Shown here: piece by piece, positions 1 through 64,000 of the stretch
How the letters are laid out: each line of letters opens with the position of its first letter
Position numbering within the stretch: position 1 is the stretch's first letter
NCBI GenBank assembly: GCA_965215565.1
Contig: CBDCDZ010000004.1
Span: forward strand, 3,520,001-3,584,000
Source of the DNA: Trueperaceae bacterium
GTDB taxonomy: Bacteria > Deinococcota > Deinococci > Deinococcales > Trueperaceae
Direction of reading: 5' to 3'
DNA length: 64,000 bases
Translations under genes and position numbers: made by a program
The notes under the pieces: model-generated
The model's input: only the letters and a program-made list of their open reading frames with translations
What the model was told of the DNA's origin: nothing
Databases searched by the model: none

Positions 1-314
1 GCCAACTCGTAAGCGTCGCCGCCCGACAAAATGTCTTGCTCGGCGCGGTAGCGCGGCGGCCACTGCGTGGGCAAAGACAGGTCAGACGAGGCGATTTCGC
101 CGTGCAGCCGCTCGACTTCGTCCTCGCCAACCGTGTGGCGCAAGCCTACCTCTTGCCCTTTTTTTAGGGGAACCAAAACCTCCATGTCGCCCCGGATAAA
201 GCTGATGCGCAAATACTCGTGGGTTTCGCCCAGCACTTCGCGCTCAGTTTTCTCTTCGACAGTGCCGGCACCCTGCGAAGGGTAGACCACGCGGTCGCCA
301 ACTTTGAATGTCAC
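1..314 (-). CDS. carD: CarD-family transcriptional regulator (runs off window start)
   Basis: My translation from GTG at 314: MTFKVGDRVVYPSQGAGTVEE..., the CarD N-terminal motif; GGAGG RBS upstream. Absent from the ORF track because it is truncated. Confidence 0.8.
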   Translation of the reverse strand, partial: MTFKVGDRVVYPSQGAGTVEEKTEREVLGETHEYLRISFIRGDMEVLVPLKKGQEVGLRHTVGEDEVERLHGEIASSDLSLPTQWPPRYRAEQDILSGGDAYEL

Positions 315-348
315 AGGTGCGTCCTCCTATGGGTAAGACTACCATTAA

Positions 349-596
349 TAGCAGGTCTCAGCCGTTAGGCTAGCGGGGCTTCATCTGGTCTGAGTGCGCA
401 AAGCGATGCGAAGCAACACTCCTACTACGAAGAACATTGTTTGCTTCGCGAAAACTCCGTCCCTACGGGCTTTCAGACTGCTCGCTCACGCGAAGCAGCT
501 TTCAGAAATGTAGCGCGCACTTGATTGTGATGAGGTTCCGTTACAGCAAGCTGTGAAATCTGCGTTCGTTTGTCTCAGTATGTCGTAGAACTGCCG
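349..596 (+). mobile_element. Family A MITE-like element with four internal micro-inserts
   Basis: Starts TAGCAGGT, ends ...GTCTCAGTATGTCGTAGAACTGC; collinear with the 111-bp core once inserts are removed. Confidence 0.75.
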
Positions 597-928
597 TGAT
601 AAGGAGTCTCAGCCGTCAAGCTAGCAAAACCTCTGCCGAGTGCGAGAGGGCGCAAGGACGAACGCAAAGGCAAATGAGGTCAGGAGGTCTTGAGTCAAAC
701 ACGTTAAGCACGTTTCTATCAGGGTGCTCCGCTACGAGTAAGGGCTCGAGACCCAACGCGCTCTTTTCAGCGACGTAGACCCCTCTACGTCATCCTACGT
801 AGGGAGTCTTTTTCACGTCGTAGACGGCTTGCGTAAGCTAATTGACCCATGCGCCGTTCCCACTTTGCGCGCTATGCTTGGGCGCAGGACATGAGACAAC
901 GTTCGACGACTTGTTAAAGGAGCACCGC

Positions 929-1174
929 ATGGTTCAGTCTGCCCCTAAAATCCCTTCCTCCACTTCGTTCTCCCTACGCCCCGACAGCTTGACCTCGCGC
1001 GAGTACGAAGTGCTGAAGCTCATCGCGGAAGGGATGACGAACAAGCGCGTGGCGAGCGTGCTCGACATCTCACCGCGCACTGTGAGCACCCACCTCACGC
1101 GCATTTACGGCAAGCTCTGGGTGAGAGGGCGAACAGCGGCAGTGGTCAAAGCGGCGCGGTTAGGGTTGGTCTAG
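929..1174 (+). CDS. Stand-alone LuxR/GerE-type HTH regulator
   Basis: LTSREYEVLKLIAEGMTNKRVASVLDISPRTVSTHLTRIYGKL; AAGGAG RBS before ATG 929. Confidence 0.85.
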   Translation: MVQSAPKIPSSTSFSLRPDSLTSREYEVLKLIAEGMTNKRVASVLDISPRTVSTHLTRIYGKLWVRGRTAAVVKAARLGLV

Positions 1175-1218
1175 GAAGGTTCGGATGTAGGTACTTCTTC
1201 ATACGCTACACTGCGTTC

Positions 1219-1740
1219 ATGGTGAGAGCTGCGACACAAGCGGATGTTCCCAGTGTTGCCCGTGTCCACGTGCAGGCGTGGCGCGAAACCTATACAGGGC
1301 TCATCCCGCAAGAGGTATTGGACAACCTCTCGGAGGACGAACGAGCGGCGATGTGGCGCGGGGCACTGAGCGAGGGGAGCGCCACCCCTCTACTCGTCTA
1401 CGAACATGAAGGAGAGGTCATCGGTTTTGCCGCTACCGGACCGGAGCGGGAGAAGCACGCGCGCTACACGGGCGAACTCTACGCGATTTATCTTTTGCGA
1501 GAGTTTCACGGGTACGGCTACGGTAAGGCGCTCTTTCAGGAAGCAGTGCATTTGTTAGAAGCAGTGGGATATGACGCCATGCGGCTCTGGGTTTTGGAGG
1601 ACAATCCGGCGAGAGGCTTTTACGAACATCTAGGCGGCGAACTCCACGAGCGCAAAACCATCACGATGATGGGCGCAACCTTGAGCGAAGTCGCGTATAG
1701 CTGGTCCGAACTTCCTGCTTTGCCCCCGAATGAGCCGTGA
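1219..1740 (+). CDS. GNAT N-acetyltransferase
   Basis: VHVQAWRETY, ELYAIYLL..HGYGYGKAL and LWVLEDNPARGFYE motifs. Confidence 0.9.
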   Translation: MVRAATQADVPSVARVHVQAWRETYTGLIPQEVLDNLSEDERAAMWRGALSEGSATPLLVYEHEGEVIGFAATGPEREKHARYTGELYAIYLLREFHGYGYGKALFQEAVHLLEAVGYDAMRLWVLEDNPARGFYEHLGGELHERKTITMMGATLSEVAYSWSELPALPPNEP

Positions 1741-1778
1741 CGCTAAAGAGGTTGTAGGAAGGGGTCTTCTCGAGCCCC

Positions 1779-2378
1779 TTAAAGCTCAACCCGAAAGCTC
1801 AGCCCCTGGTCCACCCCTTCGGTATAGACGAGCGAAAAATTGTCGATGGTTGCGGTCCACGCGAAGGTGTCCTCGTTCAAGAAGCGCACTACGTTGGGGA
1901 GCAATTCTGGCGTGAGGTCGCCGTGGGCGAGCGTGATATGCGGGAGCCACCTTTCGGGGTGGTAGAGCGGATTAGGCTTGACGGCGAGGTCGGAGAGGGA
2001 ACTATAGAGCGAGCAGTGATAGTGAACGAGCTTGGGGCTACGCACGACAGGGATGTAGATAATCGGCTTAGGACCGGGGAAGATACCGAGCCCGGCGGTG
2101 CGAATGTGAAAGGGACGCCCCTCGTCGGCAACGCGCGCTAGGAGCGAGTGAACGCCTTCGTCGTCGAAGTCATTCGCGCCGTGATACGAAAAGTGCGGAA
2201 AGGGCGCGCTGTAGATGCTGCGCAGCCCGAACTCGCGTTCTAGCGCCGCCCATATCCCCCTCACCTTCTCGTCGTGCTTAGCGTCGAGTAACGAGACCAC
2301 CGCCTCGATGCCCGCGTCACCCCGTTTGCCTGCGGGTGTCTTAGGTTTCGGTCCGGCTAGTTCTCGGTCTAGGCTCAT
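1779..2378 (-). CDS. 2H phosphoesterase (2'-5' RNA ligase family)
   Basis: Two HxS/T motifs: PHFSY and PHITL. Confidence 0.8.
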   Translation of the reverse strand: MSLDRELAGPKPKTPAGKRGDAGIEAVVSLLDAKHDEKVRGIWAALEREFGLRSIYSAPFPHFSYHGANDFDDEGVHSLLARVADEGRPFHIRTAGLGIFPGPKPIIYIPVVRSPKLVHYHCSLYSSLSDLAVKPNPLYHPERWLPHITLAHGDLTPELLPNVVRFLNEDTFAWTATIDNFSLVYTEGVDQGLSFRVEL

Positions 2379-2539
2379 CAGAGTATCACTGTACCAGGTT
2401 GATGTACCGTAATACTAGGGGAATGAGGAACATTTCATTGCGATGTGAAGTCGTTTTGTGTAAGCGTCGTCCACATTCAATGTGACAGAGGCGCTTTTTT
2501 GCTCTCCAAATGGAAGAGGTGTTCTGGGCTTTCGGTTCC

Positions 2540-2965
2540 TCAGAGCATCTTTCTGTAGACGATTTCCCCCACGTTGTCATCGGCGATGTTCTCAATGATG
2601 CCGTTTGTGTGAAAACCCATGTGTACGTGCCAGCGTTGCGGGTCTAGCTCGTCGGTCTGGCTCGAGGACAAGAGCGCCACGTAACCGCGTTCTTTAAGTT
2701 CAGCCTCTAAAAAGCTCAGAAGAAGCCGCGACACACCTCTTCGGCGGTGTTCGGTTGAAACGAAGATCATGGCGAGAAAGGGTACGGTGCTCCACAGCAC
2801 GTCGAAGCGGAGATGACCGACAGTCAAGGTGGATTCTTCTAGCACCGCAACGATGACCTCCGAAGCGCTGATTTTGTGCTGCCAATCTTGCTCTCTAGTC
2901 CAGGGGTCAACCTCTTGAAGAAATGGGGTGTCGTCTCTTTGAGCGTAGCGAATAGTACAAGACAT
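2540..2965 (-). CDS. GNAT N-acetyltransferase
   Basis: IFVSTEHRRRGVSRLLL acetyl-CoA-binding motif A. Confidence 0.8.
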   Translation of the reverse strand: MSCTIRYAQRDDTPFLQEVDPWTREQDWQHKISASEVIVAVLEESTLTVGHLRFDVLWSTVPFLAMIFVSTEHRRRGVSRLLLSFLEAELKERGYVALLSSSQTDELDPQRWHVHMGFHTNGIIENIADDNVGEIVYRKML

Positions 2966-3032
2966 AGTGACCTCTTAATAATGGTGACCCCTTGATAGAT
3001 GAGTAATGCAGTTTGGCCCACCAACTCCGCGC

Positions 3033-5114
3033 TCAGTCCTCTTCACGCTGCACGAGCGTCAGAATCGTGTAGAGCGCCACTGCCTCCCCGTGCTGATTGG
3101 TGAGCCGCACGTCCCACGCCACCACGCCCGCCGCATATTTGTCGTCGTCGCGTTTGTCCTTTTTGATCTTCTGCTTCACGGTGAGTTGTGCCTGGATGGT
3201 GTCGCCGATGCCGACGGGTTCAACGAAACGCAAGTTATCTAAGCCGTAATTCGCCAAAACGGGCCCCGGTCTTGGGTCGACGAATAGACCCGCCGCCATT
3301 GACACCAAGAAGTAGCCATGCGCCACGCGCTTTTCAAACAAGGAGTCTTTTGCAGCAATTTCGTCTACGTGCGCGTAGAAATAGTCACCGCTCACGTTGG
3401 CGAAGTTCACGATGTCCGCTTCTGTCACGGTGCGGCGGTGGGTGAGGTAGGTTTCACCGATGGAGAGGTCTTCGAACCGCTTGCGGAAGGGATGGACCTC
3501 ATCGTGCGTTGTTTGTGCGCCTGCCACGTACTCCTTCGTCACGCTCATGAGTGTCGTCGGGTCCGCTTGAACGGCGGTGCGCTGCATGAAGTGTTTGATG
3601 GAGCGCGCGCCGCCCAGTTCTTCGCCGCCGCCCGCGCGTCCGGGTCCGCCGTGGACGAGGTAGGGTAAGGGCGAGCCGTGTCCAGTAGACGAGGCGGCGT
3701 TCTCGCGGTTGAGGACCAAGATTCGTCCGTGATGCGACGCTGCACCCAGCACGAGCCGCCGCGCCTCTTCGCGGTCATGCGTAATGGCGGAGGCGACGAG
3801 CGAGCCGCGTCCGCGCTTGGCGAGTGCGCCCGCCTCTTCTAATGTTTCATAAGGCATGAGCGTGGCGACGGGTCCGAAGGCCTCGACCTCATGAGGTTCT
3901 AGGGCGTTTAGCGGGTCCTCACAGAGGAGTAGCGTCGGCGGGTAAAAGCCGCCCTTCTCAGCGTCGCCGCCGTGAAGCTCGAGCCTGCCCTCGAACACCA
4001 CTTCACAAGAGGTGCGCAGCCTCTTTACGCTCCGCCCCACCGCGTCGCGCTGTTCCGCGCTTACTAAGGGACCCATGCGCACCTCGTCGCATTCAGGGTC
4101 GCCCATCGTCACGCTATTAAGGCGCTGGCTCAACGCTTCTGTCACCGCCTCCACCTTATCTTTCGGTACAATGACGCGGCGAATCGCGGTGCACTTCTGT
4201 CCCGCCTTGACCGTCATCTCCCTCGAGACCTCTTTGATGAACAGTCCAAATTCCTCATCGCCAGGCTGGACGCTCTCGCCCAAGATGCAGGCGTTTAAGG
4301 AATCTGCCTCGAGCGTAAAGGGCACCGCCTTATCTATGATATTTGGATGCGCCTTCAGCTTCTTGCCCGTTTCAGCGGAGCCTGTAAAGGTCACGGCGTC
4401 CTGTTCATTGAGATGCGGCAAGAAGTCTACGATGTCGCCCGCGAGGAGTTGTATGGACCCCTCCGGCAAAAGGTTCGTCCGCACCATCTCCTGAAACATC
4501 GCCACCGCCAAATAAGAGGTCTGCGGCGCAGGTTTAATCACTGCTGATACGCCAGCGAGAAAGGTGGGCGCGAGCTTTTCCAGCATCCCCCAACAGGGAA
4601 AGTTGAAGGCGTTGATATGGACCGCCACGCCCTCTTTCGGCGTCAAGAGGTGACGCGCTGTAAAGGTGCCGTCTTTAGAAAGAGGGAGCGCCAGACCCTC
4701 GGTCAAAAAGGTCTCATTGGGGAATTCGCGGCGGACGAGGCTCGAGTAGGCGAAGAGCGTCCCGATGCCCCCCTCGATGTCGATCCAGCCGCCCCGCCGC
4801 GTCGTTCCCGTTTTGAATGAAACTTCGTAAAAGCGCTCTTTGACGCTCATGAGGTGTTTAGCGAGTTCTTTGAGAATAAGGGCGCGTTCGTGGAAGGTCT
4901 GTCTGCGCAAGTTGGGACCGCCGACGTCCCTGGCGTAGTGCAGTGCGCCTGCAATGTCGAGACCGTCTGTCGTGAGGTGGGTGATAGGTTTGCCGTAGAC
5001 GGCGTCTACAACCTCTACGCCGTCACCCGCGCCCTCTTGCCACTCGCCTGTGATGAAACTCGGGAGTTTGCTTGTGAGCGCTGAATCTAAAGGATGTCCG
5101 CTGAGTTGAGCCAT
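3033..5114 (-). CDS. paaZ: Bifunctional aldehyde dehydrogenase / MaoC hydratase PaaZ
   Basis: INAFNFPCWG, EADSLN, KAGQKCTAIRR, HGGPGRAGGGEELGG, and a C-terminal MaoC domain (RVAHGYF, LANYG). Confidence 0.93.
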   Translation of the reverse strand: MAQLSGHPLDSALTSKLPSFITGEWQEGAGDGVEVVDAVYGKPITHLTTDGLDIAGALHYARDVGGPNLRRQTFHERALILKELAKHLMSVKERFYEVSFKTGTTRRGGWIDIEGGIGTLFAYSSLVRREFPNETFLTEGLALPLSKDGTFTARHLLTPKEGVAVHINAFNFPCWGMLEKLAPTFLAGVSAVIKPAPQTSYLAVAMFQEMVRTNLLPEGSIQLLAGDIVDFLPHLNEQDAVTFTGSAETGKKLKAHPNIIDKAVPFTLEADSLNACILGESVQPGDEEFGLFIKEVSREMTVKAGQKCTAIRRVIVPKDKVEAVTEALSQRLNSVTMGDPECDEVRMGPLVSAEQRDAVGRSVKRLRTSCEVVFEGRLELHGGDAEKGGFYPPTLLLCEDPLNALEPHEVEAFGPVATLMPYETLEEAGALAKRGRGSLVASAITHDREEARRLVLGAASHHGRILVLNRENAASSTGHGSPLPYLVHGGPGRAGGGEELGGARSIKHFMQRTAVQADPTTLMSVTKEYVAGAQTTHDEVHPFRKRFEDLSIGETYLTHRRTVTEADIVNFANVSGDYFYAHVDEIAAKDSLFEKRVAHGYFLVSMAAGLFVDPRPGPVLANYGLDNLRFVEPVGIGDTIQAQLTVKQKIKKDKRDDDKYAAGVVAWDVRLTNQHGEAVALYTILTLVQREED

Positions 5115-5240
5115 GCCTTATGGTACTCGTATGAACTCTTGCAGATACCGCGCTGTAGGTTGAAGGGGACACTGCTCGAGTCGCTAAGTTGGTGCGCCTC
5201 TACGAAATAAGAGGTTGCAAGCTCACCTTGCAACCTTCCG

Positions 5241-5352
5241 TAGTGGTTCTAAGTCGAGTGCTGCTGTGTACTCCCTCCGCTGTCTCAACGTAGTGAACAA
5301 GGGGTTGAAACCCCTTGCTTTGACACTAGCGTCATTCCAAATAGAACCACTA
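5241..5352 (+). mobile_element. Family B 112-bp MITE-like element
   Basis: TIR TAGTGGTTCTA...TAGAACCACTA; central palindrome CAAGGGGTTGAAACCCCTTG; similar copies at 10680 and 21985. Confidence 0.75.
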
Positions 5353-5409
5353 CCCAACCTCTTATAGTTCGTTTTGTTGCCTTTCAACCGCTCGAGGCGC
5401 ACTAAACGG

Positions 5410-8073
5410 TTACGTCAAACTAACCAGTACAGAGAAAGGAAGAGGTAAGTCGTTGGGACTAAGGTCTTCTCCTATCTGAATGTCTGCGCCAGAGAGCGCG
5501 TCGCGCCAACCTCTTCCGCGCATGTCCTCGGGTATGGCAATTTTAACGCCGCTCAAATCCCTCTCCGCCCTAACCGCTGGAAAACGCGGCACGACGACTA
5601 AGAGTGCGTTGTCCTCGGCTTCGCGCGTGAATGCTAGGAAGAACTCGCAGCCTTCGCCCGTCACCTCCAAGTCTCGGTAATCGCCTCTGAAAAGCGAATC
5701 CTGTTCTCCTCGGAGTTTGAGAAGTTGCGCCATGACGTAGAGCTTAGCCCTGGGCTTCTGCTCAGAAAGCCAACCGCTCAGCGTATCCGCGTCCGGGTTC
5801 TCGAAGAGCGGAGCCATCTCATCTAAGAGGGCGTTCCTCTCCTCGTAATCCACCGGGCGGCGGTTGTCGGGGTCCACGAGCGAGAGGTCTAGGAGTTCGG
5901 TCCCCTGGTAGAAGTCGGGGACGCCGGGCGTGGTGAGTTTCAAGATGAGTTGCGACACGCCGTTCAAAAAGCCGTCTTTGGCGAGGTCCTGGGCGAGCGG
6001 CTCGACGATTTGCGCCACCTCTTCGTCCGTGGTCATCTCCCGCACAAAGGTTTTGAGTTCTTCCTCGTACTCGCCGTTCGGGTTGAGCCACGACGAGTTG
6101 ACCTTGGCTTCGCGCACAGCTTTCTCCATGTACGCTTCTAGGCGTTCCGCGAGCGAGTTCGGCTCTTCGCCCACCCACAGCGCCACGAGCAGTTGATAGA
6201 ACAAGTAGGCGTCGTTTTTCGTGACCGACTGCTGAAAGGGCGTGGTTTCGGTTCGTTTTTGCCGTAAAACCTGCGCTCTATCGTCCAGCTTGCCCAAGAC
6301 CTCTTCCCAAGCGTCGGTGTGTTCGGCTAGCGCGATGAGGCGCATCCGCGTGTCCTCGCCGCGTTTGTGGTCGTGCGTCGCCGTTGCCAAGAGGTTGTCG
6401 GGGTAGCGGTAGGCGCGAAATCTCGCCCTCGAGTGAAAGCCGTGCGCGTCCGTCCCGAAGTGCTCGGGCTCGCCGCCGACTTCGTTAAGCGCAACCAGCG
6501 GAATGTAGCGGTAGAAGGTGGTGTCCTCGATGCCTTTTGCAGTGACGGGCGCGGTGTACTGCTGGAAGCGTCCAATAAAGGCATCTTGCGCGCCGCGCAA
6601 GTCCTCCTTGACGTCCCCGATGAGGCTGCGCTCGATGAAGTCGTAGACGGACAGCTCGGCGGCTAGGTTGCGGCGTTTGGCGGCTTGAACGGCTTCGCGC
6701 ACGATCTCTTTCGCCTCGTCCTTATCGAAAGGTAGATACGTCCGGTAGCGCGGGAAGGCGGCGATGACCTCGGCTAGCGCCTCTTGGAGCGAGTCTAAAG
6801 TGAAATCCCTAGTGTGATAATCTGCTTCGGAAAGCTCGTTGAGTTCGCCCGCTAAGCGCGTCAACTCGCCCGTCAAGCTCGTCTCCATCACTAAGCGTTT
6901 GGCGTCGTGGACCTCTTCTTCGAAGGGCGTGTAGTCGCCTAAAAAGCGGCGGTACGCCCGCGTGACGGGTAACTCACCCTCCTGATATAAGAGCACGCCC
7001 ATCGCGTCGTTCATGAATTCGTAGCCCGAGGTTCCCTCGACGGGCCACGCTTCGGGCAAGACCTCGCCGTGCGCTAAGATTTTCTCCACCCAGACGTTTC
7101 TCGAGCCCAACGCTTTAAGCTGCTCCAAGTAGCCGTGCGGGTCGAAAAGTCCATCTACGTGGTCGATGCGGACGCCGTCCATGCCCTCTTTGACCAGGAG
7201 TTCGCCCAGGGTGCGGTGCGCGTCCCAGAAGACCTCGGGCGACTCCATGCGCAGACCCACCAACTCGTTGATGTCGAAGAAGCGGCGGTAGTTGATTTCG
7301 CTCCCGGCGGTCTGCCAGTAGGAAAGCCGGAAGAACTGCCCCTCCAAGAGGGCGTGCATGTCCTCAGTTTCCAGCGTCGGCAAGTTCGATGCTAAGTCGA
7401 TCTGCTCTCCTAAGGCCAAGAGGCGTGTGCGCAAGCCTTCCGCCCGGTCGCGTTGGCTCGGCTCCAAGGAGGCGTAATCGTCCGTCAAGTCCTTGAGGTC
7501 AAAGTAGCGCTCGGTGCGCTCGAAAGAGGGCAGCATCCGCTCCAAAATCTGCGCGTACGAGCCGGGGTAGAGTGCGAAGAGGTTGTCGTAATAGGTGGCG
7601 TAGAAGCGTCCGTCGTCATAGGCTAACCCAAGTTCGCCGCCGTCCAGCACGTTCCCGTAAGGACCCCCCAAAAAGGGCAGCAAGACCTTATTTTGTAATT
7701 CCGGTTTGACGGGCGTCCAGTCGATGTCGAAAAAGTCCGCGTGCGCGGAGTTGGGCCCGTACGCCAAGACGTCTTGCCAGTAGACGTTGCGCGGCCCGAC
7801 GCCCGCGTGGTTCGGGACGTAGTCGAGGATGAAGGAGAGCCCGTGCGCCTGCGCCTCTTCGCGCAAACGCTCAAAGCCCTCCGCCCCGCCGAACGCCTCA
7901 CGGACCTGGTTGTGGTTGATCACGTCGTAGCCGTGCGTGCTGCCTTCCCTCGCTTCGGTAATAGGGGAGAGGTAAAGGTGCGAGACGCCGAGCTTTTGGA
8001 AGTAGGGCAAGAGGGCGCGGACGTCGTCAAACGCGAAGTCCGGGGTGAGTTGCAAGCGGTACGAAGCGTTCAC
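5410..8073 (-). CDS. treY: Malto-oligosyltrehalose synthase
   Basis: ASYRLQ, GSTHGYDV, DYVPNH, INYRRFFDINEL, RIDHVDGL, ATHDHKRGED, SLVDPDNRRPVD. Confidence 0.96.
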   Translation of the reverse strand: MNASYRLQLTPDFAFDDVRALLPYFQKLGVSHLYLSPITEAREGSTHGYDVINHNQVREAFGGAEGFERLREEAQAHGLSFILDYVPNHAGVGPRNVYWQDVLAYGPNSAHADFFDIDWTPVKPELQNKVLLPFLGGPYGNVLDGGELGLAYDDGRFYATYYDNLFALYPGSYAQILERMLPSFERTERYFDLKDLTDDYASLEPSQRDRAEGLRTRLLALGEQIDLASNLPTLETEDMHALLEGQFFRLSYWQTAGSEINYRRFFDINELVGLRMESPEVFWDAHRTLGELLVKEGMDGVRIDHVDGLFDPHGYLEQLKALGSRNVWVEKILAHGEVLPEAWPVEGTSGYEFMNDAMGVLLYQEGELPVTRAYRRFLGDYTPFEEEVHDAKRLVMETSLTGELTRLAGELNELSEADYHTRDFTLDSLQEALAEVIAAFPRYRTYLPFDKDEAKEIVREAVQAAKRRNLAAELSVYDFIERSLIGDVKEDLRGAQDAFIGRFQQYTAPVTAKGIEDTTFYRYIPLVALNEVGGEPEHFGTDAHGFHSRARFRAYRYPDNLLATATHDHKRGEDTRMRLIALAEHTDAWEEVLGKLDDRAQVLRQKRTETTPFQQSVTKNDAYLFYQLLVALWVGEEPNSLAERLEAYMEKAVREAKVNSSWLNPNGEYEEELKTFVREMTTDEEVAQIVEPLAQDLAKDGFLNGVSQLILKLTTPGVPDFYQGTELLDLSLVDPDNRRPVDYEERNALLDEMAPLFENPDADTLSGWLSEQKPRAKLYVMAQLLKLRGEQDSLFRGDYRDLEVTGEGCEFFLAFTREAEDNALLVVVPRFPAVRAERDLSGVKIAIPEDMRGRGWRDALSGADIQIGEDLSPNDLPLPFSVLVSLT

Positions 8074-9890
8074 GAATTCACCTTGAAGAGCACCGCGCCG
8101 GGTGTGGAGAAGCGGACCTCTTGACCTGTGACTTCGGGGGGGTCGGGCTCCACAGCGTAGTCCTCACTCTGCCAAAGAGGTTGCGCACCTTCGGGAAGAG
8201 GTAGCTGGACGTTTTCGCGTAAAGCGACTGCTAATACGTGGCTGTCCCGCCGCATCACGAGCCCTCCTTCGCTCACGTGCTCACGCCGAATGTTGCCCTC
8301 GAAGTCGGGGCGCATCGTCAGAAGCTCTTGGACCATTTTGTGAATATTGGCGTGCTCAGGTTGCTCGAGTTCACTCCAGTCGAGCTTGCTCCGCGTAAAC
8401 GTCTCCGGGTCCTGCGGGTCCGGCACGTCGCCCTGGAAGTCGGGGAAGTCCTTGAACTCCTCCTTGCGCCCTTCGCTGACGAGCTTGCCCAACTCCTCGT
8501 TGTGGTCGGTGAAGTACTGGAAGGGCGTCTTTGTCGCCCACTCTTGCCCCATGAACAGCAGCGGAAGTTGCGGCGCGAAGAGTAGAAGCGCGCTCGCCGC
8601 CCGAAAGCCGCCCGGCGAGGCTTCGTCGCTGAGGCGGTTGCCGCGCGGACGGTTGCCGATCTGGTCGTGGTTTTGGATGGTGAGAGTGAAGTTCTCGGGG
8701 ACGAGACCTTCGGTGGTCGTCCCCCGCGCTTCACCCTCGTTTTCGGAGTGCTGTCCGGTGTAGTACCAGCCTTGCTCTAAGGTCGTTGCCATCTCCTCCG
8801 TCGTACCTTCAAAGTCACTGAAGTACCCGTAGCGGTCGCCCGCCAAATTGACCCGGACGATATGGTGAAAGTCGTCCGCCCAGATGCCGTCTAAGCCGTA
8901 GCCGCCCCCCTCGCGCGGCTCGACTAACGTGCGGTAGTTGCGCGGGTCCTCCGCAATCAAAAAGCGCCGCCAGCCCGGTACACCCTCGCACGCTTCGGTT
9001 AGTTCGGCTAAGAAGTGCTTGGGCGAGTCGTCGATGATGGCGAAAACGGCGTCTAGGCGGAAGCCGTCGAAGTGGTACTCGGTGAGCCAGTGCACCGCGT
9101 TCTCCAAGAAAAACTGCCGCACGTGTTCCGAGCCCTCGTCGTCCATGTTGATGGCTTGACCCCAGGGCGTGTGGTGACGGTCCGTAAACATCTGCGGGTT
9201 GATGCCCACGACGTACGCGCCGTCCGGTCCGAAGTGGTTGTAGACGACGTCTAAGTAAACCGCCAAGCCGAGTTTGTGCGCCTCGTCAACCAGCGCGCGC
9301 AGCTCGTCGGGTGTACCATAAGCGTGTGCGGGGGCAAATTGTGCAGCGGGGTCGTAGCCCCAGTTGCGCTCGCCGGGAAAGTCGGAGACGGGTAGGAGTT
9401 CAACCGCTGTAATACCTAGGTCCTTGAGGTAAGGGAGTTTTTCTTTGGCGGCGTTGTAGGTTCCTTCTTGCGTGAATGTACCGACGTGGAGTTCGTAAAA
9501 GACTAAATCCTTATGCGGGACGCCCTCCCAACCGTCGTCGCTCCATCCGAACGTACTCGGGTCCACCACCTCGGAGGGACCGTGGACGCCCTCGGGTTGA
9601 AAGCGTGAGGCGGGGTCGGGGAAGAGGCTGTCCCCACCGGATTTGTCGGCAAAGCGGTAGCGGTAGCGCGTGCCCGCGCCGATATTCTCCACGAACGCTT
9701 CGAAGAGGTCGCCCTCTTGGGTCATCGCGTAGCTCTCGCCCCCCTCCAAAACAACCTCGACTTTTTCGGAAGGGGGCGACACAACGCGGAAGCGCACGCC
9801 CCCTTCTTCCACCGTTGCGCCGAGATAGGGGTACTTGACGCTACTTTCGGTCTCCGTTTGCATATTTGTTTGCGCAGATGATTGGGTCAT
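8070..9890 (-). CDS. treZ: Malto-oligosyltrehalose trehalohydrolase (GH13)
   Basis: PDPASRFQPEGVHGPS, YELHVGTFT, RNWGYD, DVVYNHFGP, QNHDQIGNR; overlaps the treY start. Confidence 0.95.
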   Translation of the reverse strand: MTQSSAQTNMQTETESSVKYPYLGATVEEGGVRFRVVSPPSEKVEVVLEGGESYAMTQEGDLFEAFVENIGAGTRYRYRFADKSGGDSLFPDPASRFQPEGVHGPSEVVDPSTFGWSDDGWEGVPHKDLVFYELHVGTFTQEGTYNAAKEKLPYLKDLGITAVELLPVSDFPGERNWGYDPAAQFAPAHAYGTPDELRALVDEAHKLGLAVYLDVVYNHFGPDGAYVVGINPQMFTDRHHTPWGQAINMDDEGSEHVRQFFLENAVHWLTEYHFDGFRLDAVFAIIDDSPKHFLAELTEACEGVPGWRRFLIAEDPRNYRTLVEPREGGGYGLDGIWADDFHHIVRVNLAGDRYGYFSDFEGTTEEMATTLEQGWYYTGQHSENEGEARGTTTEGLVPENFTLTIQNHDQIGNRPRGNRLSDEASPGGFRAASALLLFAPQLPLLFMGQEWATKTPFQYFTDHNEELGKLVSEGRKEEFKDFPDFQGDVPDPQDPETFTRSKLDWSELEQPEHANIHKMVQELLTMRPDFEGNIRREHVSEGGLVMRRDSHVLAVALRENVQLPLPEGAQPLWQSEDYAVEPDPPEVTGQEVRFSTPGAVLFKVNS

Positions 9891-10098
9891 AAGACTCCTT
9901 CAATTTTTGGTGGTTCATGGACGCCGAGTTGATGCTGAATCAGAATGCTGCCCACAGGTTGCGTGTTGCGTCAACCTATTACAGAAATATACATACCAAA
10001 TGCGCTACCGAAAGATTGTCCGGTAGCGCGAATAGCAGGTCTGATCGCAGACTCGGTTGGTAGGTGCAGCGCTGCTAAAGTTGTCGCTCTATAAAATA

Positions 10099-10233
10099 TA
10101 GCAAGTATCATTTGGTTTGAGCCAGTCTCACGTTAGAGAACTTGGGCGAACACGCACATTCTTAAATGAGATCCCGCTAGTTCTTCGAACTGAGACTTGC
10201 GCTATTTCAATTCAGTACTTCTGTGAATTGCTT
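10099..10233 (+). mobile_element. Family A element (111 bp core plus 24 bp net insert)
   Basis: TATAGCAAGTATCATTTGGTTTGAG start; insert at 10170-10194; closely similar to 12771-12881. Confidence 0.8.
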
Positions 10234-10255
10234 TAGTGTCCATGGTGTCCAGAAA

Positions 10256-10546
10256 CTAGTTAAGGCTCGGCTGTAGGGCGCGAAGCTCTAAACTGTTTGG
10301 GTGGTCGTGGCGGGCCCAGCTCGAGATAACCACCTCGAGCCTCTTCCACGAGGTGCAGTGCGTCACTTCGTTGTAAACGCAGCCGCAGTACAGTACACTC
10401 GCTTGACTCTGGTAAAGGCTGTGGAGCTTGGTGTAAAGGTGCGGACACCCCGCTTCGGCTCGCCAATAGCCCGAGATGCGCCCTGGCCGAACCATGAGCA
10501 AACCCAGACCCATAGAGCCTGACAAAGTCGCTTTTTCCCCCTGCAT
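10256..10546 (-). CDS. Small hypothetical protein, Cys/His-containing
   Basis: 96-aa ORF with AAGGGGGA RBS 4 nt before ATG; no family recognised. Confidence 0.45.
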   Translation of the reverse strand: MQGEKATLSGSMGLGLLMVRPGRISGYWRAEAGCPHLYTKLHSLYQSQASVLYCGCVYNEVTHCTSWKRLEVVISSWARHDHPNSLELRALQPSLN

Positions 10547-10679
10547 ACGTTCCCCCTTTTGTTCCGCTAAACCTTACGTTCAGTATAAAAGATGTGGGGT
10601 TATGAGAAGGGCGTCGGCTTTACAGAGCGAATTGAGCGAAATGTTGAGGGGTGTCGGTTCTACCTCATGCCGATTCTGG

Positions 10680-10791
10680 TAGTGGTTTCAAGTCGAATGC
10701 TGCCATGTGCTCCTTCTGCTATCTCTATGTAAGGAATAAGGGGTTGAAACCCCTTGCTTTGACATCAGCATCATTCTAGATAAAGCCACTA
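10680..10791 (+). mobile_element. Family B 112-bp element
   Basis: TAGTGGTTT...AAAGCCACTA ends, same AAGGGGTTGAAACCCCTT core and same length as the 5241 copy. Confidence 0.75.
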
Positions 10792-11433
10792 CCCCGATTC
10801 TTTCTGTAGGACCTGACTGTAAAGCATTCCCAAGCGCCTACGGTGAGTCTGGCGAGGGCTTAGCGCCTGTTTTTCAAAGTGAGGTGCCGGGTCAACGAGC
10901 GCACGAGCTTGCATATCGGTCTGCCAGTTGAAAAAGCCGTAGAGCAAGCGGAGCCAGAGCAAACTGTGGAGGCGTCGAAGAGGGTCTTGCGGAATGCAAA
11001 AGTCGGCGGTGTACCAGACGCCTCCCGGCTCCAAGCGCTGCGCGAGTTTAGGGATGAGGTAACCTAGCTGCGTTTCCGTAAAAACGTCCAAAAAGAAGAG
11101 TGTGACGATGAGGTCATAGCGCCGCGCGGGGTAGTCGAAGGTGAGGGCGTCGGCGTGATGAAAGGTGACTTGGGACTGTGCGCGCAAGTTCGAGCTTCGC
11201 TTCTGCGCCAGCTTCAACATCTCCAAGCTCTTATCCACACAGTCGATCTGAGCGTAAGGATTGACCTCCAAAAGCTGCGCCAAAAAACGCCCGTCCCCTT
11301 CGCCTAAGATAAGTACACGCTCCGCATCTGTAAGTTCATCCAAAAAGGCGGTGCGGGTGCGCGTGAGGTCAAAGCCGAAGGCTAGGCGCTCGAGCAGCCG
11401 ATAAGGTCGCGCTAAGCGGTCGAAGCTCCTCAC
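10789..11433 (-). CDS. Class I SAM-dependent methyltransferase
   Basis: VLILGEGDGRF motif I, CVDKS, HADAL, YDLIVTLFFLD. Confidence 0.88.
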   Translation of the reverse strand: MRSFDRLARPYRLLERLAFGFDLTRTRTAFLDELTDAERVLILGEGDGRFLAQLLEVNPYAQIDCVDKSLEMLKLAQKRSSNLRAQSQVTFHHADALTFDYPARRYDLIVTLFFLDVFTETQLGYLIPKLAQRLEPGGVWYTADFCIPQDPLRRLHSLLWLRLLYGFFNWQTDMQARALVDPAPHFEKQALSPRQTHRRRLGMLYSQVLQKESG

Positions 11434-11441
11434 GTCTTCGC

Positions 11442-12311
11442 TTAGATGAGCCAGAACACTACGAGGAGCGGCGCGGGCGTGAGCAGGGCAGCGTCGCCCA
11501 GCACGCGCAGGGCGGCGGGACCGAGGTGGGTGCGCTCTAATTCAAATAAAGCTAAGGCGCTCCCGGCGACGGCACCGTAGAGGGGCGCGGCACCGGAAAA
11601 GGCGAAGGTGAAGAGCGCTGCGGTACACGTGAGCGCGAGCGCAACATGTAAGAGCCGCCTTTCCAAGTGTGAATAGCGCAAGAGGGACAGGTGTTGCTGC
11701 GTATCCGTCGCCGCTTCCCAGTGGCTGATAAACGCGCAGTTGAGGGCGCAGAGCAGCGTAAAGAGCGCTAGCGGTATGATTATATGCCAGGGGGTAGCCC
11801 AAGAGAGTGGAAGGTTCGGGACGAGAAAGAGCGCGACGCCCGCGCCGAAGAGGAGCGCAACCTGAACCTCTTTAGGAACGATGAGTTTCGTTCCCGGAGA
11901 GAGGTGAAGGCGCGCGAGATATCCGAGCGTCGCGCCGAGGACTAAGAGCCCGCCTAAAAGCTCTATTGGGCGCAAGGTGAGGAGCGCGGCGAGTAGGCTG
12001 AGCGCGAGAACCGCGAGCCATACCCCTACAACCTCTTTGCGGTACACGATGTAGAAGCGGTGGCGGCGGGTTTGCGCGTCCTCGGGGTGGCGCTGCCAAC
12101 CGTCGAAAAGGCGGTCCGCGCTGTAGACGAGCCAGACGGGTGCGGCTAAAAGGAAGACGTGGTACCACGCCAAAGACACGCCGAAAACTTGTGCAAAGAG
12201 CGCCTGCCAGAGCACCGCGATGAGCGGCGCGTCTAGGGAGAGTACGGTGGGCCACTCCCAAAGTTTTGTCTTCGTCTGCGCTACGTTACGGGCTCGGACG
12301 CCGCTATCCAC
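11442..12311 (-). CDS. Multi-pass membrane protein, UbiA prenyltransferase-like
   Basis: About 8 hydrophobic segments; WLVYSADRLFD Asp motif; TRRHRFY; PKEVQVA. Confidence 0.55.
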   Translation of the reverse strand: MDSGVRARNVAQTKTKLWEWPTVLSLDAPLIAVLWQALFAQVFGVSLAWYHVFLLAAPVWLVYSADRLFDGWQRHPEDAQTRRHRFYIVYRKEVVGVWLAVLALSLLAALLTLRPIELLGGLLVLGATLGYLARLHLSPGTKLIVPKEVQVALLFGAGVALFLVPNLPLSWATPWHIIIPLALFTLLCALNCAFISHWEAATDTQQHLSLLRYSHLERRLLHVALALTCTAALFTFAFSGAAPLYGAVAGSALALFELERTHLGPAALRVLGDAALLTPAPLLVVFWLI

Positions 12312-12529
12312 CCCCCGGTTATACCCGCTTTCGGGGCAGAGAAAACCGCCTCACCTTGCAAAGGTTTGAAGGGGTGTGATGCGGATTCCGCTACTCACCG
12401 GAATTCGTAGCTATTGATGCAAGGCTACGCGCCGCTTGGTTCGCGTCAGCACCTTGAGAGGAGACCGCGTCAATGCGTTCCCACTATTGACTTCGTGAAC
12501 GCATCCGTTCAGGTTAAACATAAATGAAA

Positions 12530-12640
12530 TAGCAGTTCCATAACCTATTGAGACAGATAAGCGCAGATATCATCTCTGAAAGTGCGTGCCAAACAATAAC
12601 TTACTTAGTGAGCGTGTCTCTGACCAGATGATACCTGCTA
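12530..12640 (-). mobile_element. Family A element, 111 bp, no insert
   Basis: TAGCAGTTCC...CCAGATGATACCTGCTA, exactly 111 bp. Confidence 0.82.
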
Positions 12641-12770
12641 AAAGTATGTTTAACCTAATAGGAAGTACGCCACGGATAACCTTTCTTCGCTGCTTTCTGC
12701 TTGCTCAACCCATGTGCTCGGGTGGCGCTTCTAATTCCGTCGGTTGACGCTGGCTGTCTCTAGCTGAATA

Positions 12771-12881
12771 TAGCAAGTATCATTTGGTTTGAGCCAGTCT
12801 CACGCTGGAGAACATCGACGAGCACGCACACTCTTAAATGATACTTGCGCTATTCCAATTCAGTACTTCTGTAAATTGCTT
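12771..12881 (+). mobile_element. Family A element, 111 bp, no insert
   Basis: TAGCAAGTATCATTTGG...AAATGATACTTGC...AAATTGCTT. Confidence 0.82.
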
Positions 12882-12927
12882 TATTTCGTGCTTCTTTCCA
12901 AAAGGAAGTTTTGTTCGCCCCATATTT

Positions 12928-13038
12928 TAGCAGTTCCGAGACATACTGAGACGGATGAGCGCAGGTATCATCATCGAATGTGCGTGCTAGACGTCGTTTT
13001 ATCTAGTGGGCGTGTCTCAAACCAGATGATACCTGCTA
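12928..13038 (-). mobile_element. Family A element, 111 bp, no insert
   Basis: TAGCAGTTCC...GCAGGTATCATC...CAGATGATACCTGCTA. Confidence 0.82.
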
Positions 13039-13073
13039 TTTGTTATAATCGTTCAGGGGTGTGCCATGCTTGA

Positions 13074-14171
13074 TTGGAACTGTTCGTGCTGACGCCGCTA
13101 CCGTTAGCTTACGGAGCTTCGCCGCCGCGCCACGCGCTGCAGCGCGGTTTGGCGCTCGTCAGTCTCGTTATGAGCGGCCTATGGTTCGTATTCTACGAGC
13201 TTCTGGGGCTCGCGTTTCCGCTTAACCGCAGCCTTTACGCGCTGCTCATCATTGCGAGCGCCGCCGCGTTTTTTGCGCCGCCCCGCCTGCGCGAAAGAGC
13301 GGTAGAGCTAGGCGCGTTCGTCTACTTAGCAGTGCTGCTCGTAGCTTGGCTCGAGGCGTTCTACTACTCTTACGGCTCGCTCAGCGCGCAGTTCTCGGTT
13401 CTTAAAGTCACCCTTTGGCTGCCTGCTGTTTGCGGCGCATTTTTTTTGGTGTACAGCCCGAGAACCGCGCTCAACGTCTCTTCGTTGGCGCTTAGCGCGT
13501 TCATCATGACGAGTGTGCCGCACGCGCTCGCGACATCGGGCGACAGAGGGGTTTTCAGCGGGTTTTTGCTGCCGCTAGCGCTCCTCGTCGGTCACGGGGC
13601 GTGTGTGGCGGCGCTCCACGCTTTGACGCGCCCCGCCCTGCCCACCTCCGGCGTCAGCGACAACGTCGAGCAGCTCCAGAAGCTCGCCTACTACGACACG
13701 CTTACGGGCGTCCCCAACCGGCGGCAGATGAACTTGCTCCTTCAGGATGCGTTCATAGGCGCGCGCAAAGGGGATGCGTTAGCTGTCATGATGATCGACT
13801 TCGACTACTTCAAGCAGATCAACGACGCTTTCGGTCACAACGTCGGTGACATGGTCCTCTCCACTGCCGTTCAGAGGCTCGCCGAGCAGCTTCGCAGCAA
13901 CGACACCCTTGGGCGTTGGGGCGGCGAGGAATTTATCGTATTAGCGCGGCACGCGGGTGAGCAAGGCGCGCTGCGCCGCGCCGAACGGCTGCGCGAGGCG
14001 GTAGAAGCGAGACCTCTTTTCGGCGACTACAAGGTCACGGTGAGCTGTGGCGTCGCACTCTACAAGCCAGGGGACACGCCCGAGCTGCTCATTAAACGCG
14101 CCGACAAAGCGCTCTACCGCGCTAAGCGCAACGGACGCAACCGCGTCGAAGCGGTTGCGGGACCCGAGTAA
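13074..14171 (+). CDS. Membrane-bound diguanylate cyclase (GGDEF domain)
   Basis: N-terminal TM helices; DTLTGVPNRR, DFDYFKQINDAFGHNVGD, RxxD I-site and GRWGGEEF. Confidence 0.92.
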   Translation: MELFVLTPLPLAYGASPPRHALQRGLALVSLVMSGLWFVFYELLGLAFPLNRSLYALLIIASAAAFFAPPRLRERAVELGAFVYLAVLLVAWLEAFYYSYGSLSAQFSVLKVTLWLPAVCGAFFLVYSPRTALNVSSLALSAFIMTSVPHALATSGDRGVFSGFLLPLALLVGHGACVAALHALTRPALPTSGVSDNVEQLQKLAYYDTLTGVPNRRQMNLLLQDAFIGARKGDALAVMMIDFDYFKQINDAFGHNVGDMVLSTAVQRLAEQLRSNDTLGRWGGEEFIVLARHAGEQGALRRAERLREAVEARPLFGDYKVTVSCGVALYKPGDTPELLIKRADKALYRAKRNGRNRVEAVAGPE

Positions 14172-14248
14172 AGCGCCGCAGCTCGAGCAGGGCTCCCACT
14201 GTTCAGCCTCGCTACCCGTTAGGGAAACAAGGTTGTAGCAGGTGTCAG

Positions 14249-14365
14249 TAGACCTCTTGCAAAAGTTCCCCTTTCTCTGCCCGTTGCGTCTGCTCATACT
14301 CGTTCTACTCGGCAAAAGCGCGAGCCGGGCATTCTCACCTGTCTCCCACTTTCGCAAAAGGTCTA
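14249..14365. mobile_element. 117-bp MITE-like element (family C)
   Basis: TIR TAGACCTCTTGCAAAAG / CTTTCGCAAAAGGTCTA (15 of 17 match); single copy in window. Confidence 0.55.
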
Positions 14366-14643
14366 GTGTGTCGTGGAAGTGCTGATGAGCTAGAAAAGAA
14401 CGTGTAGGCACAAAAAAAGCGCTCGCCTATAAATAACTTGGGCAGCGCGTCTCTTTCAATTGGTTATAAAACCTAGTATACACCCGTATGCGCTATTCGT
14501 CAAGAGGTTGCACTGAACCTCGGACGAAATTCCGCACAACTCTCGCCCGCACGCCTAAAGTACTTTGCTTGGTATAGAAAAACCGTTTGACAGCAGTGCG
14601 ACTGGAGAGGTTGCTGCGCTGGATAGAGACGGACGGTTCTAAA

Positions 14644-14892
14644 TCATACCAATTCCGATTGTTTCGCTAACATAGCGAATCAATCCGAGCGGAAAAGAGT
14701 CTTCAACCGGTGGTAACATCAACGAATAGCCAATATGAGCAGCAATCAACGGCATGATACGCCCGGTTGAGGACTCTCCTGCGAGTGGGAGCAAAGATTT
14801 ACATAGTTTTCGCCTTCGCGAAACGGATGGAGTGTATGAACTATCATCGAACGCATTTCTCGGTGATAGGGAATTGAACGGAATTCGTATCA
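14644..14892. repeat. Deinococcus SNR/SRE-like non-coding repeat with nested IR element
   Basis: Ends TCATACCAATTCCG...CGGAATTCGTATCA; internal ATCCGAGCGGA and GCGAGTGGGAG resemble Deinococcus small non-coding repeats as I recall them. Confidence 0.55.
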
Positions 14893-15024
14893 GATGCTGC
14901 TACGTACTCCTTCTCCTTTCTCGGAATGATGAACACAACCCCTCGCTTTGACCTCGGTGTTGTTCCAGACTATCCCCGCAACTCGGTTCACCGCAGCGCC
15001 TCATCTATCGTAAACTACCTCTCT

Positions 15025-15777
15025 ATGACTCACCCACGTTCGGACGAGCACCTACCCTCTCTACCTCTCAGAATAGAACGGCTCGGCGTCGTCACCTCTA
15101 CACAAGACCTGATGAAAGCGCGGCTCGCTGAGGGGAGGCGCGTTCACGGGCTGGTGCTGCGCGCCGAGGTGCAGACATCTGGGCGCGGGCGCGGCGCGCG
15201 AGCTTGGCGGAGCGCCGAGGGTGGCAGCTACCAGACGCTCGCGGTCTATGCGCCCGACTATCTGCCTGCCCATCTGCTCGAGGGGAAGCACCTGAGCCCG
15301 AGGGTGTCCGTCGCCGTCGCGGTAGGGCTCGCACAAACCTTGCCGCGTTATGGGGTCAAAGTCGGCGTCAAGTGGCCCAATGACCTCTTCTACCGCCATA
15401 AGAAGTTGGCGGGGATACTGCTCGACTATACCCGCGCCCATCTGCTCATCGGCGTCGGCATGAATGTGAATAACGAGACCCCGGCAGGCGCGGTGGGGCT
15501 CAGAGGGTGGGACCTGGCGGGGGCGCACGCGGTTGTACTGGAGGGTATACAGGTTGGACTGGGGTTGCTCTCTGCGCCCGCTTTGGCGGCAGCCTACGCC
15601 CCGTATGACTTACTAGCTGAACAAGAGGTCAGCATCTTGCACCGGAGCGAAGTGACGACGGGCGTCGCGCTTGGTATCAGTGAGCGCGGCTGCTTACGGC
15701 TGAATATACCCGGCGCGGCTGAGGGGCTCGAGGTCTGCCAAGGGCATCTGGAACGCTTCACGCTGCGTAAAGACTAG
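15025..15777 (+). CDS. birA: Biotin--protein ligase without HTH
   Basis: TSTQD, AEVQTSGRGRGARAW, KWPNDL, KKLAGIL, IGVGMNV; start at ATG 15025 after TAAACT. Confidence 0.88.
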   Translation: MTHPRSDEHLPSLPLRIERLGVVTSTQDLMKARLAEGRRVHGLVLRAEVQTSGRGRGARAWRSAEGGSYQTLAVYAPDYLPAHLLEGKHLSPRVSVAVAVGLAQTLPRYGVKVGVKWPNDLFYRHKKLAGILLDYTRAHLLIGVGMNVNNETPAGAVGLRGWDLAGAHAVVLEGIQVGLGLLSAPALAAAYAPYDLLAEQEVSILHRSEVTTGVALGISERGCLRLNIPGAAEGLEVCQGHLERFTLRKD

Positions 15778-16058
15778 GGGTAAGGGGTGCGTTTGGTGCC
15801 CACTTATGTCACTGGTGTTCACTTACGTCAAACGCAACGCGCCTAAGCTAGAGAAACCAGGTAAGATAGTGTAGAAATACTGCATTTTTGTTAAATTATA
15901 GCATTTCTCAAAATTGTTCTTGTGTCACGCAGATATTGCCGTTAGGCGTGCGCTCGATGATGTTCAGGGAAGTGAGGTTGGCGCAAAACAGATGACTATA
16001 GTGACCCAGTGTACTAAAGGTATACTTACTACACTTAACGGCGCGTACGAGGAGAGTC

Positions 16059-16697
16059 ATGGCTGAGACGATACAGGTACTGCTCGCAGACGATCATCCG
16101 CTGGTGCGGTCTGGCATTCGCGCGACGCTCGCGAACGAGTCGAGGATCGAGTTGGTGGGCGAAGCGACTGACGGCGACGAAGCCCAGCAGATGGGTTTAG
16201 CGCTGCGCCCCGACGTCATGCTGCTCGACTTGGGTATGCCGGGACCCTCCCCGCTAGAAACCATCGCCTACATACGCGAGCACTGTCCCGGAACCAGAGT
16301 CCTGATCCTCACCGCTTACGACGATGACACCTACATCCGCGGGCTCACGGGCGCAGGTATCGACGGGTATCTGCTCAAAGACGAAGCTACCGAAGCCTTG
16401 ATGAACGCAATCGTTACGCTGCACGGGGGCGGCACCTGGTTCAGCCACGCCATCGCCCAGAAGATGTTCGAATGGCGCTCGGGCGAAAGGAGCGCCGCGT
16501 TTGACCTCACGCGCCGCGAGGAGGAGATGCTTTCAGGCATCGCGCAGGGCTGGGACAACAAGCGCATCGCCGACGAGTACACGCTCGCCGAACAAACAGT
16601 GCGTAACTACATCAGCCGCATCTACGACAAGCTCAACTTGCATTCGAGGGCTGAAGTTGTGGTGTGGGCGCGGCAGCAGGGGTTCGCGAAGGACTAA
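16059..16697 (+). CDS. NarL/LuxR-family response regulator
   Basis: LADDHPLVR, DVMLLDLGMP, GYLLK and a C-terminal LuxR HTH; GAGGAG RBS. Confidence 0.93.
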   Translation: MAETIQVLLADDHPLVRSGIRATLANESRIELVGEATDGDEAQQMGLALRPDVMLLDLGMPGPSPLETIAYIREHCPGTRVLILTAYDDDTYIRGLTGAGIDGYLLKDEATEALMNAIVTLHGGGTWFSHAIAQKMFEWRSGERSAAFDLTRREEEMLSGIAQGWDNKRIADEYTLAEQTVRNYISRIYDKLNLHSRAEVVVWARQQGFAKD

Positions 16698-16709
16698 TAC
16701 CCTTTCCTA

Positions 16710-16841
16710 TAGCAGGTATCATCTGGTCAGCTACACTCTTACTGAAAAGAACATCGCCTAGCACGCACTTTCAAAGATGATATCTGCGGAGAAGTGTTGC
16801 TTCGCATAACTTCGTTCAAGCAATGACAAGTGGAACTACTA
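16710..16841 (+). mobile_element. Family A element (111 bp plus 21 bp insert)
   Basis: TATAGCAGGTATCATCTGG...GTGGAACTACTA; insert after ATCTGCG. Confidence 0.8.
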
Positions 16842-16845
16842 CTAG

Positions 16846-16911
16846 AAGGTGTCCCGTTCCGTGTGTATCCAAAATGCAAGGTGTCCCGTTCCGTGTGTAT
16901 CCAAAATGCAA
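16846..16911. repeat. Perfect 32-bp tandem duplication
   Basis: AAGGTGTCCCGTTCCGTGTGTATCCAAAATGC twice, head to tail. Confidence 0.92.
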
Positions 16912-16942
16912 CTCGCGTCTCGCACGGGTTTTGCGCAACTCC

Positions 16943-17053
16943 TAGCAGGTATCATCTGGTCTAAGACACTCTCACTGTAGAAAACACTGTTCAGTACGCA
17001 CATTCAGAGATGATACCTGCGACACTCTGTCTCAGTATGTTTTGGAAGTGCTA
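16943..17053 (+). mobile_element. Family A element, 111-bp reference copy
   Basis: TAGCAGGTATCATCT...AGATGATACCTGC (perfect 13-bp internal IR)...GGAAGTGCTA. Confidence 0.85.
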
Positions 17054-17090
17054 TCCATACACAAAACGTGGTATACCGCCTTTCCTATCG

Positions 17091-18329
17091 CTACGTCGAG
17101 ACCAGTTCGGCGCTCGGGCGCACTTGCGCAGGCTGTTCCAGCGGAAGCGCCACGCGGAAGACCGCGCCGCCCGCATCTTGGTTTGAGGCGGAGACCTGTC
17201 CGCCGTGCAACTCGACTAAGGCGCGCACGATAGCGAGTCCTAAACCGCTGCCGCCCGTCGCGCGCCCTCGGCTCAGATCAGCGCGGTAGAAGCGGTTAAA
17301 AATCCGCGCCAAGGCGTCCTCGGAGAGCCCCGGTCCTGAGTCGGCGACGGTGAGTACGGTGCTCGCCGCACCGTTTCTCCCACCTGTTCGAGCCTCGAGC
17401 CTCAGCACCACCTCGCCCCCCGGCGGCGTGTGACGCAGCGCGTTGCTGAGCAAATTGCCCAATACTTGCGAGAGCCTGTCGGGGTCCGCGTAGACGTGCA
17501 GCGCGCCGGGTAGCTCGAGCCGAATCGTCACCTCTTTCGCCCTGGCGCTCCCGGCGAAGGCAGCGCTACACGCCCTGACGATTTCCGTGAGATTAGTGGG
17601 ACGGCGCTCCAACGAGAGCCTGCCCGCGTCGGCGAGCGAGAGCGTGCGCAGGTCTTGGACGAGCCTCGAAAGAAGTTGCGTCTGTTTGGTCAGCGTTTGC
17701 AGCGAGTCGCCGTCTAGGGGCAAGACGCCGTCCTCCATCGCGTCAATATGCCCTTGCAAGATGGTCAGCGGGGTGCGGAGTTCGTGTGCGATATCGGCGA
17801 TCATCGCCTGGCGCTCACGCTCCAAACGCTCTAGCGACTCCGCCATCGCGTTGAAGTTGTGCGTCAGCTCGCCGATCTCGCCGTGCTTTGTACGCGCAGG
17901 GGGGACGACGCGCGCGCTCAAGTCGCCGTGGGCCACGCGGCGCGCGGCGTGCGACACGTTCGTAATAGGTTTGGAGATGTGCCGCGCGATGAGGAGCGCC
18001 ACAAGCACGCCGAAAGGGACGGCGATGAGCGCCGCGATGAGCAGTGAGCGCAGCCGCCCATTGAGGATGTTGAGGAGTGCGGTGAGAAAGCGTTCGAAAT
18101 TCTCGTCCGAACTGATCAGGTCTCGGAAGAGCGCTTTGATGAGGGGTAGTTGCTCTTCTCTCGAGAGTTCTGGGTCATCTACAACCTCATCGATACCGTT
18201 GCGAAAGTTGGCGGGTAAGTTTTCGTACTGCCGCGACATGCTGTACATCTCGGTGACCACGAGGAGCGCGATCGTGCTCGCGATTGCGCTGACGATAAAG
18301 ACGGTGAGGCGGACGGCGAGGCGGTTCAT
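17091..18329 (-). CDS. HAMP sensor histidine kinase (BaeS-like)
   Basis: Two TM segments, HAMP, IAHELRTPL, NLLSNALRH, DSGPG, GGSGLGL. Confidence 0.93.
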   Translation of the reverse strand: MNRLAVRLTVFIVSAIASTIALLVVTEMYSMSRQYENLPANFRNGIDEVVDDPELSREEQLPLIKALFRDLISSDENFERFLTALLNILNGRLRSLLIAALIAVPFGVLVALLIARHISKPITNVSHAARRVAHGDLSARVVPPARTKHGEIGELTHNFNAMAESLERLERERQAMIADIAHELRTPLTILQGHIDAMEDGVLPLDGDSLQTLTKQTQLLSRLVQDLRTLSLADAGRLSLERRPTNLTEIVRACSAAFAGSARAKEVTIRLELPGALHVYADPDRLSQVLGNLLSNALRHTPPGGEVVLRLEARTGGRNGAASTVLTVADSGPGLSEDALARIFNRFYRADLSRGRATGGSGLGLAIVRALVELHGGQVSASNQDAGGAVFRVALPLEQPAQVRPSAELVST

Positions 18330-18333
18330 AGGG

Positions 18334-19098
18334 TCAGCCGGGTAGCTCCGCCAAGCGGTAGCCCACCCCGCGCACGGTCTGCAACAGTCCCTCCGCGCCC
18401 TGCTCGCCGAGCTTGCGCCGCAAGTTGCGTAGGTGAACGTCCACGACGCGCTCGAGCGCGTCGCTTTCGGGCAGCGCCGCCTCTAAGAGTTCGGCGCGGC
18501 TAAAGGTGCGCCCCTCAGCGCACGCCATGTGGTAGAGCAGCCGGAATTCGGTGGCGGTTAAGGGGAGCACCGCGCCGCGAACAGACGCGGTGGTGCGCCT
18601 CGGGTCTACTTCTAAAGTGCCTACGCGCGCGGGCATCTCACCTTGTGCGTTCTGGGCTTGAGTGTGGGTGCGGCGCAGCACCGCCTTGACGCGCGCCATG
18701 ACCTCGCGCGGGCGAAAGGGCTTGGTGACGTAGTCGTCCGCGCCTAGCTCGAGCCCTAAAAGTTTATCGAGTTCTTCCGTCCGCGCGGAGAGCATGATCA
18801 CGGGCGTCGTGCTCTCCGCGCGAATGACTTTAAGCACCTCGACGCCGTCTAACTCGGGCAGCATAATGTCCAAAAGGACCAAGTCCGGGCGAGTTGCCCG
18901 GAAGAGCGTCAGCGCCGCCCTGCCGTCTTTCGCCCGCTCGGTGCGGTAGCCCGAGCGTTGCAAATACCCCTCCAACACCTTGGCGATGTCCAGTTCGTCC
19001 TCAACCACCAACACGAGCGCCATGCCCTCCACTGTAGCGCTTTGACGCATCCCTGTCATCTTTTGCTGTACCGGTTTCTGTTGTGTCGGCTTCTGCAT
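18334..19098 (-). CDS. OmpR/BaeR-family response regulator
   Basis: VVEDE, LLDIMLP, GADDYVTKPF, TVRGVGY; start may be 19023. Confidence 0.93.
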   Translation of the reverse strand: MQKPTQQKPVQQKMTGMRQSATVEGMALVLVVEDELDIAKVLEGYLQRSGYRTERAKDGRAALTLFRATRPDLVLLDIMLPELDGVEVLKVIRAESTTPVIMLSARTEELDKLLGLELGADDYVTKPFRPREVMARVKAVLRRTHTQAQNAQGEMPARVGTLEVDPRRTTASVRGAVLPLTATEFRLLYHMACAEGRTFSRAELLEAALPESDALERVVDVHLRNLRRKLGEQGAEGLLQTVRGVGYRLAELPG

Positions 19099-19212
19099 TG
19101 GTACTAGCTTAGTGGACGCTTATTAAGGTCTGGCGAAGAGGGTGGAGAGGCGGAAGGGAGAATAAAGAATAGAAGCGCCTCTTCTTCCTTCTGTATTCTG
19201 CCTCCTGCATCT

Positions 19213-20151
19213 TCAAGGCAGCGACTCGAAGAACGTCATGATCGCCTCGCCTGTTCCGCCTGGCCAATTGTGCGGGTAGTAGCGCCCGCTATAGCCGTAG
19301 TCTTGAGTGTGCGGACACCACACGACGGGGTGCCGCTCGTCCGCGCCGCCGTAGCGCTCGCAGTTTAGGGAGCGCGGTTGAGCTGGAACAGGCGGGCTCG
19401 AGATGCCGTTCTGCCGCAAGAAGTGGTTCGCCACCTCTGCGCCGTAGTCCACGTCCACCAGGCGGTCGTTAGGATTATGCAGAACCATTGCGGCGGTAGG
19501 CGCGACACACTCTTCCGCGACGATAGAGCCGCCGAGCGTGCCGACGCCGCGCACCTGGCTCCCCCTCGCGCAGCCCAAAGCGTTCGCGAAGTACGCCCCC
19601 AGCGAGTGCCCCACCGCGAAGACCTTATCTAAGTTGAGGCAGTAGTACTGCGCGTGTAGCCCCAACATCACGTCGAAAAAGGCGTAGTCGCGCAGCGCGT
19701 CTGCAGGGTCGCCGGGGTCGGACCAGGTGAAGGTGCCGTCGCCTTGGCTGAGCCCGTTCGGATAGACGAAAATCGTATTCGCGGCGTGCGGCTCCAGGTC
19801 GTAGTAGCGCCTGACCTCTTCGTTCGGGCTGGTACGCCCGTGAAAGGCGAAGACGAGCGTCTGGGGAACGTCGGGGTCATAGTTTGCCGGAATGACGGTG
19901 ATAAAGGAGCGGATGCGCCCGTCCACCTCTACCCTCGAGGGCGCAACCGCCGGGGCGTCTCGTGAGCAGCCAGCGGAGCGGCTCGAGTTGCTGACCTGAA
20001 CTCGCCGCGTTTGATTCGGGACCTGAGTCTCCCGAGATACTTGCGCAGAAACGGCGGGCGGTCCGGCGCACGCCACGCTCAAGAGCGTCACGCAGAGCAT
20101 AAAGACAACAAATAGAAAGGCGGAGGGTAGACAGCGCTTGAATTGTCGCAT
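19213..20151 (-). CDS. Secreted PHB-depolymerase/LpqP-like esterase, probable lipoprotein
   Basis: Signal peptide with SVAC; VFAFHG, FVYPNG, GHSLGA nucleophile, HNW. Confidence 0.75.
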   Translation of the reverse strand: MRQFKRCLPSAFLFVVFMLCVTLLSVACAGPPAVSAQVSRETQVPNQTRRVQVSNSSRSAGCSRDAPAVAPSRVEVDGRIRSFITVIPANYDPDVPQTLVFAFHGRTSPNEEVRRYYDLEPHAANTIFVYPNGLSQGDGTFTWSDPGDPADALRDYAFFDVMLGLHAQYYCLNLDKVFAVGHSLGAYFANALGCARGSQVRGVGTLGGSIVAEECVAPTAAMVLHNPNDRLVDVDYGAEVANHFLRQNGISSPPVPAQPRSLNCERYGGADERHPVVWCPHTQDYGYSGRYYPHNWPGGTGEAIMTFFESLP

Positions 20152-20239
20152 CTTTCAGAGCTTACCCCGTCAAGGTTAGAGGTTGAGGAAGCGGCAGTGA
20201 AGAATCCATGAAAGAGGTAGAGAAGGCGTAAACTAGTCC

Positions 20240-21931
20240 ATGGCTCGCTTTAACTTGAAATCCGGTTTAGATAGTGACGTACTCAAGAACCTCCAGCCCA
20301 GCCCGCAGACGCTGCAAAACCTCCTAGCGAACGCGCGCGTGACGCTACAAAACGCGCTCGCTATGCTTCCCGGCGAACGTCCTGAATACTTGGTGGTGGA
20401 ACTCTCCGGCTCCTATCCTGCACGGAAGCAGAAGCGCAAGCTCTTTCCCCCGCAACTTGGCGCTCAAGAGACCTCGTTAGAGGCGTTCAGTGAGCAGATC
20501 GAGGCGTTGGCGCGCGCCGACTGGCTCAAGGGCGTCGTCTTCCGCCTGAATGACCTCAGTGTGGACCTCACCACGGCGCGGAGCTTGCGCGAAGAGGTCG
20601 TGAAACTCAAAAAGGCTGGTAAGCATACGACGCTCTACGCGCCGCAACTCGACTTACCCAGTTACTACCTCGCTACGGCTGCCGACGAGGTCATCATGCC
20701 GGACGGGGGCGAGCTGTTCGTGCTCGGGCTGGCCGTGCAAATCACCTTTATGCGTGACGCGCTGGCGCGTTTCGGTGTGTCGTTCGACAAGCTCGCCATT
20801 GACGAATACAAAAACGCGGGCGACAACTTCGCGCGCCAAGAGATGAGCGACGCGCAGCGCGAGCAGTACGGGGCGCTCTTGGACAGCCTCGAGGCCACCT
20901 TCTTAAACGACGTCGCCGAGGCTAGAAAGGTGACGCCCGGACAGGTCCAAGGCTGGATCGACGAAGGCGTGAGTTCACCGCAGCACGCCCTGGAACTGGG
21001 CATGATCGACCGCGTCGCCTATGAAGACGAGGTGCTACATAGGGCGCACAAGCCGCTTCGCGCCGGAGCGCGGTTTCTCACTCAAAAGCCGCGCCCCCTA
21101 AACACGAAGCGCGTCGCTGTGATTTCGCTGTCGGGCATCATCGTCCCCGGCAAGTCGCGGCGCACGCCCTTTCCACTGCCCTTAATCGGCTCCTTGCAAG
21201 CGGGCTCCGAGACCTTGTTGCGCGCCTTTCGCGCCGCCGCCGCTGACGAGAGCACCGCCGCTATCGTCTTCCTGGTTGACTCGGGTGGCGGTTCCGCGCT
21301 TGCGAGCGACCTCATCTGGCGCGAGGTGACGCGCGTACGCCGCGACAAACCCGTCGTGGCGGTGATGGGCGGCGTGGCGGCGAGCGGCGGTTACTACGTC
21401 CTCACACACGCGGACCACGTCGTCGCTGCGCCCACCACGCTCACGGGCTCCATCGGCGTGTTGACGAGCAAGTTCGTATTTGAAGACTTCAACGCGCGTT
21501 ACGGCTTCCACCCGCAAGCGCTGAGCCGAGGGCGCTACATCCTCGCGTTTAACTCGGCGCGTTCTTTTGACGACGAGGAGCGCGCGCTCGTACAGCGTTT
21601 CATCGGTGAGGTCTACGAGCGCTTCACGGACCGCGTCGCCGAGGGGCGCAACCTCTCTAAAGCGCGCGTGAACGAGATCGGACGCGGGCATATCTGGTCA
21701 GGGAAGGACGCTTTAGAGATCGGTCTAGTGGATGAACTCGGCGGCGTGACGCTCGGAATCCGGCGAGCGAAAGAGATTGCCGGGTTGCACGCGGACGCTC
21801 CGACGTGGAACGTGGATGCGCCCTCTAAGATGCTCTTACCGACACAGGAAGACCCGAGCACGCTGCTAAGGGCGCTAGCGCCGCTGCGCCGCGAGAAGGC
21901 GCTCTTGCTCGAGCCTGCGCACCTAATGTGA
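20240..21931 (+). CDS. sppA: Signal peptide peptidase SppA (S49, tandem domain)
   Basis: EYKNAG, VDSGGGSALASD, AASGGYY, TLTGSIGV, GRGHIWSG. Confidence 0.9.
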   Translation: MARFNLKSGLDSDVLKNLQPSPQTLQNLLANARVTLQNALAMLPGERPEYLVVELSGSYPARKQKRKLFPPQLGAQETSLEAFSEQIEALARADWLKGVVFRLNDLSVDLTTARSLREEVVKLKKAGKHTTLYAPQLDLPSYYLATAADEVIMPDGGELFVLGLAVQITFMRDALARFGVSFDKLAIDEYKNAGDNFARQEMSDAQREQYGALLDSLEATFLNDVAEARKVTPGQVQGWIDEGVSSPQHALELGMIDRVAYEDEVLHRAHKPLRAGARFLTQKPRPLNTKRVAVISLSGIIVPGKSRRTPFPLPLIGSLQAGSETLLRAFRAAAADESTAAIVFLVDSGGGSALASDLIWREVTRVRRDKPVVAVMGGVAASGGYYVLTHADHVVAAPTTLTGSIGVLTSKFVFEDFNARYGFHPQALSRGRYILAFNSARSFDDEERALVQRFIGEVYERFTDRVAEGRNLSKARVNEIGRGHIWSGKDALEIGLVDELGGVTLGIRRAKEIAGLHADAPTWNVDAPSKMLLPTQEDPSTLLRALAPLRREKALLLEPAHLM

Positions 21932-21984
21932 GGCGTCGGCTGCATAGTTATGAACTAGAGAAGCGCGAAGTGTGAAGTGAGAGG

Positions 21985-22086
21985 TGGCGGCTCTACCCGA
22001 AATGACATTGATGTCCGAGCAAGGGGTTTCAACCCCTTGTTCACCGTACCAAGATAGCAGAAGGAGCAAGCAGCTTAGAACTGCTA
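21985..22086 (-). mobile_element. Family B element, degenerate (about 102 bp)
   Basis: GCAAGGGGTTTCAACCCCTTG core and AGATAGCAGAAGGAGCA match the 10680 copy in reverse. Confidence 0.65.
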
Positions 22087-22130
22087 CTAAGTAAGAATAC
22101 GGAATTTTTCTCCTTGCTTCTTGTTCTCGA

Positions 22131-22172
22131 ATAGGGATAAGGCTCGAGTCTGGACTCGAGCCTTATCCCTAT
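22131..22172. terminator. Perfect 20-bp-arm hairpin between convergent genes
   Basis: ATAGGGATAAGGCTCGAGTC-TG-GACTCGAGCCTTATCCCTAT; no clear U tract. Confidence 0.5.
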
Positions 22173-22212
22173 CAAGAGGTCGCGCTAAGCTTGTAGCGTT
22201 CCGTCGTACCTA

Positions 22213-22323
22213 TAGCACTTCCAAAACATACTGAGACAGAGTGTCGCAGGTATCACCTCACAACGTGCGTGCTAAACAGTGTTTTCTACAGTGAGGGTGT
22301 CTCAGACCAGATGATACCTGCTA
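22213..22323 (-). mobile_element. Family A element, 111 bp
   Basis: Near-identical reverse complement of 16943-17053. Confidence 0.85.
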
Positions 22324-22526
22324 CTAGCAGCGTGGTTCGCGGCGGCGATCTGTAAGTCGCCCAATCTTTCTAAGAGGTCGGCGCGCTGCGCGCTCGTTAA
22401 ACGCGAGAACTCCCGCTCCTCTTCGATGCGCTCTGCGATTGCTTTGAGTTCGCTGAAGCTGTGGTGGGCGCGGTGATTGATGACCTCGAGCCACTCTCTA
22501 TACGTGGGACCTGAATTAAACGCCAT
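22302..22526 (-). CDS. Small hypothetical protein whose C-terminus is encoded by a Family A element
   Basis: AAGGAGG RBS; the last codons (SRYHLV*) lie inside the repeat. Confidence 0.65.
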   Translation of the reverse strand: MAFNSGPTYREWLEVINHRAHHSFSELKAIAERIEEEREFSRLTSAQRADLLERLGDLQIAAANHAASSRYHLV

Positions 22527-22760
22527 GTTGTTACGCCTCCTTCGTTCTTGACTAGAATAGATATGAGTATAGACGATGCTCGAAATTTTGGCAATATATC
22601 TGCCAACGTTGTACTTTCCGCATTTACAAATTTAGCATGGACACTCTAAAACTGAAATCTTGGCAAAAATTTTGCCACTAGATCGATTTGAGACGATTCG
22701 AACTTTCACGAAAAAGCCTCACCGTCAGCAAGAGGTGAGGCGAGTTGGGAGGTGTACCGG

Positions 22761-23240
22761 TTAGAGATTGGGCAGGACGCTCGGGAAGTCTGGGAAGAGG
22801 TCGGAGCGCTCCACCTTGCCGTAGTGGTTGAAAAAGCTCACTTCTCCCTCTAAGGTGCACGTCCACACCTCTTTTGCGCCTCTGGAGAAATAGAGGTCGC
22901 GCTTTTGTACCATCTCTGCTTCAGAGTTTGAAGGCGAAACGACTTCGGCGCAGAGTTCTGGTGCAACGTCGAAAGGCGTTTTCATCTCGTTTTTAGCTAA
23001 GAAAGCGGCTGAAGCCCAGGCTACATCTGCTACCTTGACCCCTTTTAGTGTCTTTACAGAACACTCCGAGAAGACTTTTCCTTCGAGCTTCAACTGAATG
23101 AGAAGGGCTCCAATCGCTATCTGCACAGCGCCGTGTACATTGGACGCAGGACTCATAACAACGTGACCCCATTCGTTAAGCTCGATCTTGAAAGGGAGAT
23201 TTTGCAAGATTTCGTTTTCAATAACCTCTGACCATTCCAT
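22761..23240 (-). CDS. Uma2-family (DUF820) PD-(D/E)XK endonuclease-like protein
   Basis: VVMSPA..HG, KVADVAW, APELCAEVVSPSN, YFSRGAKEVW. Confidence 0.88.
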   Translation of the reverse strand: MEWSEVIENEILQNLPFKIELNEWGHVVMSPASNVHGAVQIAIGALLIQLKLEGKVFSECSVKTLKGVKVADVAWASAAFLAKNEMKTPFDVAPELCAEVVSPSNSEAEMVQKRDLYFSRGAKEVWTCTLEGEVSFFNHYGKVERSDLFPDFPSVLPNL

Positions 23241-23263
23241 ACAACTATTCTACTCGAGACGGT

Positions 23264-24076
23264 TCATTTGAGTCCTGCAAAGAGGTCATCTACGGGCATC
23301 TCAGGAAAAGCGCCGCGCAAGCCGCCCAATGTAAAGGTCTCCTGGGTAAACATCGCCTCCCATACCTCTTTCTCGCGCTCGTCCGACATCCCCGCAAAGG
23401 ATGAGGACGGCCCCACCTGCGAGCGGTGCGCCCGGACTGCCGCCTCTTTCTGCTCGCGGTAGTGTGATGTGTCTATCACGACCGCAAACGAATCTTCGGA
23501 GACGCCGTACAGCTCGGGGTCGAGTTTCGAAAGAGGTGAGTTTTCGCGCATCGCCTGCATCTGCTTCATGCGCTCTGCCGCCATCACACTGTAAAAGAGG
23601 CGCTTGGGCGCAGGGTTCATGACCTTGCCCGCTGACCAAAAGGCGGCGGTGACAGCGCGGTGCATCTTGACGTGGTCGATGTGTCCGTAAATGCCGTGCG
23701 GATCGAAAGTGAGGATGACCTCGGGTCTGACCTCGCCGATGTGGGGCAAGAGCGCCTCCTCGATATCCGCTTCGTCCACGTTCATGAGCGCTTTGGGGTC
23801 ATCGTAGCGCGTGCGCTCTTGCCTGCCCGAGTCGTGGAAGTCCAAGAAGATAGGCGCGTCTAAACCCATCGCCCGGCACGCCTCCCTGAGTTCTTGCTCA
23901 CGCAACTTGGCGACATCTGAGGCGGCGTCAATCTCGGGATCGGTGATTTTGCCCGACTCACCTCTTGTGGCGCAGATGAGCTTTACCGTGTGACCTTGGG
24001 CGGCGTAGCGCGTGAGTGCGCCGCCGGTGCCGAAGGCTTCGTCGTCGGGGTGGGCGAAGATAGCGAGAAGGGTCAT
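23264..24076 (-). CDS. PIG-L/LmbE-family deacetylase (BshB/MshB-like)
   Basis: AHPDDE, ATRGESG, REQEL, YGHIDH, AHRSQ. Confidence 0.9.
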   Translation of the reverse strand: MTLLAIFAHPDDEAFGTGGALTRYAAQGHTVKLICATRGESGKITDPEIDAASDVAKLREQELREACRAMGLDAPIFLDFHDSGRQERTRYDDPKALMNVDEADIEEALLPHIGEVRPEVILTFDPHGIYGHIDHVKMHRAVTAAFWSAGKVMNPAPKRLFYSVMAAERMKQMQAMRENSPLSKLDPELYGVSEDSFAVVIDTSHYREQKEAAVRAHRSQVGPSSSFAGMSDEREKEVWEAMFTQETFTLGGLRGAFPEMPVDDLFAGLK

Positions 24077-24222
24077 GGCGCTATCATATGAGGAGAGGGG
24101 CACAAGGCAACGTGCGCTGCAGGTCATTCGCTCTTCGAATTTACAAATGAAGCCACCTAAGCCAAGATGGGAAGATTCTTGCCCTGTCTGGCACACCGCG
24201 CCTGAGTGCGGTATAACGCGCT

Positions 24223-26169
24223 ATGGCAAAGCTCAAAGCTGAGAGCCTCTTTGACCTCACTTTCATCTCTGACCCCCAGCTCAGCCCGGACGGGAAACGC
24301 GCCGCCGCTGTGCACACCGTGATCAAACCAGCCGACGAGGAAGATAAGCCACCGCGCTACGTCAGCCACCTCTTCCTCTACGACACGAGCACAGGAGAAG
24401 CGGTGCAACTCACGCATTCAGGTGACGCGAACACACGCCCACGTTTCTCCCCGGACGCCTCACAACTCGCCTTTTTATCCAAGCGAAGCGGGGACGATAA
24501 GGCGCAGCTCTACACGATGCCCCTCACGGGCGGCGAGGCGCGGCGGCTCACCGACTTTAAGGCGGGCGTGTCCGAATTCGTTTGGCATCCGGGTGGGGAC
24601 ATCGCGTTCGTCTCGAGGGGCGACGATGAGGACGCGCGGCAGAAGAAGGGTCTACCTCTTACCGTCAAACAGATGACCTATAAGTTCGATGGGGCGGGCT
24701 TCTTGCCGTCAGAGCCCGCTCAGATTTACCTCTACCGTTTCGGCAAAGATAAGAGTAAAAAGCTCAGCAAGCTTAAAAGCAACCCGAGCAGCCTAGCGTT
24801 CAGCCCGGACGGGGAGACGCTCTACTTCAGCGGCGCGAAAAACCCGGACGAAGTGGACGCCTGGCGGAGTAACATCTGGCGGATGCCGGCGAGTGGCGGC
24901 AAGGCGAAGTCGCTCGCGGAGAACATCAACATGGCGTTCCTGCCGAGCCCTAGCCCGGACGGAGCGCACGTCGCCTTCTTCGGTCCCGTTGACCAAGCCG
25001 TCTTCGCCAGCCCGACGGGACTCTGGCTCGTCGCGGCTGAGGGCGGTGAGGCGACGCTGCTCACCCCTGACTTGGAGGCGCTGCCCTCCATCGGCGGCGA
25101 CAGCAAGTACGGGGCACTCCCCAACGCGCCCGTGTGGTCCGAGGACAGCAAAACCCTCTTTTTCAACGCCAACCGCGAGGGACGGAGCGGTTTGACGAAG
25201 CTCGAGTTGGACACGCGCAAGCTCAGGCAGCTTCACAAAGAGGACCGCGTCATGACGAGCTTTGCGGGCGCGGACGGGCGCTTCGTCTTCACCGCCGAGA
25301 CGCCTGACACACCTGGCGAACTCTTTTTCCGGGACGGGCGTGGCAAGGAGACGAAGCTGAGCAACGTCAATGCGACGTTTTTAGAGACGTACCGCATCAC
25401 CCAGGCGAGCAAACCCCAACGCGCCAAAGCGAAGGGCGGACCCCGCCTCACCTACTGGACTATGGAGCCGGAGAAGCCGCGCAAAGACAACGCGCTCGTC
25501 TTGCAAGTACATGGCGGACCCCACACAAACTACGGCTACGGCTTCTACTTCGAATTTCAACTGCTCGCCTCGGCGGGCTACACCGTCGTCTACGGCAACC
25601 CGAGAGGCTCGTCGAGTTACGGCGCGGACTTCGGCGGCGCGATGTTGGGCGGCTACGGCACTGTGGACGCCGACGACGTGCTCGCCATCGCCCACGCTGC
25701 TAAAAACCATACAGACCCCGACGCGCCCATGCACCTCACGGGCGGCTCGTACGGCGGCTTCATGACGAACTGGCTCGTGGGTCACACGGACGAGTTTAGC
25801 TCAGCCGTGACCCAGCGCAGCATCAGCAACTGGCTGTCGTTCTACGGTACCTCGGACATCGGCTACAAGTTCAGCGACGTCGAGGTGGCGGGCAATCCGT
25901 GGGAACACACCGACAAGCTCTGGGCGCAGAGCCCCATAAAGTACGTCGCTGAGGTCAACACGCCGCTCCTCATCCTCCACGCCGAAGAGGACCACCGCTG
26001 CCCCGTCGAGCAAGCCGAACAGCTCTACATCGCGCTCAAAACACTCGGCAAGGAAACGAAGTTCATCCGCTTCCCAGACGAAGGACACGAGCTGTCGCGC
26101 TCGGGCAGACCGGACAGGCGGGTGGCGCGTTTAGAGGCGATTTTAGCGTGGTTCGAGGAACACGCTTAG
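24223..26169 (+). CDS. S9 family peptidase (acylaminoacyl-peptidase-like)
   Basis: Beta-propeller SPDG repeats; VHGGPH, GGSYGG, EDHRCP, EGHELSRSG. Confidence 0.93.
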   Translation: MAKLKAESLFDLTFISDPQLSPDGKRAAAVHTVIKPADEEDKPPRYVSHLFLYDTSTGEAVQLTHSGDANTRPRFSPDASQLAFLSKRSGDDKAQLYTMPLTGGEARRLTDFKAGVSEFVWHPGGDIAFVSRGDDEDARQKKGLPLTVKQMTYKFDGAGFLPSEPAQIYLYRFGKDKSKKLSKLKSNPSSLAFSPDGETLYFSGAKNPDEVDAWRSNIWRMPASGGKAKSLAENINMAFLPSPSPDGAHVAFFGPVDQAVFASPTGLWLVAAEGGEATLLTPDLEALPSIGGDSKYGALPNAPVWSEDSKTLFFNANREGRSGLTKLELDTRKLRQLHKEDRVMTSFAGADGRFVFTAETPDTPGELFFRDGRGKETKLSNVNATFLETYRITQASKPQRAKAKGGPRLTYWTMEPEKPRKDNALVLQVHGGPHTNYGYGFYFEFQLLASAGYTVVYGNPRGSSSYGADFGGAMLGGYGTVDADDVLAIAHAAKNHTDPDAPMHLTGGSYGGFMTNWLVGHTDEFSSAVTQRSISNWLSFYGTSDIGYKFSDVEVAGNPWEHTDKLWAQSPIKYVAEVNTPLLILHAEEDHRCPVEQAEQLYIALKTLGKETKFIRFPDEGHELSRSGRPDRRVARLEAILAWFEEHA

Positions 26170-27165
26170 ATGGACTCGAAAGCATCCGTGTCTGAAGTGG
26201 ATATTCTATACCACTACACCTCACTTGAGACCTTCTATGCGATTGCGGAAAACAAAGAAGTTTGGGCAAGCGATATCAAATACATGAATGATGCAACGGA
26301 ATTCCAATACGGTCTTGAGTTGGCTGAAGAGGTATTTCGCGATTTGAGCAGTAAAGGTAGTATTGCTGTTAGCGTAGAAGACGATGACGATTCAGTGAAA
26401 TCCGAAATAGAAGGATTTTTGAAGTATGTTTTGCGGGAAGGCTTCTCGAACTTGCAAGCGTACATCTTTTCGCTTACTCGAAGAGGTGATCTTCTTAGCT
26501 AGTGGCGTGCGTACTGTCCAAATGGAGGTGTAAGTATTGGTTTTAGCAGGAAGGCGCTTGAGCGACTAGCACAGCAGCAGAGATTCAAGCTGGTTGAGTG
26601 TGTTTATTTAGAAGCTGAGCAGAGGAAGAGGTTAGAAGAGATAATGAGGGGAGAAATCCCGCAGAGCAATGACCTTTCTTCGTTCTATCGCGTTTTCCTG
26701 GAAACCATTGCTACCTTTAAGGACAACTCATTTCGGGAAGAGGAAGAGTTTAGGTTAATTAGTGAACCACAGGAAATTGTACGGACAACTGATGCTCGTC
26801 CTACGTTAAACAACCATACTTTTGATACTCCTTACCCACCTAAATGGAGGGCGCAAGGCAGTATGTTCATTCCTTACACAAAGATTGCACTGTCTAATTT
26901 AGATAGTGAGAAGTTAGAGAAAAGACATCCAAGGTTATCTCCTCAAGAGAAAGGGCAAATGCGCTTACCGCTAAGTGATAGCGAGTGGATGTACGGAGAA
27001 TATCCATTTAGGAGAATTGTTGTTGGTCCTTCAACGCATCAAGGTTTAACAGTTGAGGCTCTTCAAGGCTATCTCGATGAGAATATGAGAGTTAAAGGGC
27101 ATGGCTTGGATGTAACAAGCCAAATTAGAGCTGATCCTTCTACCATCCCCTACAGAGCTAAATGA
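26170..27165 (+). pseudogene. DUF2971-like protein interrupted by one in-frame TAG (26500-26502)
   Basis: LYHYTS, YMNDATE, DLLS*WRAY, GVSIGF, FKDNSFREEEEFRL, IVVGP; both ORF halves share a frame; AT-richer than flanks. Confidence 0.8.
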
Positions 27166-27209
27166 CTTGCTGCGAGGAATAGATTTCGGTAAATTTCTCC
27201 AGTATCCTT

Positions 27210-29612
27210 TTAGTTGGAGGCAGGCTCGAGCCTCAACACCCCAATCATCCCCCGCTCAACCCCTTCTCGGTCGTTCGGGATAGAGATGTACTCAACGTCG
27301 CGCCAGCGTTTCGTGAAGTCGCGGTAGTGCTTTGAAAAGACGTTCCCCGACTGACCCGTGGTGTGCATGAACTGAGAGCGGTCAAGGTCCGCGAGGTCAT
27401 ACACCGCTCTATATCCCGGTCCGGCGGTCTGCTCATAACTTCCGCCGATATCGAAGCGCGCCGCGTTGACCGTGAAGGGGCCGCCGCCGTTCGGGATGGT
27501 GATGTTGAACAGCCTGCCGAGCGGCGTGTCACCCAAGACGGGATGGTCGTTGTCGGCGTAGTGCGCGTCGCCCCAGCGCCAAGCGTCCAAGTTATTACCG
27601 TAGCCCTCTTGTAGCGTGGACAGCGCGCGTTCAAACGCAGCCGCGCTCTGCGCCGAACACGTCTCTTTGACCTCGGTGCGGATGTCGTCGCACCACTCGG
27701 GTTTAGACCGAAACACCTCACGGATGACGAGCGGGCGAAAGCCCCAGTAGTCGTCAAAGAGGTCGCCCAACTCGTCCTCGTACACGAGCTGGGTCAGTTC
27801 CGCGTACCACGCTTCGAAGAGGAGGGGTTCGGGTGCGCCCCGCGCCATCGTTCCGTCCCAGCCGAGCAATCTGGCTTGCGCGTCCCTCAGGGTTTGGTCT
27901 TCTAGAGGCGTATTCAGGAGTATCTGCACGAATTCTCGAGCCATCAACGAGGTTTGGTCCGCCTGGATGCGGCGAAAGCTCTTTAAAGAGTGCGCGTCGG
28001 TGTTGTCTAACAGGGCGGTGATGCGCTCGGCGCGGTAGGGGTCCGCCCACTCGGAGGTCAGGAAGTAGGGGTAGTCGTCGCTGACGATCTTGTGGTTCGC
28101 CGTCATAATTTGATTTGATGTTGGATTAAAGGTGTGCGGCAACTCTTCGAAGGGGATAAAGCCCGTCCAGTCGTATTCGCCCGACCAACCGGGCACAGGG
28201 ACGAGACCGTCGCCCGAGGCGCGCACGGGCACGCGGGCGGGCGCGTAGAACCCGATATTACCCTCTACGTCGGCATAAACGACGTTTTGCTGCGGCGAGT
28301 GAAAGTCGCGCAGGGCGTTCTCGAACTCGTCCCAGTTGCGCGCGCGGTTGAGCGCCAAGCCTGCTTGCATGGAGAGGTCGTCATCTCTCAGCGTCGTCCA
28401 GGCGAAGGCGAGGGCGTAGCGTTCCCCTTCGGCTTCTTCGCCCTGTGTGGCTTGCGCTATCCTCTCCGCGTTCGCGTTCACGTCCGAAATAATGGGGCCG
28501 TGGCGGCTCTCGCGCACCTCTAAAAGTACGTCGTCGCCCCCCTTGACCTTGATGATTTCGCTGCGGCGGACGAATTCTTCGGTTCCATCTGGCGTTTCGT
28601 AAGCGTCCGGGTCCTCGTCGATACGCTCGATGAAGAGGTCTTGCGTGTCCGGTCCGGTGTTGGTGAAGCCCCACGCGACTTTGTCGGTGCGCCCGAGCAC
28701 CGCGATGGGCAGCCCCGGCAGCGTTGCGCCGCTCACCTCCAAGCCGGGCGCGCTCAAGTGCGCGAAGTACCACAGTGAAGGCGCTTGCAGTTGCAGGTGC
28801 GGGTCGTTCGCTAAGAGGGGCAGCCCCGTCACGCTCTTCTCGCCACTCACCACCCAGTTGTTCGAGCCGGTGCCGGGGGGTAGCGGCTTAGGCGACGTCG
28901 CCCACAGCTCGGCGAGCGGTAAATCTTCATCCATCTCTTTGTAGAGGGCGCGAAAGTCGGGCAGGGCGATGGGCGCGTCACCGGGATAGGGCGGGAAGAG
29001 GTCGGCGACTTGTTCACTAGATAGATGCGTGAGGAGCCGCGCCCGCAAAAGTTCGTCGTCCCAGTTGCCCGAGAGGTCCCACGACAACATCTTTTGCCAC
29101 ACGAGCGTGTCGGCAGGCAGCCAGGCTTCGGGTTCGTAACCGAGAATCAGAAATTCGGGCGGCAGCGGTCCGCGCCGCGTGTCCAGAAACGAATTGACGC
29201 CCGCTGTGTAGGCGAGGAGCGCCCCTTGCGTCTGCGCGTTGAGATTCTCAAAGGTGCGCTCCGCCGCGCGGTAGACGCCCAAGGTGCGCAAAAACTTATC
29301 TGTCTCCAAGGGTGCCTCGCCGAGCACCTCCGAAAGCCTACCCGCGCCCACGCGCCGCTGAAAGTCCATCTGCCAGAGCCTATCTTGCGCGTGGACGAAG
29401 CCGAGCGCGAAGTAGGCGTCTTCGGCTGACGCCGCGTAGATGTGCGGCACAGCGTTCGCGTCGCGCACGATGTCGACGGGCGCGTTCAACCCGGCTAGCG
29501 TCAGCTCGCCCGAGGTTTTGGGCAGCGAGCCCCTGAGCCAGATGAAGATGCCGAGCAGGACGATGAGGAGCGCCACCAGTACCCAGGCTGCGCCGCGCAA
29601 AAGATATGCCAT
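27210..29612 (-). CDS. Penicillin acylase family Ntn-hydrolase (S45)
   Basis: VPHIYA, HAQDRLWQMD, GSNNW, LANDPHL, TGQSGN. Confidence 0.93.
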   Translation of the reverse strand: MAYLLRGAAWVLVALLIVLLGIFIWLRGSLPKTSGELTLAGLNAPVDIVRDANAVPHIYAASAEDAYFALGFVHAQDRLWQMDFQRRVGAGRLSEVLGEAPLETDKFLRTLGVYRAAERTFENLNAQTQGALLAYTAGVNSFLDTRRGPLPPEFLILGYEPEAWLPADTLVWQKMLSWDLSGNWDDELLRARLLTHLSSEQVADLFPPYPGDAPIALPDFRALYKEMDEDLPLAELWATSPKPLPPGTGSNNWVVSGEKSVTGLPLLANDPHLQLQAPSLWYFAHLSAPGLEVSGATLPGLPIAVLGRTDKVAWGFTNTGPDTQDLFIERIDEDPDAYETPDGTEEFVRRSEIIKVKGGDDVLLEVRESRHGPIISDVNANAERIAQATQGEEAEGERYALAFAWTTLRDDDLSMQAGLALNRARNWDEFENALRDFHSPQQNVVYADVEGNIGFYAPARVPVRASGDGLVPVPGWSGEYDWTGFIPFEELPHTFNPTSNQIMTANHKIVSDDYPYFLTSEWADPYRAERITALLDNTDAHSLKSFRRIQADQTSLMAREFVQILLNTPLEDQTLRDAQARLLGWDGTMARGAPEPLLFEAWYAELTQLVYEDELGDLFDDYWGFRPLVIREVFRSKPEWCDDIRTEVKETCSAQSAAAFERALSTLQEGYGNNLDAWRWGDAHYADNDHPVLGDTPLGRLFNITIPNGGGPFTVNAARFDIGGSYEQTAGPGYRAVYDLADLDRSQFMHTTGQSGNVFSKHYRDFTKRWRDVEYISIPNDREGVERGMIGVLRLEPASN

Positions 29613-29762
29613 GATGAGGTTAGTCTAACAGTTGAGTTGTAGTTTAGGCGTGTAGATGCACGCGAAGATAGGCAAGCTGCACCGCTTTTTCTTCCACTAC
29701 ACCTCTCGCAACGCTCGAGTCTAGCCACAGTATTCTTCTACGTTCTACCTTACGCTTAGCCT

Positions 29763-30419
29763 ATGACTCCTCCCGACTTATCCAGAGGCTGGCGTGACGT
29801 CAGCGTCACCGTCCGCACCGGCTTACCCGTGTGGCCTGGCAACCCGAGCGTAGACCTCACGCCCGTCCAGTCCTTCCCGCAGGGCGACGAGGTCACGATT
29901 TCCAAGCTCTCGCTAGGAGCGCACACGGGCACGCACATGGACGCGCCTCTGCACTTCATCCAGGCGGGCAAGACCATTGACGAGGTGCCCCTAGAGATTG
30001 GCTTAGGCAGCGCGCGGGTCATCGAAATCGAAAACCAAGAGGTCATCACCGTAGAGGAGTTGGAGAAACACACTATTGGAGCAGGTGAACGCCTCCTGTT
30101 CAAAACGCACAACTCAGCGCGTGACCTCTTTGCGAAAGACGACTTTACCGAGGACTACGTTTACATCTCAACCGAAGCGGGCGAGTACCTCGCGGATAAG
30201 GGCGTGATGCTCGTCGGCGTGGACTATATCTCGGTGGGCGGCTACCAGAAGAACGCGCCCGAGGTGCACCGCGCCCTGCTCGGCAACGGTGTGTGGATTG
30301 TCGAGGGGTTGGGGCTATCCCAAATCTCACCCGGCGCGTACGACTTGCTCTGCTTGCCGCTCAAACTCAAAGGGCTCGAGGCGTCCCCCGTCCGCGCTCT
30401 ATTGCGTGCTCGAGGCTAG
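29763..30419 (+). CDS. Cyclase family metal hydrolase (kynurenine formamidase-like)
   Basis: HTGTHMDAPLHF, GVDYIS, HRALL, IVEGL. Confidence 0.9.
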   Translation: MTPPDLSRGWRDVSVTVRTGLPVWPGNPSVDLTPVQSFPQGDEVTISKLSLGAHTGTHMDAPLHFIQAGKTIDEVPLEIGLGSARVIEIENQEVITVEELEKHTIGAGERLLFKTHNSARDLFAKDDFTEDYVYISTEAGEYLADKGVMLVGVDYISVGGYQKNAPEVHRALLGNGVWIVEGLGLSQISPGAYDLLCLPLKLKGLEASPVRALLRARG

Positions 30420-30570
30420 GTTCTGCGTAGCACGTTCCTTTGAGTTTCGTCGTGCTGGATGGAGAAGCAAGAAGAGGGGAAGCCGGACGTGCGGTTGGCT
30501 GCTCTTGTAAGAGGTCTAGTTACTCGTACAAGCTGCTGTGCCGCGTCGGAGGAGAACGGTAAGCTGTTCT

Positions 30571-31497
30571 ATGGATTTACCTCCCGTTCCGAAGGGCGTG
30601 GCTCGAGCCTTCACCCCCGCCCACGTTCCCTTGCCGCTACCCGAAGAACACCGCTTCCCTATCTCGAAGTACGCCCGGCTCGCCGAGAAGTTGCGCGCGT
30701 TGGGTTGGCAAGTCGATAACGCGCCGAGTGCGCCGCTAGAGGACCTTGAGCGCGTCCACACGAAAGACTATCTTCACGCGCTGAAAACGTGCACGCTGGA
30801 CCGCAAAGCCGAGCGCAAACTGGGCTTTCCGCAATCCGCAGCGCTGTGGCAGCGCTCCTTACATAGCGTCGGCGGCACGCTTGCGGCGTTTCACGACGCC
30901 CTAGAAAGAGGGTACGGCGTCAACTTAGCAGGCGGCACGCACCACGCCTATCCGGGTCACGGCGAGGGGTTCTGCGTCTTCAACGATTACGCCGTTGCGA
31001 TTCGCCGCGCGTTTCACTACGGTCTCGCGGAGAAGTTCTTCGTCATCGACTTAGACGTGCATCAGGGTAACGGTACGGCGAAGATATTTGGGGGCGACGA
31101 TAGCGTCTTCACGCTGAGCGTGCACGGCGCGCGCAACTATCCCTTTCAAAAGGAGCGGAGTAACCGCGATATTCCTCTAAGTGATGGGATAGAGGACGAA
31201 GAGTATCTCGAGCTGATCCGCGCCGAACTCCCGCCCCTCATGCAAGAGGTGGGACCGGACGTAATGCTTTACATCGGCGGCGTGGACGTACTAGCGAGTG
31301 ACCGCTTCGGGCGCATGGCGCTCTCTCAAGAGGGCGTAAAGCAGCGGGACCGCTTCGTGTTCGAACTCTGCAAAAGCGCGGACGTACCCCTCGTCTACAC
31401 GATGGGCGGCGGCTACCAAAAAGACATCGAGGTGACGCTAGCGGGGCATGTGGCGGGGCTGCAGGAGCTTAGAGAGGTGATGGTTGATGTCTCCTAG
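30571..31497 (+). CDS. Histone deacetylase family protein
   Basis: HRFPISKY, GGTHHA, GFCVFND, DLDVHQGNGT, GGGY. Confidence 0.92.
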   Translation: MDLPPVPKGVARAFTPAHVPLPLPEEHRFPISKYARLAEKLRALGWQVDNAPSAPLEDLERVHTKDYLHALKTCTLDRKAERKLGFPQSAALWQRSLHSVGGTLAAFHDALERGYGVNLAGGTHHAYPGHGEGFCVFNDYAVAIRRAFHYGLAEKFFVIDLDVHQGNGTAKIFGGDDSVFTLSVHGARNYPFQKERSNRDIPLSDGIEDEEYLELIRAELPPLMQEVGPDVMLYIGGVDVLASDRFGRMALSQEGVKQRDRFVFELCKSADVPLVYTMGGGYQKDIEVTLAGHVAGLQELREVMVDVS

Positions 31498-31639
31498 AGG
31501 ATAGTCTGACTATCTGTTCCAATACCGAGAGGGAACCAGCAATGAGTTGAAAGTAGAAAACCTTACGCCTTTGCTCATTGCTTTCAACTCATTGCTTCCT
31601 TGCGCAATCGCCCGCCCATCAAGCTGCAAACTGCGCACC

Positions 31640-32593
31640 TCAGCTATTCAAGTTATACGTCAAAAACATCGCCGCTTCCTCCTCGCCGTAGTCCATCAAG
31701 TCGCGAATGAACCCCGGACGGCGGTCTAATTTGCTCGCGTAGTCGAGGTCGCGGTCCATGATGATGCGCCGGGTGCGGACTTGGCGGTAGCCGTCGCCTG
31801 TGAGACTACCTTCAGCGATGAGGTCGTTCATGCGCTCGATGAACTGCAGGTCGCGCTCCAAAGAGAGATTGCCGATGAGTTCGTTATGCCTGTCGGTGAT
31901 CTCCGCGAAGGAGCGCGGCGGCTCGGGGCGCGTTTTCGGGTTGATCTGCACCACCCATAGCTCGTCGGGGCGCGCGTCCAAGAGGCTCAAGAGGGGCGGG
32001 TTTTGCGAGAAGATGCCGTCCCAGTAGTAGTCGCCCTCAATCTCCACAGCTTGGAAGAGGCTGGGGATCGCAGCGGAGGCTAGGAGGGCTCGAGCGCTCA
32101 CCTCTAAATCTTTGAACACCTTGAACTCACCGCTCAAAACGTTGACGGCGCTCACAAAGAGGTGCGGGCTTGTTTCGCTGAATGCCTGAGCAATCCTCTC
32201 CGGCTCGAAGAGGTCGCTCACCTCCCGCTTCAACTCCCTATGCGCCCAATCGACGGGCGAGTCGTTCGGGTTGAGGCTCGGCAAGCCGCCCCGCTCGCCT
32301 GCTCTGAGCGCATGAATGACGACGTTGTTGAGCCAGACCTCTTGCAGCGAGTCGGCTAGATTGCGCGACCAGAACCGCTCCAGTGCCGCCGTGCCGCCGC
32401 CCAACAAAAGACCCTGCCACGCCAGCGCCGCGCAGATCGCCCCGCCCGAGGTGCCGCTCAAGCCGACGACTTCGAAGGGTCTCTTTTCTTCCAAGAGGTG
32501 TTTGAGGACGCCGGCGGTAAACGCCGTGTGGCTGCCGCCACCCTGACAGGCGATGGCGACTCGGGGGACCGAGCGAGAAGGAGAGGTCATCAA
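31640..32593 (-). CDS. Patatin-like phospholipase
   Basis: QGGGSH, GTSGG, ASAAIP, WDG. Confidence 0.9.
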   Translation of the reverse strand: MMTSPSRSVPRVAIACQGGGSHTAFTAGVLKHLLEEKRPFEVVGLSGTSGGAICAALAWQGLLLGGGTAALERFWSRNLADSLQEVWLNNVVIHALRAGERGGLPSLNPNDSPVDWAHRELKREVSDLFEPERIAQAFSETSPHLFVSAVNVLSGEFKVFKDLEVSARALLASAAIPSLFQAVEIEGDYYWDGIFSQNPPLLSLLDARPDELWVVQINPKTRPEPPRSFAEITDRHNELIGNLSLERDLQFIERMNDLIAEGSLTGDGYRQVRTRRIIMDRDLDYASKLDRRPGFIRDLMDYGEEEAAMFLTYNLNS

Positions 32594-32655
32594 CGTGCAT
32601 TATCACGTGTCAGGTGAGGAAGCGCAAGCTTTTGAGTGCGTCAGCATTTCAGCAT

Positions 32656-32733
32656 AGGTTAGAGCAAAGCTCAAAGGCTCTTAGCCTTCACCTCAGGTTA
32701 GAGCAAAGCTCACTAGGCTCTTAGCCTTCACCT
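32656..32733. repeat. 38/39-bp tandem direct repeat in a divergent promoter region
   Basis: AGGTTAGAGCAAAGCTCA(A/CT)AGGCTCTTAGCCTTCACCT twice, flanked by TCAGCA and GCTGAC short repeats. Confidence 0.85.
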
Positions 32734-32850
32734 GTGTCAGCTTGTTAGGAAAACCTAAAACCTGAAGTGCTGACTCGCTGACGTGCTGACCTGCTTTCTA
32801 TGTCCACAACCCTTTGCCTGGGCGCTCACCTTTTGTTACACTAAGCGCTT

Positions 32851-34260
32851 ATGACGTTAGCTGCGCCTAAGCCCTTCCTAACGAACGCACCCTACACCGC
32901 TAAGATTGCGCAAGTCAGCCCTGGCTCGCCAGCGGCGGAGGTGGGCGTGCAAGCGGGCTGGGAGTTGGTGCAGGTCAACGGCGTCTTTATTCCCGACATC
33001 TTGGCGTACCGCCGCGAGTTGGAGCGCGGCGTAGCAACCTTAAAGGTGCGTGACCCGCTCTTGGGGGACGAGTTGGATTTCACCGTGGAGTGGGAAGACC
33101 CTGGGCTCGAGTTTGGCGAGGTCATCTTCGACGGGCTCAAGCTCTGCGCGAACAAGTGCGAGTTCTGCTACGTCCACCAAATGCCCAAGGGCTTCCGCAA
33201 GTCGCTCTACGTTATGGACGACGACTTCCGTACCTCTTTCTTGTACGGCTCCTTCGTCACGCTGACCAACCTCACCGACGCGGATATAGGGCGCATCGTG
33301 AACGAGCACCTGAGCCCGATGTACGTCTCGGTGCACACCACGAACGAAGATTTGCGCAAGGATATGATGAAGTGGTGGCGCTTAAAGGTTAAAGACGAGC
33401 GTGCAACGAAGATTCGCGACATGCTCAAGAGGTTGGAAAGCATCGACCTCTACACGCAGATGGTCTTGCTGCCGGGGCGCAATGACGGCGAGCATCTGGA
33501 TGAGACCTTGGCGTTCTTAGCCTCGCAGGACAACGTGCTGGCGGCGGCGTGCGTGCCCGTCGGCTTGACAGACCACCGCACGAACCTGCCCGATCTGCGC
33601 ACCTTTACCGAGGAAGAGGCGCGGGACGTGCTACGCCGCGTTCACGCCTTCCAGAAGCGGATGTTAGCTGAGCGCGGTACCCGCTTCATCTTTCCGAGCG
33701 ACGAATTCTACCTCTTGGCGGGCGAGCCCTTGCCGAACGAAGAGGCGTACGAAGGTTTTCCAATGTTGGAGAACGGCGTCGGCATGGTGCAGGACTTCTT
33801 GAGCGAGCCGCTCTCCACCTCTCCCGTGCGCCTGCCGCGGCCTAAAAAGGTCATTTTGGCGACGGGGAAGCTCTTCGCACCCGTGCTGGAGCGTGCTGTC
33901 GAACCGCTTAAAGAGGTAGAGGGGTTAGACCTCGAGGTCCGCGCCCTCAAAAACCGCACCTTCGGCGAGGTGACGACTGTCGCCGGACTTTTGGCCGGGC
34001 GCGACTTCCTCACGCAGATTGCGCCCGGCGAGGCTGACCTCTTGCTCGTCTCGCCAAATGTGTTCAAATACGGCACCGAGACGATGCTGGACGAGCGCAC
34101 CTTGGATGATTTACGCGGTGAGTTAAAGATGGCGGTCGAAGTCGGCGGTACGAACCTGCGTGAACTCACCGAGGTGATTTTTAGCGGGGTAGGGGAGAGG
34201 CACATGCCGCAGTTCGGCTTTTCGACGCACGCGGTGAAAGAGGCGGCGAAGCAGCACTGA
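32851..34260 (+). CDS. PDZ + radical-SAM-like DUF512 Fe-S protein
   Basis: GSPAAEVG, CANKCEFCYVHQMPKG, DDDFRTSFLYGSFVTLTN, ENGVG. Confidence 0.88.
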   Translation: MTLAAPKPFLTNAPYTAKIAQVSPGSPAAEVGVQAGWELVQVNGVFIPDILAYRRELERGVATLKVRDPLLGDELDFTVEWEDPGLEFGEVIFDGLKLCANKCEFCYVHQMPKGFRKSLYVMDDDFRTSFLYGSFVTLTNLTDADIGRIVNEHLSPMYVSVHTTNEDLRKDMMKWWRLKVKDERATKIRDMLKRLESIDLYTQMVLLPGRNDGEHLDETLAFLASQDNVLAAACVPVGLTDHRTNLPDLRTFTEEEARDVLRRVHAFQKRMLAERGTRFIFPSDEFYLLAGEPLPNEEAYEGFPMLENGVGMVQDFLSEPLSTSPVRLPRPKKVILATGKLFAPVLERAVEPLKEVEGLDLEVRALKNRTFGEVTTVAGLLAGRDFLTQIAPGEADLLLVSPNVFKYGTETMLDERTLDDLRGELKMAVEVGGTNLRELTEVIFSGVGERHMPQFGFSTHAVKEAAKQH

Positions 34261-34336
34261 CTCGAGACTTCCTTTACATTCTCCTTCCCGTTCGCGTGTA
34301 AAAATCGGGAATGCAGACGTTCAAAGGGCTTCAGCG

Positions 34337-34657
34337 GTGACGGTCTCCCTTCTCATCCTCTTCTGCACGGCGGTGTGCGCGTTCGTAACCTTGCAGATGC
34401 AAGACGAGCCGGATGTAGATGCGCCCAGGGACGTGCCTAAAGTTTCAACCCGTTTTCTCCTCGTGCTCGGCGGACTTGTGGTCTTGGCGACGTTTATCGT
34501 TTTCCCTTCGAACCCAGTAGAGTGGTCACTCGGTAACGTCGTGCTTTTTTTAGCGGAGCACACGCTCAATCCGCTGCGGATTTTAGGTATTTTGGTGCTT
34601 GGCGGTGGGATTTTCTATTCAGCAGTGTGGGCATTATACCTTCAGCGGCGACGTTAG
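34337..34657 (+). CDS. Small membrane protein, hypothetical
   Basis: Three hydrophobic segments; start uncertain. Confidence 0.55.
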   Translation: MTVSLLILFCTAVCAFVTLQMQDEPDVDAPRDVPKVSTRFLLVLGGLVVLATFIVFPSNPVEWSLGNVVLFLAEHTLNPLRILGILVLGGGIFYSAVWALYLQRRR

Positions 34658-34745
34658 TAAAATTTCCAACACTGTGTTACCTCCTGTGCTAAAAACGTTT
34701 TAAGCTTAATTCGAGTGAGAGAACGCCGTGCTACACTCTGCAGAG

Positions 34746-35522
34746 ATGAGTAAGCATTCAGAGGAGAAGAGGTTGCTGAGAGTCGTTGGCTTAGTCACCT
34801 CTCTAGGTCTTGCTATTATTTTGCTCGGGTTTACTTGGCGCGACGCACCCGGTTCTGGGTTTGTACAAGAGACGCTTCAGTCCGCGTGGCAAGGTGCCAT
34901 CAACGCGGCGCGCGGACCCGTGCGCATCGGCATTCAGGTTGGTCATGAGAACGTGGCGGCGCATCCCGAGGAACTCGCCCGGTTGAGATACAACACGGGC
35001 GGACATGCGAACGGTCTCGATGAGGTGGACCTCAACCGCGCGGTGGCAGAAGCGTTGCGAGGCCGGTTAGAGGCTCATGGCGTTACGGTGGAGTTGCTGA
35101 GCGCCACACCGCCCCCGGGCTACTACGCCGACCTCTTTCTCTCACTCCACGCCGACAGCGTCACCGACCCTACCCGGCGCGGCTACAAATCCGCTTACTT
35201 CGAGCCCGAGCGCAACCCGTTGGAGCCGCGCCTCAAGGCTTACATCGACCACGCTTACCTGAGCGCGTCGGGCTTCCCCGATGACCATCACAACACCACA
35301 CGGAACATGCACCGCTACTACGCTTTTAACGCCTGGCGCTACCGCCACAGCGTCCATCCGGGGACGCCCGCGCTCCTCGTGGAGATGGGCTACTTGAGTA
35401 GCGCAGCAGACATGGCGTTTTTGAACTACCCGGAGCAGCCGGCGGCGGCGCTGAGCCGGGGCATCGTAGAGTTCCTCCAGGCGCAAGGACGCTTGCCGGG
35501 CGAACTTACCGAACTCGAATAA
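34746..35522 (+). CDS. N-acetylmuramoyl-L-alanine amidase (Amidase_3-like)
   Basis: N-terminal TM; IQVGH, EVDLN, FLSLHAD, PALLVEMGYLS. Confidence 0.82.
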   Translation: MSKHSEEKRLLRVVGLVTSLGLAIILLGFTWRDAPGSGFVQETLQSAWQGAINAARGPVRIGIQVGHENVAAHPEELARLRYNTGGHANGLDEVDLNRAVAEALRGRLEAHGVTVELLSATPPPGYYADLFLSLHADSVTDPTRRGYKSAYFEPERNPLEPRLKAYIDHAYLSASGFPDDHHNTTRNMHRYYAFNAWRYRHSVHPGTPALLVEMGYLSSAADMAFLNYPEQPAAALSRGIVEFLQAQGRLPGELTELE

Positions 35523-35528
35523 GCTTAG

Positions 35529-35822
35529 CTACCGCCCGAGCAGACGCACCTCTTGCGCCGTGACGTTTCTACCCTCGAGCGAGCCGCGAACGTAGACAGC
35601 GCTCCCCGAAGAGAGGTCCGTCAAGGTCAGAGTTTCGCCACCTTGTGACACCACGCGCGTCCCCTCCGGCACCGCAACGCGGAGCGTTACGCCGCGTTCA
35701 GAACGCACCTCGAGGGGGTGTGCCGAGACGACCACCGCGGTAAACGCAGTGTCGGGTATGCAGTCGGCGGCGGGCGCGCACGCGGCGAGTAGGGAGAAAA
35801 GAGCAGCATATATGAATCTCAT
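35529..35822 (-). CDS. Small lipoprotein (beta-rich)
   Basis: Lipobox LAAC after MRFIYAALFSL. Confidence 0.65.
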   Translation of the reverse strand: MRFIYAALFSLLAACAPAADCIPDTAFTAVVVSAHPLEVRSERGVTLRVAVPEGTRVVSQGGETLTLTDLSSGSAVYVRGSLEGRNVTAQEVRLLGR

Positions 35823-35833
35823 TACGTCCACTA

Positions 35834-36257
35834 TAGCGGTTATCAGAAGTAAAGCAGTGCACAGAAGTACTGAATTGGAATAGCGCAAGTCTCAGCCTGC
35901 TAAGGCTAGCGGGATTTCATTCTCAAATGTGCGTGCTGCTTTCTGAAAGCCCGTAGGGACGAAGTTTTCGCAAAGCGAATGACGTAGTTTGCCGTTAGGC
36001 AACGGTGTTCTACATCGTGAGAGCGTTGCTCCGCTTACGAAGTTTCCCTTTCGCAGATGCGAAAACGGTGTAACCGGGAAAAACTTATGTACACTCAAAC
36101 CAAATGATACTTGCTATATTGGACCGAAATAGCGCAGATTTCACAGCTTTGCTGTAACGGAACTTCATCCGACAATGTGCGTGCTAGTTGTCGTTCTATC
36201 ATGTGAGACTGGCTCAAACCAGATGAAGTCGCGTGGGCGCTCCCGCTGGACCTGCTA
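35834..36257 (-). mobile_element. Family A element (outer copy), split by a nested Family A copy
   Basis: 35834-35851 plus 36119-36257 rejoin into one element collinear with the core; TA on both outer flanks. Confidence 0.75.
35852..36116 (-). mobile_element. Family A element (inner copy) with three micro-insert blocks
   Basis: AAGCAGTGCACAGAAGTAC...CAAATGATACTTGCTA, flanked by TA at 35850-51 and 36117-18. Confidence 0.8.
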
Positions 36258-36446
36258 TATAGCGTAGCCGCTAATGACTTGATGAGGGAGAGGTGTGTGC
36301 GAGGAAACCTTGTGACAACGCGGCTGACTTTAGCGCTACGCTACACCTCTGTAAATAACCGCGTGACATGCTGACATGTTGCAAAGGACGCGCGCCGCTG
36401 GGGGCTTTTGGGGAGGTGGCGAAACGGAACGCTCGAGGAGAGACAC

Positions 36447-37421
36447 ATGGCAGTGAAAGACTCCAAGCCCGAAGAGAACGAAACTGAAGACGTCGAAGCT
36501 ACCGATTATCAGGAGGCGGCTCCCTCGGTCAAAGATGCGCCCGCATCGGGACAAGCGGTACGCGACCGGTTCGGTTTCGATGAGATTTTCAAGCGCGTGT
36601 TGGCAACCGCCGACCATGAGCTGTCACGCCCTTTGGCGTTACTTTTCTGGAGCGGGTTTGCGGGCGGCGGGACGCTGGGTTTCAGTTTGCTCGCCAAAGC
36701 GGCTATGGACGCGAGTACGGGCAGCGAGATGCTCGGCAACCTCGTCTATCCCATCGGCTTTATCTTTTTGATTATCGGGCGCTATCAACTTTTCACTGAG
36801 AACACGCTGACACCCGTCGCTTTAGTTTTTACCCGCCTAGCGAGTTTAAGAGATTTAGGGCGGATTTGGGGCATCGTCTTTCTCGCTAACATCCTGGGTG
36901 CGGTGGCAATCGCGCTGCTCTTCGCTACCACGCCTCTCCTCACCGTCGAAGCGGCGGAGGCCGCGCGGGGCTACGCTGAGCACCTCATGGAAGTGTCTTG
37001 GTCGGCAGCCTTTTTCAAGGCGGTCGTGGCGGGTTGGATTCTAGCTGGGCTCGTCTGGCTCGTTCACGCCGTGCCAGACAGCATCTCGCGCGTCCTGCTC
37101 ATCTGGTTCCTCATGTTCGTCCAGGTGTTCGCCGCCCCCTTCCACTGCATCGTTGGCTCGGTCGAGGTGCTCTACCTAGTTTTTTCGGGCGGCGCACATA
37201 TCAGCGAATATCTAGGCCAGTTTCTGTTGCCCGTGACACTCGGTAACACGGTAGGCGGGGTCGTTGCCGTCGCCTTACTCAACTACGCGCAGTTCGGCGC
37301 GGATAAAGAGGGCAGCTCCTTCGCGGAGCGCGGCGAACGCCTCTCCTGGGACGAGTGGTTCTTCGCCAAAACGCACCGCGCGCCGTCGAAGCCCTTCGGC
37401 GGTCTGAGCGAGCATGACTAG
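36447..37421 (+). CDS. Formate/nitrite transporter family (YfdC-like)
   Basis: YPIGF, QLFTENTLTPV, HCIVGS, TLGNTVGG; GAGGAG RBS. Confidence 0.88.
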   Translation: MAVKDSKPEENETEDVEATDYQEAAPSVKDAPASGQAVRDRFGFDEIFKRVLATADHELSRPLALLFWSGFAGGGTLGFSLLAKAAMDASTGSEMLGNLVYPIGFIFLIIGRYQLFTENTLTPVALVFTRLASLRDLGRIWGIVFLANILGAVAIALLFATTPLLTVEAAEAARGYAEHLMEVSWSAAFFKAVVAGWILAGLVWLVHAVPDSISRVLLIWFLMFVQVFAAPFHCIVGSVEVLYLVFSGGAHISEYLGQFLLPVTLGNTVGGVVAVALLNYAQFGADKEGSSFAERGERLSWDEWFFAKTHRAPSKPFGGLSEHD

Positions 37422-37600
37422 GCGCACCTCAGTCGTGAGCGAGATCGGTGAAGCGCCAGCGAACGGTTAGATACGCGCTAACCTCGCTCAGCCTTGAGGT
37501 GATTTTTGGGTAGGTCTGCTCATGAGCATGAGGTTTGCCCTTAATACTGGATGGGAACGAAGCGGTACGTTTTTACTGGATTATGAAGGATGCTATATCG

Positions 37601-37635
37601 AAAGGGCGAGCCACCCGCAAGTGGCCCGCCCTTTT
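37601..37635. terminator. Bidirectional intrinsic terminator after rplT and the FNT gene
   Basis: AAAGGGCGAGCCAC-CCGCAA-GTGGCCCGCCCTTTT. Confidence 0.7.
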
Positions 37636-37718
37636 CTTCCGACGATCTAATGTGTTTGGCTAGTCTGTTATGTTCTCCACCGAGACCATGACCATAGTAG
37701 GCTGAACAATCTTTCTCC

Positions 37719-38075
37719 TTACGCGCTGGCGCTCTTCGACTTCTCCACGAGCTGCTTAAACGCTTCGGGCTGCTGCACGGCTAAGTCGGCGAGCATTTTA
37801 CGGTTGATTTCCACGCCCGACTTGCGCAACCCGCTCATGAAAACAGAGTAGCTCAGACCCTCTTGGCGGGTGGCGGCGTTGATGCGCGAAATCCAGAGGC
37901 GGCGAAAGTCGTTCTTCTTGTCGCGGCGGTCTCTGTATTCGTAGTCAGCGGCGTTAAGGAGGGTCTGCTGCGCGATACGGAAGCTGCGCGAGCGCAGTCC
38001 CCAAAAGCCTTTGGCGCGTTTTAAGACCTTCTTGTGCTTGTTGCGGCGGACGGTGCTGGTTTTTGCTCTTGGCAT
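37719..38075 (-). CDS. rplT: 50S ribosomal protein L20
   Basis: [32 protein letters not shown]. Confidence 0.98.
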
Positions 38076-38086
38076 CGTCTAATCCC

Positions 38087-38284
38087 TTAGTCGTACGGCA
38101 GGAGCTTCTTGATGCGCTCCGCCTCGGGCTTGGCGATGATAAGGTCCGTGCGTCCTTGACGGATGCGCTTGCCACTCTTTTTGTAGTTGAGGTGGCGCTT
38201 GCCGCTCTTCATAGCCGTGACCTTACCTCGCCCAGTGACTTTGACACGGGCTTTGGTGCCCTTATGGGTCTTTAATTTCGGCAT
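38087..38284 (-). CDS. rpmI: 50S ribosomal protein L35
   Basis: MPKLKTHKG, GKRHLN, KKLLPY. Confidence 0.97.
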   Translation of the reverse strand: MPKLKTHKGTKARVKVTGRGKVTAMKSGKRHLNYKKSGKRIRQGRTDLIIAKPEAERIKKLLPYD

Positions 38285-38435
38285 TTCTTTCTCCTTGTCC
38301 TTGCATGTTAGGCAGGACCTCTTCGACGTTTCATAACTTTTGAGTTCTCGGATTGAGCAGATTGTCCAGGAGAGATTTTAAGGCTCGAGCCTCAGTGAAC
38401 CCCACTATCTGACCAGATGAAACCCGCTACGCAGA

Positions 38436-38957
38436 TTAGGCGGACGCCTCTTTCGACGGACCTAACACCATATTCATATCCATGCCTGCGATGCTCGGCG
38501 CGGATTCAACGGTTGCCATCTCCGAGACGTCGCTGGCGACGCGGTTCAAAATCTCTTGACCCAACTCGGGGTGAGTGCGTTCGCGCCCGCGAAACATGAT
38601 GGTGACTTTGACCTTATGACCGCCCTTGAGAAAGCGCTTCACGTGATTGACCTTCGTGTTGTAGTCGTGGTCGTCGATCTTCACGCGAAACTTGATGGCT
38701 TTCATCTCCTGCTGACGAGACCGCTTGCGGGCTTCTTTCTCCTGCTGCTGCATCTCGTAGCGGTACTTGCCGTAGTCCAATAGTTTGGCGACGGGGGGCT
38801 GGGCTTGTTCACCTACTAGGACAAGGTCGAGTTCGGCGTCACGCGCCATGCGGAGCGCGTCTCTCGTGTCGACGATGCCTTGCTGCTGACCGTCCTCCAT
38901 GATGAGACGTACCTGCCGCGCCCGAATCTGCTCGTTAATCTTCAGCTCTTTAGCTAT
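38436..38957 (-). CDS. infC: Translation initiation factor IF-3 with AUA start
   Basis: INEQIRA, LDYGKYRY, IDDHDY, IMFRGRE; GGAGGT lies 7 nt before ATA at 38957. Confidence 0.95.
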   Translation of the reverse strand: MAKELKINEQIRARQVRLIMEDGQQQGIVDTRDALRMARDAELDLVLVGEQAQPPVAKLLDYGKYRYEMQQQEKEARKRSRQQEMKAIKFRVKIDDHDYNTKVNHVKRFLKGGHKVKVTIMFRGRERTHPELGQEILNRVASDVSEMATVESAPSIAGMDMNMVLGPSKEASA

Positions 38958-38967
38958 GGACAACACC

Positions 38968-39085
38968 TCCAGAAGTCTGCTGCTCGGCGGCGTCCTATTT
39001 TGCCTGTAGCGAGCCGGGCATCCTCCTGGTGGAGTCGGTGCGGCTCTGCACACAAAACGTGGTACACCGTCGCTGCTTCTTGTAC
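38968..39085 (-). promoter_or_regulatory. Candidate structured L20 leader of infC-rpmI-rplT
   Basis: AGAAG...CGGTGT can pair with ACGCCG...CTTCT next to the SD; position matches known L20 leaders. Confidence 0.4.
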
Positions 39086-39293
39086 AGCGCTCGAGTGTAG
39101 CAAATAAACGCCACCTAATCAATGCGAGAGGCGACTTTACCGTTACAACGTACGTGCGCGGTCCAATGTAGGACGCGATAGGGAAAGCGGAGCAGAAGTT
39201 CGGTGGAGAGGAAAGCAAAGAATGAGGAGAGAAAGCCCTGCTTCTCTCCCTATTCGCTCAACAACAAACTTGTGAGATTGGACTCCCGGCTCG

Positions 39294-40502
39294 CTACGCC
39301 GTCTCCAACTCCACCTTAATCCAACCGGGCTGCCGCTTGTCGAACACTTCGTAGGCGTCGAGCGCGTTTTGCGTCGGCTCCATCTGACTCAAGACCGTCA
39401 CGGGGTCCACCGCGCCCGAGGCGGTAAGACCTAAAAGCATGGGGATGTACTTGCGGTGGTTGCAGTTGCCCATCTTCATGGTGATGTTTTTCTGCATCGC
39501 TTGACCGATGGGGAAACTCTGCATGTTGGGCGGGTAGACGCCGATGATGGACAAGGTGCCCGCTTTAGCGAGCGCCTGAACGCACCACTCGAGCGCCTGC
39601 GAAGGCGCGCTCCCCGGTACCCACAGCTCCCCATCAGGGTTTTGCTCCGGCGCAACTTGCGAAACCTCTTGTCCGAACCCCTCGTCTTCGCTATCACTCG
39701 GCGTCGCCGGACCCTGCTCGGCGTGCTCGGAGTCCACGCCAACCGCGTCGATGATGCGGTCAGGACCGCTGCCACCCGTTAAGCGGCGTAGGGTCTCCAC
39801 AGGGTCTTCTTGCTCGAAGTTGATCGCTTCCGCGCCTAAGTTTTGCGCCATCTCGAGCCTGTCTTCTAACCTGTCCACCGCGAAGACGCGCCCCGCGCCC
39901 AACATCTTGGCGCTCAGAATCGCAAAAAGCCCCACCGCGCCGCAGCCAAAGACCGCCACCGTATCGCCCGCTTCGATGTCCGCCATGTCCGCGCCCTGAT
40001 AGCCTGTCGGAAAGACGTCGGAAATAAGGATCGCTTGCTCGTCCGCGACGTTGTCGGGAACTTTGACGAGCCCGACGTTCGCGAAGGGCACACGCACCTT
40101 TTCCGCTTGCAGCCCGTCGAAGGGTCCGGTGCTCTCCGGTCCGCCGAAGAAAGCGGTACCCGCGAGCTTGCCGTTCGGGTTGGCGTTGTCGCACTGGGCG
40201 TAGTACCCGTCGCGGCAGTAGACGCAATAGCCGCAGCCGATGGTCGAGGGGATCACCACGCGGTCGCCGGGGCGGAAGTTGCGCACGTCCGCACCGACCT
40301 CTTCGACCACGCCGACGCCCTCATGCCCGAGAATCGTACCCGGCTTCATGCCCGCCATCGTGCCACGGATCATGTGCAAGTCGGTGCCGCAGATCGCACT
40401 CGCAGTGAGGCGCACTACCGCGTCGTTGGGGTCTTGAATTTGTGGGTCGGGTACGTCGTCTAAACGGATGTCGCCGACGCCGTGGAATACAACTGCTTTC
40501 AT
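39294..40502 (-). CDS. Zn-dependent alcohol/formaldehyde dehydrogenase (MDR family)
   Basis: ICGTDLH, GHEGVG, CGYCVYC..C, SDVFPTGY, GCGAVG. Confidence 0.92.
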   Translation of the reverse strand: MKAVVFHGVGDIRLDDVPDPQIQDPNDAVVRLTASAICGTDLHMIRGTMAGMKPGTILGHEGVGVVEEVGADVRNFRPGDRVVIPSTIGCGYCVYCRDGYYAQCDNANPNGKLAGTAFFGGPESTGPFDGLQAEKVRVPFANVGLVKVPDNVADEQAILISDVFPTGYQGADMADIEAGDTVAVFGCGAVGLFAILSAKMLGAGRVFAVDRLEDRLEMAQNLGAEAINFEQEDPVETLRRLTGGSGPDRIIDAVGVDSEHAEQGPATPSDSEDEGFGQEVSQVAPEQNPDGELWVPGSAPSQALEWCVQALAKAGTLSIIGVYPPNMQSFPIGQAMQKNITMKMGNCNHRKYIPMLLGLTASGAVDPVTVLSQMEPTQNALDAYEVFDKRQPGWIKVELETA

Positions 40503-40574
40503 ATGTTCTCCCTATTGATGAGGTTACAGCTCGAGAGGCGGGTACGAGCCCAACCTCTCGAAGAGTCGAAAGGT

Positions 40575-41486
40575 TTACTGGAGCCCCTGCGCCCAGTCCA
40601 GGATGATTTGGTTCGCCTGATCCGCCGCTTCGATGATAGAGGCGTGTGACGCACCGGAGATAATCTCTAAAGTCGAGTCGGGAATCGCTTCAGCCATACT
40701 CTGCGCTAGGGCGATAGGCGTCAGGGTGTCCTCTAAGCCGAAGAGAATAAGCGTCGGCACTTCAATGGTGCTGTAGACGTCGGTATTGTCGCCTCGCAGC
40801 GCGAGGGCGACGCCGCCGCCTGACGCGCCGTTCACCGACGCCTCCTCGATGAGCGTACCGAGGTAGTCCACCAATTCTGGGTTGTTCTGGCGGGTGTCAC
40901 CCGTGAGCATGTCTTTCATCAGAAAGGGAACTAAAGAGGCGACGCCCACTTGCCGCGCCTGCTCGCCTGTGCCGAACCAGAGGTTTGCGCCCGCGACCGA
41001 AGCGGGTACAGCGGCGGTGTCGTTGAAGATGAGCCCGGTGAAGCGTTCTGGTGCTTGCTGGTACATTTCAAAGAGCGTCCAGCCGCCCATCGACATGCCT
41101 AAGACGGTAGCTTGATCTAGACCGAGTTCGTCCATCACCGCGAACATGTCTCCCGCATACGTCTCGATAGAGGCAACGCCGTTAGGCGCTTCGCTCTGAC
41201 CGAAACCGCGCAGGTCGGGCGTGACCACCTGGTAGCCCGCCTCGACCAGAGCGGGCACGTTGTCCCGAAAGAGCCCCGAGTTAAGTGGGTAGCCGTGGAT
41301 GAGCATCATCGGCTCGCCCTCGCCTTGCACCTGATAGTAGATGCGGGCTCCGTCGGGGCGCTCTACGAAGCCTTCTTGAGTGGACATCACACCGCCTGTC
41401 GCCGCGCCACCCGTACCGCCGCCCGTCTGTGCGGCTGCGAGGGCGAAGGTCAAGAAAAGAGCGAGAGATAGAGCAAGTTTTTGCAT
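40575..41486 (-). CDS. Secreted alpha/beta hydrolase
   Basis: Signal peptide; LIHGYP, PDLRGFGQS, GMSMGG, C-terminal ASH. Confidence 0.88.
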   Translation of the reverse strand: MQKLALSLALFLTFALAAAQTGGGTGGAATGGVMSTQEGFVERPDGARIYYQVQGEGEPMMLIHGYPLNSGLFRDNVPALVEAGYQVVTPDLRGFGQSEAPNGVASIETYAGDMFAVMDELGLDQATVLGMSMGGWTLFEMYQQAPERFTGLIFNDTAAVPASVAGANLWFGTGEQARQVGVASLVPFLMKDMLTGDTRQNNPELVDYLGTLIEEASVNGASGGGVALALRGDNTDVYSTIEVPTLILFGLEDTLTPIALAQSMAEAIPDSTLEIISGASHASIIEAADQANQIILDWAQGLQ

Positions 41487-41608
41487 GAACAACTCCTAGA
41501 TGTAGTGGTGTGACGTTGATTTCTCAGCGGGTACGCCCGCCTTACCCCAGTAAGGCGGGTCCGTAAAAAGAGGTTTCTACTCCGCGTTCGGAGGTCAAGC
41601 GGCGCGTC

Positions 41609-42469
41609 TCAGTCGTCCCCCGGTACGCCCTGGGTTGCGTTTGCCGTGCCCGTATTATGTAGCCGCTCATCACCGACGGGCAGCGGCTCCGCCTGCTCGC
41701 CTAGCGGCTGGGGGCTCTCCAAGTACTCGAAGCTGCCTTTGCCGTCCGGTGCAGTTCCTTGCGCCCACGCGCCCTGCTGCGAGTCGTTGCCTTCTGAAAG
41801 GTTCCAGTACTGGTAGCTCACGTCCTGGTTCTCACGGCTCTGGTCGAAGTTCGAGGGCGCGATGACCTCTTCCAAACCGTCTTTTTGTAACTCTTCGATG
41901 GCGGCGAGCCACTGGTTTTGGTGCATGGTATCTCTCGCGATCATGAACTCCAAGAGCTTCTTGACGCCCGCGTCGTCGGTGGACTCGTAGATACGAATGG
42001 CTTGCAAGCGCCCTTGCGACTCGGCGGCGACGTTGGCTCTAAAATCTGCCAAGAGGTTGCCGCTGGCGATGATGTAGTTGCCGTTCCAGGGGTAGCCGAC
42101 GCTGTCAGCGGGCAGTGCGCCCGTACCGCTGGCGATGACGTGCTTAGGGTTCATCGCGGCGGCTTGCGCGGGCGACACGCCCGGCATGACCGAGTTCGCC
42201 TCGTCCGGGTTGAGAGGCGCACCGTCTAAAAGCTTTGAGACCATGACCGAGAGCATCTCGACGTGCGACATCTCCTCCGCGCCGATGTCCATGATCATGT
42301 CCTGGTACTTCTTGCTGGCGCGGCAGTTCCAGCCCTGGAACAGGTACTGCATCGCCACGCTCATTTCGCCGTAGGGTCCGCCGATGAGTTCTTGCATCTT
42401 CTTGGCTAAAAGCGGGTCGGGACGGCTCGGTTCTGCGCCAAACTGCAACTTTTTAACATGAAAAAACAT
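41609..42469 (-). CDS. Manganese catalase
   Basis: GGPYGEMS..MQYLFQ, EEMSHVEM, SGNLLAD, AESQGR, RDTMHQNQW. Confidence 0.94.
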   Translation of the reverse strand: MFFHVKKLQFGAEPSRPDPLLAKKMQELIGGPYGEMSVAMQYLFQGWNCRASKKYQDMIMDIGAEEMSHVEMLSVMVSKLLDGAPLNPDEANSVMPGVSPAQAAAMNPKHVIASGTGALPADSVGYPWNGNYIIASGNLLADFRANVAAESQGRLQAIRIYESTDDAGVKKLLEFMIARDTMHQNQWLAAIEELQKDGLEEVIAPSNFDQSRENQDVSYQYWNLSEGNDSQQGAWAQGTAPDGKGSFEYLESPQPLGEQAEPLPVGDERLHNTGTANATQGVPGDD

Positions 42470-42707
42470 ACTACTCCCCCTTAAAGATGTAGATATAGAC
42501 ACGTTTTTGTGTTCTTGTGCCCTAACTAGCAGCATAGGTGAGTGAAGGATATGCGTGTGTAGATTGTCACACCATGTTTAGTGCAACTAGACCGGCTCTG
42601 CTATGAACCGTGTGATGGTCGGTGGCTCGGGTCCGTCCCAACGCAAAAACCCTCAAAGGGGTTTTGTAAGATAGGTCAGGAGGCGTCTTCACCGCGTAGA
42701 CTAGAGC

Positions 42708-43130
42708 ATGGCGATACTCACCGATATAGACAAGGTTGTGCGCGTGCTCCGCGAGAGCGAGACGGTAGCGGTTTTAGGCGCAAACGTGCGCGAGAGCAAA
42801 GCGGCGCACTACGTCCCTAAGTACCTCTACGGCGAAGGCTACACGATTTACCCGGTCAACCCCGTACACGAGGGAAAGACGCTCTTCGGCGAGCCCTTTT
42901 GCGGCAGCTTGCGCGATCTGCAAAAACCGATTGACGTGGTGGACGTCTTTCGCCGCAGCGATAACCTACCCGAGCATGTCGAAGATATCTTGGCGATGGA
43001 GCCGCGCCCGAAAGTCGTCTGGTTTCAGTCGGGTATCCGTCACGATGAGGTTGCAGAGCAGCTTTCAGACGCTGGGATTGACGTGATTCAGAGCCGCTGT
43101 ATGTTGGCGGATCACCAAAGGTTGCTGTAG
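42708..43130 (+). CDS. CoA-binding protein (YccU-like)
   Basis: VAVLGA, YPVNP, DVVDVFR, VWFQSGI. Confidence 0.9.
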   Translation: MAILTDIDKVVRVLRESETVAVLGANVRESKAAHYVPKYLYGEGYTIYPVNPVHEGKTLFGEPFCGSLRDLQKPIDVVDVFRRSDNLPEHVEDILAMEPRPKVVWFQSGIRHDEVAEQLSDAGIDVIQSRCMLADHQRLL

Positions 43131-43136
43131 ATTACC

Positions 43137-43985
43137 GTGACGGCACCTTTGACTTTAGGATATTCACCTTGCCCGAACGACTGCTTTATCTTCTACGGAC
43201 TAGCGCACGGCAAGGTCGCTCCTGACGTTGACTGGCAGGTGAGGCTAAGGGACGTCGAAGCGCTCAATCAGTTGGCGCGAAAGGGCGCGTTAGACGTCAC
43301 CAAAATCAGCTACCACGCCTACGGGCACCTCACGGACGATTATGTGATGCTGCGTAGCGGCGGCGCGCTCGGCAAGGGCGTCGGACCGCTCCTCGTGACG
43401 AAAGAGGTCTTGGATGACCTCTCAGGTAAGCGCGTCGCCATCCCCGGCGGGCTCACCACCGCGAACCTCTTGCTCAAGCTCTCGCAACCTGACAATATTG
43501 AAACTGTAGACCTTCGCTACGACAAGATCATGCCCGCAGTCGCGGCGGGCGAGGTGGACGCGGGGCTCATCATCCACGAGTCGCGCTTTACGTATGTGAA
43601 CTACGGCTTGCAGAAGCATCTCGACTTGGGCGAATGGTGGGAACAGGAGACGGGTTTGCCTTTACCGCTTGGCGGCATCATGGCGCGGCGCTCTTTGGGC
43701 GAGAAGAGGTTGGCGCATATCCAAGAGGTCATTCGGGACAGTTTGCGCTACAGCTACCGTCACCGCGAAGAGGCGCAGCCCTACATCGCGGCGCACGCGC
43801 AGGAGATGTCGGAAGAGGTCATGCAGCGGCACATTGACCTCTATGTAAACGATTATTCATTAGATGTTGGCGAAACGGGTGAGCAGGCGGTGCGGACCTT
43901 GCTGGAACGCGCGAAAGGAAGAGGTCTCGTACCGGAGCCCAAAGAACCTCTTTTCCTCACCCTAGAGACAGCTCCCGCTTCATGA
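43137..43985 (+). CDS. mqnD: 1,4-dihydroxy-6-naphthoate synthase (futalosine pathway)
   Basis: GYSPCPNDCFIF, DVEALN, TTANLL, IIHESRFTY, HIDLYVN. Confidence 0.93.
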   Translation: MTAPLTLGYSPCPNDCFIFYGLAHGKVAPDVDWQVRLRDVEALNQLARKGALDVTKISYHAYGHLTDDYVMLRSGGALGKGVGPLLVTKEVLDDLSGKRVAIPGGLTTANLLLKLSQPDNIETVDLRYDKIMPAVAAGEVDAGLIIHESRFTYVNYGLQKHLDLGEWWEQETGLPLPLGGIMARRSLGEKRLAHIQEVIRDSLRYSYRHREEAQPYIAAHAQEMSEEVMQRHIDLYVNDYSLDVGETGEQAVRTLLERAKGRGLVPEPKEPLFLTLETAPAS

Positions 43986-44524
43986 TTCAGGAGATGTGGG
44001 CGGCGGCGTCGGCTCCGCGCCGGTTTTTTACGTGGTTAGAGCCTCGAGACGCTCGTATTTTGAGAGCCTTTACCGTAGCGCTTTTCTCCTACCTCGTCTA
44101 CGCGCTGGCGCTAGCGCTGGCGTTTGTCCGCTCGAGCGACTCGAACGCCTACTTGCCCATCTTCGCGCTCGCTTTAGGCGTCGGCGCGCTGCAGTTCCTC
44201 TTCTTCTGGGGCTTGGGCGGCGTCTCACTGCAACGCCCTGGCTCGCTCGACGTGCGGGCGTGGGAAGTGGCGGGCTGGAGTTGGACGCCCGCGTTCTTCG
44301 TCGGCGTCTCGATGTTGCCCGCGCTCTTAGTCGTTCCCACAGTGGGCCTTGTGCTGAGCGTCGGCTTTCTGCTCGTGTGGCACCTTGCGGTGCTCCGCTA
44401 CGGTCTGCAAGTTTTTTTAGAGCGGGCAGTCTGGCGCATCGTGACGGTCTACGCGCTGCTCGTCATCGTTTTGCCGCTCGGTATCTTTGTGGGGATTCAG
44501 GTTGTCTTCTCGAGGCTGACCTGA
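43982..44524 (+). CDS. Membrane protein, Yip1-like hypothetical
   Basis: About five TM segments; ATGA overlap with mqnD. Confidence 0.65.
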   Translation: MIQEMWAAASAPRRFFTWLEPRDARILRAFTVALFSYLVYALALALAFVRSSDSNAYLPIFALALGVGALQFLFFWGLGGVSLQRPGSLDVRAWEVAGWSWTPAFFVGVSMLPALLVVPTVGLVLSVGFLLVWHLAVLRYGLQVFLERAVWRIVTVYALLVIVLPLGIFVGIQVVFSRLT

Positions 44525-44534
44525 GCCCCGTTCC

Positions 44535-44723
44535 CTAACCTTTGCCTTTCGCCTCATCCTCTTCTTGCGTCTCCCGCATATCTTCGCGGATATCCTCTTC
44601 GCTCACGCCCGCGACGTCCTCTAGAGTTTCGTCATTCTCCAACACCTTATCCTGCGCCCCGTAGCCGCTCTCGAAAGTGAGTTCGTGGTCGTCATCTTGA
44701 TTGTTCTGCCTATCGTCGTTCAT
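44535..44723 (-). CDS. Small acidic hypothetical protein
   Basis: GAGGTG RBS; D/E-rich 62 aa. Confidence 0.6.
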   Translation of the reverse strand: MNDDRQNNQDDDHELTFESGYGAQDKVLENDETLEDVAGVSEEDIREDMRETQEEDEAKGKG

Positions 44724-44819
44724 CTTGCACCTCTTTAGGGTCTTCTCAGTTTCGTTCAGTCTGCTCTAAATTTCGGCGGCTCACCGTGACGCTAGCATAA
44801 AAGGGGAGAGGTTGAGCGC

Positions 44820-46085
44820 TCATCCGGCCGGTTCAGAGCGCTTTGGCGGCGTCGCCAACATGAAAAAGACCGAGCCAAGTGCGGCGAGCGAGGCGAGCAC
44901 CGTGAAACCGACGTGGTAGCTGCCGAAGAGGTCGGCGAAACTGCCCGCGATTACCGGACCGCCCACCATCCCCACCGTGATGATCGGCGAGGAGAGCCCC
45001 ATAATCTGCCCGAAGTGGGTGCGCCCAAAGTAGTCCGCGCGTAAAGACTGCATGACCGGGCCGCGCAGCCCCCAAGCGAGCCCGTGCGTGACCGCGAAGG
45101 CGATGACCCAGGGAAGCCCTGTGCCGTAGGTTAGCATGAGCAGTCCGCCCGCATGACCGAACATCGCGGCGGTAGCGATGAAGCGTTTGTCGAACTTGTC
45201 ACCTAAAACGCCGCCGATAAGCTGCCCGGCGACGCTCATCGAGGTCATGACCGTAACCATCGTCGCCGCGAGCGTGAGCGAAAAGCCGTAGTCGTTCGTG
45301 AGGAACACGACGAGGTGCGCGAGCACGGCGAAGACAACGCCGAGCGCCAAGGAGTGACCGAACGAGATGAACCAGAAGGCGCGGGTGCGCACGGCTTCAC
45401 GCGCGGTGAAGTCGCGCTCTTGAGGGTCAGCGTCCGGGTTCTGCGGCGGCAAGCCGCCGTCGGGCTCTAAGTCCATCTCTTCTGGGGTGTTGCGCAAAAT
45501 GTAGGTCAGCGGAATGCCAATGATGAGGACCAACGCACTCGAGCCCAGCGCCGAAGCCCGCCAGCCGTAGGTCTCTAGCGCCCACGCGACGATAGGGACG
45601 ACCAAACCGCCCAGTGCAATGCCGGTCTGCACGAACGCCAACGCCAGTGAGCGCCAGCGCCGAAACCACTGCACGACAACGGTGTTGAGCGGCAAAAAAC
45701 CCGACAAACTCGCGCCCAAAGCGATGACGCAGACTGCGCCGTAAAAGTGCGCGAGCGTCTGAATTTGACTGAGCAAGGCGACGCCGACGGCGAAGATGAT
45801 GAGCCCGACGCGGATGACCCCCCTCGAGCCGAAGCGCCCCAAAAGCCAGCCGATGACCGGACCCAGCAAGCCGCCGCCTGCCTGCTGAATGCCGAACGCC
45901 ACCGAAAACGCCGTTTTGCTCCAGCCGAACTCGGGAGCCATCACCGCGAAGTACGCGCCAAAAGACTGCAAGGTAAAACTTGCGGTTAAGAATTGGGTGG
46001 CGACGCTTCCAGCTAAAACCCACCAGCCGTAAAAGACGCCCTGCGCCCACGTTTTGGTTTTTCCTAAGGTTCGTAGCCCTAACAC
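44820..46085 (-). CDS. MFS transporter (MCT/OxlT-like)
   Basis: FYGWWV, about 12 TM segments, GxLxxRFG motif A, DYFGR. Confidence 0.9.
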   Translation of the reverse strand: MLGLRTLGKTKTWAQGVFYGWWVLAGSVATQFLTASFTLQSFGAYFAVMAPEFGWSKTAFSVAFGIQQAGGGLLGPVIGWLLGRFGSRGVIRVGLIIFAVGVALLSQIQTLAHFYGAVCVIALGASLSGFLPLNTVVVQWFRRWRSLALAFVQTGIALGGLVVPIVAWALETYGWRASALGSSALVLIIGIPLTYILRNTPEEMDLEPDGGLPPQNPDADPQERDFTAREAVRTRAFWFISFGHSLALGVVFAVLAHLVVFLTNDYGFSLTLAATMVTVMTSMSVAGQLIGGVLGDKFDKRFIATAAMFGHAGGLLMLTYGTGLPWVIAFAVTHGLAWGLRGPVMQSLRADYFGRTHFGQIMGLSSPIITVGMVGGPVIAGSFADLFGSYHVGFTVLASLAALGSVFFMLATPPKRSEPAG

Positions 46086-46180
46086 GCGCGTTCCGCCGAC
46101 ATCGACATGAGAACTAGCCTACCTCACGTTCGTCAGAGGCAATGATGGACTGCGTACAAGAGGTCGAGGTAGCACATTTT

Positions 46181-46270
46181 TAGAGGCGGGTCTGGGACCC
46201 GCCTCTACTCAGGGTTACGTTTTATGCTCGTTCGAACATGGCGCTTAGAGGTGATTCATGAATCACCCCT
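46181..46270. repeat. Two REP-like palindromes
   Basis: TAGAGGCGGGTCTGGGACCCGCCTCTAC (GTAG on minus strand) and GGTGATTCATGAATCACC. Confidence 0.5.
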
Positions 46271-46279
46271 TCTGTGACC

Positions 46280-48880
46280 TCAATGGTCGTGGTCGTGAAT
46301 CTCCGGCTTCACGACGAAAAAGCCTCTATCGATGTCGCTCAAGATGACGATATCGTCGAAGTAGGGGTAGTTGCTCCAGACGCCGCTGAAGGCTGCCTCT
46401 GCGATGCAGGCCTGCTCTAACGGATTGGCTTCGGGGTGATGAAGCGTTTCCAAGCTCTGCGTCTCAGCGCCACCTGCGGCGCACGACTGTGTGCTCAACT
46501 CGGCGTCGTGATCGTGGTCCCCGTGGTCGTGATCGGGGTTGTCGCCGTCATCCTCGGGGTAGGTGTCGAAGTAGGCGATTTCCTCAATAGCCTCTATGTT
46601 GGTGAGGTCCACGATGCGCAAGCCGCTCGTGTAGTTCGCCTGGTATGCGTAGTCGCCTAGCGTATAGGTGTTGTGCCCGATGGCGTCACGCGGGTTCTTA
46701 AAGGTGCCTAAGAGCGTGGGGTTATCCAGGTCGCGCACGTCCCAGATGTAGGTCGAGGTGTCGATGCCGTTGTCCAACTCGTCAAGCTCGTCGTTAAAGA
46801 GGAAGTAGGCGTGGTCTTCGGTCAGCCAGCCTTGGTGCGCGTAACCCGCGCTCTCGTATTCGGTCCGCGCGACCTGCACGACGTTGTCCTTGTCGGTGAC
46901 GTCGGCGACGCCCAAGTAGTCGGCGCTGCCCTCGTTGATCTGTCCGTCCGAGGTGAGGCAGATTTCTCTATTCTGATAATCCTCGTCCGGTCCTTCGTAG
47001 ATGACGCACTGCGCGTCGTGGACGTAGACGTCGGTGGGATACGCTTCGCCTGCGCTCTCGCCCTCGGGCACGCCGCCCGCGAAGCAGCCCGCGAATTCGG
47101 GAGAGGTCGGCGTTGAGATGTCCAGCATCAGCAGACCGCCGAAGCAAACCTGCTCGTACTGCTCTTCAGTTGCGCCAACCGCGTATGCATACCCTGTTTC
47201 TTCGTCTATGACGATGTTGTGCGCGTTGCCGAAACCGTCGTAATGTGCAGTTTCCTCGAACGTTTGCGGGCTCGAGACAGAACGAAGCTGCGTGAGATCG
47301 AAAATCTGCATCCCGTGACCGTCGGCTTCGCTCACCACAAAGGCGTGATTTTTGTAGACCTTGATGTCGCGCCAAACGTTGCCCGAGCCCTCGGGGTTAT
47401 AGCTCGGCAAAAGCCCCAAATACTCCGGCTCGCTCGGGTTGCTCACGTCTACAAAGGCGACGCCCGTGGTCGTACCCATCATGGCGATGTCAATTCCTGT
47501 CTCCGGGTCGGTCCAGCCCCAGGCGTCGTTGCCCGAGCCGTCCGGCGTGCCGATAGTGGCGAGGGGCAAGTAGGCTAGGAGTTCCACGTCGTGCTGGTCG
47601 AAAGGAGCGAGCATGAGGTCGAGTGTGACCTCCCTCGCCGCGTCGCCGCCGCTCGCGGTGACGGTGAGCGTCCGCTCCCCTAAGTCGGCTCCCTCGGAGA
47701 CTTCGACAGGCAACACGCCCAGCTCGGCGTCCGCATCTATTGTGACAGTTTCTGCCGAAAGTCCGTCCGCGCCCTCGGCGCTAAGCTCGATCTCGCCCTG
47801 GAAGTCGGCGAGCCGCTTGACGTTGAAAACGAGCGCCTCCGTCGTCCCCGGTACGAGCGTGCTGACGTTGCTGCCGCCCGGTGTGAGGTAGAGCGCGGGG
47901 TCGGGCTTCTCGTCCACCGCGTCAAAGGTGAGCGCCCAAGCGTTAAGCGTACCCGTGTCGGGCGTATCCACGTCGTCGCGTACCGAGAGCGTCCAGGTGC
48001 CCGCGAGCGCCTCGCCGTAGAAGAACTCCAGGGGCTCGAGCGGTCTATATTCAGCTTCGGGGAACGCTTCGATATCCGCTTCCGGGTCATAGGCGACGTC
48101 GTCTTGGCTCAGCTCGGCGCTGTCGGTCAGCGTCGTCTTGATGTCCCGGTCGTCGGAGAACGGTTTTTCGACGAGGGTGATGACGGTGCCGGTCTCTTCA
48201 TGCTCTAGAGTAATAACCAGGTCGAAAACGAAGGGGTGCGCGATATCGAGCGTCACGCTGAGGTCGGTCAAGTAGCGCGGATCGTCGATCTGGATGGAGT
48301 CGCTGACCGTGTCGTCTTGGACAGTCGCGAGACCGGGCGCACTTTCGAACGTGACCTCTTGACCCTCACCTTCCCCGTCACCGTTATCACCGTCGTCACC
48401 CTCACCGGGGGGGATAAGTACCGCGTCGATCACGTGAATAATGCCGTCTAACGCAAGGATGTTCGCTTGAACGACCTCGACTTCGCCGTTTAAGATGACC
48501 GCGCCGTCCTCCACCGAGATATCTATCTCGCTACCTTCTAGCGTCTCGATGCTCTCCCCGTCTAACGCAATGAGGTCTTCGGCGGTGTATCCCTCGGGCG
48601 CGAGGTGGTAGCGCAGAATCTGGCGGAGCCTTTCGGGTTCGACGTTGCCGACCTCCTCAAAGAGCGCCTCAAACGCCGCGTCGGTCGGCGCAAAGATGGT
48701 GAACGTGCCGCTCTGTAAAGACTGCAGTTCGCCCTCTTCTAAAAGCGAACTCAGGGTGCCGAAACGCCCGTCGTTTTGCAGCGTCTCCGTGACGGAAGCC
48801 GCGTCATCCTGCTGGCAGCCAACGAACAGTAGCGTGATAAGAGTAAAGCCGCTCAGCAGCCTACTTACAAAATATTTCAT
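46280..48880 (-). CDS. Acidic lipoprotein: fasciclin + P-domain + choice-of-anchor B/LVIVD propeller
   Basis: Lipobox FVGC; FTIFAPTDAAF and GIIHVIDAVL (FAS1); DIAHPFVFDL and GTWTLSVRD (P-domain); NDAWGWTD, WRDIKVY, AHNI, HQGWLT, WSNYPYF. Confidence 0.82.
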   Translation of the reverse strand: MKYFVSRLLSGFTLITLLFVGCQQDDAASVTETLQNDGRFGTLSSLLEEGELQSLQSGTFTIFAPTDAAFEALFEEVGNVEPERLRQILRYHLAPEGYTAEDLIALDGESIETLEGSEIDISVEDGAVILNGEVEVVQANILALDGIIHVIDAVLIPPGEGDDGDNGDGEGEGQEVTFESAPGLATVQDDTVSDSIQIDDPRYLTDLSVTLDIAHPFVFDLVITLEHEETGTVITLVEKPFSDDRDIKTTLTDSAELSQDDVAYDPEADIEAFPEAEYRPLEPLEFFYGEALAGTWTLSVRDDVDTPDTGTLNAWALTFDAVDEKPDPALYLTPGGSNVSTLVPGTTEALVFNVKRLADFQGEIELSAEGADGLSAETVTIDADAELGVLPVEVSEGADLGERTLTVTASGGDAAREVTLDLMLAPFDQHDVELLAYLPLATIGTPDGSGNDAWGWTDPETGIDIAMMGTTTGVAFVDVSNPSEPEYLGLLPSYNPEGSGNVWRDIKVYKNHAFVVSEADGHGMQIFDLTQLRSVSSPQTFEETAHYDGFGNAHNIVIDEETGYAYAVGATEEQYEQVCFGGLLMLDISTPTSPEFAGCFAGGVPEGESAGEAYPTDVYVHDAQCVIYEGPDEDYQNREICLTSDGQINEGSADYLGVADVTDKDNVVQVARTEYESAGYAHQGWLTEDHAYFLFNDELDELDNGIDTSTYIWDVRDLDNPTLLGTFKNPRDAIGHNTYTLGDYAYQANYTSGLRIVDLTNIEAIEEIAYFDTYPEDDGDNPDHDHGDHDHDAELSTQSCAAGGAETQSLETLHHPEANPLEQACIAEAAFSGVWSNYPYFDDIVILSDIDRGFFVVKPEIHDHDH

Positions 48881-49146
48881 CTTAATTCCTTCTCTGAATG
48901 GAACGAAAACGTAAGCCGAGGCGAACGGTTGCCCTCAGCTCGAGCGTGCGAGTCTTCCCCTCTTCAAGGCGCAATACATAGAGAGATGAGATGTGGTCCT
49001 ATTGTAATGAACACTTAATGATAGAAGGTGAGAAGGCGCGTATGCGCCCAAGAATTTCACAGGTTCTATAGACCCTATAGGCGTGCTGGCTTCAGAGGAG
49101 ACAGCTTAGGAACGCCCTGGCGCTACACGGTTCACTGCGCCCGAAC

Positions 49147-49737
49147 CTATCTCGAGCGCGGCAGGTACTTCTCCCAAATCGGATCGATGCTCGGCAAGAT
49201 GCCGTACGCCGAGGAGAACATAAAGCGCGGCGCGTAGGGTTTGCGCTTGAGGGCCATCTTCGCCTCTTCGGGCGTGCGGTCGCGTTTTTTCGCGTTGCAG
49301 CGGTGGCAGCACGCCACCACGTTCTCCCAACTCGTGCCGCCGCCCCGACTGCGCGGCAGCACGTGGTCGAGCGTGAGGTCGCTGCTCTTCTCGAAGCAAT
49401 ACTGGCAGGTGTGATCGTCGCGGCGAAAGACGTTTTTGCGGTTAAACGCGACGCGGTGACGCGGCGGACGCTTCACGTACTTCTTGAGGCGAATCACGCT
49501 CGGCACCACGAAAATTTGGCTGGGCGAGCGCAGCACGCGCGCGCTGTCCTCGACGCGCTCCGCCACCTCGTGCATGAGGAGCGCCACCGCCCTTTTGACC
49601 GAGCACACGTGCAGCGGCTCGTACGACGCATTGAGAATCAGCACCCGCGTCGCGTTGACGTTCGCGATGGGGCTGAGGGCGTCCAAGTCCTCGTCGTAGG
49701 CGAAGGGGTCGAGCGCGTGGATGTGCTCCAAATCCAT
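49147..49737 (-). CDS. HNH endonuclease (McrA-like)
   Basis: VLILNASYEPL, RDDHTCQYC, TLDHVLPRSRGG, CHRCNAKK. Confidence 0.92.
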   Translation of the reverse strand: MDLEHIHALDPFAYDEDLDALSPIANVNATRVLILNASYEPLHVCSVKRAVALLMHEVAERVEDSARVLRSPSQIFVVPSVIRLKKYVKRPPRHRVAFNRKNVFRRDDHTCQYCFEKSSDLTLDHVLPRSRGGGTSWENVVACCHRCNAKKRDRTPEEAKMALKRKPYAPRFMFSSAYGILPSIDPIWEKYLPRSR

Positions 49738-49973
49738 GTTGTCCAGATCGTTCGCGGCGGCGGTGCCTCCTAAGTTGGATATAAGCCCAGTATAACCTAA
49801 AAATCTTCAGGTGAATATCAGGGGGAGGTGAGGAATACATGAAGAGGTCGTCAGGGTGACGGTCTTCGGTACAGGTTTGAACAGGAGCTTCCACGCTTGC
49901 ACATTAAGCTCGAGGCTTGATTTCAGTAACTGAGCGCAGTCTCGAGCACTTGAAACGTGAGACCGCTAAGATA

Positions 49974-50171
49974 TAGCAGGTATCATCTGGTCAGCTTGGG
50001 CGAAGCCATTCCCGGAGGGAAACTTCGTAAGCGAAGCAACGCTCTCACTAAAAAGAACATCGCCTAGCACGCACGTTCGGGGATGAAATCCCGCTATTGC
50101 TGCGCAATGAGATTTGCGGAGAAGCGTTGCTCCGCATAACTACGTTCAAGCAATGATAAGTGGAACTGCTA
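49974..50171 (+). mobile_element. Family A element with three micro-inserts
   Basis: TATAGCAGGTATCATCTGG...GTGGAACTGCTA; backbone closest to the 16710 copy. Confidence 0.8.
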
Positions 50172-50225
50172 ATAGTCGTGCCGGTCAAAGCGTTACCTCT
50201 AGCTCGCGGCACCCTCCAATAGATG

Positions 50226-50336
50226 TAGCACTTCCAAGATATACTGAGACGGAGTGACGCAGATATCATCTCCTAATGTGCGTGATAGACGGCGCTTTTC
50301 AAAGTGAGAGTGTCTCTGACCAGATGATACCTGCTA
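50226..50336 (-). mobile_element. Family A element, 111 bp
   Basis: TAGCACTTCC...CAGATGATACCTGCTA. Confidence 0.83.
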
Positions 50337-50376
50337 ATGGATACCACCGCGACTTAGCTGCGTCGCCCAACAGTAA

Positions 50377-50403
50377 AGACGGCTGCTTACGTGGCAGCCG
50401 TCT
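50377..50403 (-). terminator. Probable pdxS terminator
   Basis: AGACGGCTGC-7nt-GCAGCCGTCT perfect stem with a short T run on the minus strand. Confidence 0.55.
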
Positions 50404-50445
50404 CGAGTGACTCCTTCTGAATTGCTTCTAAGGGTAAATAGCGCG

Positions 50446-51336
50446 TTACCAACCCCTCGCCGCCAAAAGCTCCTCTTCTTTCAGGTCAGGAATATTAATC
50501 CCCACCATCGCCTCGCCCAAGTCGCGCGAGACTTCCGCCAAGATGTCGGGGTTGTCGTAGTGCGTCACCGCCTTGACGATGGCTTGTCCGCGCTTGACCG
50601 GATCGCCCGACTTGAAAATACCCGAGCCAACGAACACGCCGTCCACGCCGAGTTGCATCATCAAAGCGGCGTCGGCGGGCGTGGCGACGCCCCCAGCGGC
50701 GAAGTTCACAACAGGCAAGCTGCCGTTTTCGTGGATGTACACGACGAGTTCATAAGGTGCTTTGAGGTCTCTGGCGGTGGTCATCAACTCTTCGCGGGGC
50801 AGGTTCTGAATGCGGCGAATCTCGCCCATGATGGTGCGGGCGTGGCGCACCGCCTCGACGACGTTGCCCGTGCCCGCTTCACCCTTCGTGCGAATCATCG
50901 ACGCGCCCTCCCCGATGCGGCGAAGCGCTTCGCCCAAGTCTTTCGCACCGCACACAAAGGGCACGGTGAAAGCGTGCTTGTCGATGTGGAAGCTCTCGTC
51001 GGCGGGCGTCAACACTTCGGACTCGTCGATGAAGTCCGCGCCAAGCGCCTGCAAAATCTGCGCCTCGACGAAGTGCCCGATGCGCGCTTTCGCCATGACT
51101 GGAATCGAGACCGCCCCCAAAATTCCCTCGATCATGCTCGGGTCAGACATCCGCGCGACGCCGCCCTGGGCGCGGATGTCGGCAGGCACGCGCTCTAACG
51201 CCATCACCGCCGTCGCGCCCGCATCTTCGGCGATGCGCGCTTGCTCCGGGTCAATCACGTCCATGATGACGCCGCCCTTAAACATCTCGGCGAAGCCGGT
51301 TTTGATTCTCAGTGAGCCGATCATGGTTTCTGGCAT
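50446..51336 (-). CDS. pdxS: Pyridoxal 5'-phosphate synthase lyase subunit
   Basis: [41 protein letters not shown]. Confidence 0.97.
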
Positions 51337-51650
51337 GGTGTTCCTCCGCAGGGTTCTCTGGTTCTATAGTCTACATCGCTATGGAAAGCGTGTTCGGCTC
51401 TAAAAGGTTAGCCGTTGAGTAAAGACGTTTCATTATACTCCGCGAGGTTCCGCTTTGCAGGTATTCGAGGTCTCTTTTAGATTAGATTGGCGCTCTTTAG
51501 AGGTCTTTCGGGACTAGGTTGAACACATGCACGCACTTGAGCACCCTTTTCATCTCGAAATATAGTGTTACGCGCGTGCGCTACGTTTCCCTCGAGGTTC
51601 GCTGTGACGTTTTCGGCGTCCGAGCGGCGCGGCTCGTCTATGCTGTTCTC

Positions 51651-52013
51651 ATGCGACTTCACACTGACTACCTCTTGCGCATCCGTCAGAGCGTCCTGTT
51701 GAGAGCGAGGGTGCTGCGGCTCGAGCTGTACTTCCCCAAGCCGCGCAGGGGCACGGACCACCTGCTCATTGCGCTCAACGGCAGCAAAGAAAACGTCTTG
51801 AGAATCCCCAACTACCTCTTCGACACGTTCGAGAAAATCGACATCGAACTGATTCGCAGTGAGGAGACAGATGGCGTGTACCGCATCCTCCTGGCGGTCA
51901 CTAAAAAACTTGACGCGCAAGGTTCAACCCCTTCTGAAAAGCGGAGCAAGTTGCAGCGGCGCATGTGGCGCGAAGCTGACCTCGAAAAACCGACGCAGCG
52001 CCTTAATGTATAA
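51651..52013 (+). CDS. Hypothetical protein
   Basis: Host-like codon usage; ATG 51651 follows TATGCT. Confidence 0.6.
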   Translation: MRLHTDYLLRIRQSVLLRARVLRLELYFPKPRRGTDHLLIALNGSKENVLRIPNYLFDTFEKIDIELIRSEETDGVYRILLAVTKKLDAQGSTPSEKRSKLQRRMWREADLEKPTQRLNV

Positions 52014-52078
52014 CTAAATGTAAAGATGAAAATTTTTACAGAAGCCCGTCTCTGACGAGCTTTGTGTTAGGTTGGGTC

Positions 52079-52960
52079 ATGGCAAACATCAGTATTTTAG
52101 GCATCCCGATGGACCTCGGCGCGGGGCGGCGCGGCGTGGACATGGGGCCGAGCGCGATTCGCCTGGCGGGGCTCGAGGCGAGGCTGAAGCGTTTAGGCTA
52201 CAGCGTGCAGGATTTAGGCAACATCGAGGTTCCGGTTGCCGAAGCGCTGCAGAATAAAAATGGGCTGCACTACGCAGACCCCATCCGTGAGACGTGCGCC
52301 GCTGTCTACAGGGAGCTTCGCAGCGTATCGAAGGACAGTTTCCCCATCGCCTTGGGCGGCGATCACTCCGTGTCGATGGGTACGGTGGCAGGCGTCGCGC
52401 AACAGGGGCGCACGGGCGTCATCTGGATCGACGCCCACGCCGACCTCAACACGCCCGCGACGAGTCCGAGCGGCAACGTTCACGGGATGCCCTTAGCGCA
52501 CCTTTTAGGCTACGGCGACGAGAGGTTTTTAGACCTCTGGGGCGGCGGCGCTGCGCTGCGCCCCGAGGACGTCGTCTTCATCGGGCTGCGCAGTTTGGAC
52601 CCGGCGGAGCGCTCCCTCATTCGCGAGCATGGCATCAGGGCCTACACGATGAAAGAGATCGACGGGCGCGGCGTCGCGGAGGTCGCGGCGGAGGCGCTAG
52701 CGCATCTCCAAACGGAGCGGCTGCACGTCTCCTTTGACGCGGACGTGCTGGAGCCGAGCCTCGCGCCCGGCGTCGGCACGCCCGTCCCTGGCGGGCTCAC
52801 CTACCGCGAAGCGCACCTCTTGATGGAACTCTTGGCGGACGCCGAGCGGGTCACCAGCCTCGATTTGGTGGAAGTCAATCCGATTTTAGATGTGAAGAAC
52901 GAAACGGGGCGCATCATGGTGGAGATGGCGTCCAGCCTCTTGGGGCAGGCGATTCTTTAG
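52079..52960 (+). CDS. rocF: Arginase
   Basis: GVDMGP, GGDHS, DAHADLN, SGNVHGMP, SFDAD, VEVNP. Confidence 0.95.
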   Translation: MANISILGIPMDLGAGRRGVDMGPSAIRLAGLEARLKRLGYSVQDLGNIEVPVAEALQNKNGLHYADPIRETCAAVYRELRSVSKDSFPIALGGDHSVSMGTVAGVAQQGRTGVIWIDAHADLNTPATSPSGNVHGMPLAHLLGYGDERFLDLWGGGAALRPEDVVFIGLRSLDPAERSLIREHGIRAYTMKEIDGRGVAEVAAEALAHLQTERLHVSFDADVLEPSLAPGVGTPVPGGLTYREAHLLMELLADAERVTSLDLVEVNPILDVKNETGRIMVEMASSLLGQAIL

Positions 52961-52966
52961 GGAATC

Positions 52967-53917
52967 CTAAGCTTGGCGTAGCGGCACGCTGAAGCCAAAT
53001 TCGTTGCCGTTCTCTAGCGCTCTGCCCCACGCCTGCCCGCCCCAGCGCTGCGCAATCGAGCGGACGATGTAGAGCCCTAAGCCGGTGCCTCGCGCTTTGG
53101 CGGACCCCCTCGAGTGCGGCTCGAAGAGCGTCTCGGTGGTCTCTTGACCGAGCGGCGTCCCCTCGTCGCGCACGCGCACGTGCACCGCGCCGTCTCGCTG
53201 CGCGGCGCTCAGATAGACGACCGCGTTGTCGGGACCGTGGATAGCGGCGTTTTCCAAGAGGTTGATGAGCACCTGCAAGAGCTTGTCGGCGTCGGCTAAA
53301 ACAGTGAACGCGGGCACCTCAAGCTCGACCTTCACACGGTGCTCCTTGAAGGTGTCGCGCAGCAGCGACAGCGCCTTAATGGTGACTTCGTAGAGGTCCA
53401 GCGAGCGCAGCTTAGGCGGCTTAACGTCCACCGTAAGGTCGCCAAGAAGCCGCACCAAGCGTTCGGTTTCGCCCTCCGCGCGCTCTAAAAAGCGGGTGCG
53501 CTGCGCGTCGTCCATCTCGAAGTGGAGCGCCTCTAGCGTCGAGCGAATTGTGGTGACGGGCGTGCGCAGTTCGTGAGACAAGACCGCTAGGAGTTCGCGG
53601 GCGTTCTCCTGGGCGCGGCGCATCTCCGAGAGGTCATGAAGCGTTAGCACGCCGGGCGTCGCGCTAGCCCGCAGGACACGCCCCCGCGTGGTCAACTCCA
53701 ACTCGCCCTGCTCCAAAAAGACGCGCTCGAGCCTGTGGTCACGCACCACCCCGATGAGTGGCAGCCCCACCGCGTAATTCGGCGCGACCTCTAAAAACGT
53801 CGCCGCCGCCCGGTTGAGGTAGCGCACCCGCCCCGCTTCGATGAACAAAACCCCTTCAGCGAGGCTGTCTAACCAGTCCGCTCGGGGGGGCGCAGCCAAG
53901 AGGACGCTCGCGCTCAG
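52967..53917 (-). CDS. phoR: PhoR-like histidine kinase lacking TM segments (start uncertain)
   Basis: PAS-like DSLAEGV..YLN, SHELRTP, NLLENA, GTGLGL; follows a phoB-like gene and lies next to phoU. Confidence 0.75.
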   Translation of the reverse strand: MSASVLLAAPPRADWLDSLAEGVLFIEAGRVRYLNRAAATFLEVAPNYAVGLPLIGVVRDHRLERVFLEQGELELTTRGRVLRASATPGVLTLHDLSEMRRAQENARELLAVLSHELRTPVTTIRSTLEALHFEMDDAQRTRFLERAEGETERLVRLLGDLTVDVKPPKLRSLDLYEVTIKALSLLRDTFKEHRVKVELEVPAFTVLADADKLLQVLINLLENAAIHGPDNAVVYLSAAQRDGAVHVRVRDEGTPLGQETTETLFEPHSRGSAKARGTGLGLYIVRSIAQRWGGQAWGRALENGNEFGFSVPLRQA

Positions 53918-54579
53918 AAAGACCCCGCCAGACGGTAGCCGCGCCCGCGCACCGTCTCGATGAGGTCCGCGCCGACGAGCGAGCGGAGCTGCGCGACGTG
54001 CTGGTCTACAGTGCGCTCGGTGCCCAAAAAGTCCTCGCCCCACACGCGGTCTAAGAGTTCGGTGCGCGAAAAGACGCGCCCCGGATGCGCACTTAAAAAG
54101 GCGATGAGTTCGAACTCGCGCCGCGTCAACTCCAGGCGCTCGCCGCCGTAGTGGACCGTGCCTTGCCGCTCGTCCACCTCCAAGCTGCCGACTTGATGTT
54201 TGCGGTTAGGTTCGGTGCGGCGCAGAAGTGCCCGGAGCCGCGCCACGAGTTCGGCCGCCGAGAAGGGCTTGGCGAGGTAGTCGTCCGCGCCCGCATTCAG
54301 CCCGGCGACCTTGTCCGCTTCGCTCGCCCTGGCGGTCAGCATCAAGACGGGGAGGTGCTTGCCTCCAGCGCTCGAGCGCAGCCGCTGCAACCACGTCACC
54401 CCCGACTCGTCGGGCAGCATCCAGTCGAGCACCACCAAGTCCGCCCCGTTGAGTTGCTCCCACGCCGCCTCCGCCGTCGCCGCCTCGGAGACCTTAAAGC
54501 CCGCTTGCGCGAGGTGAAACGCGAGCAGTTCGCGCACCGCGTCCTCATCCTCCACCAGGAGAATCTGAGCGCTCGTCAC
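53914..54579 (-). CDS. phoB: PhoB-like response regulator
   Basis: LDWMLPDESG, MLTAR, GADDYLAKPFS, RTVDQH, TVRGRGY; divergent from phoU. Confidence 0.8.
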   Translation of the reverse strand: MTSAQILLVEDEDAVRELLAFHLAQAGFKVSEAATAEAAWEQLNGADLVVLDWMLPDESGVTWLQRLRSSAGGKHLPVLMLTARASEADKVAGLNAGADDYLAKPFSAAELVARLRALLRRTEPNRKHQVGSLEVDERQGTVHYGGERLELTRREFELIAFLSAHPGRVFSRTELLDRVWGEDFLGTERTVDQHVAQLRSLVGADLIETVRGRGYRLAGSF

Positions 54580-54634
54580 CTTGTGAGCCCTTTTGTTGGC
54601 CAGAGTAGCATAGACCTATTCTAACGCCAGGGAG

Positions 54635-54660
54635 GTCACGGCGAAGTCATGGGAAGGTCA
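54635..54660 (-). promoter_or_regulatory. Candidate Pho box of phoB
   Basis: GTCA at 54635, 54646 and 54657 (11-bp period); TAGAAT follows on the minus strand. Confidence 0.6.
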
Positions 54661-54843
54661 GGGCTACGCTCTGTCAACTCGGGTTAATTCCTATAAGAAT
54701 TAACCGAAAACGGTATAAGGCGTTTCCAACACCTTTTCTTTTCTCGAGCATTCTAGCGCGCCGTTCAGTTACGCTCAGCAATTTGAAAAGTACCCTGTAT
54801 AAGAAGAGTACGTCCCTTCAGAACGGCTTTCTTGGTCCTGCCC

Positions 54844-54874
54844 TGACACCCCACTGACATCTTCACGCCATACT
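54844..54874 (+). promoter_or_regulatory. Candidate Pho box and -10 of phoU
   Basis: CTGACA twice (TGAC at 54844 and 54855), then CATACT 7 nt before ATG. Confidence 0.55.
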
Positions 54875-54881
54875 TGTGAGC

Positions 54882-55538
54882 ATGTTACGCTCTGAGACCA
54901 TGAACGCACTCGACCAGAACCTCCAGGAGATAGGCGCGTCTATCGTGCGTATGCTCTCGTTCGTGCGCGAATCGTGCGAGCTGGCGGAGCGCGCGCTGCT
55001 CCACGCCGACGTGGGCGCAGCCGAACGCTGCGCCGAAAACGACGTGCTCATCGACGAGTTGCAAGAGGAGTTGGAGCAGCGCATCCTCACCGTCATCGCC
55101 CGCCGGCAACCCGCCGCGACGGACCTGCGCTTTTTGGGCGCGATCCACCGCTCTTTAGCCGACATCGAACGCGCGGGTGACTACGCCGAGCACGTCGCGC
55201 GCGCAGGCGCGGAGCTAGCTGACGCGCCGCCCCTCAAGAAGTACACCGACATCGAGCGCATCTTTGAAATTTTAGAGGAGATGATCGAGAAAACGAGCAA
55301 AGCCATCGCCGAATCCGACGTGGCTGTGGCGAGAGAAGCCTGGGCGATGGACGAAGAGATCGACGACCTCTACGAGCAGATTCAGCGCGAGCTTTTGACC
55401 TACATGATGGAAAACCCCAAAGCGATCACGCGGGCGCTGAAGCTGCTCGAGGTCGGGCGCTATCTAGAGCGCTTCGGTGACCATTTGGAAAACGCCAACG
55501 AGCACGTGATTTTTTGGCTGACAGGGGAGAGGATTTAG
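54882..55538 (+). CDS. phoU: Phosphate signalling protein PhoU
   Basis: IARRQPAATDLR, DIERAGDYA, DEEIDDLY, YLERFGDH. Confidence 0.95.
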   Translation: MLRSETMNALDQNLQEIGASIVRMLSFVRESCELAERALLHADVGAAERCAENDVLIDELQEELEQRILTVIARRQPAATDLRFLGAIHRSLADIERAGDYAEHVARAGAELADAPPLKKYTDIERIFEILEEMIEKTSKAIAESDVAVAREAWAMDEEIDDLYEQIQRELLTYMMENPKAITRALKLLEVGRYLERFGDHLENANEHVIFWLTGERI

Positions 55539-55557
55539 CGCTGAGCAAGTTTAACTA

Positions 55558-55733
55558 TAGCAAGTATCATTTGGTTTGAGACGCTCTCACGATGTGGAAC
55601 ACCATGCAGCACGCACATTTGAGAATGAAATCCCGCTCTCAGGCGAAGCCGTCCCGCTAGGCTTTGCCTGAGAGCGGGATGGCTACGGCTGAGACTTGCG
55701 CTATTCCAATCAGTACTTATGTTAACTGCTGTA
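55558..55733 (+). mobile_element. Family A element with a 65-nt compound hairpin insert
   Basis: TATAGCAAGTATCATTTGG...; insert 55629-55693; ends ...TTAACTGCTGTA. Confidence 0.8.
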
Positions 55734-55884
55734 AAGCCTGGGTCTTCAGAGTAAAGCAGGACTGAGGTCAAAGGACTTAGGACTGAGAAAGGCTACTTTT
55801 CTCAGTCCTTTCCTCTTTTCCCTTGCTTTCTCTGTCGCCCCCTTAGCCCTAAATTCACCGACCAACCGCTACCATAAGTAGCTT

Positions 55885-57231
55885 ATGGCGCTTCCCCCTC
55901 TTCACGACACCATCACCGCGATTGCGACGGCTCCAGGCGTCGGCGCAGTCGGTATCGTGCGGCTCTCGGGACCGGACAGTTACCGGATTGCCGACTATCT
56001 CTTTCAGCCTAAGGGGAAAAAGCGCGTTTGCGCTTTAGAGGCGGGGCGCGTCGTCTACGGGCAAGTTCGTCGCGGCGGTGAACTCGTAGACGAGTCGCTC
56101 CTCCTGACCTTTCGCGCGCCGCACTCGTATACAGGGCAAGATGTTATCGAGCTACAAACCCACGGCGGACCCGCCGTTTTGCGCACCGTTCTAGACCTCT
56201 GCGTGGCGCGCGGTGCACGTCTCGCTCAGCCCGGTGAATTCACCCTGCGGGCGTACCTAAACGGACGCCTCGACCTCGTGCAAGCCGAAGCGGTCTTAGA
56301 CCTCGTCAACGCGCAGTCCGACAGCGCGCGGCGGAGCGCGGCGCTAGGTCTTAGCAGAGCTTTAAGCGAACAACTTGACCTCATTCAAAGCGATATTACG
56401 CAGGTCTACGGCAACATCCAGGCGGTGTTCGACTATCCCGAAGAGGGCGTGCCGGAGTCGGCGTTCGCAGAACCTCTCAGGCGAGCCGTCACGCGCATCG
56501 ACAAACTTTTAGCCACGGCGAAGGCGGGTAGGGTCTCGCAGCGCGGCGCGAAGCTCGCGCTCATCGGCAGACCAAACGCGGGCAAGTCGAGCCTCCTAAA
56601 CGCGCTTTTGGGCTATCAGCGCTCCATCGTCAGCGACATTCCAGGGACCACGCGGGACTACCTCGAGGCTCCTTTGACCATCGGCGGTGTGCCCGTCACC
56701 GCTATCGACACCGCCGGGATTCGCCGCACGGACGACCTCATCGAAGCGTCGGGCGTGGTGGCGGCGAAAGACATCGCGGCGAACGCGGACTTAACGCTGC
56801 TGCTGCTCGACTCGAGCCAACCCTTGACCGGAGAGGACAGCGCGTTGGTCAGCGAACTAGAGCCTACCCGCACGCTCATCGTTTTGAGCAAGACCGACTT
56901 GCCTCACGCCCAGAACCAAACAAACCTGGATGCCGCGTTCTTCCCGGTCTCCGCCGTGACGGGCGCAGGCTTGGACGCGCTCAAAAATGCGGTTCGCGAC
57001 ACGCTCATCGGTGACGCCGGGAGCAGCGAACTGTGGCTCACCAGCGAGCGGCACGCGCAAGCTTTAGCGGAGACAAAAGACCTCTTGGAACGCGCCCAAG
57101 CTGCGCCGGACGACCTCGCCGCGTTGGACCTAGAGGAGGCGCTGCGCACGCTCGCGGAAATCACCGGGCGCGGCGAGATCGCTGAGGAGACCTTAGAGCA
57201 CATTTTTAGAAACTTCTGCGTAGGAAAGTAG
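55885..57231 (+). CDS. mnmE: tRNA modification GTPase MnmE
   Basis: DTITAIAT, GEFTLRAYLNG, GRPNAGKSS, GTTRD, DTAG, FCVGK. Confidence 0.97.
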   Translation: MALPPLHDTITAIATAPGVGAVGIVRLSGPDSYRIADYLFQPKGKKRVCALEAGRVVYGQVRRGGELVDESLLLTFRAPHSYTGQDVIELQTHGGPAVLRTVLDLCVARGARLAQPGEFTLRAYLNGRLDLVQAEAVLDLVNAQSDSARRSAALGLSRALSEQLDLIQSDITQVYGNIQAVFDYPEEGVPESAFAEPLRRAVTRIDKLLATAKAGRVSQRGAKLALIGRPNAGKSSLLNALLGYQRSIVSDIPGTTRDYLEAPLTIGGVPVTAIDTAGIRRTDDLIEASGVVAAKDIAANADLTLLLLDSSQPLTGEDSALVSELEPTRTLIVLSKTDLPHAQNQTNLDAAFFPVSAVTGAGLDALKNAVRDTLIGDAGSSELWLTSERHAQALAETKDLLERAQAAPDDLAALDLEEALRTLAEITGRGEIAEETLEHIFRNFCVGK

Positions 57232-57281
57232 TAAAGGATGGGTTACAGGCAATGAGTGAAGGGGTGAGACTCTTCAAGCTG

Positions 57282-57803
57282 TCACGCTCTTCGCAGACCT
57301 CTCCGCGGAACAAGGAAAGCTTGAAGAGCGAGGTAGATACCGAGAAGGAAGAAGAAATAGCCAACGCTGAAGACGTCGTAGCGAGGTGTAACCGGAGTAG
57401 GAATATTAAAACCGCTGTAAACAATCGTTGCTAATCCGTAGCTGAGATAAATAACGGCTACATAAGCGAAGTTACTGAGCACGACTTCCCAGAGTTGGAG
57501 CGTTCTTGATACCCGGCTGCAAATCAAGCTAATCACTGCCACGAAATAGTGAATAACAAGGAAGCCTAGGGCGAAATACCCCGAGCCTGAGCCGTCGAAA
57601 AAGTCATTCACCTCACGCGGCAGCGTGCCGACAGCCGGAATACCGCGCTCATCGTATTCCCAAGGAGCCATCAGGATTTCAGAGCCGAGATTGAGGTAGA
57701 AAAAAAGAACGCGCCAGGACAGAAGTAATGCTAGAACACCGAGAGGTACGAGGACGATCTTAGCCGGAAGCGGGATAGTTCTCTCTGTATCGGCTGTCAT
57801 CAT
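57282..57803 (-). CDS. Hypothetical membrane protein
   Basis: Four TM segments; overlaps the upstream GNAT stop. Confidence 0.65.
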   Translation of the reverse strand: MMTADTERTIPLPAKIVLVPLGVLALLLSWRVLFFYLNLGSEILMAPWEYDERGIPAVGTLPREVNDFFDGSGSGYFALGFLVIHYFVAVISLICSRVSRTLQLWEVVLSNFAYVAVIYLSYGLATIVYSGFNIPTPVTPRYDVFSVGYFFFLLGIYLALQAFLVPRRGLRRA

Positions 57804-58723
57804 TTAGGCATCAAGGATAAAGCGTAGCCAAGCTCGTGTTCGTCGAGCGTGAATCCCAAACTTTCGTAAGCCGCGAGCGCTATGTTGGGTTCGCCCCACG
57901 ACTCGAGCGTCACGTGCCTATGACCTCTTTCATAGAGCCAGCGTAGCGCCTCGAGAGAGAGGTTGCGGTAGTTGTCCTCGCTGCGATGCTCCGGCGCGAT
58001 GCCCGGCGCGTCAACTTCACCTGAGAATGCGCCGTCGCTGCCGAGGTCTATCTCGTTCGCTTTGCAGATACCGACTATCTCTTCACCTGAAAATAGGAGG
58101 AAGATGCCTTCGGGTGCGTACATGTCCAACGCCGCCGCAGTCGTTTCCTCCGTAGGCGTGGTGTGTCCCCACAAATCGCCCCAACCTCTGCTGCTCGCCT
58201 CGGTATAGATATAAGGTTGGTCCACCTGCGCGTAAGTCAAGACGTTTAACTTCGACCACCTCGGCGCTTCGGGTACTTTCGTGAGGGTTACGCTCATCTT
58301 GCGATACCCACTCACAGCTACAAAACCGTTCTCTGTAAAGAACGCTCGAGCAGTATCGTCGCTAGGTTGCGCGTAAGCTAGCAGTGCCGTCACGCCGAAA
58401 CCTCTCGCTTGTTGCCGGGCGCGTTTGAGAAGCTGCTCACCTACCCCTTGACCTCGCCACTTAGGGTGAACGCCGACGGTTAGAGGGGCGTGAGGCGTCG
58501 CCGGTATCTTCCAAAGGTCCGCGAACCCAATGATAGCGCCGTCTACTTCTGCAACGGTGCAGTGTGTAGAAATGCCAGCCTCGCGCAACGCCTCCGCCTG
58601 TTCTCGCTGCGCCGCTTCTGTAAAGTCTTGTGGCTCTCCCTTATGTGCAGCAATACTGTTCAAACAAGTTACGTAAGAGGTTGAATCTTTTTTGGGATTA
58701 AAAGGACGAAAGGTTGGCGTCAT
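57800..58723 (-). CDS. Tandem GNAT acetyltransferase
   Basis: VHPKWRGQGVG; second domain GIAPEHR...YESLGF. Confidence 0.85.
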   Translation of the reverse strand: MTPTFRPFNPKKDSTSYVTCLNSIAAHKGEPQDFTEAAQREQAEALREAGISTHCTVAEVDGAIIGFADLWKIPATPHAPLTVGVHPKWRGQGVGEQLLKRARQQARGFGVTALLAYAQPSDDTARAFFTENGFVAVSGYRKMSVTLTKVPEAPRWSKLNVLTYAQVDQPYIYTEASSRGWGDLWGHTTPTEETTAAALDMYAPEGIFLLFSGEEIVGICKANEIDLGSDGAFSGEVDAPGIAPEHRSEDNYRNLSLEALRWLYERGHRHVTLESWGEPNIALAAYESLGFTLDEHELGYALSLMPK

Positions 58724-58759
58724 GCTAGTTACTTTAGCGTTTTATCAGCAGTACTTGCA

Positions 58760-58790
58760 CCCGTCCAGCGGCGAGTGCTCCGCCCCCTGA
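58760..58790. repeat. 31-bp direct repeat, left copy
   Basis: CCCGTCCAGCGGCGAGTGCTCCGCCCCCTGA. Confidence 0.88.

Positions 58791-64000: not shown

What the first reader, a model, noticed from the sequence alone, without database searches (positions are those of the whole stretch)
357..55693. Site-specific ~24-nt hairpin micro-element hitting one motif in either IR arm, with covarying stems
Seen: eight inserts replace the central T of ATGA-T-AYYTGC (357-380, 534-557, 10170-10194, 35891-35916, 36140-36164, 36227-36249, 50087-50111, 55629-55693). Most read RRYYCCGYTA-[hairpin]-TGAR. The flanks are conserved while the stems differ but stay paired: GTTC/GAAC, TTGC/GCAA, GCCT/AGGC, GCC/GGC, CAGC/GCTG. 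Inserts occur in the terminal arm (357, 36227) and the inner arm, oriented relative to the motif, and TGA appears at both ends. A similar unit lies outside a host copy near 608-630. Inference: a very small sequence-targeted mobile unit, recalling the cyanobacterial small dispersed repeats, whose mechanism is unknown to me. This is my best candidate for an undescribed system here.
Basis: partly seen in the sequence, partly recalled or inferred. Interest (0 to 1): 0.85.

Follow-up and report, generated by a model that had tools for sequence, protein, structure and literature searches.

The report
Tiny hairpin cassette homing into MITEs
A roughly 24-letter DNA hairpin has repeatedly taken the place of one base at a fixed spot inside a small bacterial transposon and inside copies of itself, and it likely spreads by being copied from filled into empty spots by an enzyme not yet identified, which offers a testable route for how the smallest known mobile DNAs move.

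Summary
Real and far above chance. The host is a 111-bp MITE with 3-bp target duplications (541 genome-wide hits). A bulged-hairpin cassette (family A, 22-26 nt) replaces the central base of its ATGA-T-AYYTGC motif: 144 genome hits against 2-5 in controls, none credibly outside host arms or family-A-like units. Stems covary strongly. Insert presence is almost random on the host tree (73 changes, shuffles 79), and the bases 6 nt left and 2 nt right of the site follow the host, so this is repeated site-specific gain, not clonal descent or long-tract conversion. The T is never kept in this genome, cargo travels along, and the two arms draw on separate insert pools; this favours homing-like copying from a filled copy over a free circle. 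No mover was found: Y1 and reverse transcriptase are not shared by the three carrier genomes. An IS110 hits the same motif but fits the junctions poorly. Corrections: 36227-36249 is another family, 55629-55693 a triple nest, 608-630 unresolved. It works like the cyanobacterial small dispersed repeats; this scan has noted similar nested mini-hairpins in other genomes.

The parts
349..594 (+). Host MITE copy carrying four inserts (right end approximate)
357..380 (-). Family A cassette in the terminal arm, 3-bp stem GCC/GGC, 4-nt loop
394..414 (+). 21-nt two-mini-hairpin insert of another family at host position 22/23
442..510 (+). Nested inserts of other families at host position about 48 (bounds approximate)
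534..557 (+). Family A cassette in the inner arm, CAGC/GCTG type (outer pair T-A)
608..630 (-). Degenerate family-A-like unit; context unresolved, possibly a decayed host left end
10099..10232 (+). Host MITE copy
10170..10194 (+). Family A cassette, inner arm, GTTC/GAAC type
12530..12640 (-). Empty host copy (111 bp)
12771..12880 (+). Empty host copy
12928..13038 (-). Empty host copy (111 bp)
16710..16841 (+). Host copy, motif empty, 21-nt insert of another family at host position 88 (16798-16818); CTA duplicated on both sides
16943..17053 (+). Empty host copy
22213..22323 (-). Empty host copy
35853..36116 (-). Host copy with nested inserts of other families at 35938-35996 and 36027-36093
35891..35916 (-). 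Family A cassette, inner arm, GCCT/AGGC type
36118..36258 (-). Host copy whose right end is cut by the neighbouring copy
36140..36164 (-). Family A cassette, inner arm, CAGC/GCTG type
36227..36249 (+). Second family (E) replacing the same central base in the terminal arm; not family A
38407..38430 (+). Host terminal arm with only the head of a family A cassette (likely a deletion product)
49974..50171 (+). Host copy with inserts at 49997-50038 and 50128-50148; ATA duplicated on both sides
50087..50111 (+). Family A cassette, inner arm, TTGC/GCAA type
50226..50336 (-). Empty host copy
55558..55731 (+). Host copy (right end approximate)
55629..55693 (+). Triple nest: outer family A unit in the inner arm
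55638..55680 (-). Middle family A unit, reverse orientation, in the CT-A-G of the outer unit
55651..55672 (+). Innermost family A unit, in the CT-A-G of the middle unit

Best explanation
A 22-26-nt bulged-hairpin DNA cassette has replaced the central base of an 11-bp motif in many independent copies of a 111-bp MITE, and it likely spreads by a homing-like route: an unidentified enzyme acting in trans would cut the empty motif at T^A, and repair would copy the cassette from a filled copy. Shown: the anatomy (head RRYY-CCG, outer pair Y-R, T-A, one bulged base, 3-4-bp stem, 3-4-nt loop); one junction always exact at the base of the hairpin; the other junction fixed in hosts but loose by 1-2 nt in nests; both flanks follow the recipient; cargo up to about 40 nt rides along; the two arms use separate pools. 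Inferred: the freed 3' end GCARRT anneals to the donor's AYYTGC and is extended across the hairpin and no more than 5 nt beyond; it then returns to the recipient, whose unpaired terminal T is trimmed and replaced by the donor's purine. The filled site no longer has the motif and would be immune to a second cut. The conserved fold is inferred to act as single-stranded DNA (GNA/GNNA loops), either bound by the enzyme or protecting and compacting the template.
For: Repeated gain: 73 changes for 91 filled of 304 hosts, shuffle mean 79; backbone SNPs of like frequency need a median 0.24 changes per carrier. 37 of 90 host pairs differing at 2 or fewer backbone sites differ in insert state. The host motif is in several other genera of the family, family A only in one genus, so empty is ancestral. 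No co-conversion: at -6 the 52-nt composite matches the nearest empty host in 21 of 21 (10.5 expected if unlinked), at +2 in 19 of 21 (14.5); all filled 50 and 53 of 60 (27.1 and 33.4), about as in the empty control. That composite spans 11 host clusters, with letter-identical copies up to 32 backbone differences apart. No head with T kept in G000, and no host-context site lacking the central base among 50 matches read by eye, as copying predicts and cut-and-paste does not. Arm pools: 20 of 20 terminal against 5 of 88 inner inserts are short-stem GGC/GCC types, p = 2e-17. Same-type hosts are closer than chance (22.1 against 30.1). Nested junctions show 1-4 altered flank bases that read like short copying past the cassette end. 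Loops are GNA/GNNA on one strand in 25 of 45 types, on the other in 1; such loops make stable, nuclease-resistant DNA mini-hairpins (PMC13037366 abstract). Two more insert families and an IS110 occupy the same 2-3 bases, as expected of a recurrently cut or bound site.
Against: No nuclease was identified, and the GATAYY hexamers are not avoided in the genome (ratios 0.92-1.19). Pure break repair does not explain why the outer Y-R pair and the bulge are kept. The first nested insertions had almost no homology to use, so a homology-free step must exist too. Two relatives' loci do show T kept with a 3-nt head (L034, L050), which fits a plain insertion. Inserts at different sites co-occur within clusters (27 observed, 18.4 expected), which hints at co-transfer or permissive loci. 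Folding energies do not separate strands or DNA from RNA (17 of 38 each), and 19 of 45 types, among them the commonest CAGC type, have no GNA loop on either strand. No replichore bias (63 of 134, p = 0.55; skew is weak). Within young clusters ordinary conversion between near-identical hosts is invisible to the flank test.
Confidence: 0.47

Rival explanations
1. Passive conversion without a dedicated nuclease: diverged host copies pair, hairpin inserts loop out and escape mismatch repair, and point mismatches are corrected to the recipient, so any stable hairpin spreads.
For: Other insert families are about as scattered on the host tree (61 and 62 changes against shuffle means 69.8 and 72.8). 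Arm-specific pools and closeness of same-type hosts. Co-occurrence of inserts. MutS is present in 3 of 3 genomes of the genus. No mover was found.
Against: Needs repair that always favours the recipient yet spares the loop; no short-patch NucS was found in 3 of 3 genomes. Does not create nested insertions into at least six different outer types and two loop sites. Insert-type combinations are only weakly shared between distant hosts (37 against 27.8, p = 0.04). Does not explain an invariant junction at T^A or the bulge.
Confidence: 0.22
2. Peel-and-paste by an HUH (Y1) enzyme, as for IS200/IS605 and REPs: the folded single strand is excised as a tiny circle and joined into T^A.
For: Bulged hairpin, no target duplication, and an exact join of a target 3' end to the cassette 5' end fit 5'-phosphotyrosine chemistry (PMC8266576 passages). 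GCTA/GTTA lies 5' of the stem, where REPs have GTAG. T is kept in two relatives' loci and two nested contexts.
Against: A conservative insertion keeps the target base; it is lost in all host-context copies of G000. No empty donor joints. A free circle has no reason to sort by arm. PF01797 was not found in G001 or G002 (96-97% complete); the one match in G000 lies inside a 1322-aa restriction-modification protein flanked in frame by a different repeat. No replichore bias.
Confidence: 0.14
3. The resident IS110 bridge recombinase, which is aimed at the same motif, moves the cassette in trans.
For: 7 near-identical IS110 copies sit in the terminal-arm motif with core TC doubled, and the left end holds guide-like matches to both halves of the motif. 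Family A also has TC at both junctions. The IS circle joint shares 9 letters with one cassette head. A preprint reports direct top-strand transfer by an IS110 (10.1101/2025.10.25.684509, abstract).
Against: The base next to the core is replaced and covaries with the cassette in 93 of 93 G000 copies, whereas the IS keeps the target base. The commonest head lacks the TC. G001 carries family A but only a 47% identical homologue with another joint; G055 and G064 carry close homologues with the same or a one-letter-different joint and no family A (0 and 1 non-hairpin match). All 7 intact copies are in terminal arms, most cassettes in inner arms.
Confidence: 0.07
4. An RNA copy of the cassette is reverse transcribed at a nick, as proposed (recalled) for the cyanobacterial repeats.
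For: One exact and one loose junction is the pattern of target-primed reverse transcription (own knowledge). G001 has four group II intron-type RT copies.
Against: No PF00078 match in G000 or G002. Loops are DNA-type GNA rather than RNA tetraloops. The RTs of G001 have no link to the host. Arm sorting is unexplained.
Confidence: 0.05
5. A few old insertions inherited clonally with the host, plus arm-to-arm conversion; the cassette is not mobile.
For: Some types cluster in host subfamilies (GCC3: 3 changes for 8 hosts).
Against: Tree scatter, host-specific flanks, disjoint arm pools and nesting. Loss cannot restore the T, which 196 of 213 empty inner arms have.
Confidence: 0.03

Closest known systems
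Small dispersed repeats (SDR1-8, above all SDR4/5/6) of Nostocaceae, Elhai et al. 2008 Genome Res 18:1484 (paper not held; seen only through citing passages; other details recalled)
   Same: 21-27-nt size, fold kept by compensatory change, exact insertion into a short motif (SDR5 between bases 3 and 4 of HIP1), nesting, residence in minitransposons, several families side by side, narrow lineage, unknown mover.
   Different: Different phylum (a Trueperaceae-type genus) and motif. One target base is replaced, not kept. Arm-specific pools, cargo carriage and host-specific flanks are measured here. Loops point to DNA, not RNA. Sequence homology to any SDR could not be tested.
REP/REPIN with RAYT (TnpA-REP), and IS200/IS605 ends
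   Same: Short bulged hairpin, a tetranucleotide 5' of the stem, no target duplication.
   Different: No GTAG; junction at T^A, not C|T; no RAYT gene flanked by these hairpins; confined to another element's motif; target base lost.
Homing of introns and inteins by double-strand-break repair (own knowledge)
   Same: Filled alleles convert empty alleles at one exact site and lose the site in doing so.
   Different: Only about 24 nt, no coding capacity, no endonuclease found, almost no flank co-conversion, donors and recipients differ at up to about 30% of backbone sites.
IS110/IS621-type elements that target repeats (PMC11208158 passages; ISPpu10 preprint abstract)
   Same: The same motif is the target of a resident IS110; core dinucleotide present at both junctions.
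   Different: No recombinase or bridge RNA in the cassette; the junction is not conservative.
Bacterial MITEs (ERIC, Correia, RUP; PMC2229807 passages) - for the host only
   Same: About 110 bp, non-coding, inverted ends, target duplication, hundreds of intergenic copies.
   Different: 3-bp duplication outside TAG...CTA ends rather than TA; bipartite ends that covary between subfamilies; a second, inner copy of the left arm; no matching transposase found.

Membership tests
SDR (Nostocaceae small dispersed repeats) | Length 21-27 nt (recalled; SDR5 = 21 nt seen) | tested here: met
   Simple cassettes are 21-26 nt
SDR (Nostocaceae small dispersed repeats) | Secondary structure kept by compensatory change (recalled) | tested here: met
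SDR (Nostocaceae small dispersed repeats) | Exact insertion into a short motif | tested here: met
   but one base is replaced
SDR (Nostocaceae small dispersed repeats) | Nesting in own copies and in minitransposons (recalled) | tested here: met
   26 nested hits, 108 in host arms of 144
SDR (Nostocaceae small dispersed repeats) | Sequence or fold homology to SDR1-8 | not testable with these tools
   Paper not held; no Rfam match in the window apart from 16S rRNA
SDR (Nostocaceae small dispersed repeats) | Occurs in Nostocaceae / HIP1 sites | tested here: not met
   One exact cassette type matched only one Trueperaceae record in GTDB; 5 metagenome matches lacked host context
REP/REPIN-RAYT | GTAG 5' of the palindrome | tested here: not met
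   GCTA or GTTA instead
REP/REPIN-RAYT | RAYT gene flanked by the same hairpins | tested here: not met
REP/REPIN-RAYT | Bulged stem read as single-stranded DNA | tested here: inconclusive
   Bulge and GNA loops seen; binding not testable
IS200/IS605 and their non-autonomous derivatives | Insertion 3' of a target tetra/pentanucleotide that is kept intact | tested here: not met
   T lost in all G000 host-context copies
IS200/IS605 and their non-autonomous derivatives | Lagging-strand preference | tested here: inconclusive
   63 of 134, p = 0.55, on a weak skew
IS110 non-autonomous derivative | Core dinucleotide at both junctions | tested here: met
   TC on the target strand, except the AGAG-ending type
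IS110 non-autonomous derivative | Target bases beside the core conserved; ends match the IS donor | tested here: not met
Homing element | Filled copies convert empty copies at one site | tested here: inconclusive
   Pattern fits; transfer not observed
Homing element | Site-specific endonuclease that cuts empty and spares filled sites | tested here: inconclusive
   None identified among Y1, Y2, GIY-YIG, DUF559, tyrosine recombinases
MITE (cassette itself) | Terminal inverted repeats and target duplication | tested here: not met
MITE (host) | Inverted ends, target duplication, non-coding, mobile | tested here: met
   3-bp duplication in 130 of 208 full copies, shuffled 9; syntenic sites in G000 lack the host

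The most novel reading that the evidence does not exclude
A homing system with no gene of its own: 24-nt DNA hairpins, with cargo, are written into a conserved motif of another mobile element by a so far unknown cut-and-copy enzyme that needs at most 5 and 1 bases of matching flank and leaves the recipient's flanks untouched. The same enzyme class would drive the unexplained small dispersed repeats of many phyla, and the filled motif would shield the MITE from the IS110 that competes for that site.
Probability: 0.3. Interest if true: 0.85.

Novelty: new variant of a known kind. Interest (0 to 1): 0.62.

Why it matters
How elements under 30 nt move has been open since the cyanobacterial repeats were described. 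Here about 130 copies in about 300 alignable hosts set limits on any mechanism: exact junction at T^A, one base replaced, flanks kept to within 5 and 1 nt, cargo tolerated, donors sorted by arm. These separate copy-in from cut-and-paste and give defined donor and target oligonucleotides for finding the enzyme. If a dedicated enzyme exists, it writes short DNA into a chosen site with almost no homology. If not, hairpin-biased repair alone can create selfish DNA, which also matters for how repeats evolve.

Tried and rejected
Rfam: only 16S rRNA in the window. Y1/RAYT: see rivals. IS91-type Y2 (PF04986) and ISAzo13 (PF07592): no match, but the controls did not ring either, so these blanks show nothing. 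IS630: only relics, one split by a host copy; my first reading of a TA duplication was wrong, the duplication is 3 bp. Small GIY-YIG gene shared by the genus: housekeeping-type locus; the hairpins beside it resemble cassette heads, but 36 such inverted repeats occur in the chromosome, so rejected. DUF559: not found in G000. Tyrosine recombinases: 6-10 per genome, no link examined beyond one neighbour. G or A at empty sites as excision footprints: most were missed inserts; the rest (about 7 G, several of one lineage, against 5-6 C) is too little. One-ended chimeras between arms: none real. Sequencing runs: no RNA holder listed; contigs of 4 runs could not assign insert state to loci. Filled/empty orthologues between species: host positions are mostly not shared; one pair (L051 filled, G000 empty and decayed) is suggestive only. 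Transcription context: no clear pattern, not tested statistically. One search's terminal/inner labels were faulty and were recounted; one search's parse was faulty and replaced; one search used a mis-registered structure, corrected; one search held one row on the wrong strand, corrected. No covariance model was built. Literature searches returned no description of this family; the library lacks most subscription papers, and no supplements were read.


Full report
Observation. The empty motif occurs 510 times in the 4.49-Mb genome. A scan for the fold alone gave 144 hits, against 2, 5 and 3 in Markov control genomes. Recounted, 88 lie in inner arms, 20 in terminal arms, 26 inside other family A units and 10 elsewhere; of those 10, eight are degenerate host or nest contexts by eye and two are at background level. 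The chromosome has 39,809 TANNKG sites, the only sequence common to all targets, so sequence of that size cannot explain the targeting. Three corrections: 36227-36249 is another family, 55629-55693 is a triple nest, and 608-630 has no provable context.

Host. It is a 111-bp element, TAG...CTA, with 541 nhmmer hits, a 3-bp duplication in 130 of 208 full copies (shuffled 9), and an inner inverted copy of its left arm; the arms pair in a folded single strand. Most host positions of two congeners are empty in G000 (16 syntenic pairs read), so it moves. No transposase with matching ends was found; IS5-type elements with TAG...CTA ends exist (family name from my own reading of the proteins). The left-end motif occurs in 7 of 41 relatives searched and 4 of 5 further genomes. 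Family A in host context is abundant only in G000, G001 and G002 (82, 20, 32 matches); 14 other genomes of 121 have 1-2 matches, at control level. The only GTDB record with an exact cassette type is titled Trueperaceae. So the empty motif is older than the cassette.

Anatomy. R strand: RRYY-CCG-Y-T-A-stem-loop-stem-T-G-A-R. Y pairs with R, T with A, G is bulged, A pairs with T (an A-A mismatch in the AGAG type). Among inserts defined by context, not by fold, Y-R is Watson-Crick in 120 of 120 (93 from G000, 27 from relatives' loci, some of which overlap; 88 C-G, 32 T-A). Exceptions exist outside that set: 3 of 52 listed matches in G001 and G002 (two T-G, one C-A) and two nested C-A cases in G000. 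Stem positions 1-3 are Watson-Crick in 124 of 135 cells of 45 distinct types (shuffle max 79). The pair counter on 24 sequences gave 96.5% paired, 35 double changes, 0 of 500 shuffles as high, and 17-45% for slid registers; its two type-count measures were not above shuffles (386 and 96 of 500). The C-G/T-A switch may rest on few events. Loops read GNA or GNNA on the T strand in 25 of 45 types, on the R strand in 1, on neither in 19. Such loops form very stable DNA mini-hairpins (PMC13037366, abstract). Computed energies do not tell the strands or DNA and RNA apart.

Mobility. Of 459 candidate left ends, 304 aligned well enough (identity at least 72%, at most 6 gaps); 91 have an inner and 7 a terminal cassette. 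With the site columns dropped, the state changes 73 times on the tree; shuffles give 79 (min 70); a clonal tail trait needs 4 changes for 38 hosts. The tree rests on about 104 columns and is poorly resolved at the tips, so the number is a guide, but young clusters of near-identical hosts hold up to four cassette types beside empty copies. Flanks follow the host: 1.0 mismatch in 8 proximal sites to the nearest empty host (n = 60), 0.94 for empty controls (n = 153), 3.5 to same-type copies in distant hosts. Positions -6 and +2 are host-type in 21 and 19 of 21 carriers of a 52-nt composite found in 11 clusters. Loss cannot explain this, because 196 of 213 empty inner arms have T.

Junctions. On the T strand the cassette always starts right after a T, at the base of the hairpin. 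In hosts the head is 4 nt and starts with a purine in nearly all cases; no G000 copy keeps the T, two relatives' loci do. In nests the far junction varies by 1-2 nt, and some altered bases match the flank of another outer type, as if copying ran a few bases on (my reading). No host lacks the central base. Terminal arms hold only short-stem types (20 of 20), inner arms rarely (5 of 88; p = 2e-17). No arm-to-arm chimeras were found.

Company at the site. At least five more insert families sit at host positions 22/23, 47/48, 75/76, 88 and inside family A, most with GNA mini-hairpins; two of them were tested and are about as scattered. Families E and F and an IS110 use the same 2-3 bases. The IS110 (7 near-identical copies) doubles the core TC, keeps the target base, and has guide-like matches to both motif halves in a structured left end (z = -3.5). 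Cut positions known for IS621 (PMC11208158, passages) do not give the family A junction without extra repair, and the clade's distribution does not follow family A.

Movers sought. Y1: one domain inside a restriction-modification protein in G000, none found in G001 or G002. RT: only G001. GIY-YIG, DUF559, Y2, ISAzo13, NucS: no link. These searches use a loose first look and can miss distant enzymes, and a visiting enzyme may be gone.

Mechanism. Loss of T in register, arm sorting, cargo and untouched flanks are what copying from a filled copy into a cut empty site predicts. A free circle predicts a kept T, donor joints and no arm sorting. Passive conversion explains much but not the nests, the fixed T^A or the bulge. 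I put homing-like copying at 0.47, passive conversion 0.22, HUH peel-and-paste 0.14, IS110 0.07, RNA route 0.05. The cut, the enzyme and the single-stranded state are inferred, not shown.

Known systems. It works like the small dispersed repeats of Elhai et al. 2008. That paper was not held; I saw passages citing it in PMC4390886, PMC5861425, PMC3116915 and PMC13756078, and the rest is recalled. Membership by homology is untested, and the lineage differs. It is not a REP (PMC8266576 and PMC3733652, passages), not an IS200/IS605 or IS110 derivative, and not itself a MITE (PMC2229807, passages). Term searches in PMC3184786, PMC10969869 and PMC6006769 found nothing relevant; two IS110 preprints were seen as abstracts. 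Nine literature searches returned no description of this family. Earlier notes of this scan report similar nested mini-hairpins in other genomes (unchecked), none with this sequence.

Verdict. A real, recently active, site-specific mobile hairpin of about 24 nt: a new variant of a known but unexplained kind, with better constraints on mechanism than I have seen for that kind. Interest 0.62.

Noticed in passing
G000:C4 near 638904, 681817, 1227201, 1291182, 2530389, 3106709, 4136505 (L005-L009, L068): Seven near-identical IS110 copies all inserted in the host's terminal-arm motif; left end looks like a bridge RNA aimed at that motif; homologues in G002, G055, G064 aim at the same motif family in shifted registers. 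Four relic left junctions are fused to host bodies.
   Followed up: partly
window 394-414, 442-510, 16798-16818, 35938-35996, 36027-36093, 49997-50038, 50128-50148: At least five other 17-27-nt hairpin insert families at fixed host sites, nested in one another, most with GNA mini-hairpins; they co-occur in the same host copies more than chance.
   Followed up: partly
window 36227-36249; G000:C4 272806, 593140, 589055, 3605445: Family E replaces the same base as family A, shares TAGCGG with it, and also sits in a second, related host repeat. Family F (bulged hairpin, TACCCGC start) enters one base further on.
   Followed up: partly
G000:C4 543767, 3952921, 2388766, 1593180, 440936; L186: A family-A-like unit (GCTAAAGC hairpin) lies in a different composite repeat and has itself received a nested family A copy.
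   Followed up: partly
L001; window 5240-5355, 10679-10794, 21983-22044: A Y1 (HUH) domain is embedded in a 1322-aa restriction-modification-like protein, bounded in frame by a palindromic repeat (NKGLKPL peptide) that also occurs between genes in the window.
   Followed up: partly
L093 (G064), G054 contigs, G000:C4 1994360: The host's left end forms tandem arrays with 22-36-nt period.
   Followed up: no
L149-L152 (G001): Four copies of a group II intron-type reverse transcriptase gene that end next to a sequence resembling the last domain of another intron on the opposite strand.
   Followed up: no
G000 whole chromosome: About 15 palindromic hexamers are very strongly avoided (ratios 0.01-0.2), which suggests long exposure to many restriction systems.
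   Followed up: no
window 63126-64000: 3' part of a 16S rRNA gene on the minus strand.
   Followed up: no
window 785-1175: A small LuxR-type helix-turn-helix gene region has a second copy at G000:C4 1044593, also just behind a host MITE.
   Followed up: no
L130, L131, L141-L148: Small GIY-YIG genes in G002 and G064 are flanked by their own palindromic repeat families; DUF559 genes occur in G064 (6), G002 and G001 (flanks not read).
   Followed up: no

Follow-up and report, generated by a model that had tools for sequence, protein, structure and literature searches.

Nested insertion of short hairpin modules into a MITE of a Trueperaceae genome

The SDR elements of Nostoc, reportedly described by Elhai et al. 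in 2008, are said to be compensated hairpins of 21-27 nt that insert precisely into repeats and mini-transposons and that nest in one another. We know of no enzyme assigned to them. ERIC elements carry internal inserts. SDR5 inserts precisely into HIP1 (PMC4390886). Single-strand transposition models are available for REP, BIME and REPIN sequences with RAYT (TnpA-REP) and for IS200/IS605 (PMC3733652; PMC8266576, PMC3333891, PMC6006769). The nested micro-insertion described here in Trueperaceae is real and well supported; the phenomenon is not new in kind. A literature search (subscription papers and supplements outside its scope) returned nothing on these Trueperaceae repeats.

The window is the whole stretch of 64,000 nt that was analysed (C4:3520001-3584000) and belongs to a genome of 4.49 Mb, 99.99% complete (G000). 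Its congeners are G001 and G002; two further genomes of the family, G005 and G137, represent a different genus. The window stretch is covered by contigs from two sequencing runs of one sample, which may be the source of the assembly; joints in these contigs may stem from paralogues and are uninformative on polymorphism. The host repeat, Family A, is 111 nt long, with terminal inverted repeats of 6 nt and a second, inner inverted repeat. A profile built from 102 copies of exactly 111 nt found 547 regions in G000, 509 of them scoring at least 30 (about 500 copies); this catalogue is incomplete, the copy at window 16710 having been dropped by the overlap filter. A 3-bp target duplication flanks 192 of the 396 full copies (shuffled mean, 12). 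Empty orthologous sites with a single triplet are found in G001 (at least 5 clean, with 15 of 52 collinear pairs listed). Only 8 of the 509 copies lie mostly inside called ORFs. Given these inverted ends, target duplication, empty sites and few copies in ORFs, Family A is a MITE, non-coding and multi-copy. No autonomous partner was found among 24 end-motif candidates in G000, among 2 such candidates in 1.4 Mb of G001, or among the multi-copy elements inspected; a metagenome scan for the end motif returned MITE copies and chance matches.

Genome-wide decomposition, as proposed in a first-pass annotation of the window, resolved the inserts into nested hairpin modules of 17-25 nt at fixed sites. 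A1: T, hairpin and tail AAACTNCGTAA, 21-24 nt. A2: double hairpin, 21-22 nt, sites II and IV. B: hairpin and GCTTTCAGA, 17, 19 or 29 nt. C-type modules (C, 23-26 nt) and several others: both arms of the inner inverted repeat. The copies and inserts of the window are the following (window coordinates; means of detection in brackets).

349..596, plus strand: Family A copy, filled at four sites (profile alignment, sequence).
357..380, plus: module C in the left arm, one host base replaced.
395..415, minus: site II, module A2 of 21 nt, two mini-hairpins.
441..508, plus: site III stack of copy 349..596, followed by one extra base; A1 (441-460, 507-508) is interrupted by B (461-477) and long B (478-506).
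534..557, minus: C-type module in the inner arm.
16710..16841, plus: Family A copy with 3-bp duplication (sequence).
16798..16818, plus: module A2, corrected from the site IV insert of the first-pass annotation.
35852..36116, minus: Family A copy with inserts at three sites (profile alignment, sequence).
36027..36093, minus: site II stack of three levels; outer A2 at 36080-36093 + 36027-36034.
36035-36049 + 36074-36079: A1 within that A2.
36050-36073: A-like 24-mer inside the A1 loop, innermost level of the site II stack.
35940..36001, minus: site III stack; A1 at 35980-36001.
35959-35979 + 35940-35941: second A1 of that stack; B at 35942-35958.
35891..35916, plus: module C in the inner arm.
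36116..36257, minus: truncated Family A copy adjoining 35852..36116, with left-arm and inner-arm inserts (profile).
49974..50171, plus: Family A copy with 3-bp duplication (profile, sequence).
49997..50038, minus: site II, A2 (49997-50009, 50031-50038) with A1 (50010-50030) nested on the opposite strand.
50087..50111, minus: C-type module in the inner arm.
50128..50148, plus: module A2, likewise corrected from site IV.
12530..12640, minus: empty 111-nt copy (profile).
12771..12881, plus: empty 111-nt copy (profile).
12928..13038, minus: empty 111-nt copy (profile).
16943..17053, plus: empty 111-nt copy (profile).
22213..22323, minus: empty 111-nt copy (profile).
50226..50336, minus: empty 111-nt copy (profile).
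10099..10233, plus: copy with module C at the inner arm (profile).
15899..16031, minus: diverged copy with left-arm insert (profile, score 38).
55558..55731, plus: copy whose inner arm holds a stack of module C nested in itself (profile).

The first-pass annotation had described three site II inserts with a common end, two of them holding the same inner sequence and one with extra sequence nested inside. This description stands: the inserts lie at 395-415, 36027-36093 and 49997-50038, the shared inner module is at 50010-50030 and at 36035-36049 + 36074-36079, and the extra sequence is the 24 nt at 36050-36073. The site III inserts at 441-508 (plus one extra base) and 35940-36001 do share the string quoted for them. 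The supposed duplication of GCTTTCAGA reflects two modules in tandem (461-477, 478-506), each with GCTTTCAGA as its 3' tail; no target duplication is involved. The 21-mer proposed for site IV is 8 nt out of register, its first 8 nt being host subfamily sequence; the insert proper, at 16798-16818 and 50128-50148, is the module of site II in reverse orientation.

Several other features were noted in the window and its genome. A second dispersed repeat of about 116 nt is found at 5240-5355, 10679-10794 and 21983-22044; the copy at 10679 is missing from the orthologous site of G001. A perfect 32-nt tandem duplication (16846-16909) lies between two Family A copies. A small gene resembling a helix-turn-helix regulator (930-1175) has repeat-rich surroundings and is missing from the orthologous interval of G001 and G002. 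Rfam over the window returned the 16S rRNA gene (63126-64000, minus strand) and nothing else. Elsewhere in G000, two genes which, from their protein sequence, we take to be recA-like (C4:292037-293035 and 3841101-3842099) are 99.9% identical over 999 nt and differ in their flanks.

Fill was counted over 366 stringent full-length copies. Empty copies: 152. Filled: left arm, 57; site II, 81; site III, 103; inner arm, 152. At site II, 280 copies lack an insert and 70 carry one of 21-22 nt; at site III the corresponding numbers are 260 and 70 (21-23 nt), and higher stacks lie at 40-45, 62 and 69-70 nt. Insert lengths are quantised. Site IV, genome-wide, is empty in 14 copies and holds 21 nt in 15 and 42 nt in 2. 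Given such quantised lengths over 366 copies, the insert pattern is not chance.

The junctions of sites II and III are precise and carry no duplicated bases, and flank mismatch beside the inserts of filled copies is at background level. Fill follows a dinucleotide of the host. Site II is filled in 60/212 copies of subfamilies with GT (minus-strand reading) vs 0/65 without it, and site III in 72/192 vs 5/83 (277 and 275 of the 366 copies, respectively, were scorable). GT directly precedes all 81 of 81 A2 matches. A1 also enters hairpin loops after CT, its own loop included. Pairing of the module tail with the target GT as a guide was considered and rejected: by eye, tail variants keep the same target. 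Among the 61 matches of module B, 49 lie on the tail of an A module and 10 on another B (59/61); modules thus create targets. The proposal that each insert creates the target for the next therefore holds for module B, and for module A in loops and tandems. It does not hold as a general rule, since first-level inserts use targets already present in the host.

The main rival explanation is that modules rarely arise or insert and are then spread among repeat copies by short-tract gene conversion or by template switching in the course of repair, with no dedicated enzyme. One host base is replaced beside C-type inserts in 81/81 cases, and long B copies have an extra G three bases downstream in 12/12; both features resemble copying from a donor. 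An excess of multi-insert copies (site II, site III and inner arm together: 34 seen vs 8 expected), a filled allele that is identical letter for letter in G137, one orthologous pair with different variants of the same module, and the failure to find an enzyme gene in the genomes searched speak in the same direction. Against it, the same insert, or one with a single mismatch, is found in different subfamilies in 41/60 carriers at site II and 52/77 at site III, and the diagnostic bases within 10 nt of the shared insert are the host's own in 282 vs 26 comparisons at site II and 362 vs 36 at site III (pairwise counts between subfamilies, not independent); even those 1-5 nt from the junction remain the host's. 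Moreover, A1 occurs in several unrelated hosts that share little besides GT or CT, and GT-less subfamilies are nearly never filled though otherwise homologous. As a complete account, conversion is unlikely; it probably contributes, and part of the spread may stem from copying of short tracts from one repeat to another.

The modules are hairpins of a particular type. The second stem of A2 occurs in five compensated paired forms among 80 copies, and 55 distinct A1 hairpins were collected (a set selected for pairing). On the opposite strand, the variable position of the A1 tail supplies the N of a GNA loop; in 137 tails it is T in 62, G in 37, A in 15, C in 8 and a two-base form in 15. The 413 inserts examined contain 467 C(GNA)G hairpins (29 in shuffles), 185 GNRA loops (45 in shuffles) and 33 UNCG loops (7 in shuffles), all counted as copies and not as events; 394 of the 467 C(GNA)G hairpins are not readable as RNA cUNCGg. 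The first hairpin falls outside the GNA, ANA and GNNA classes in 49/137. With standard parameters, which may omit the mini-hairpin bonus, the modules have folding energies close to zero. GNA is the sole triloop of 64 to form a DNA mini-hairpin, which is resistant to 3' exonuclease; its RNA counterparts are less stable (PMC13037366).

The enrichment of GNRA and UNCG loops would suit modules that are small structured RNAs, copied to DNA by a reverse transcriptase acting in trans, and G001 has four copies of a reverse-transcriptase gene. This route is improbable. RVT_1 was not found in G000, at 99.99% completeness, or in G002; GNA triloops are more numerous than RNA-type loops; and fill varies little with gene orientation (0.50-0.65, with rough gene calls), no clear bias with the transcribed strand being found. 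Nor was any leading/lagging strand bias found (p 0.18-1.0; GC skew weak, origin not located).

The direction of change is very probably insertion. All 22 subfamilies with at least 4 copies contain empty members; polymorphism is seen in 12 of the 22 for the left arm, 14 for site II, 15 for site III and 20 for the inner arm. On a low-resolution backbone tree, gains-only histories cost 72 steps vs 122 for losses-only at site II, and 74 vs 118 at site III. Bulk reading covered 2.2 Mb of the roughly 4.6 Mb of G001, and 0.2 Mb of G002. Both flanks are matched in the 2.2 Mb of G001 for 70 of the 509 copies of G000: 33 of these loci are empty, 16 carry Family A and 21 are other. Of the 16, 8 differ in module presence or type, 1 differs in variant and 7 are without module. 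Among the 8, two differences concern site II, one concerns an A1 module in the inner arm, and two pairs hold different modules at the left arm; no difference at site III was found among the 16 loci. Modules therefore change in place, independently of MITE transposition. Among the alignments listed, the Family A copies of the window are not common to orthologous sites of G001 or G002.

The count of modules outside Family A, also proposed earlier, gave 35 A1 matches beyond the Family A mask. Empty twins exist in G000 for 15 of the 35, 2 of which are unmasked Family A; the other 13 lie in other repeats, and 11 of these are exact. At least 4 other host families can be distinguished by eye, G001 matches included. 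No convincing module was found in the long ORFs of G000 (the loose B pattern gave chance matches). Found separately, an IS630 gene of G000 and G001 carries a 66-nt in-frame stack (22 codons) assembled from the module vocabulary described above; G001 also has an intact allele without the stack. The IS630 genes with stacks in coding sequence are at C4:1932053-1934734 and 1277159-1278123 in G000; one stack-bearing gene also holds a Family A copy in its catalytic part, and the same codon boundary holds other stacks in G001 and G002. Copies with multiple inserts number 115 and fall in 107 groups. A few composites recur with different target duplications, which implies that the MITE also moves when filled.

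Successive rounds of micro-insertion, as the first-pass annotation had put it, are thus borne out by orthologous copies that differ in place, empty twins outside Family A, the intact empty IS630 allele, the 111-nt core shared by outgroup copies and the fewer steps of gains-only histories. The opposite history, in which a single long ancestor lost different parts independently to yield all variants, is very improbable. It draws on the 6 of 366 copies filled at all four sites and on some filled alleles common to the sister genus. It is already contradicted by the IS630 allele, by the metagenome relatives and by the orthologues: empty members exist in every subfamily of at least 4 copies, losses-only histories need more steps (on the low-resolution tree), flanking repeats that could guide precise excision are absent, orthologues hold different modules at one site, modules are also present in hosts other than Family A, a coding gene among them, and distant relatives share the 111-nt core while carrying other inserts. 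This was the alternative named in the annotation as its refutation, and it fails on orthologues, other hosts and outgroups.

In the other genus, modules were found at 0/14 Family A loci of G005 (by a search that favours empty copies), and A2 is present at the same sites in 3/14 loci of G137, so that some insertions are old. A1, A2 and B are absent from all 68 metagenome relatives, 27 of which show exactly the spacing of an empty copy; several relatives (L198, L227, L240, L299 and others) have hairpin inserts of their own or 9-nt tandem expansions. Matches to the A1 pattern number 121 in G000 and 45 in G001, with some double counting, against 0-2 in the 149 other Deinococcales genomes searched, much as for the control. 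One exact variant occurs in 31 stretches of the species collection, 25 from Trueperaceae and 6 from Acidimicrobiales, Spirochaetaceae and Clostridia; several lie amid similar hairpins. Viral contigs gave 1 and 6 matches, with an unconvincing module context.

An IS110-family element of about 1.13 kb (C4:638751-639876 in G000, and six further copies; L125, L128, L131, L133, L135) resides in Family A. All 7 of 7 near-identical copies occupy one position of the MITE left end; they are 7 of the 8 IS110 family matches of G000. The recombinase has PF01548 and PF02371 (DEDD); the element has a 2-nt core. A junction promoter is present, and stretches of 5-8 nt in the non-coding left end match target and donor, as in a putative bridge RNA. 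Three Family A copies retain only the first bases of IS110. In G002 a different multi-copy IS110 lies in other palindromic repeats (L124, L127, L130, L132, L134). That the resident recombinase inserts the modules is hardly credible, even with seven copies in Family A and no long duplication: it uses a single site and leaves its 2-nt core at both ends, whereas the junctions of sites II and III have no repeated core, and the G002 element targets other repeats.

The reading preferred here, with a probability of roughly 0.6, is one-by-one addition of modules, probably as single-stranded DNA pasted after GT or CT. Hairpin modules of 17-25 nt would be added singly to copies already in place, each pasted by a strand-transfer enzyme just after the dinucleotide. 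Tandems would arise because insertion would rebuild the junction of GT with a following T, and nests through the fresh GT or loop targets that every module introduces; MITE transposition would then carry some composites to new sites. Pasting of single-stranded DNA is favoured by the homology-free junctions, the dinucleotide target and the DNA-stable loop type. That a single-stranded intermediate is handled by an enzyme acting in trans and recognising the mini-hairpins has, in our estimate, slightly less than even chances. Gene searches of G000, G001 and G002 found no moving enzyme. Y1_Tnp (PF01797) was not found in G001 or G002 and in G000 occurs within a restriction-modification protein only, though a divergent HUH protein could escape the search. 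A Y1 transposase is not supported as the mover, no stand-alone gene having been found in the three genomes. The Y1 domain of G000 (C4:3786234-3786551; L117) belongs to a large Eco57I-type protein.

A bolder form of the preferred reading is doubtful, if somewhat less so than conversion as a complete account: the modules would be mobile units of about 21 nt without any autonomous gene, travelling as exonuclease-resistant mini-hairpins of single-stranded DNA, and a host enzyme would read C(GNA)G loops and paste them after GT or CT. If this were true, the modules would make up a food chain, one of them living solely on the target made by another, and SDR-type elements across bacteria would gain their missing mechanism. 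Scarless enzymatic pasting of short oligonucleotides would be useful. Family A is an unusually well-controlled case for how elements of 20-25 nt move, with a single host repeat present in hundreds of copies, both filled and empty. The controls on offer are subfamilies with and without the target dinucleotide, orthologues in a sister species and a coding gene that fixes direction. The rules are testable: a cut at GT or CT, no duplication, DNA-type GNA loops and one module-dependent module.

Among known systems, Family A resembles ERIC and Correia elements, which are non-coding, intergenic and present in hundreds, with terminal inverted repeats and target duplication (PMC10969869); it differs in its 3-bp duplication, in a partner transposase that was not found and in many modules at 5 or more positions. 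The resident IS110 is, like ISPpu9 in REPs, multi-copy and confined to a repeat family (PMC12288879), but its target is the left end of a MITE. The SNRs of Deinococcus radiodurans belong to the same phylum and are also modular intergenic repeats in hundreds of copies (PMC1978522); by pattern rather than by SNR sequence comparison, A1 is at control level in the 149 other Deinococcales genomes searched.

With REP/RAYT the modules share short hairpins lying in other palindromes and, as the model mechanism, a single-stranded, duplication-free route. They differ in having no GTAG or CGTC tag at their ends and in their smaller double mini-hairpins, and no REP-flanked RAYT gene was found in the three congeners. 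Membership in REP/RAYT was rejected on the missing tag at the hairpin foot and the lack of a stand-alone Y1 gene.

The likeness to the Nostoc SDR elements is one of description, not of sequence, and spans different phyla. It lies in size (21-27 nt, against A1 21-24, A2 21-22 and C 23-26, with B at 17-19 and a 29-nt form), in stems kept by compensatory change (five forms of A2), in precise insertion into other repeats and into the modules themselves, and in presence or absence at orthologous sites (8/16; IS630 alleles). Unlike the SDR elements, the Trueperaceae modules comprise several families under one GT/CT rule, with one module dependent on the tail of another, and the subfamilies of the host MITE make the target rule measurable here.
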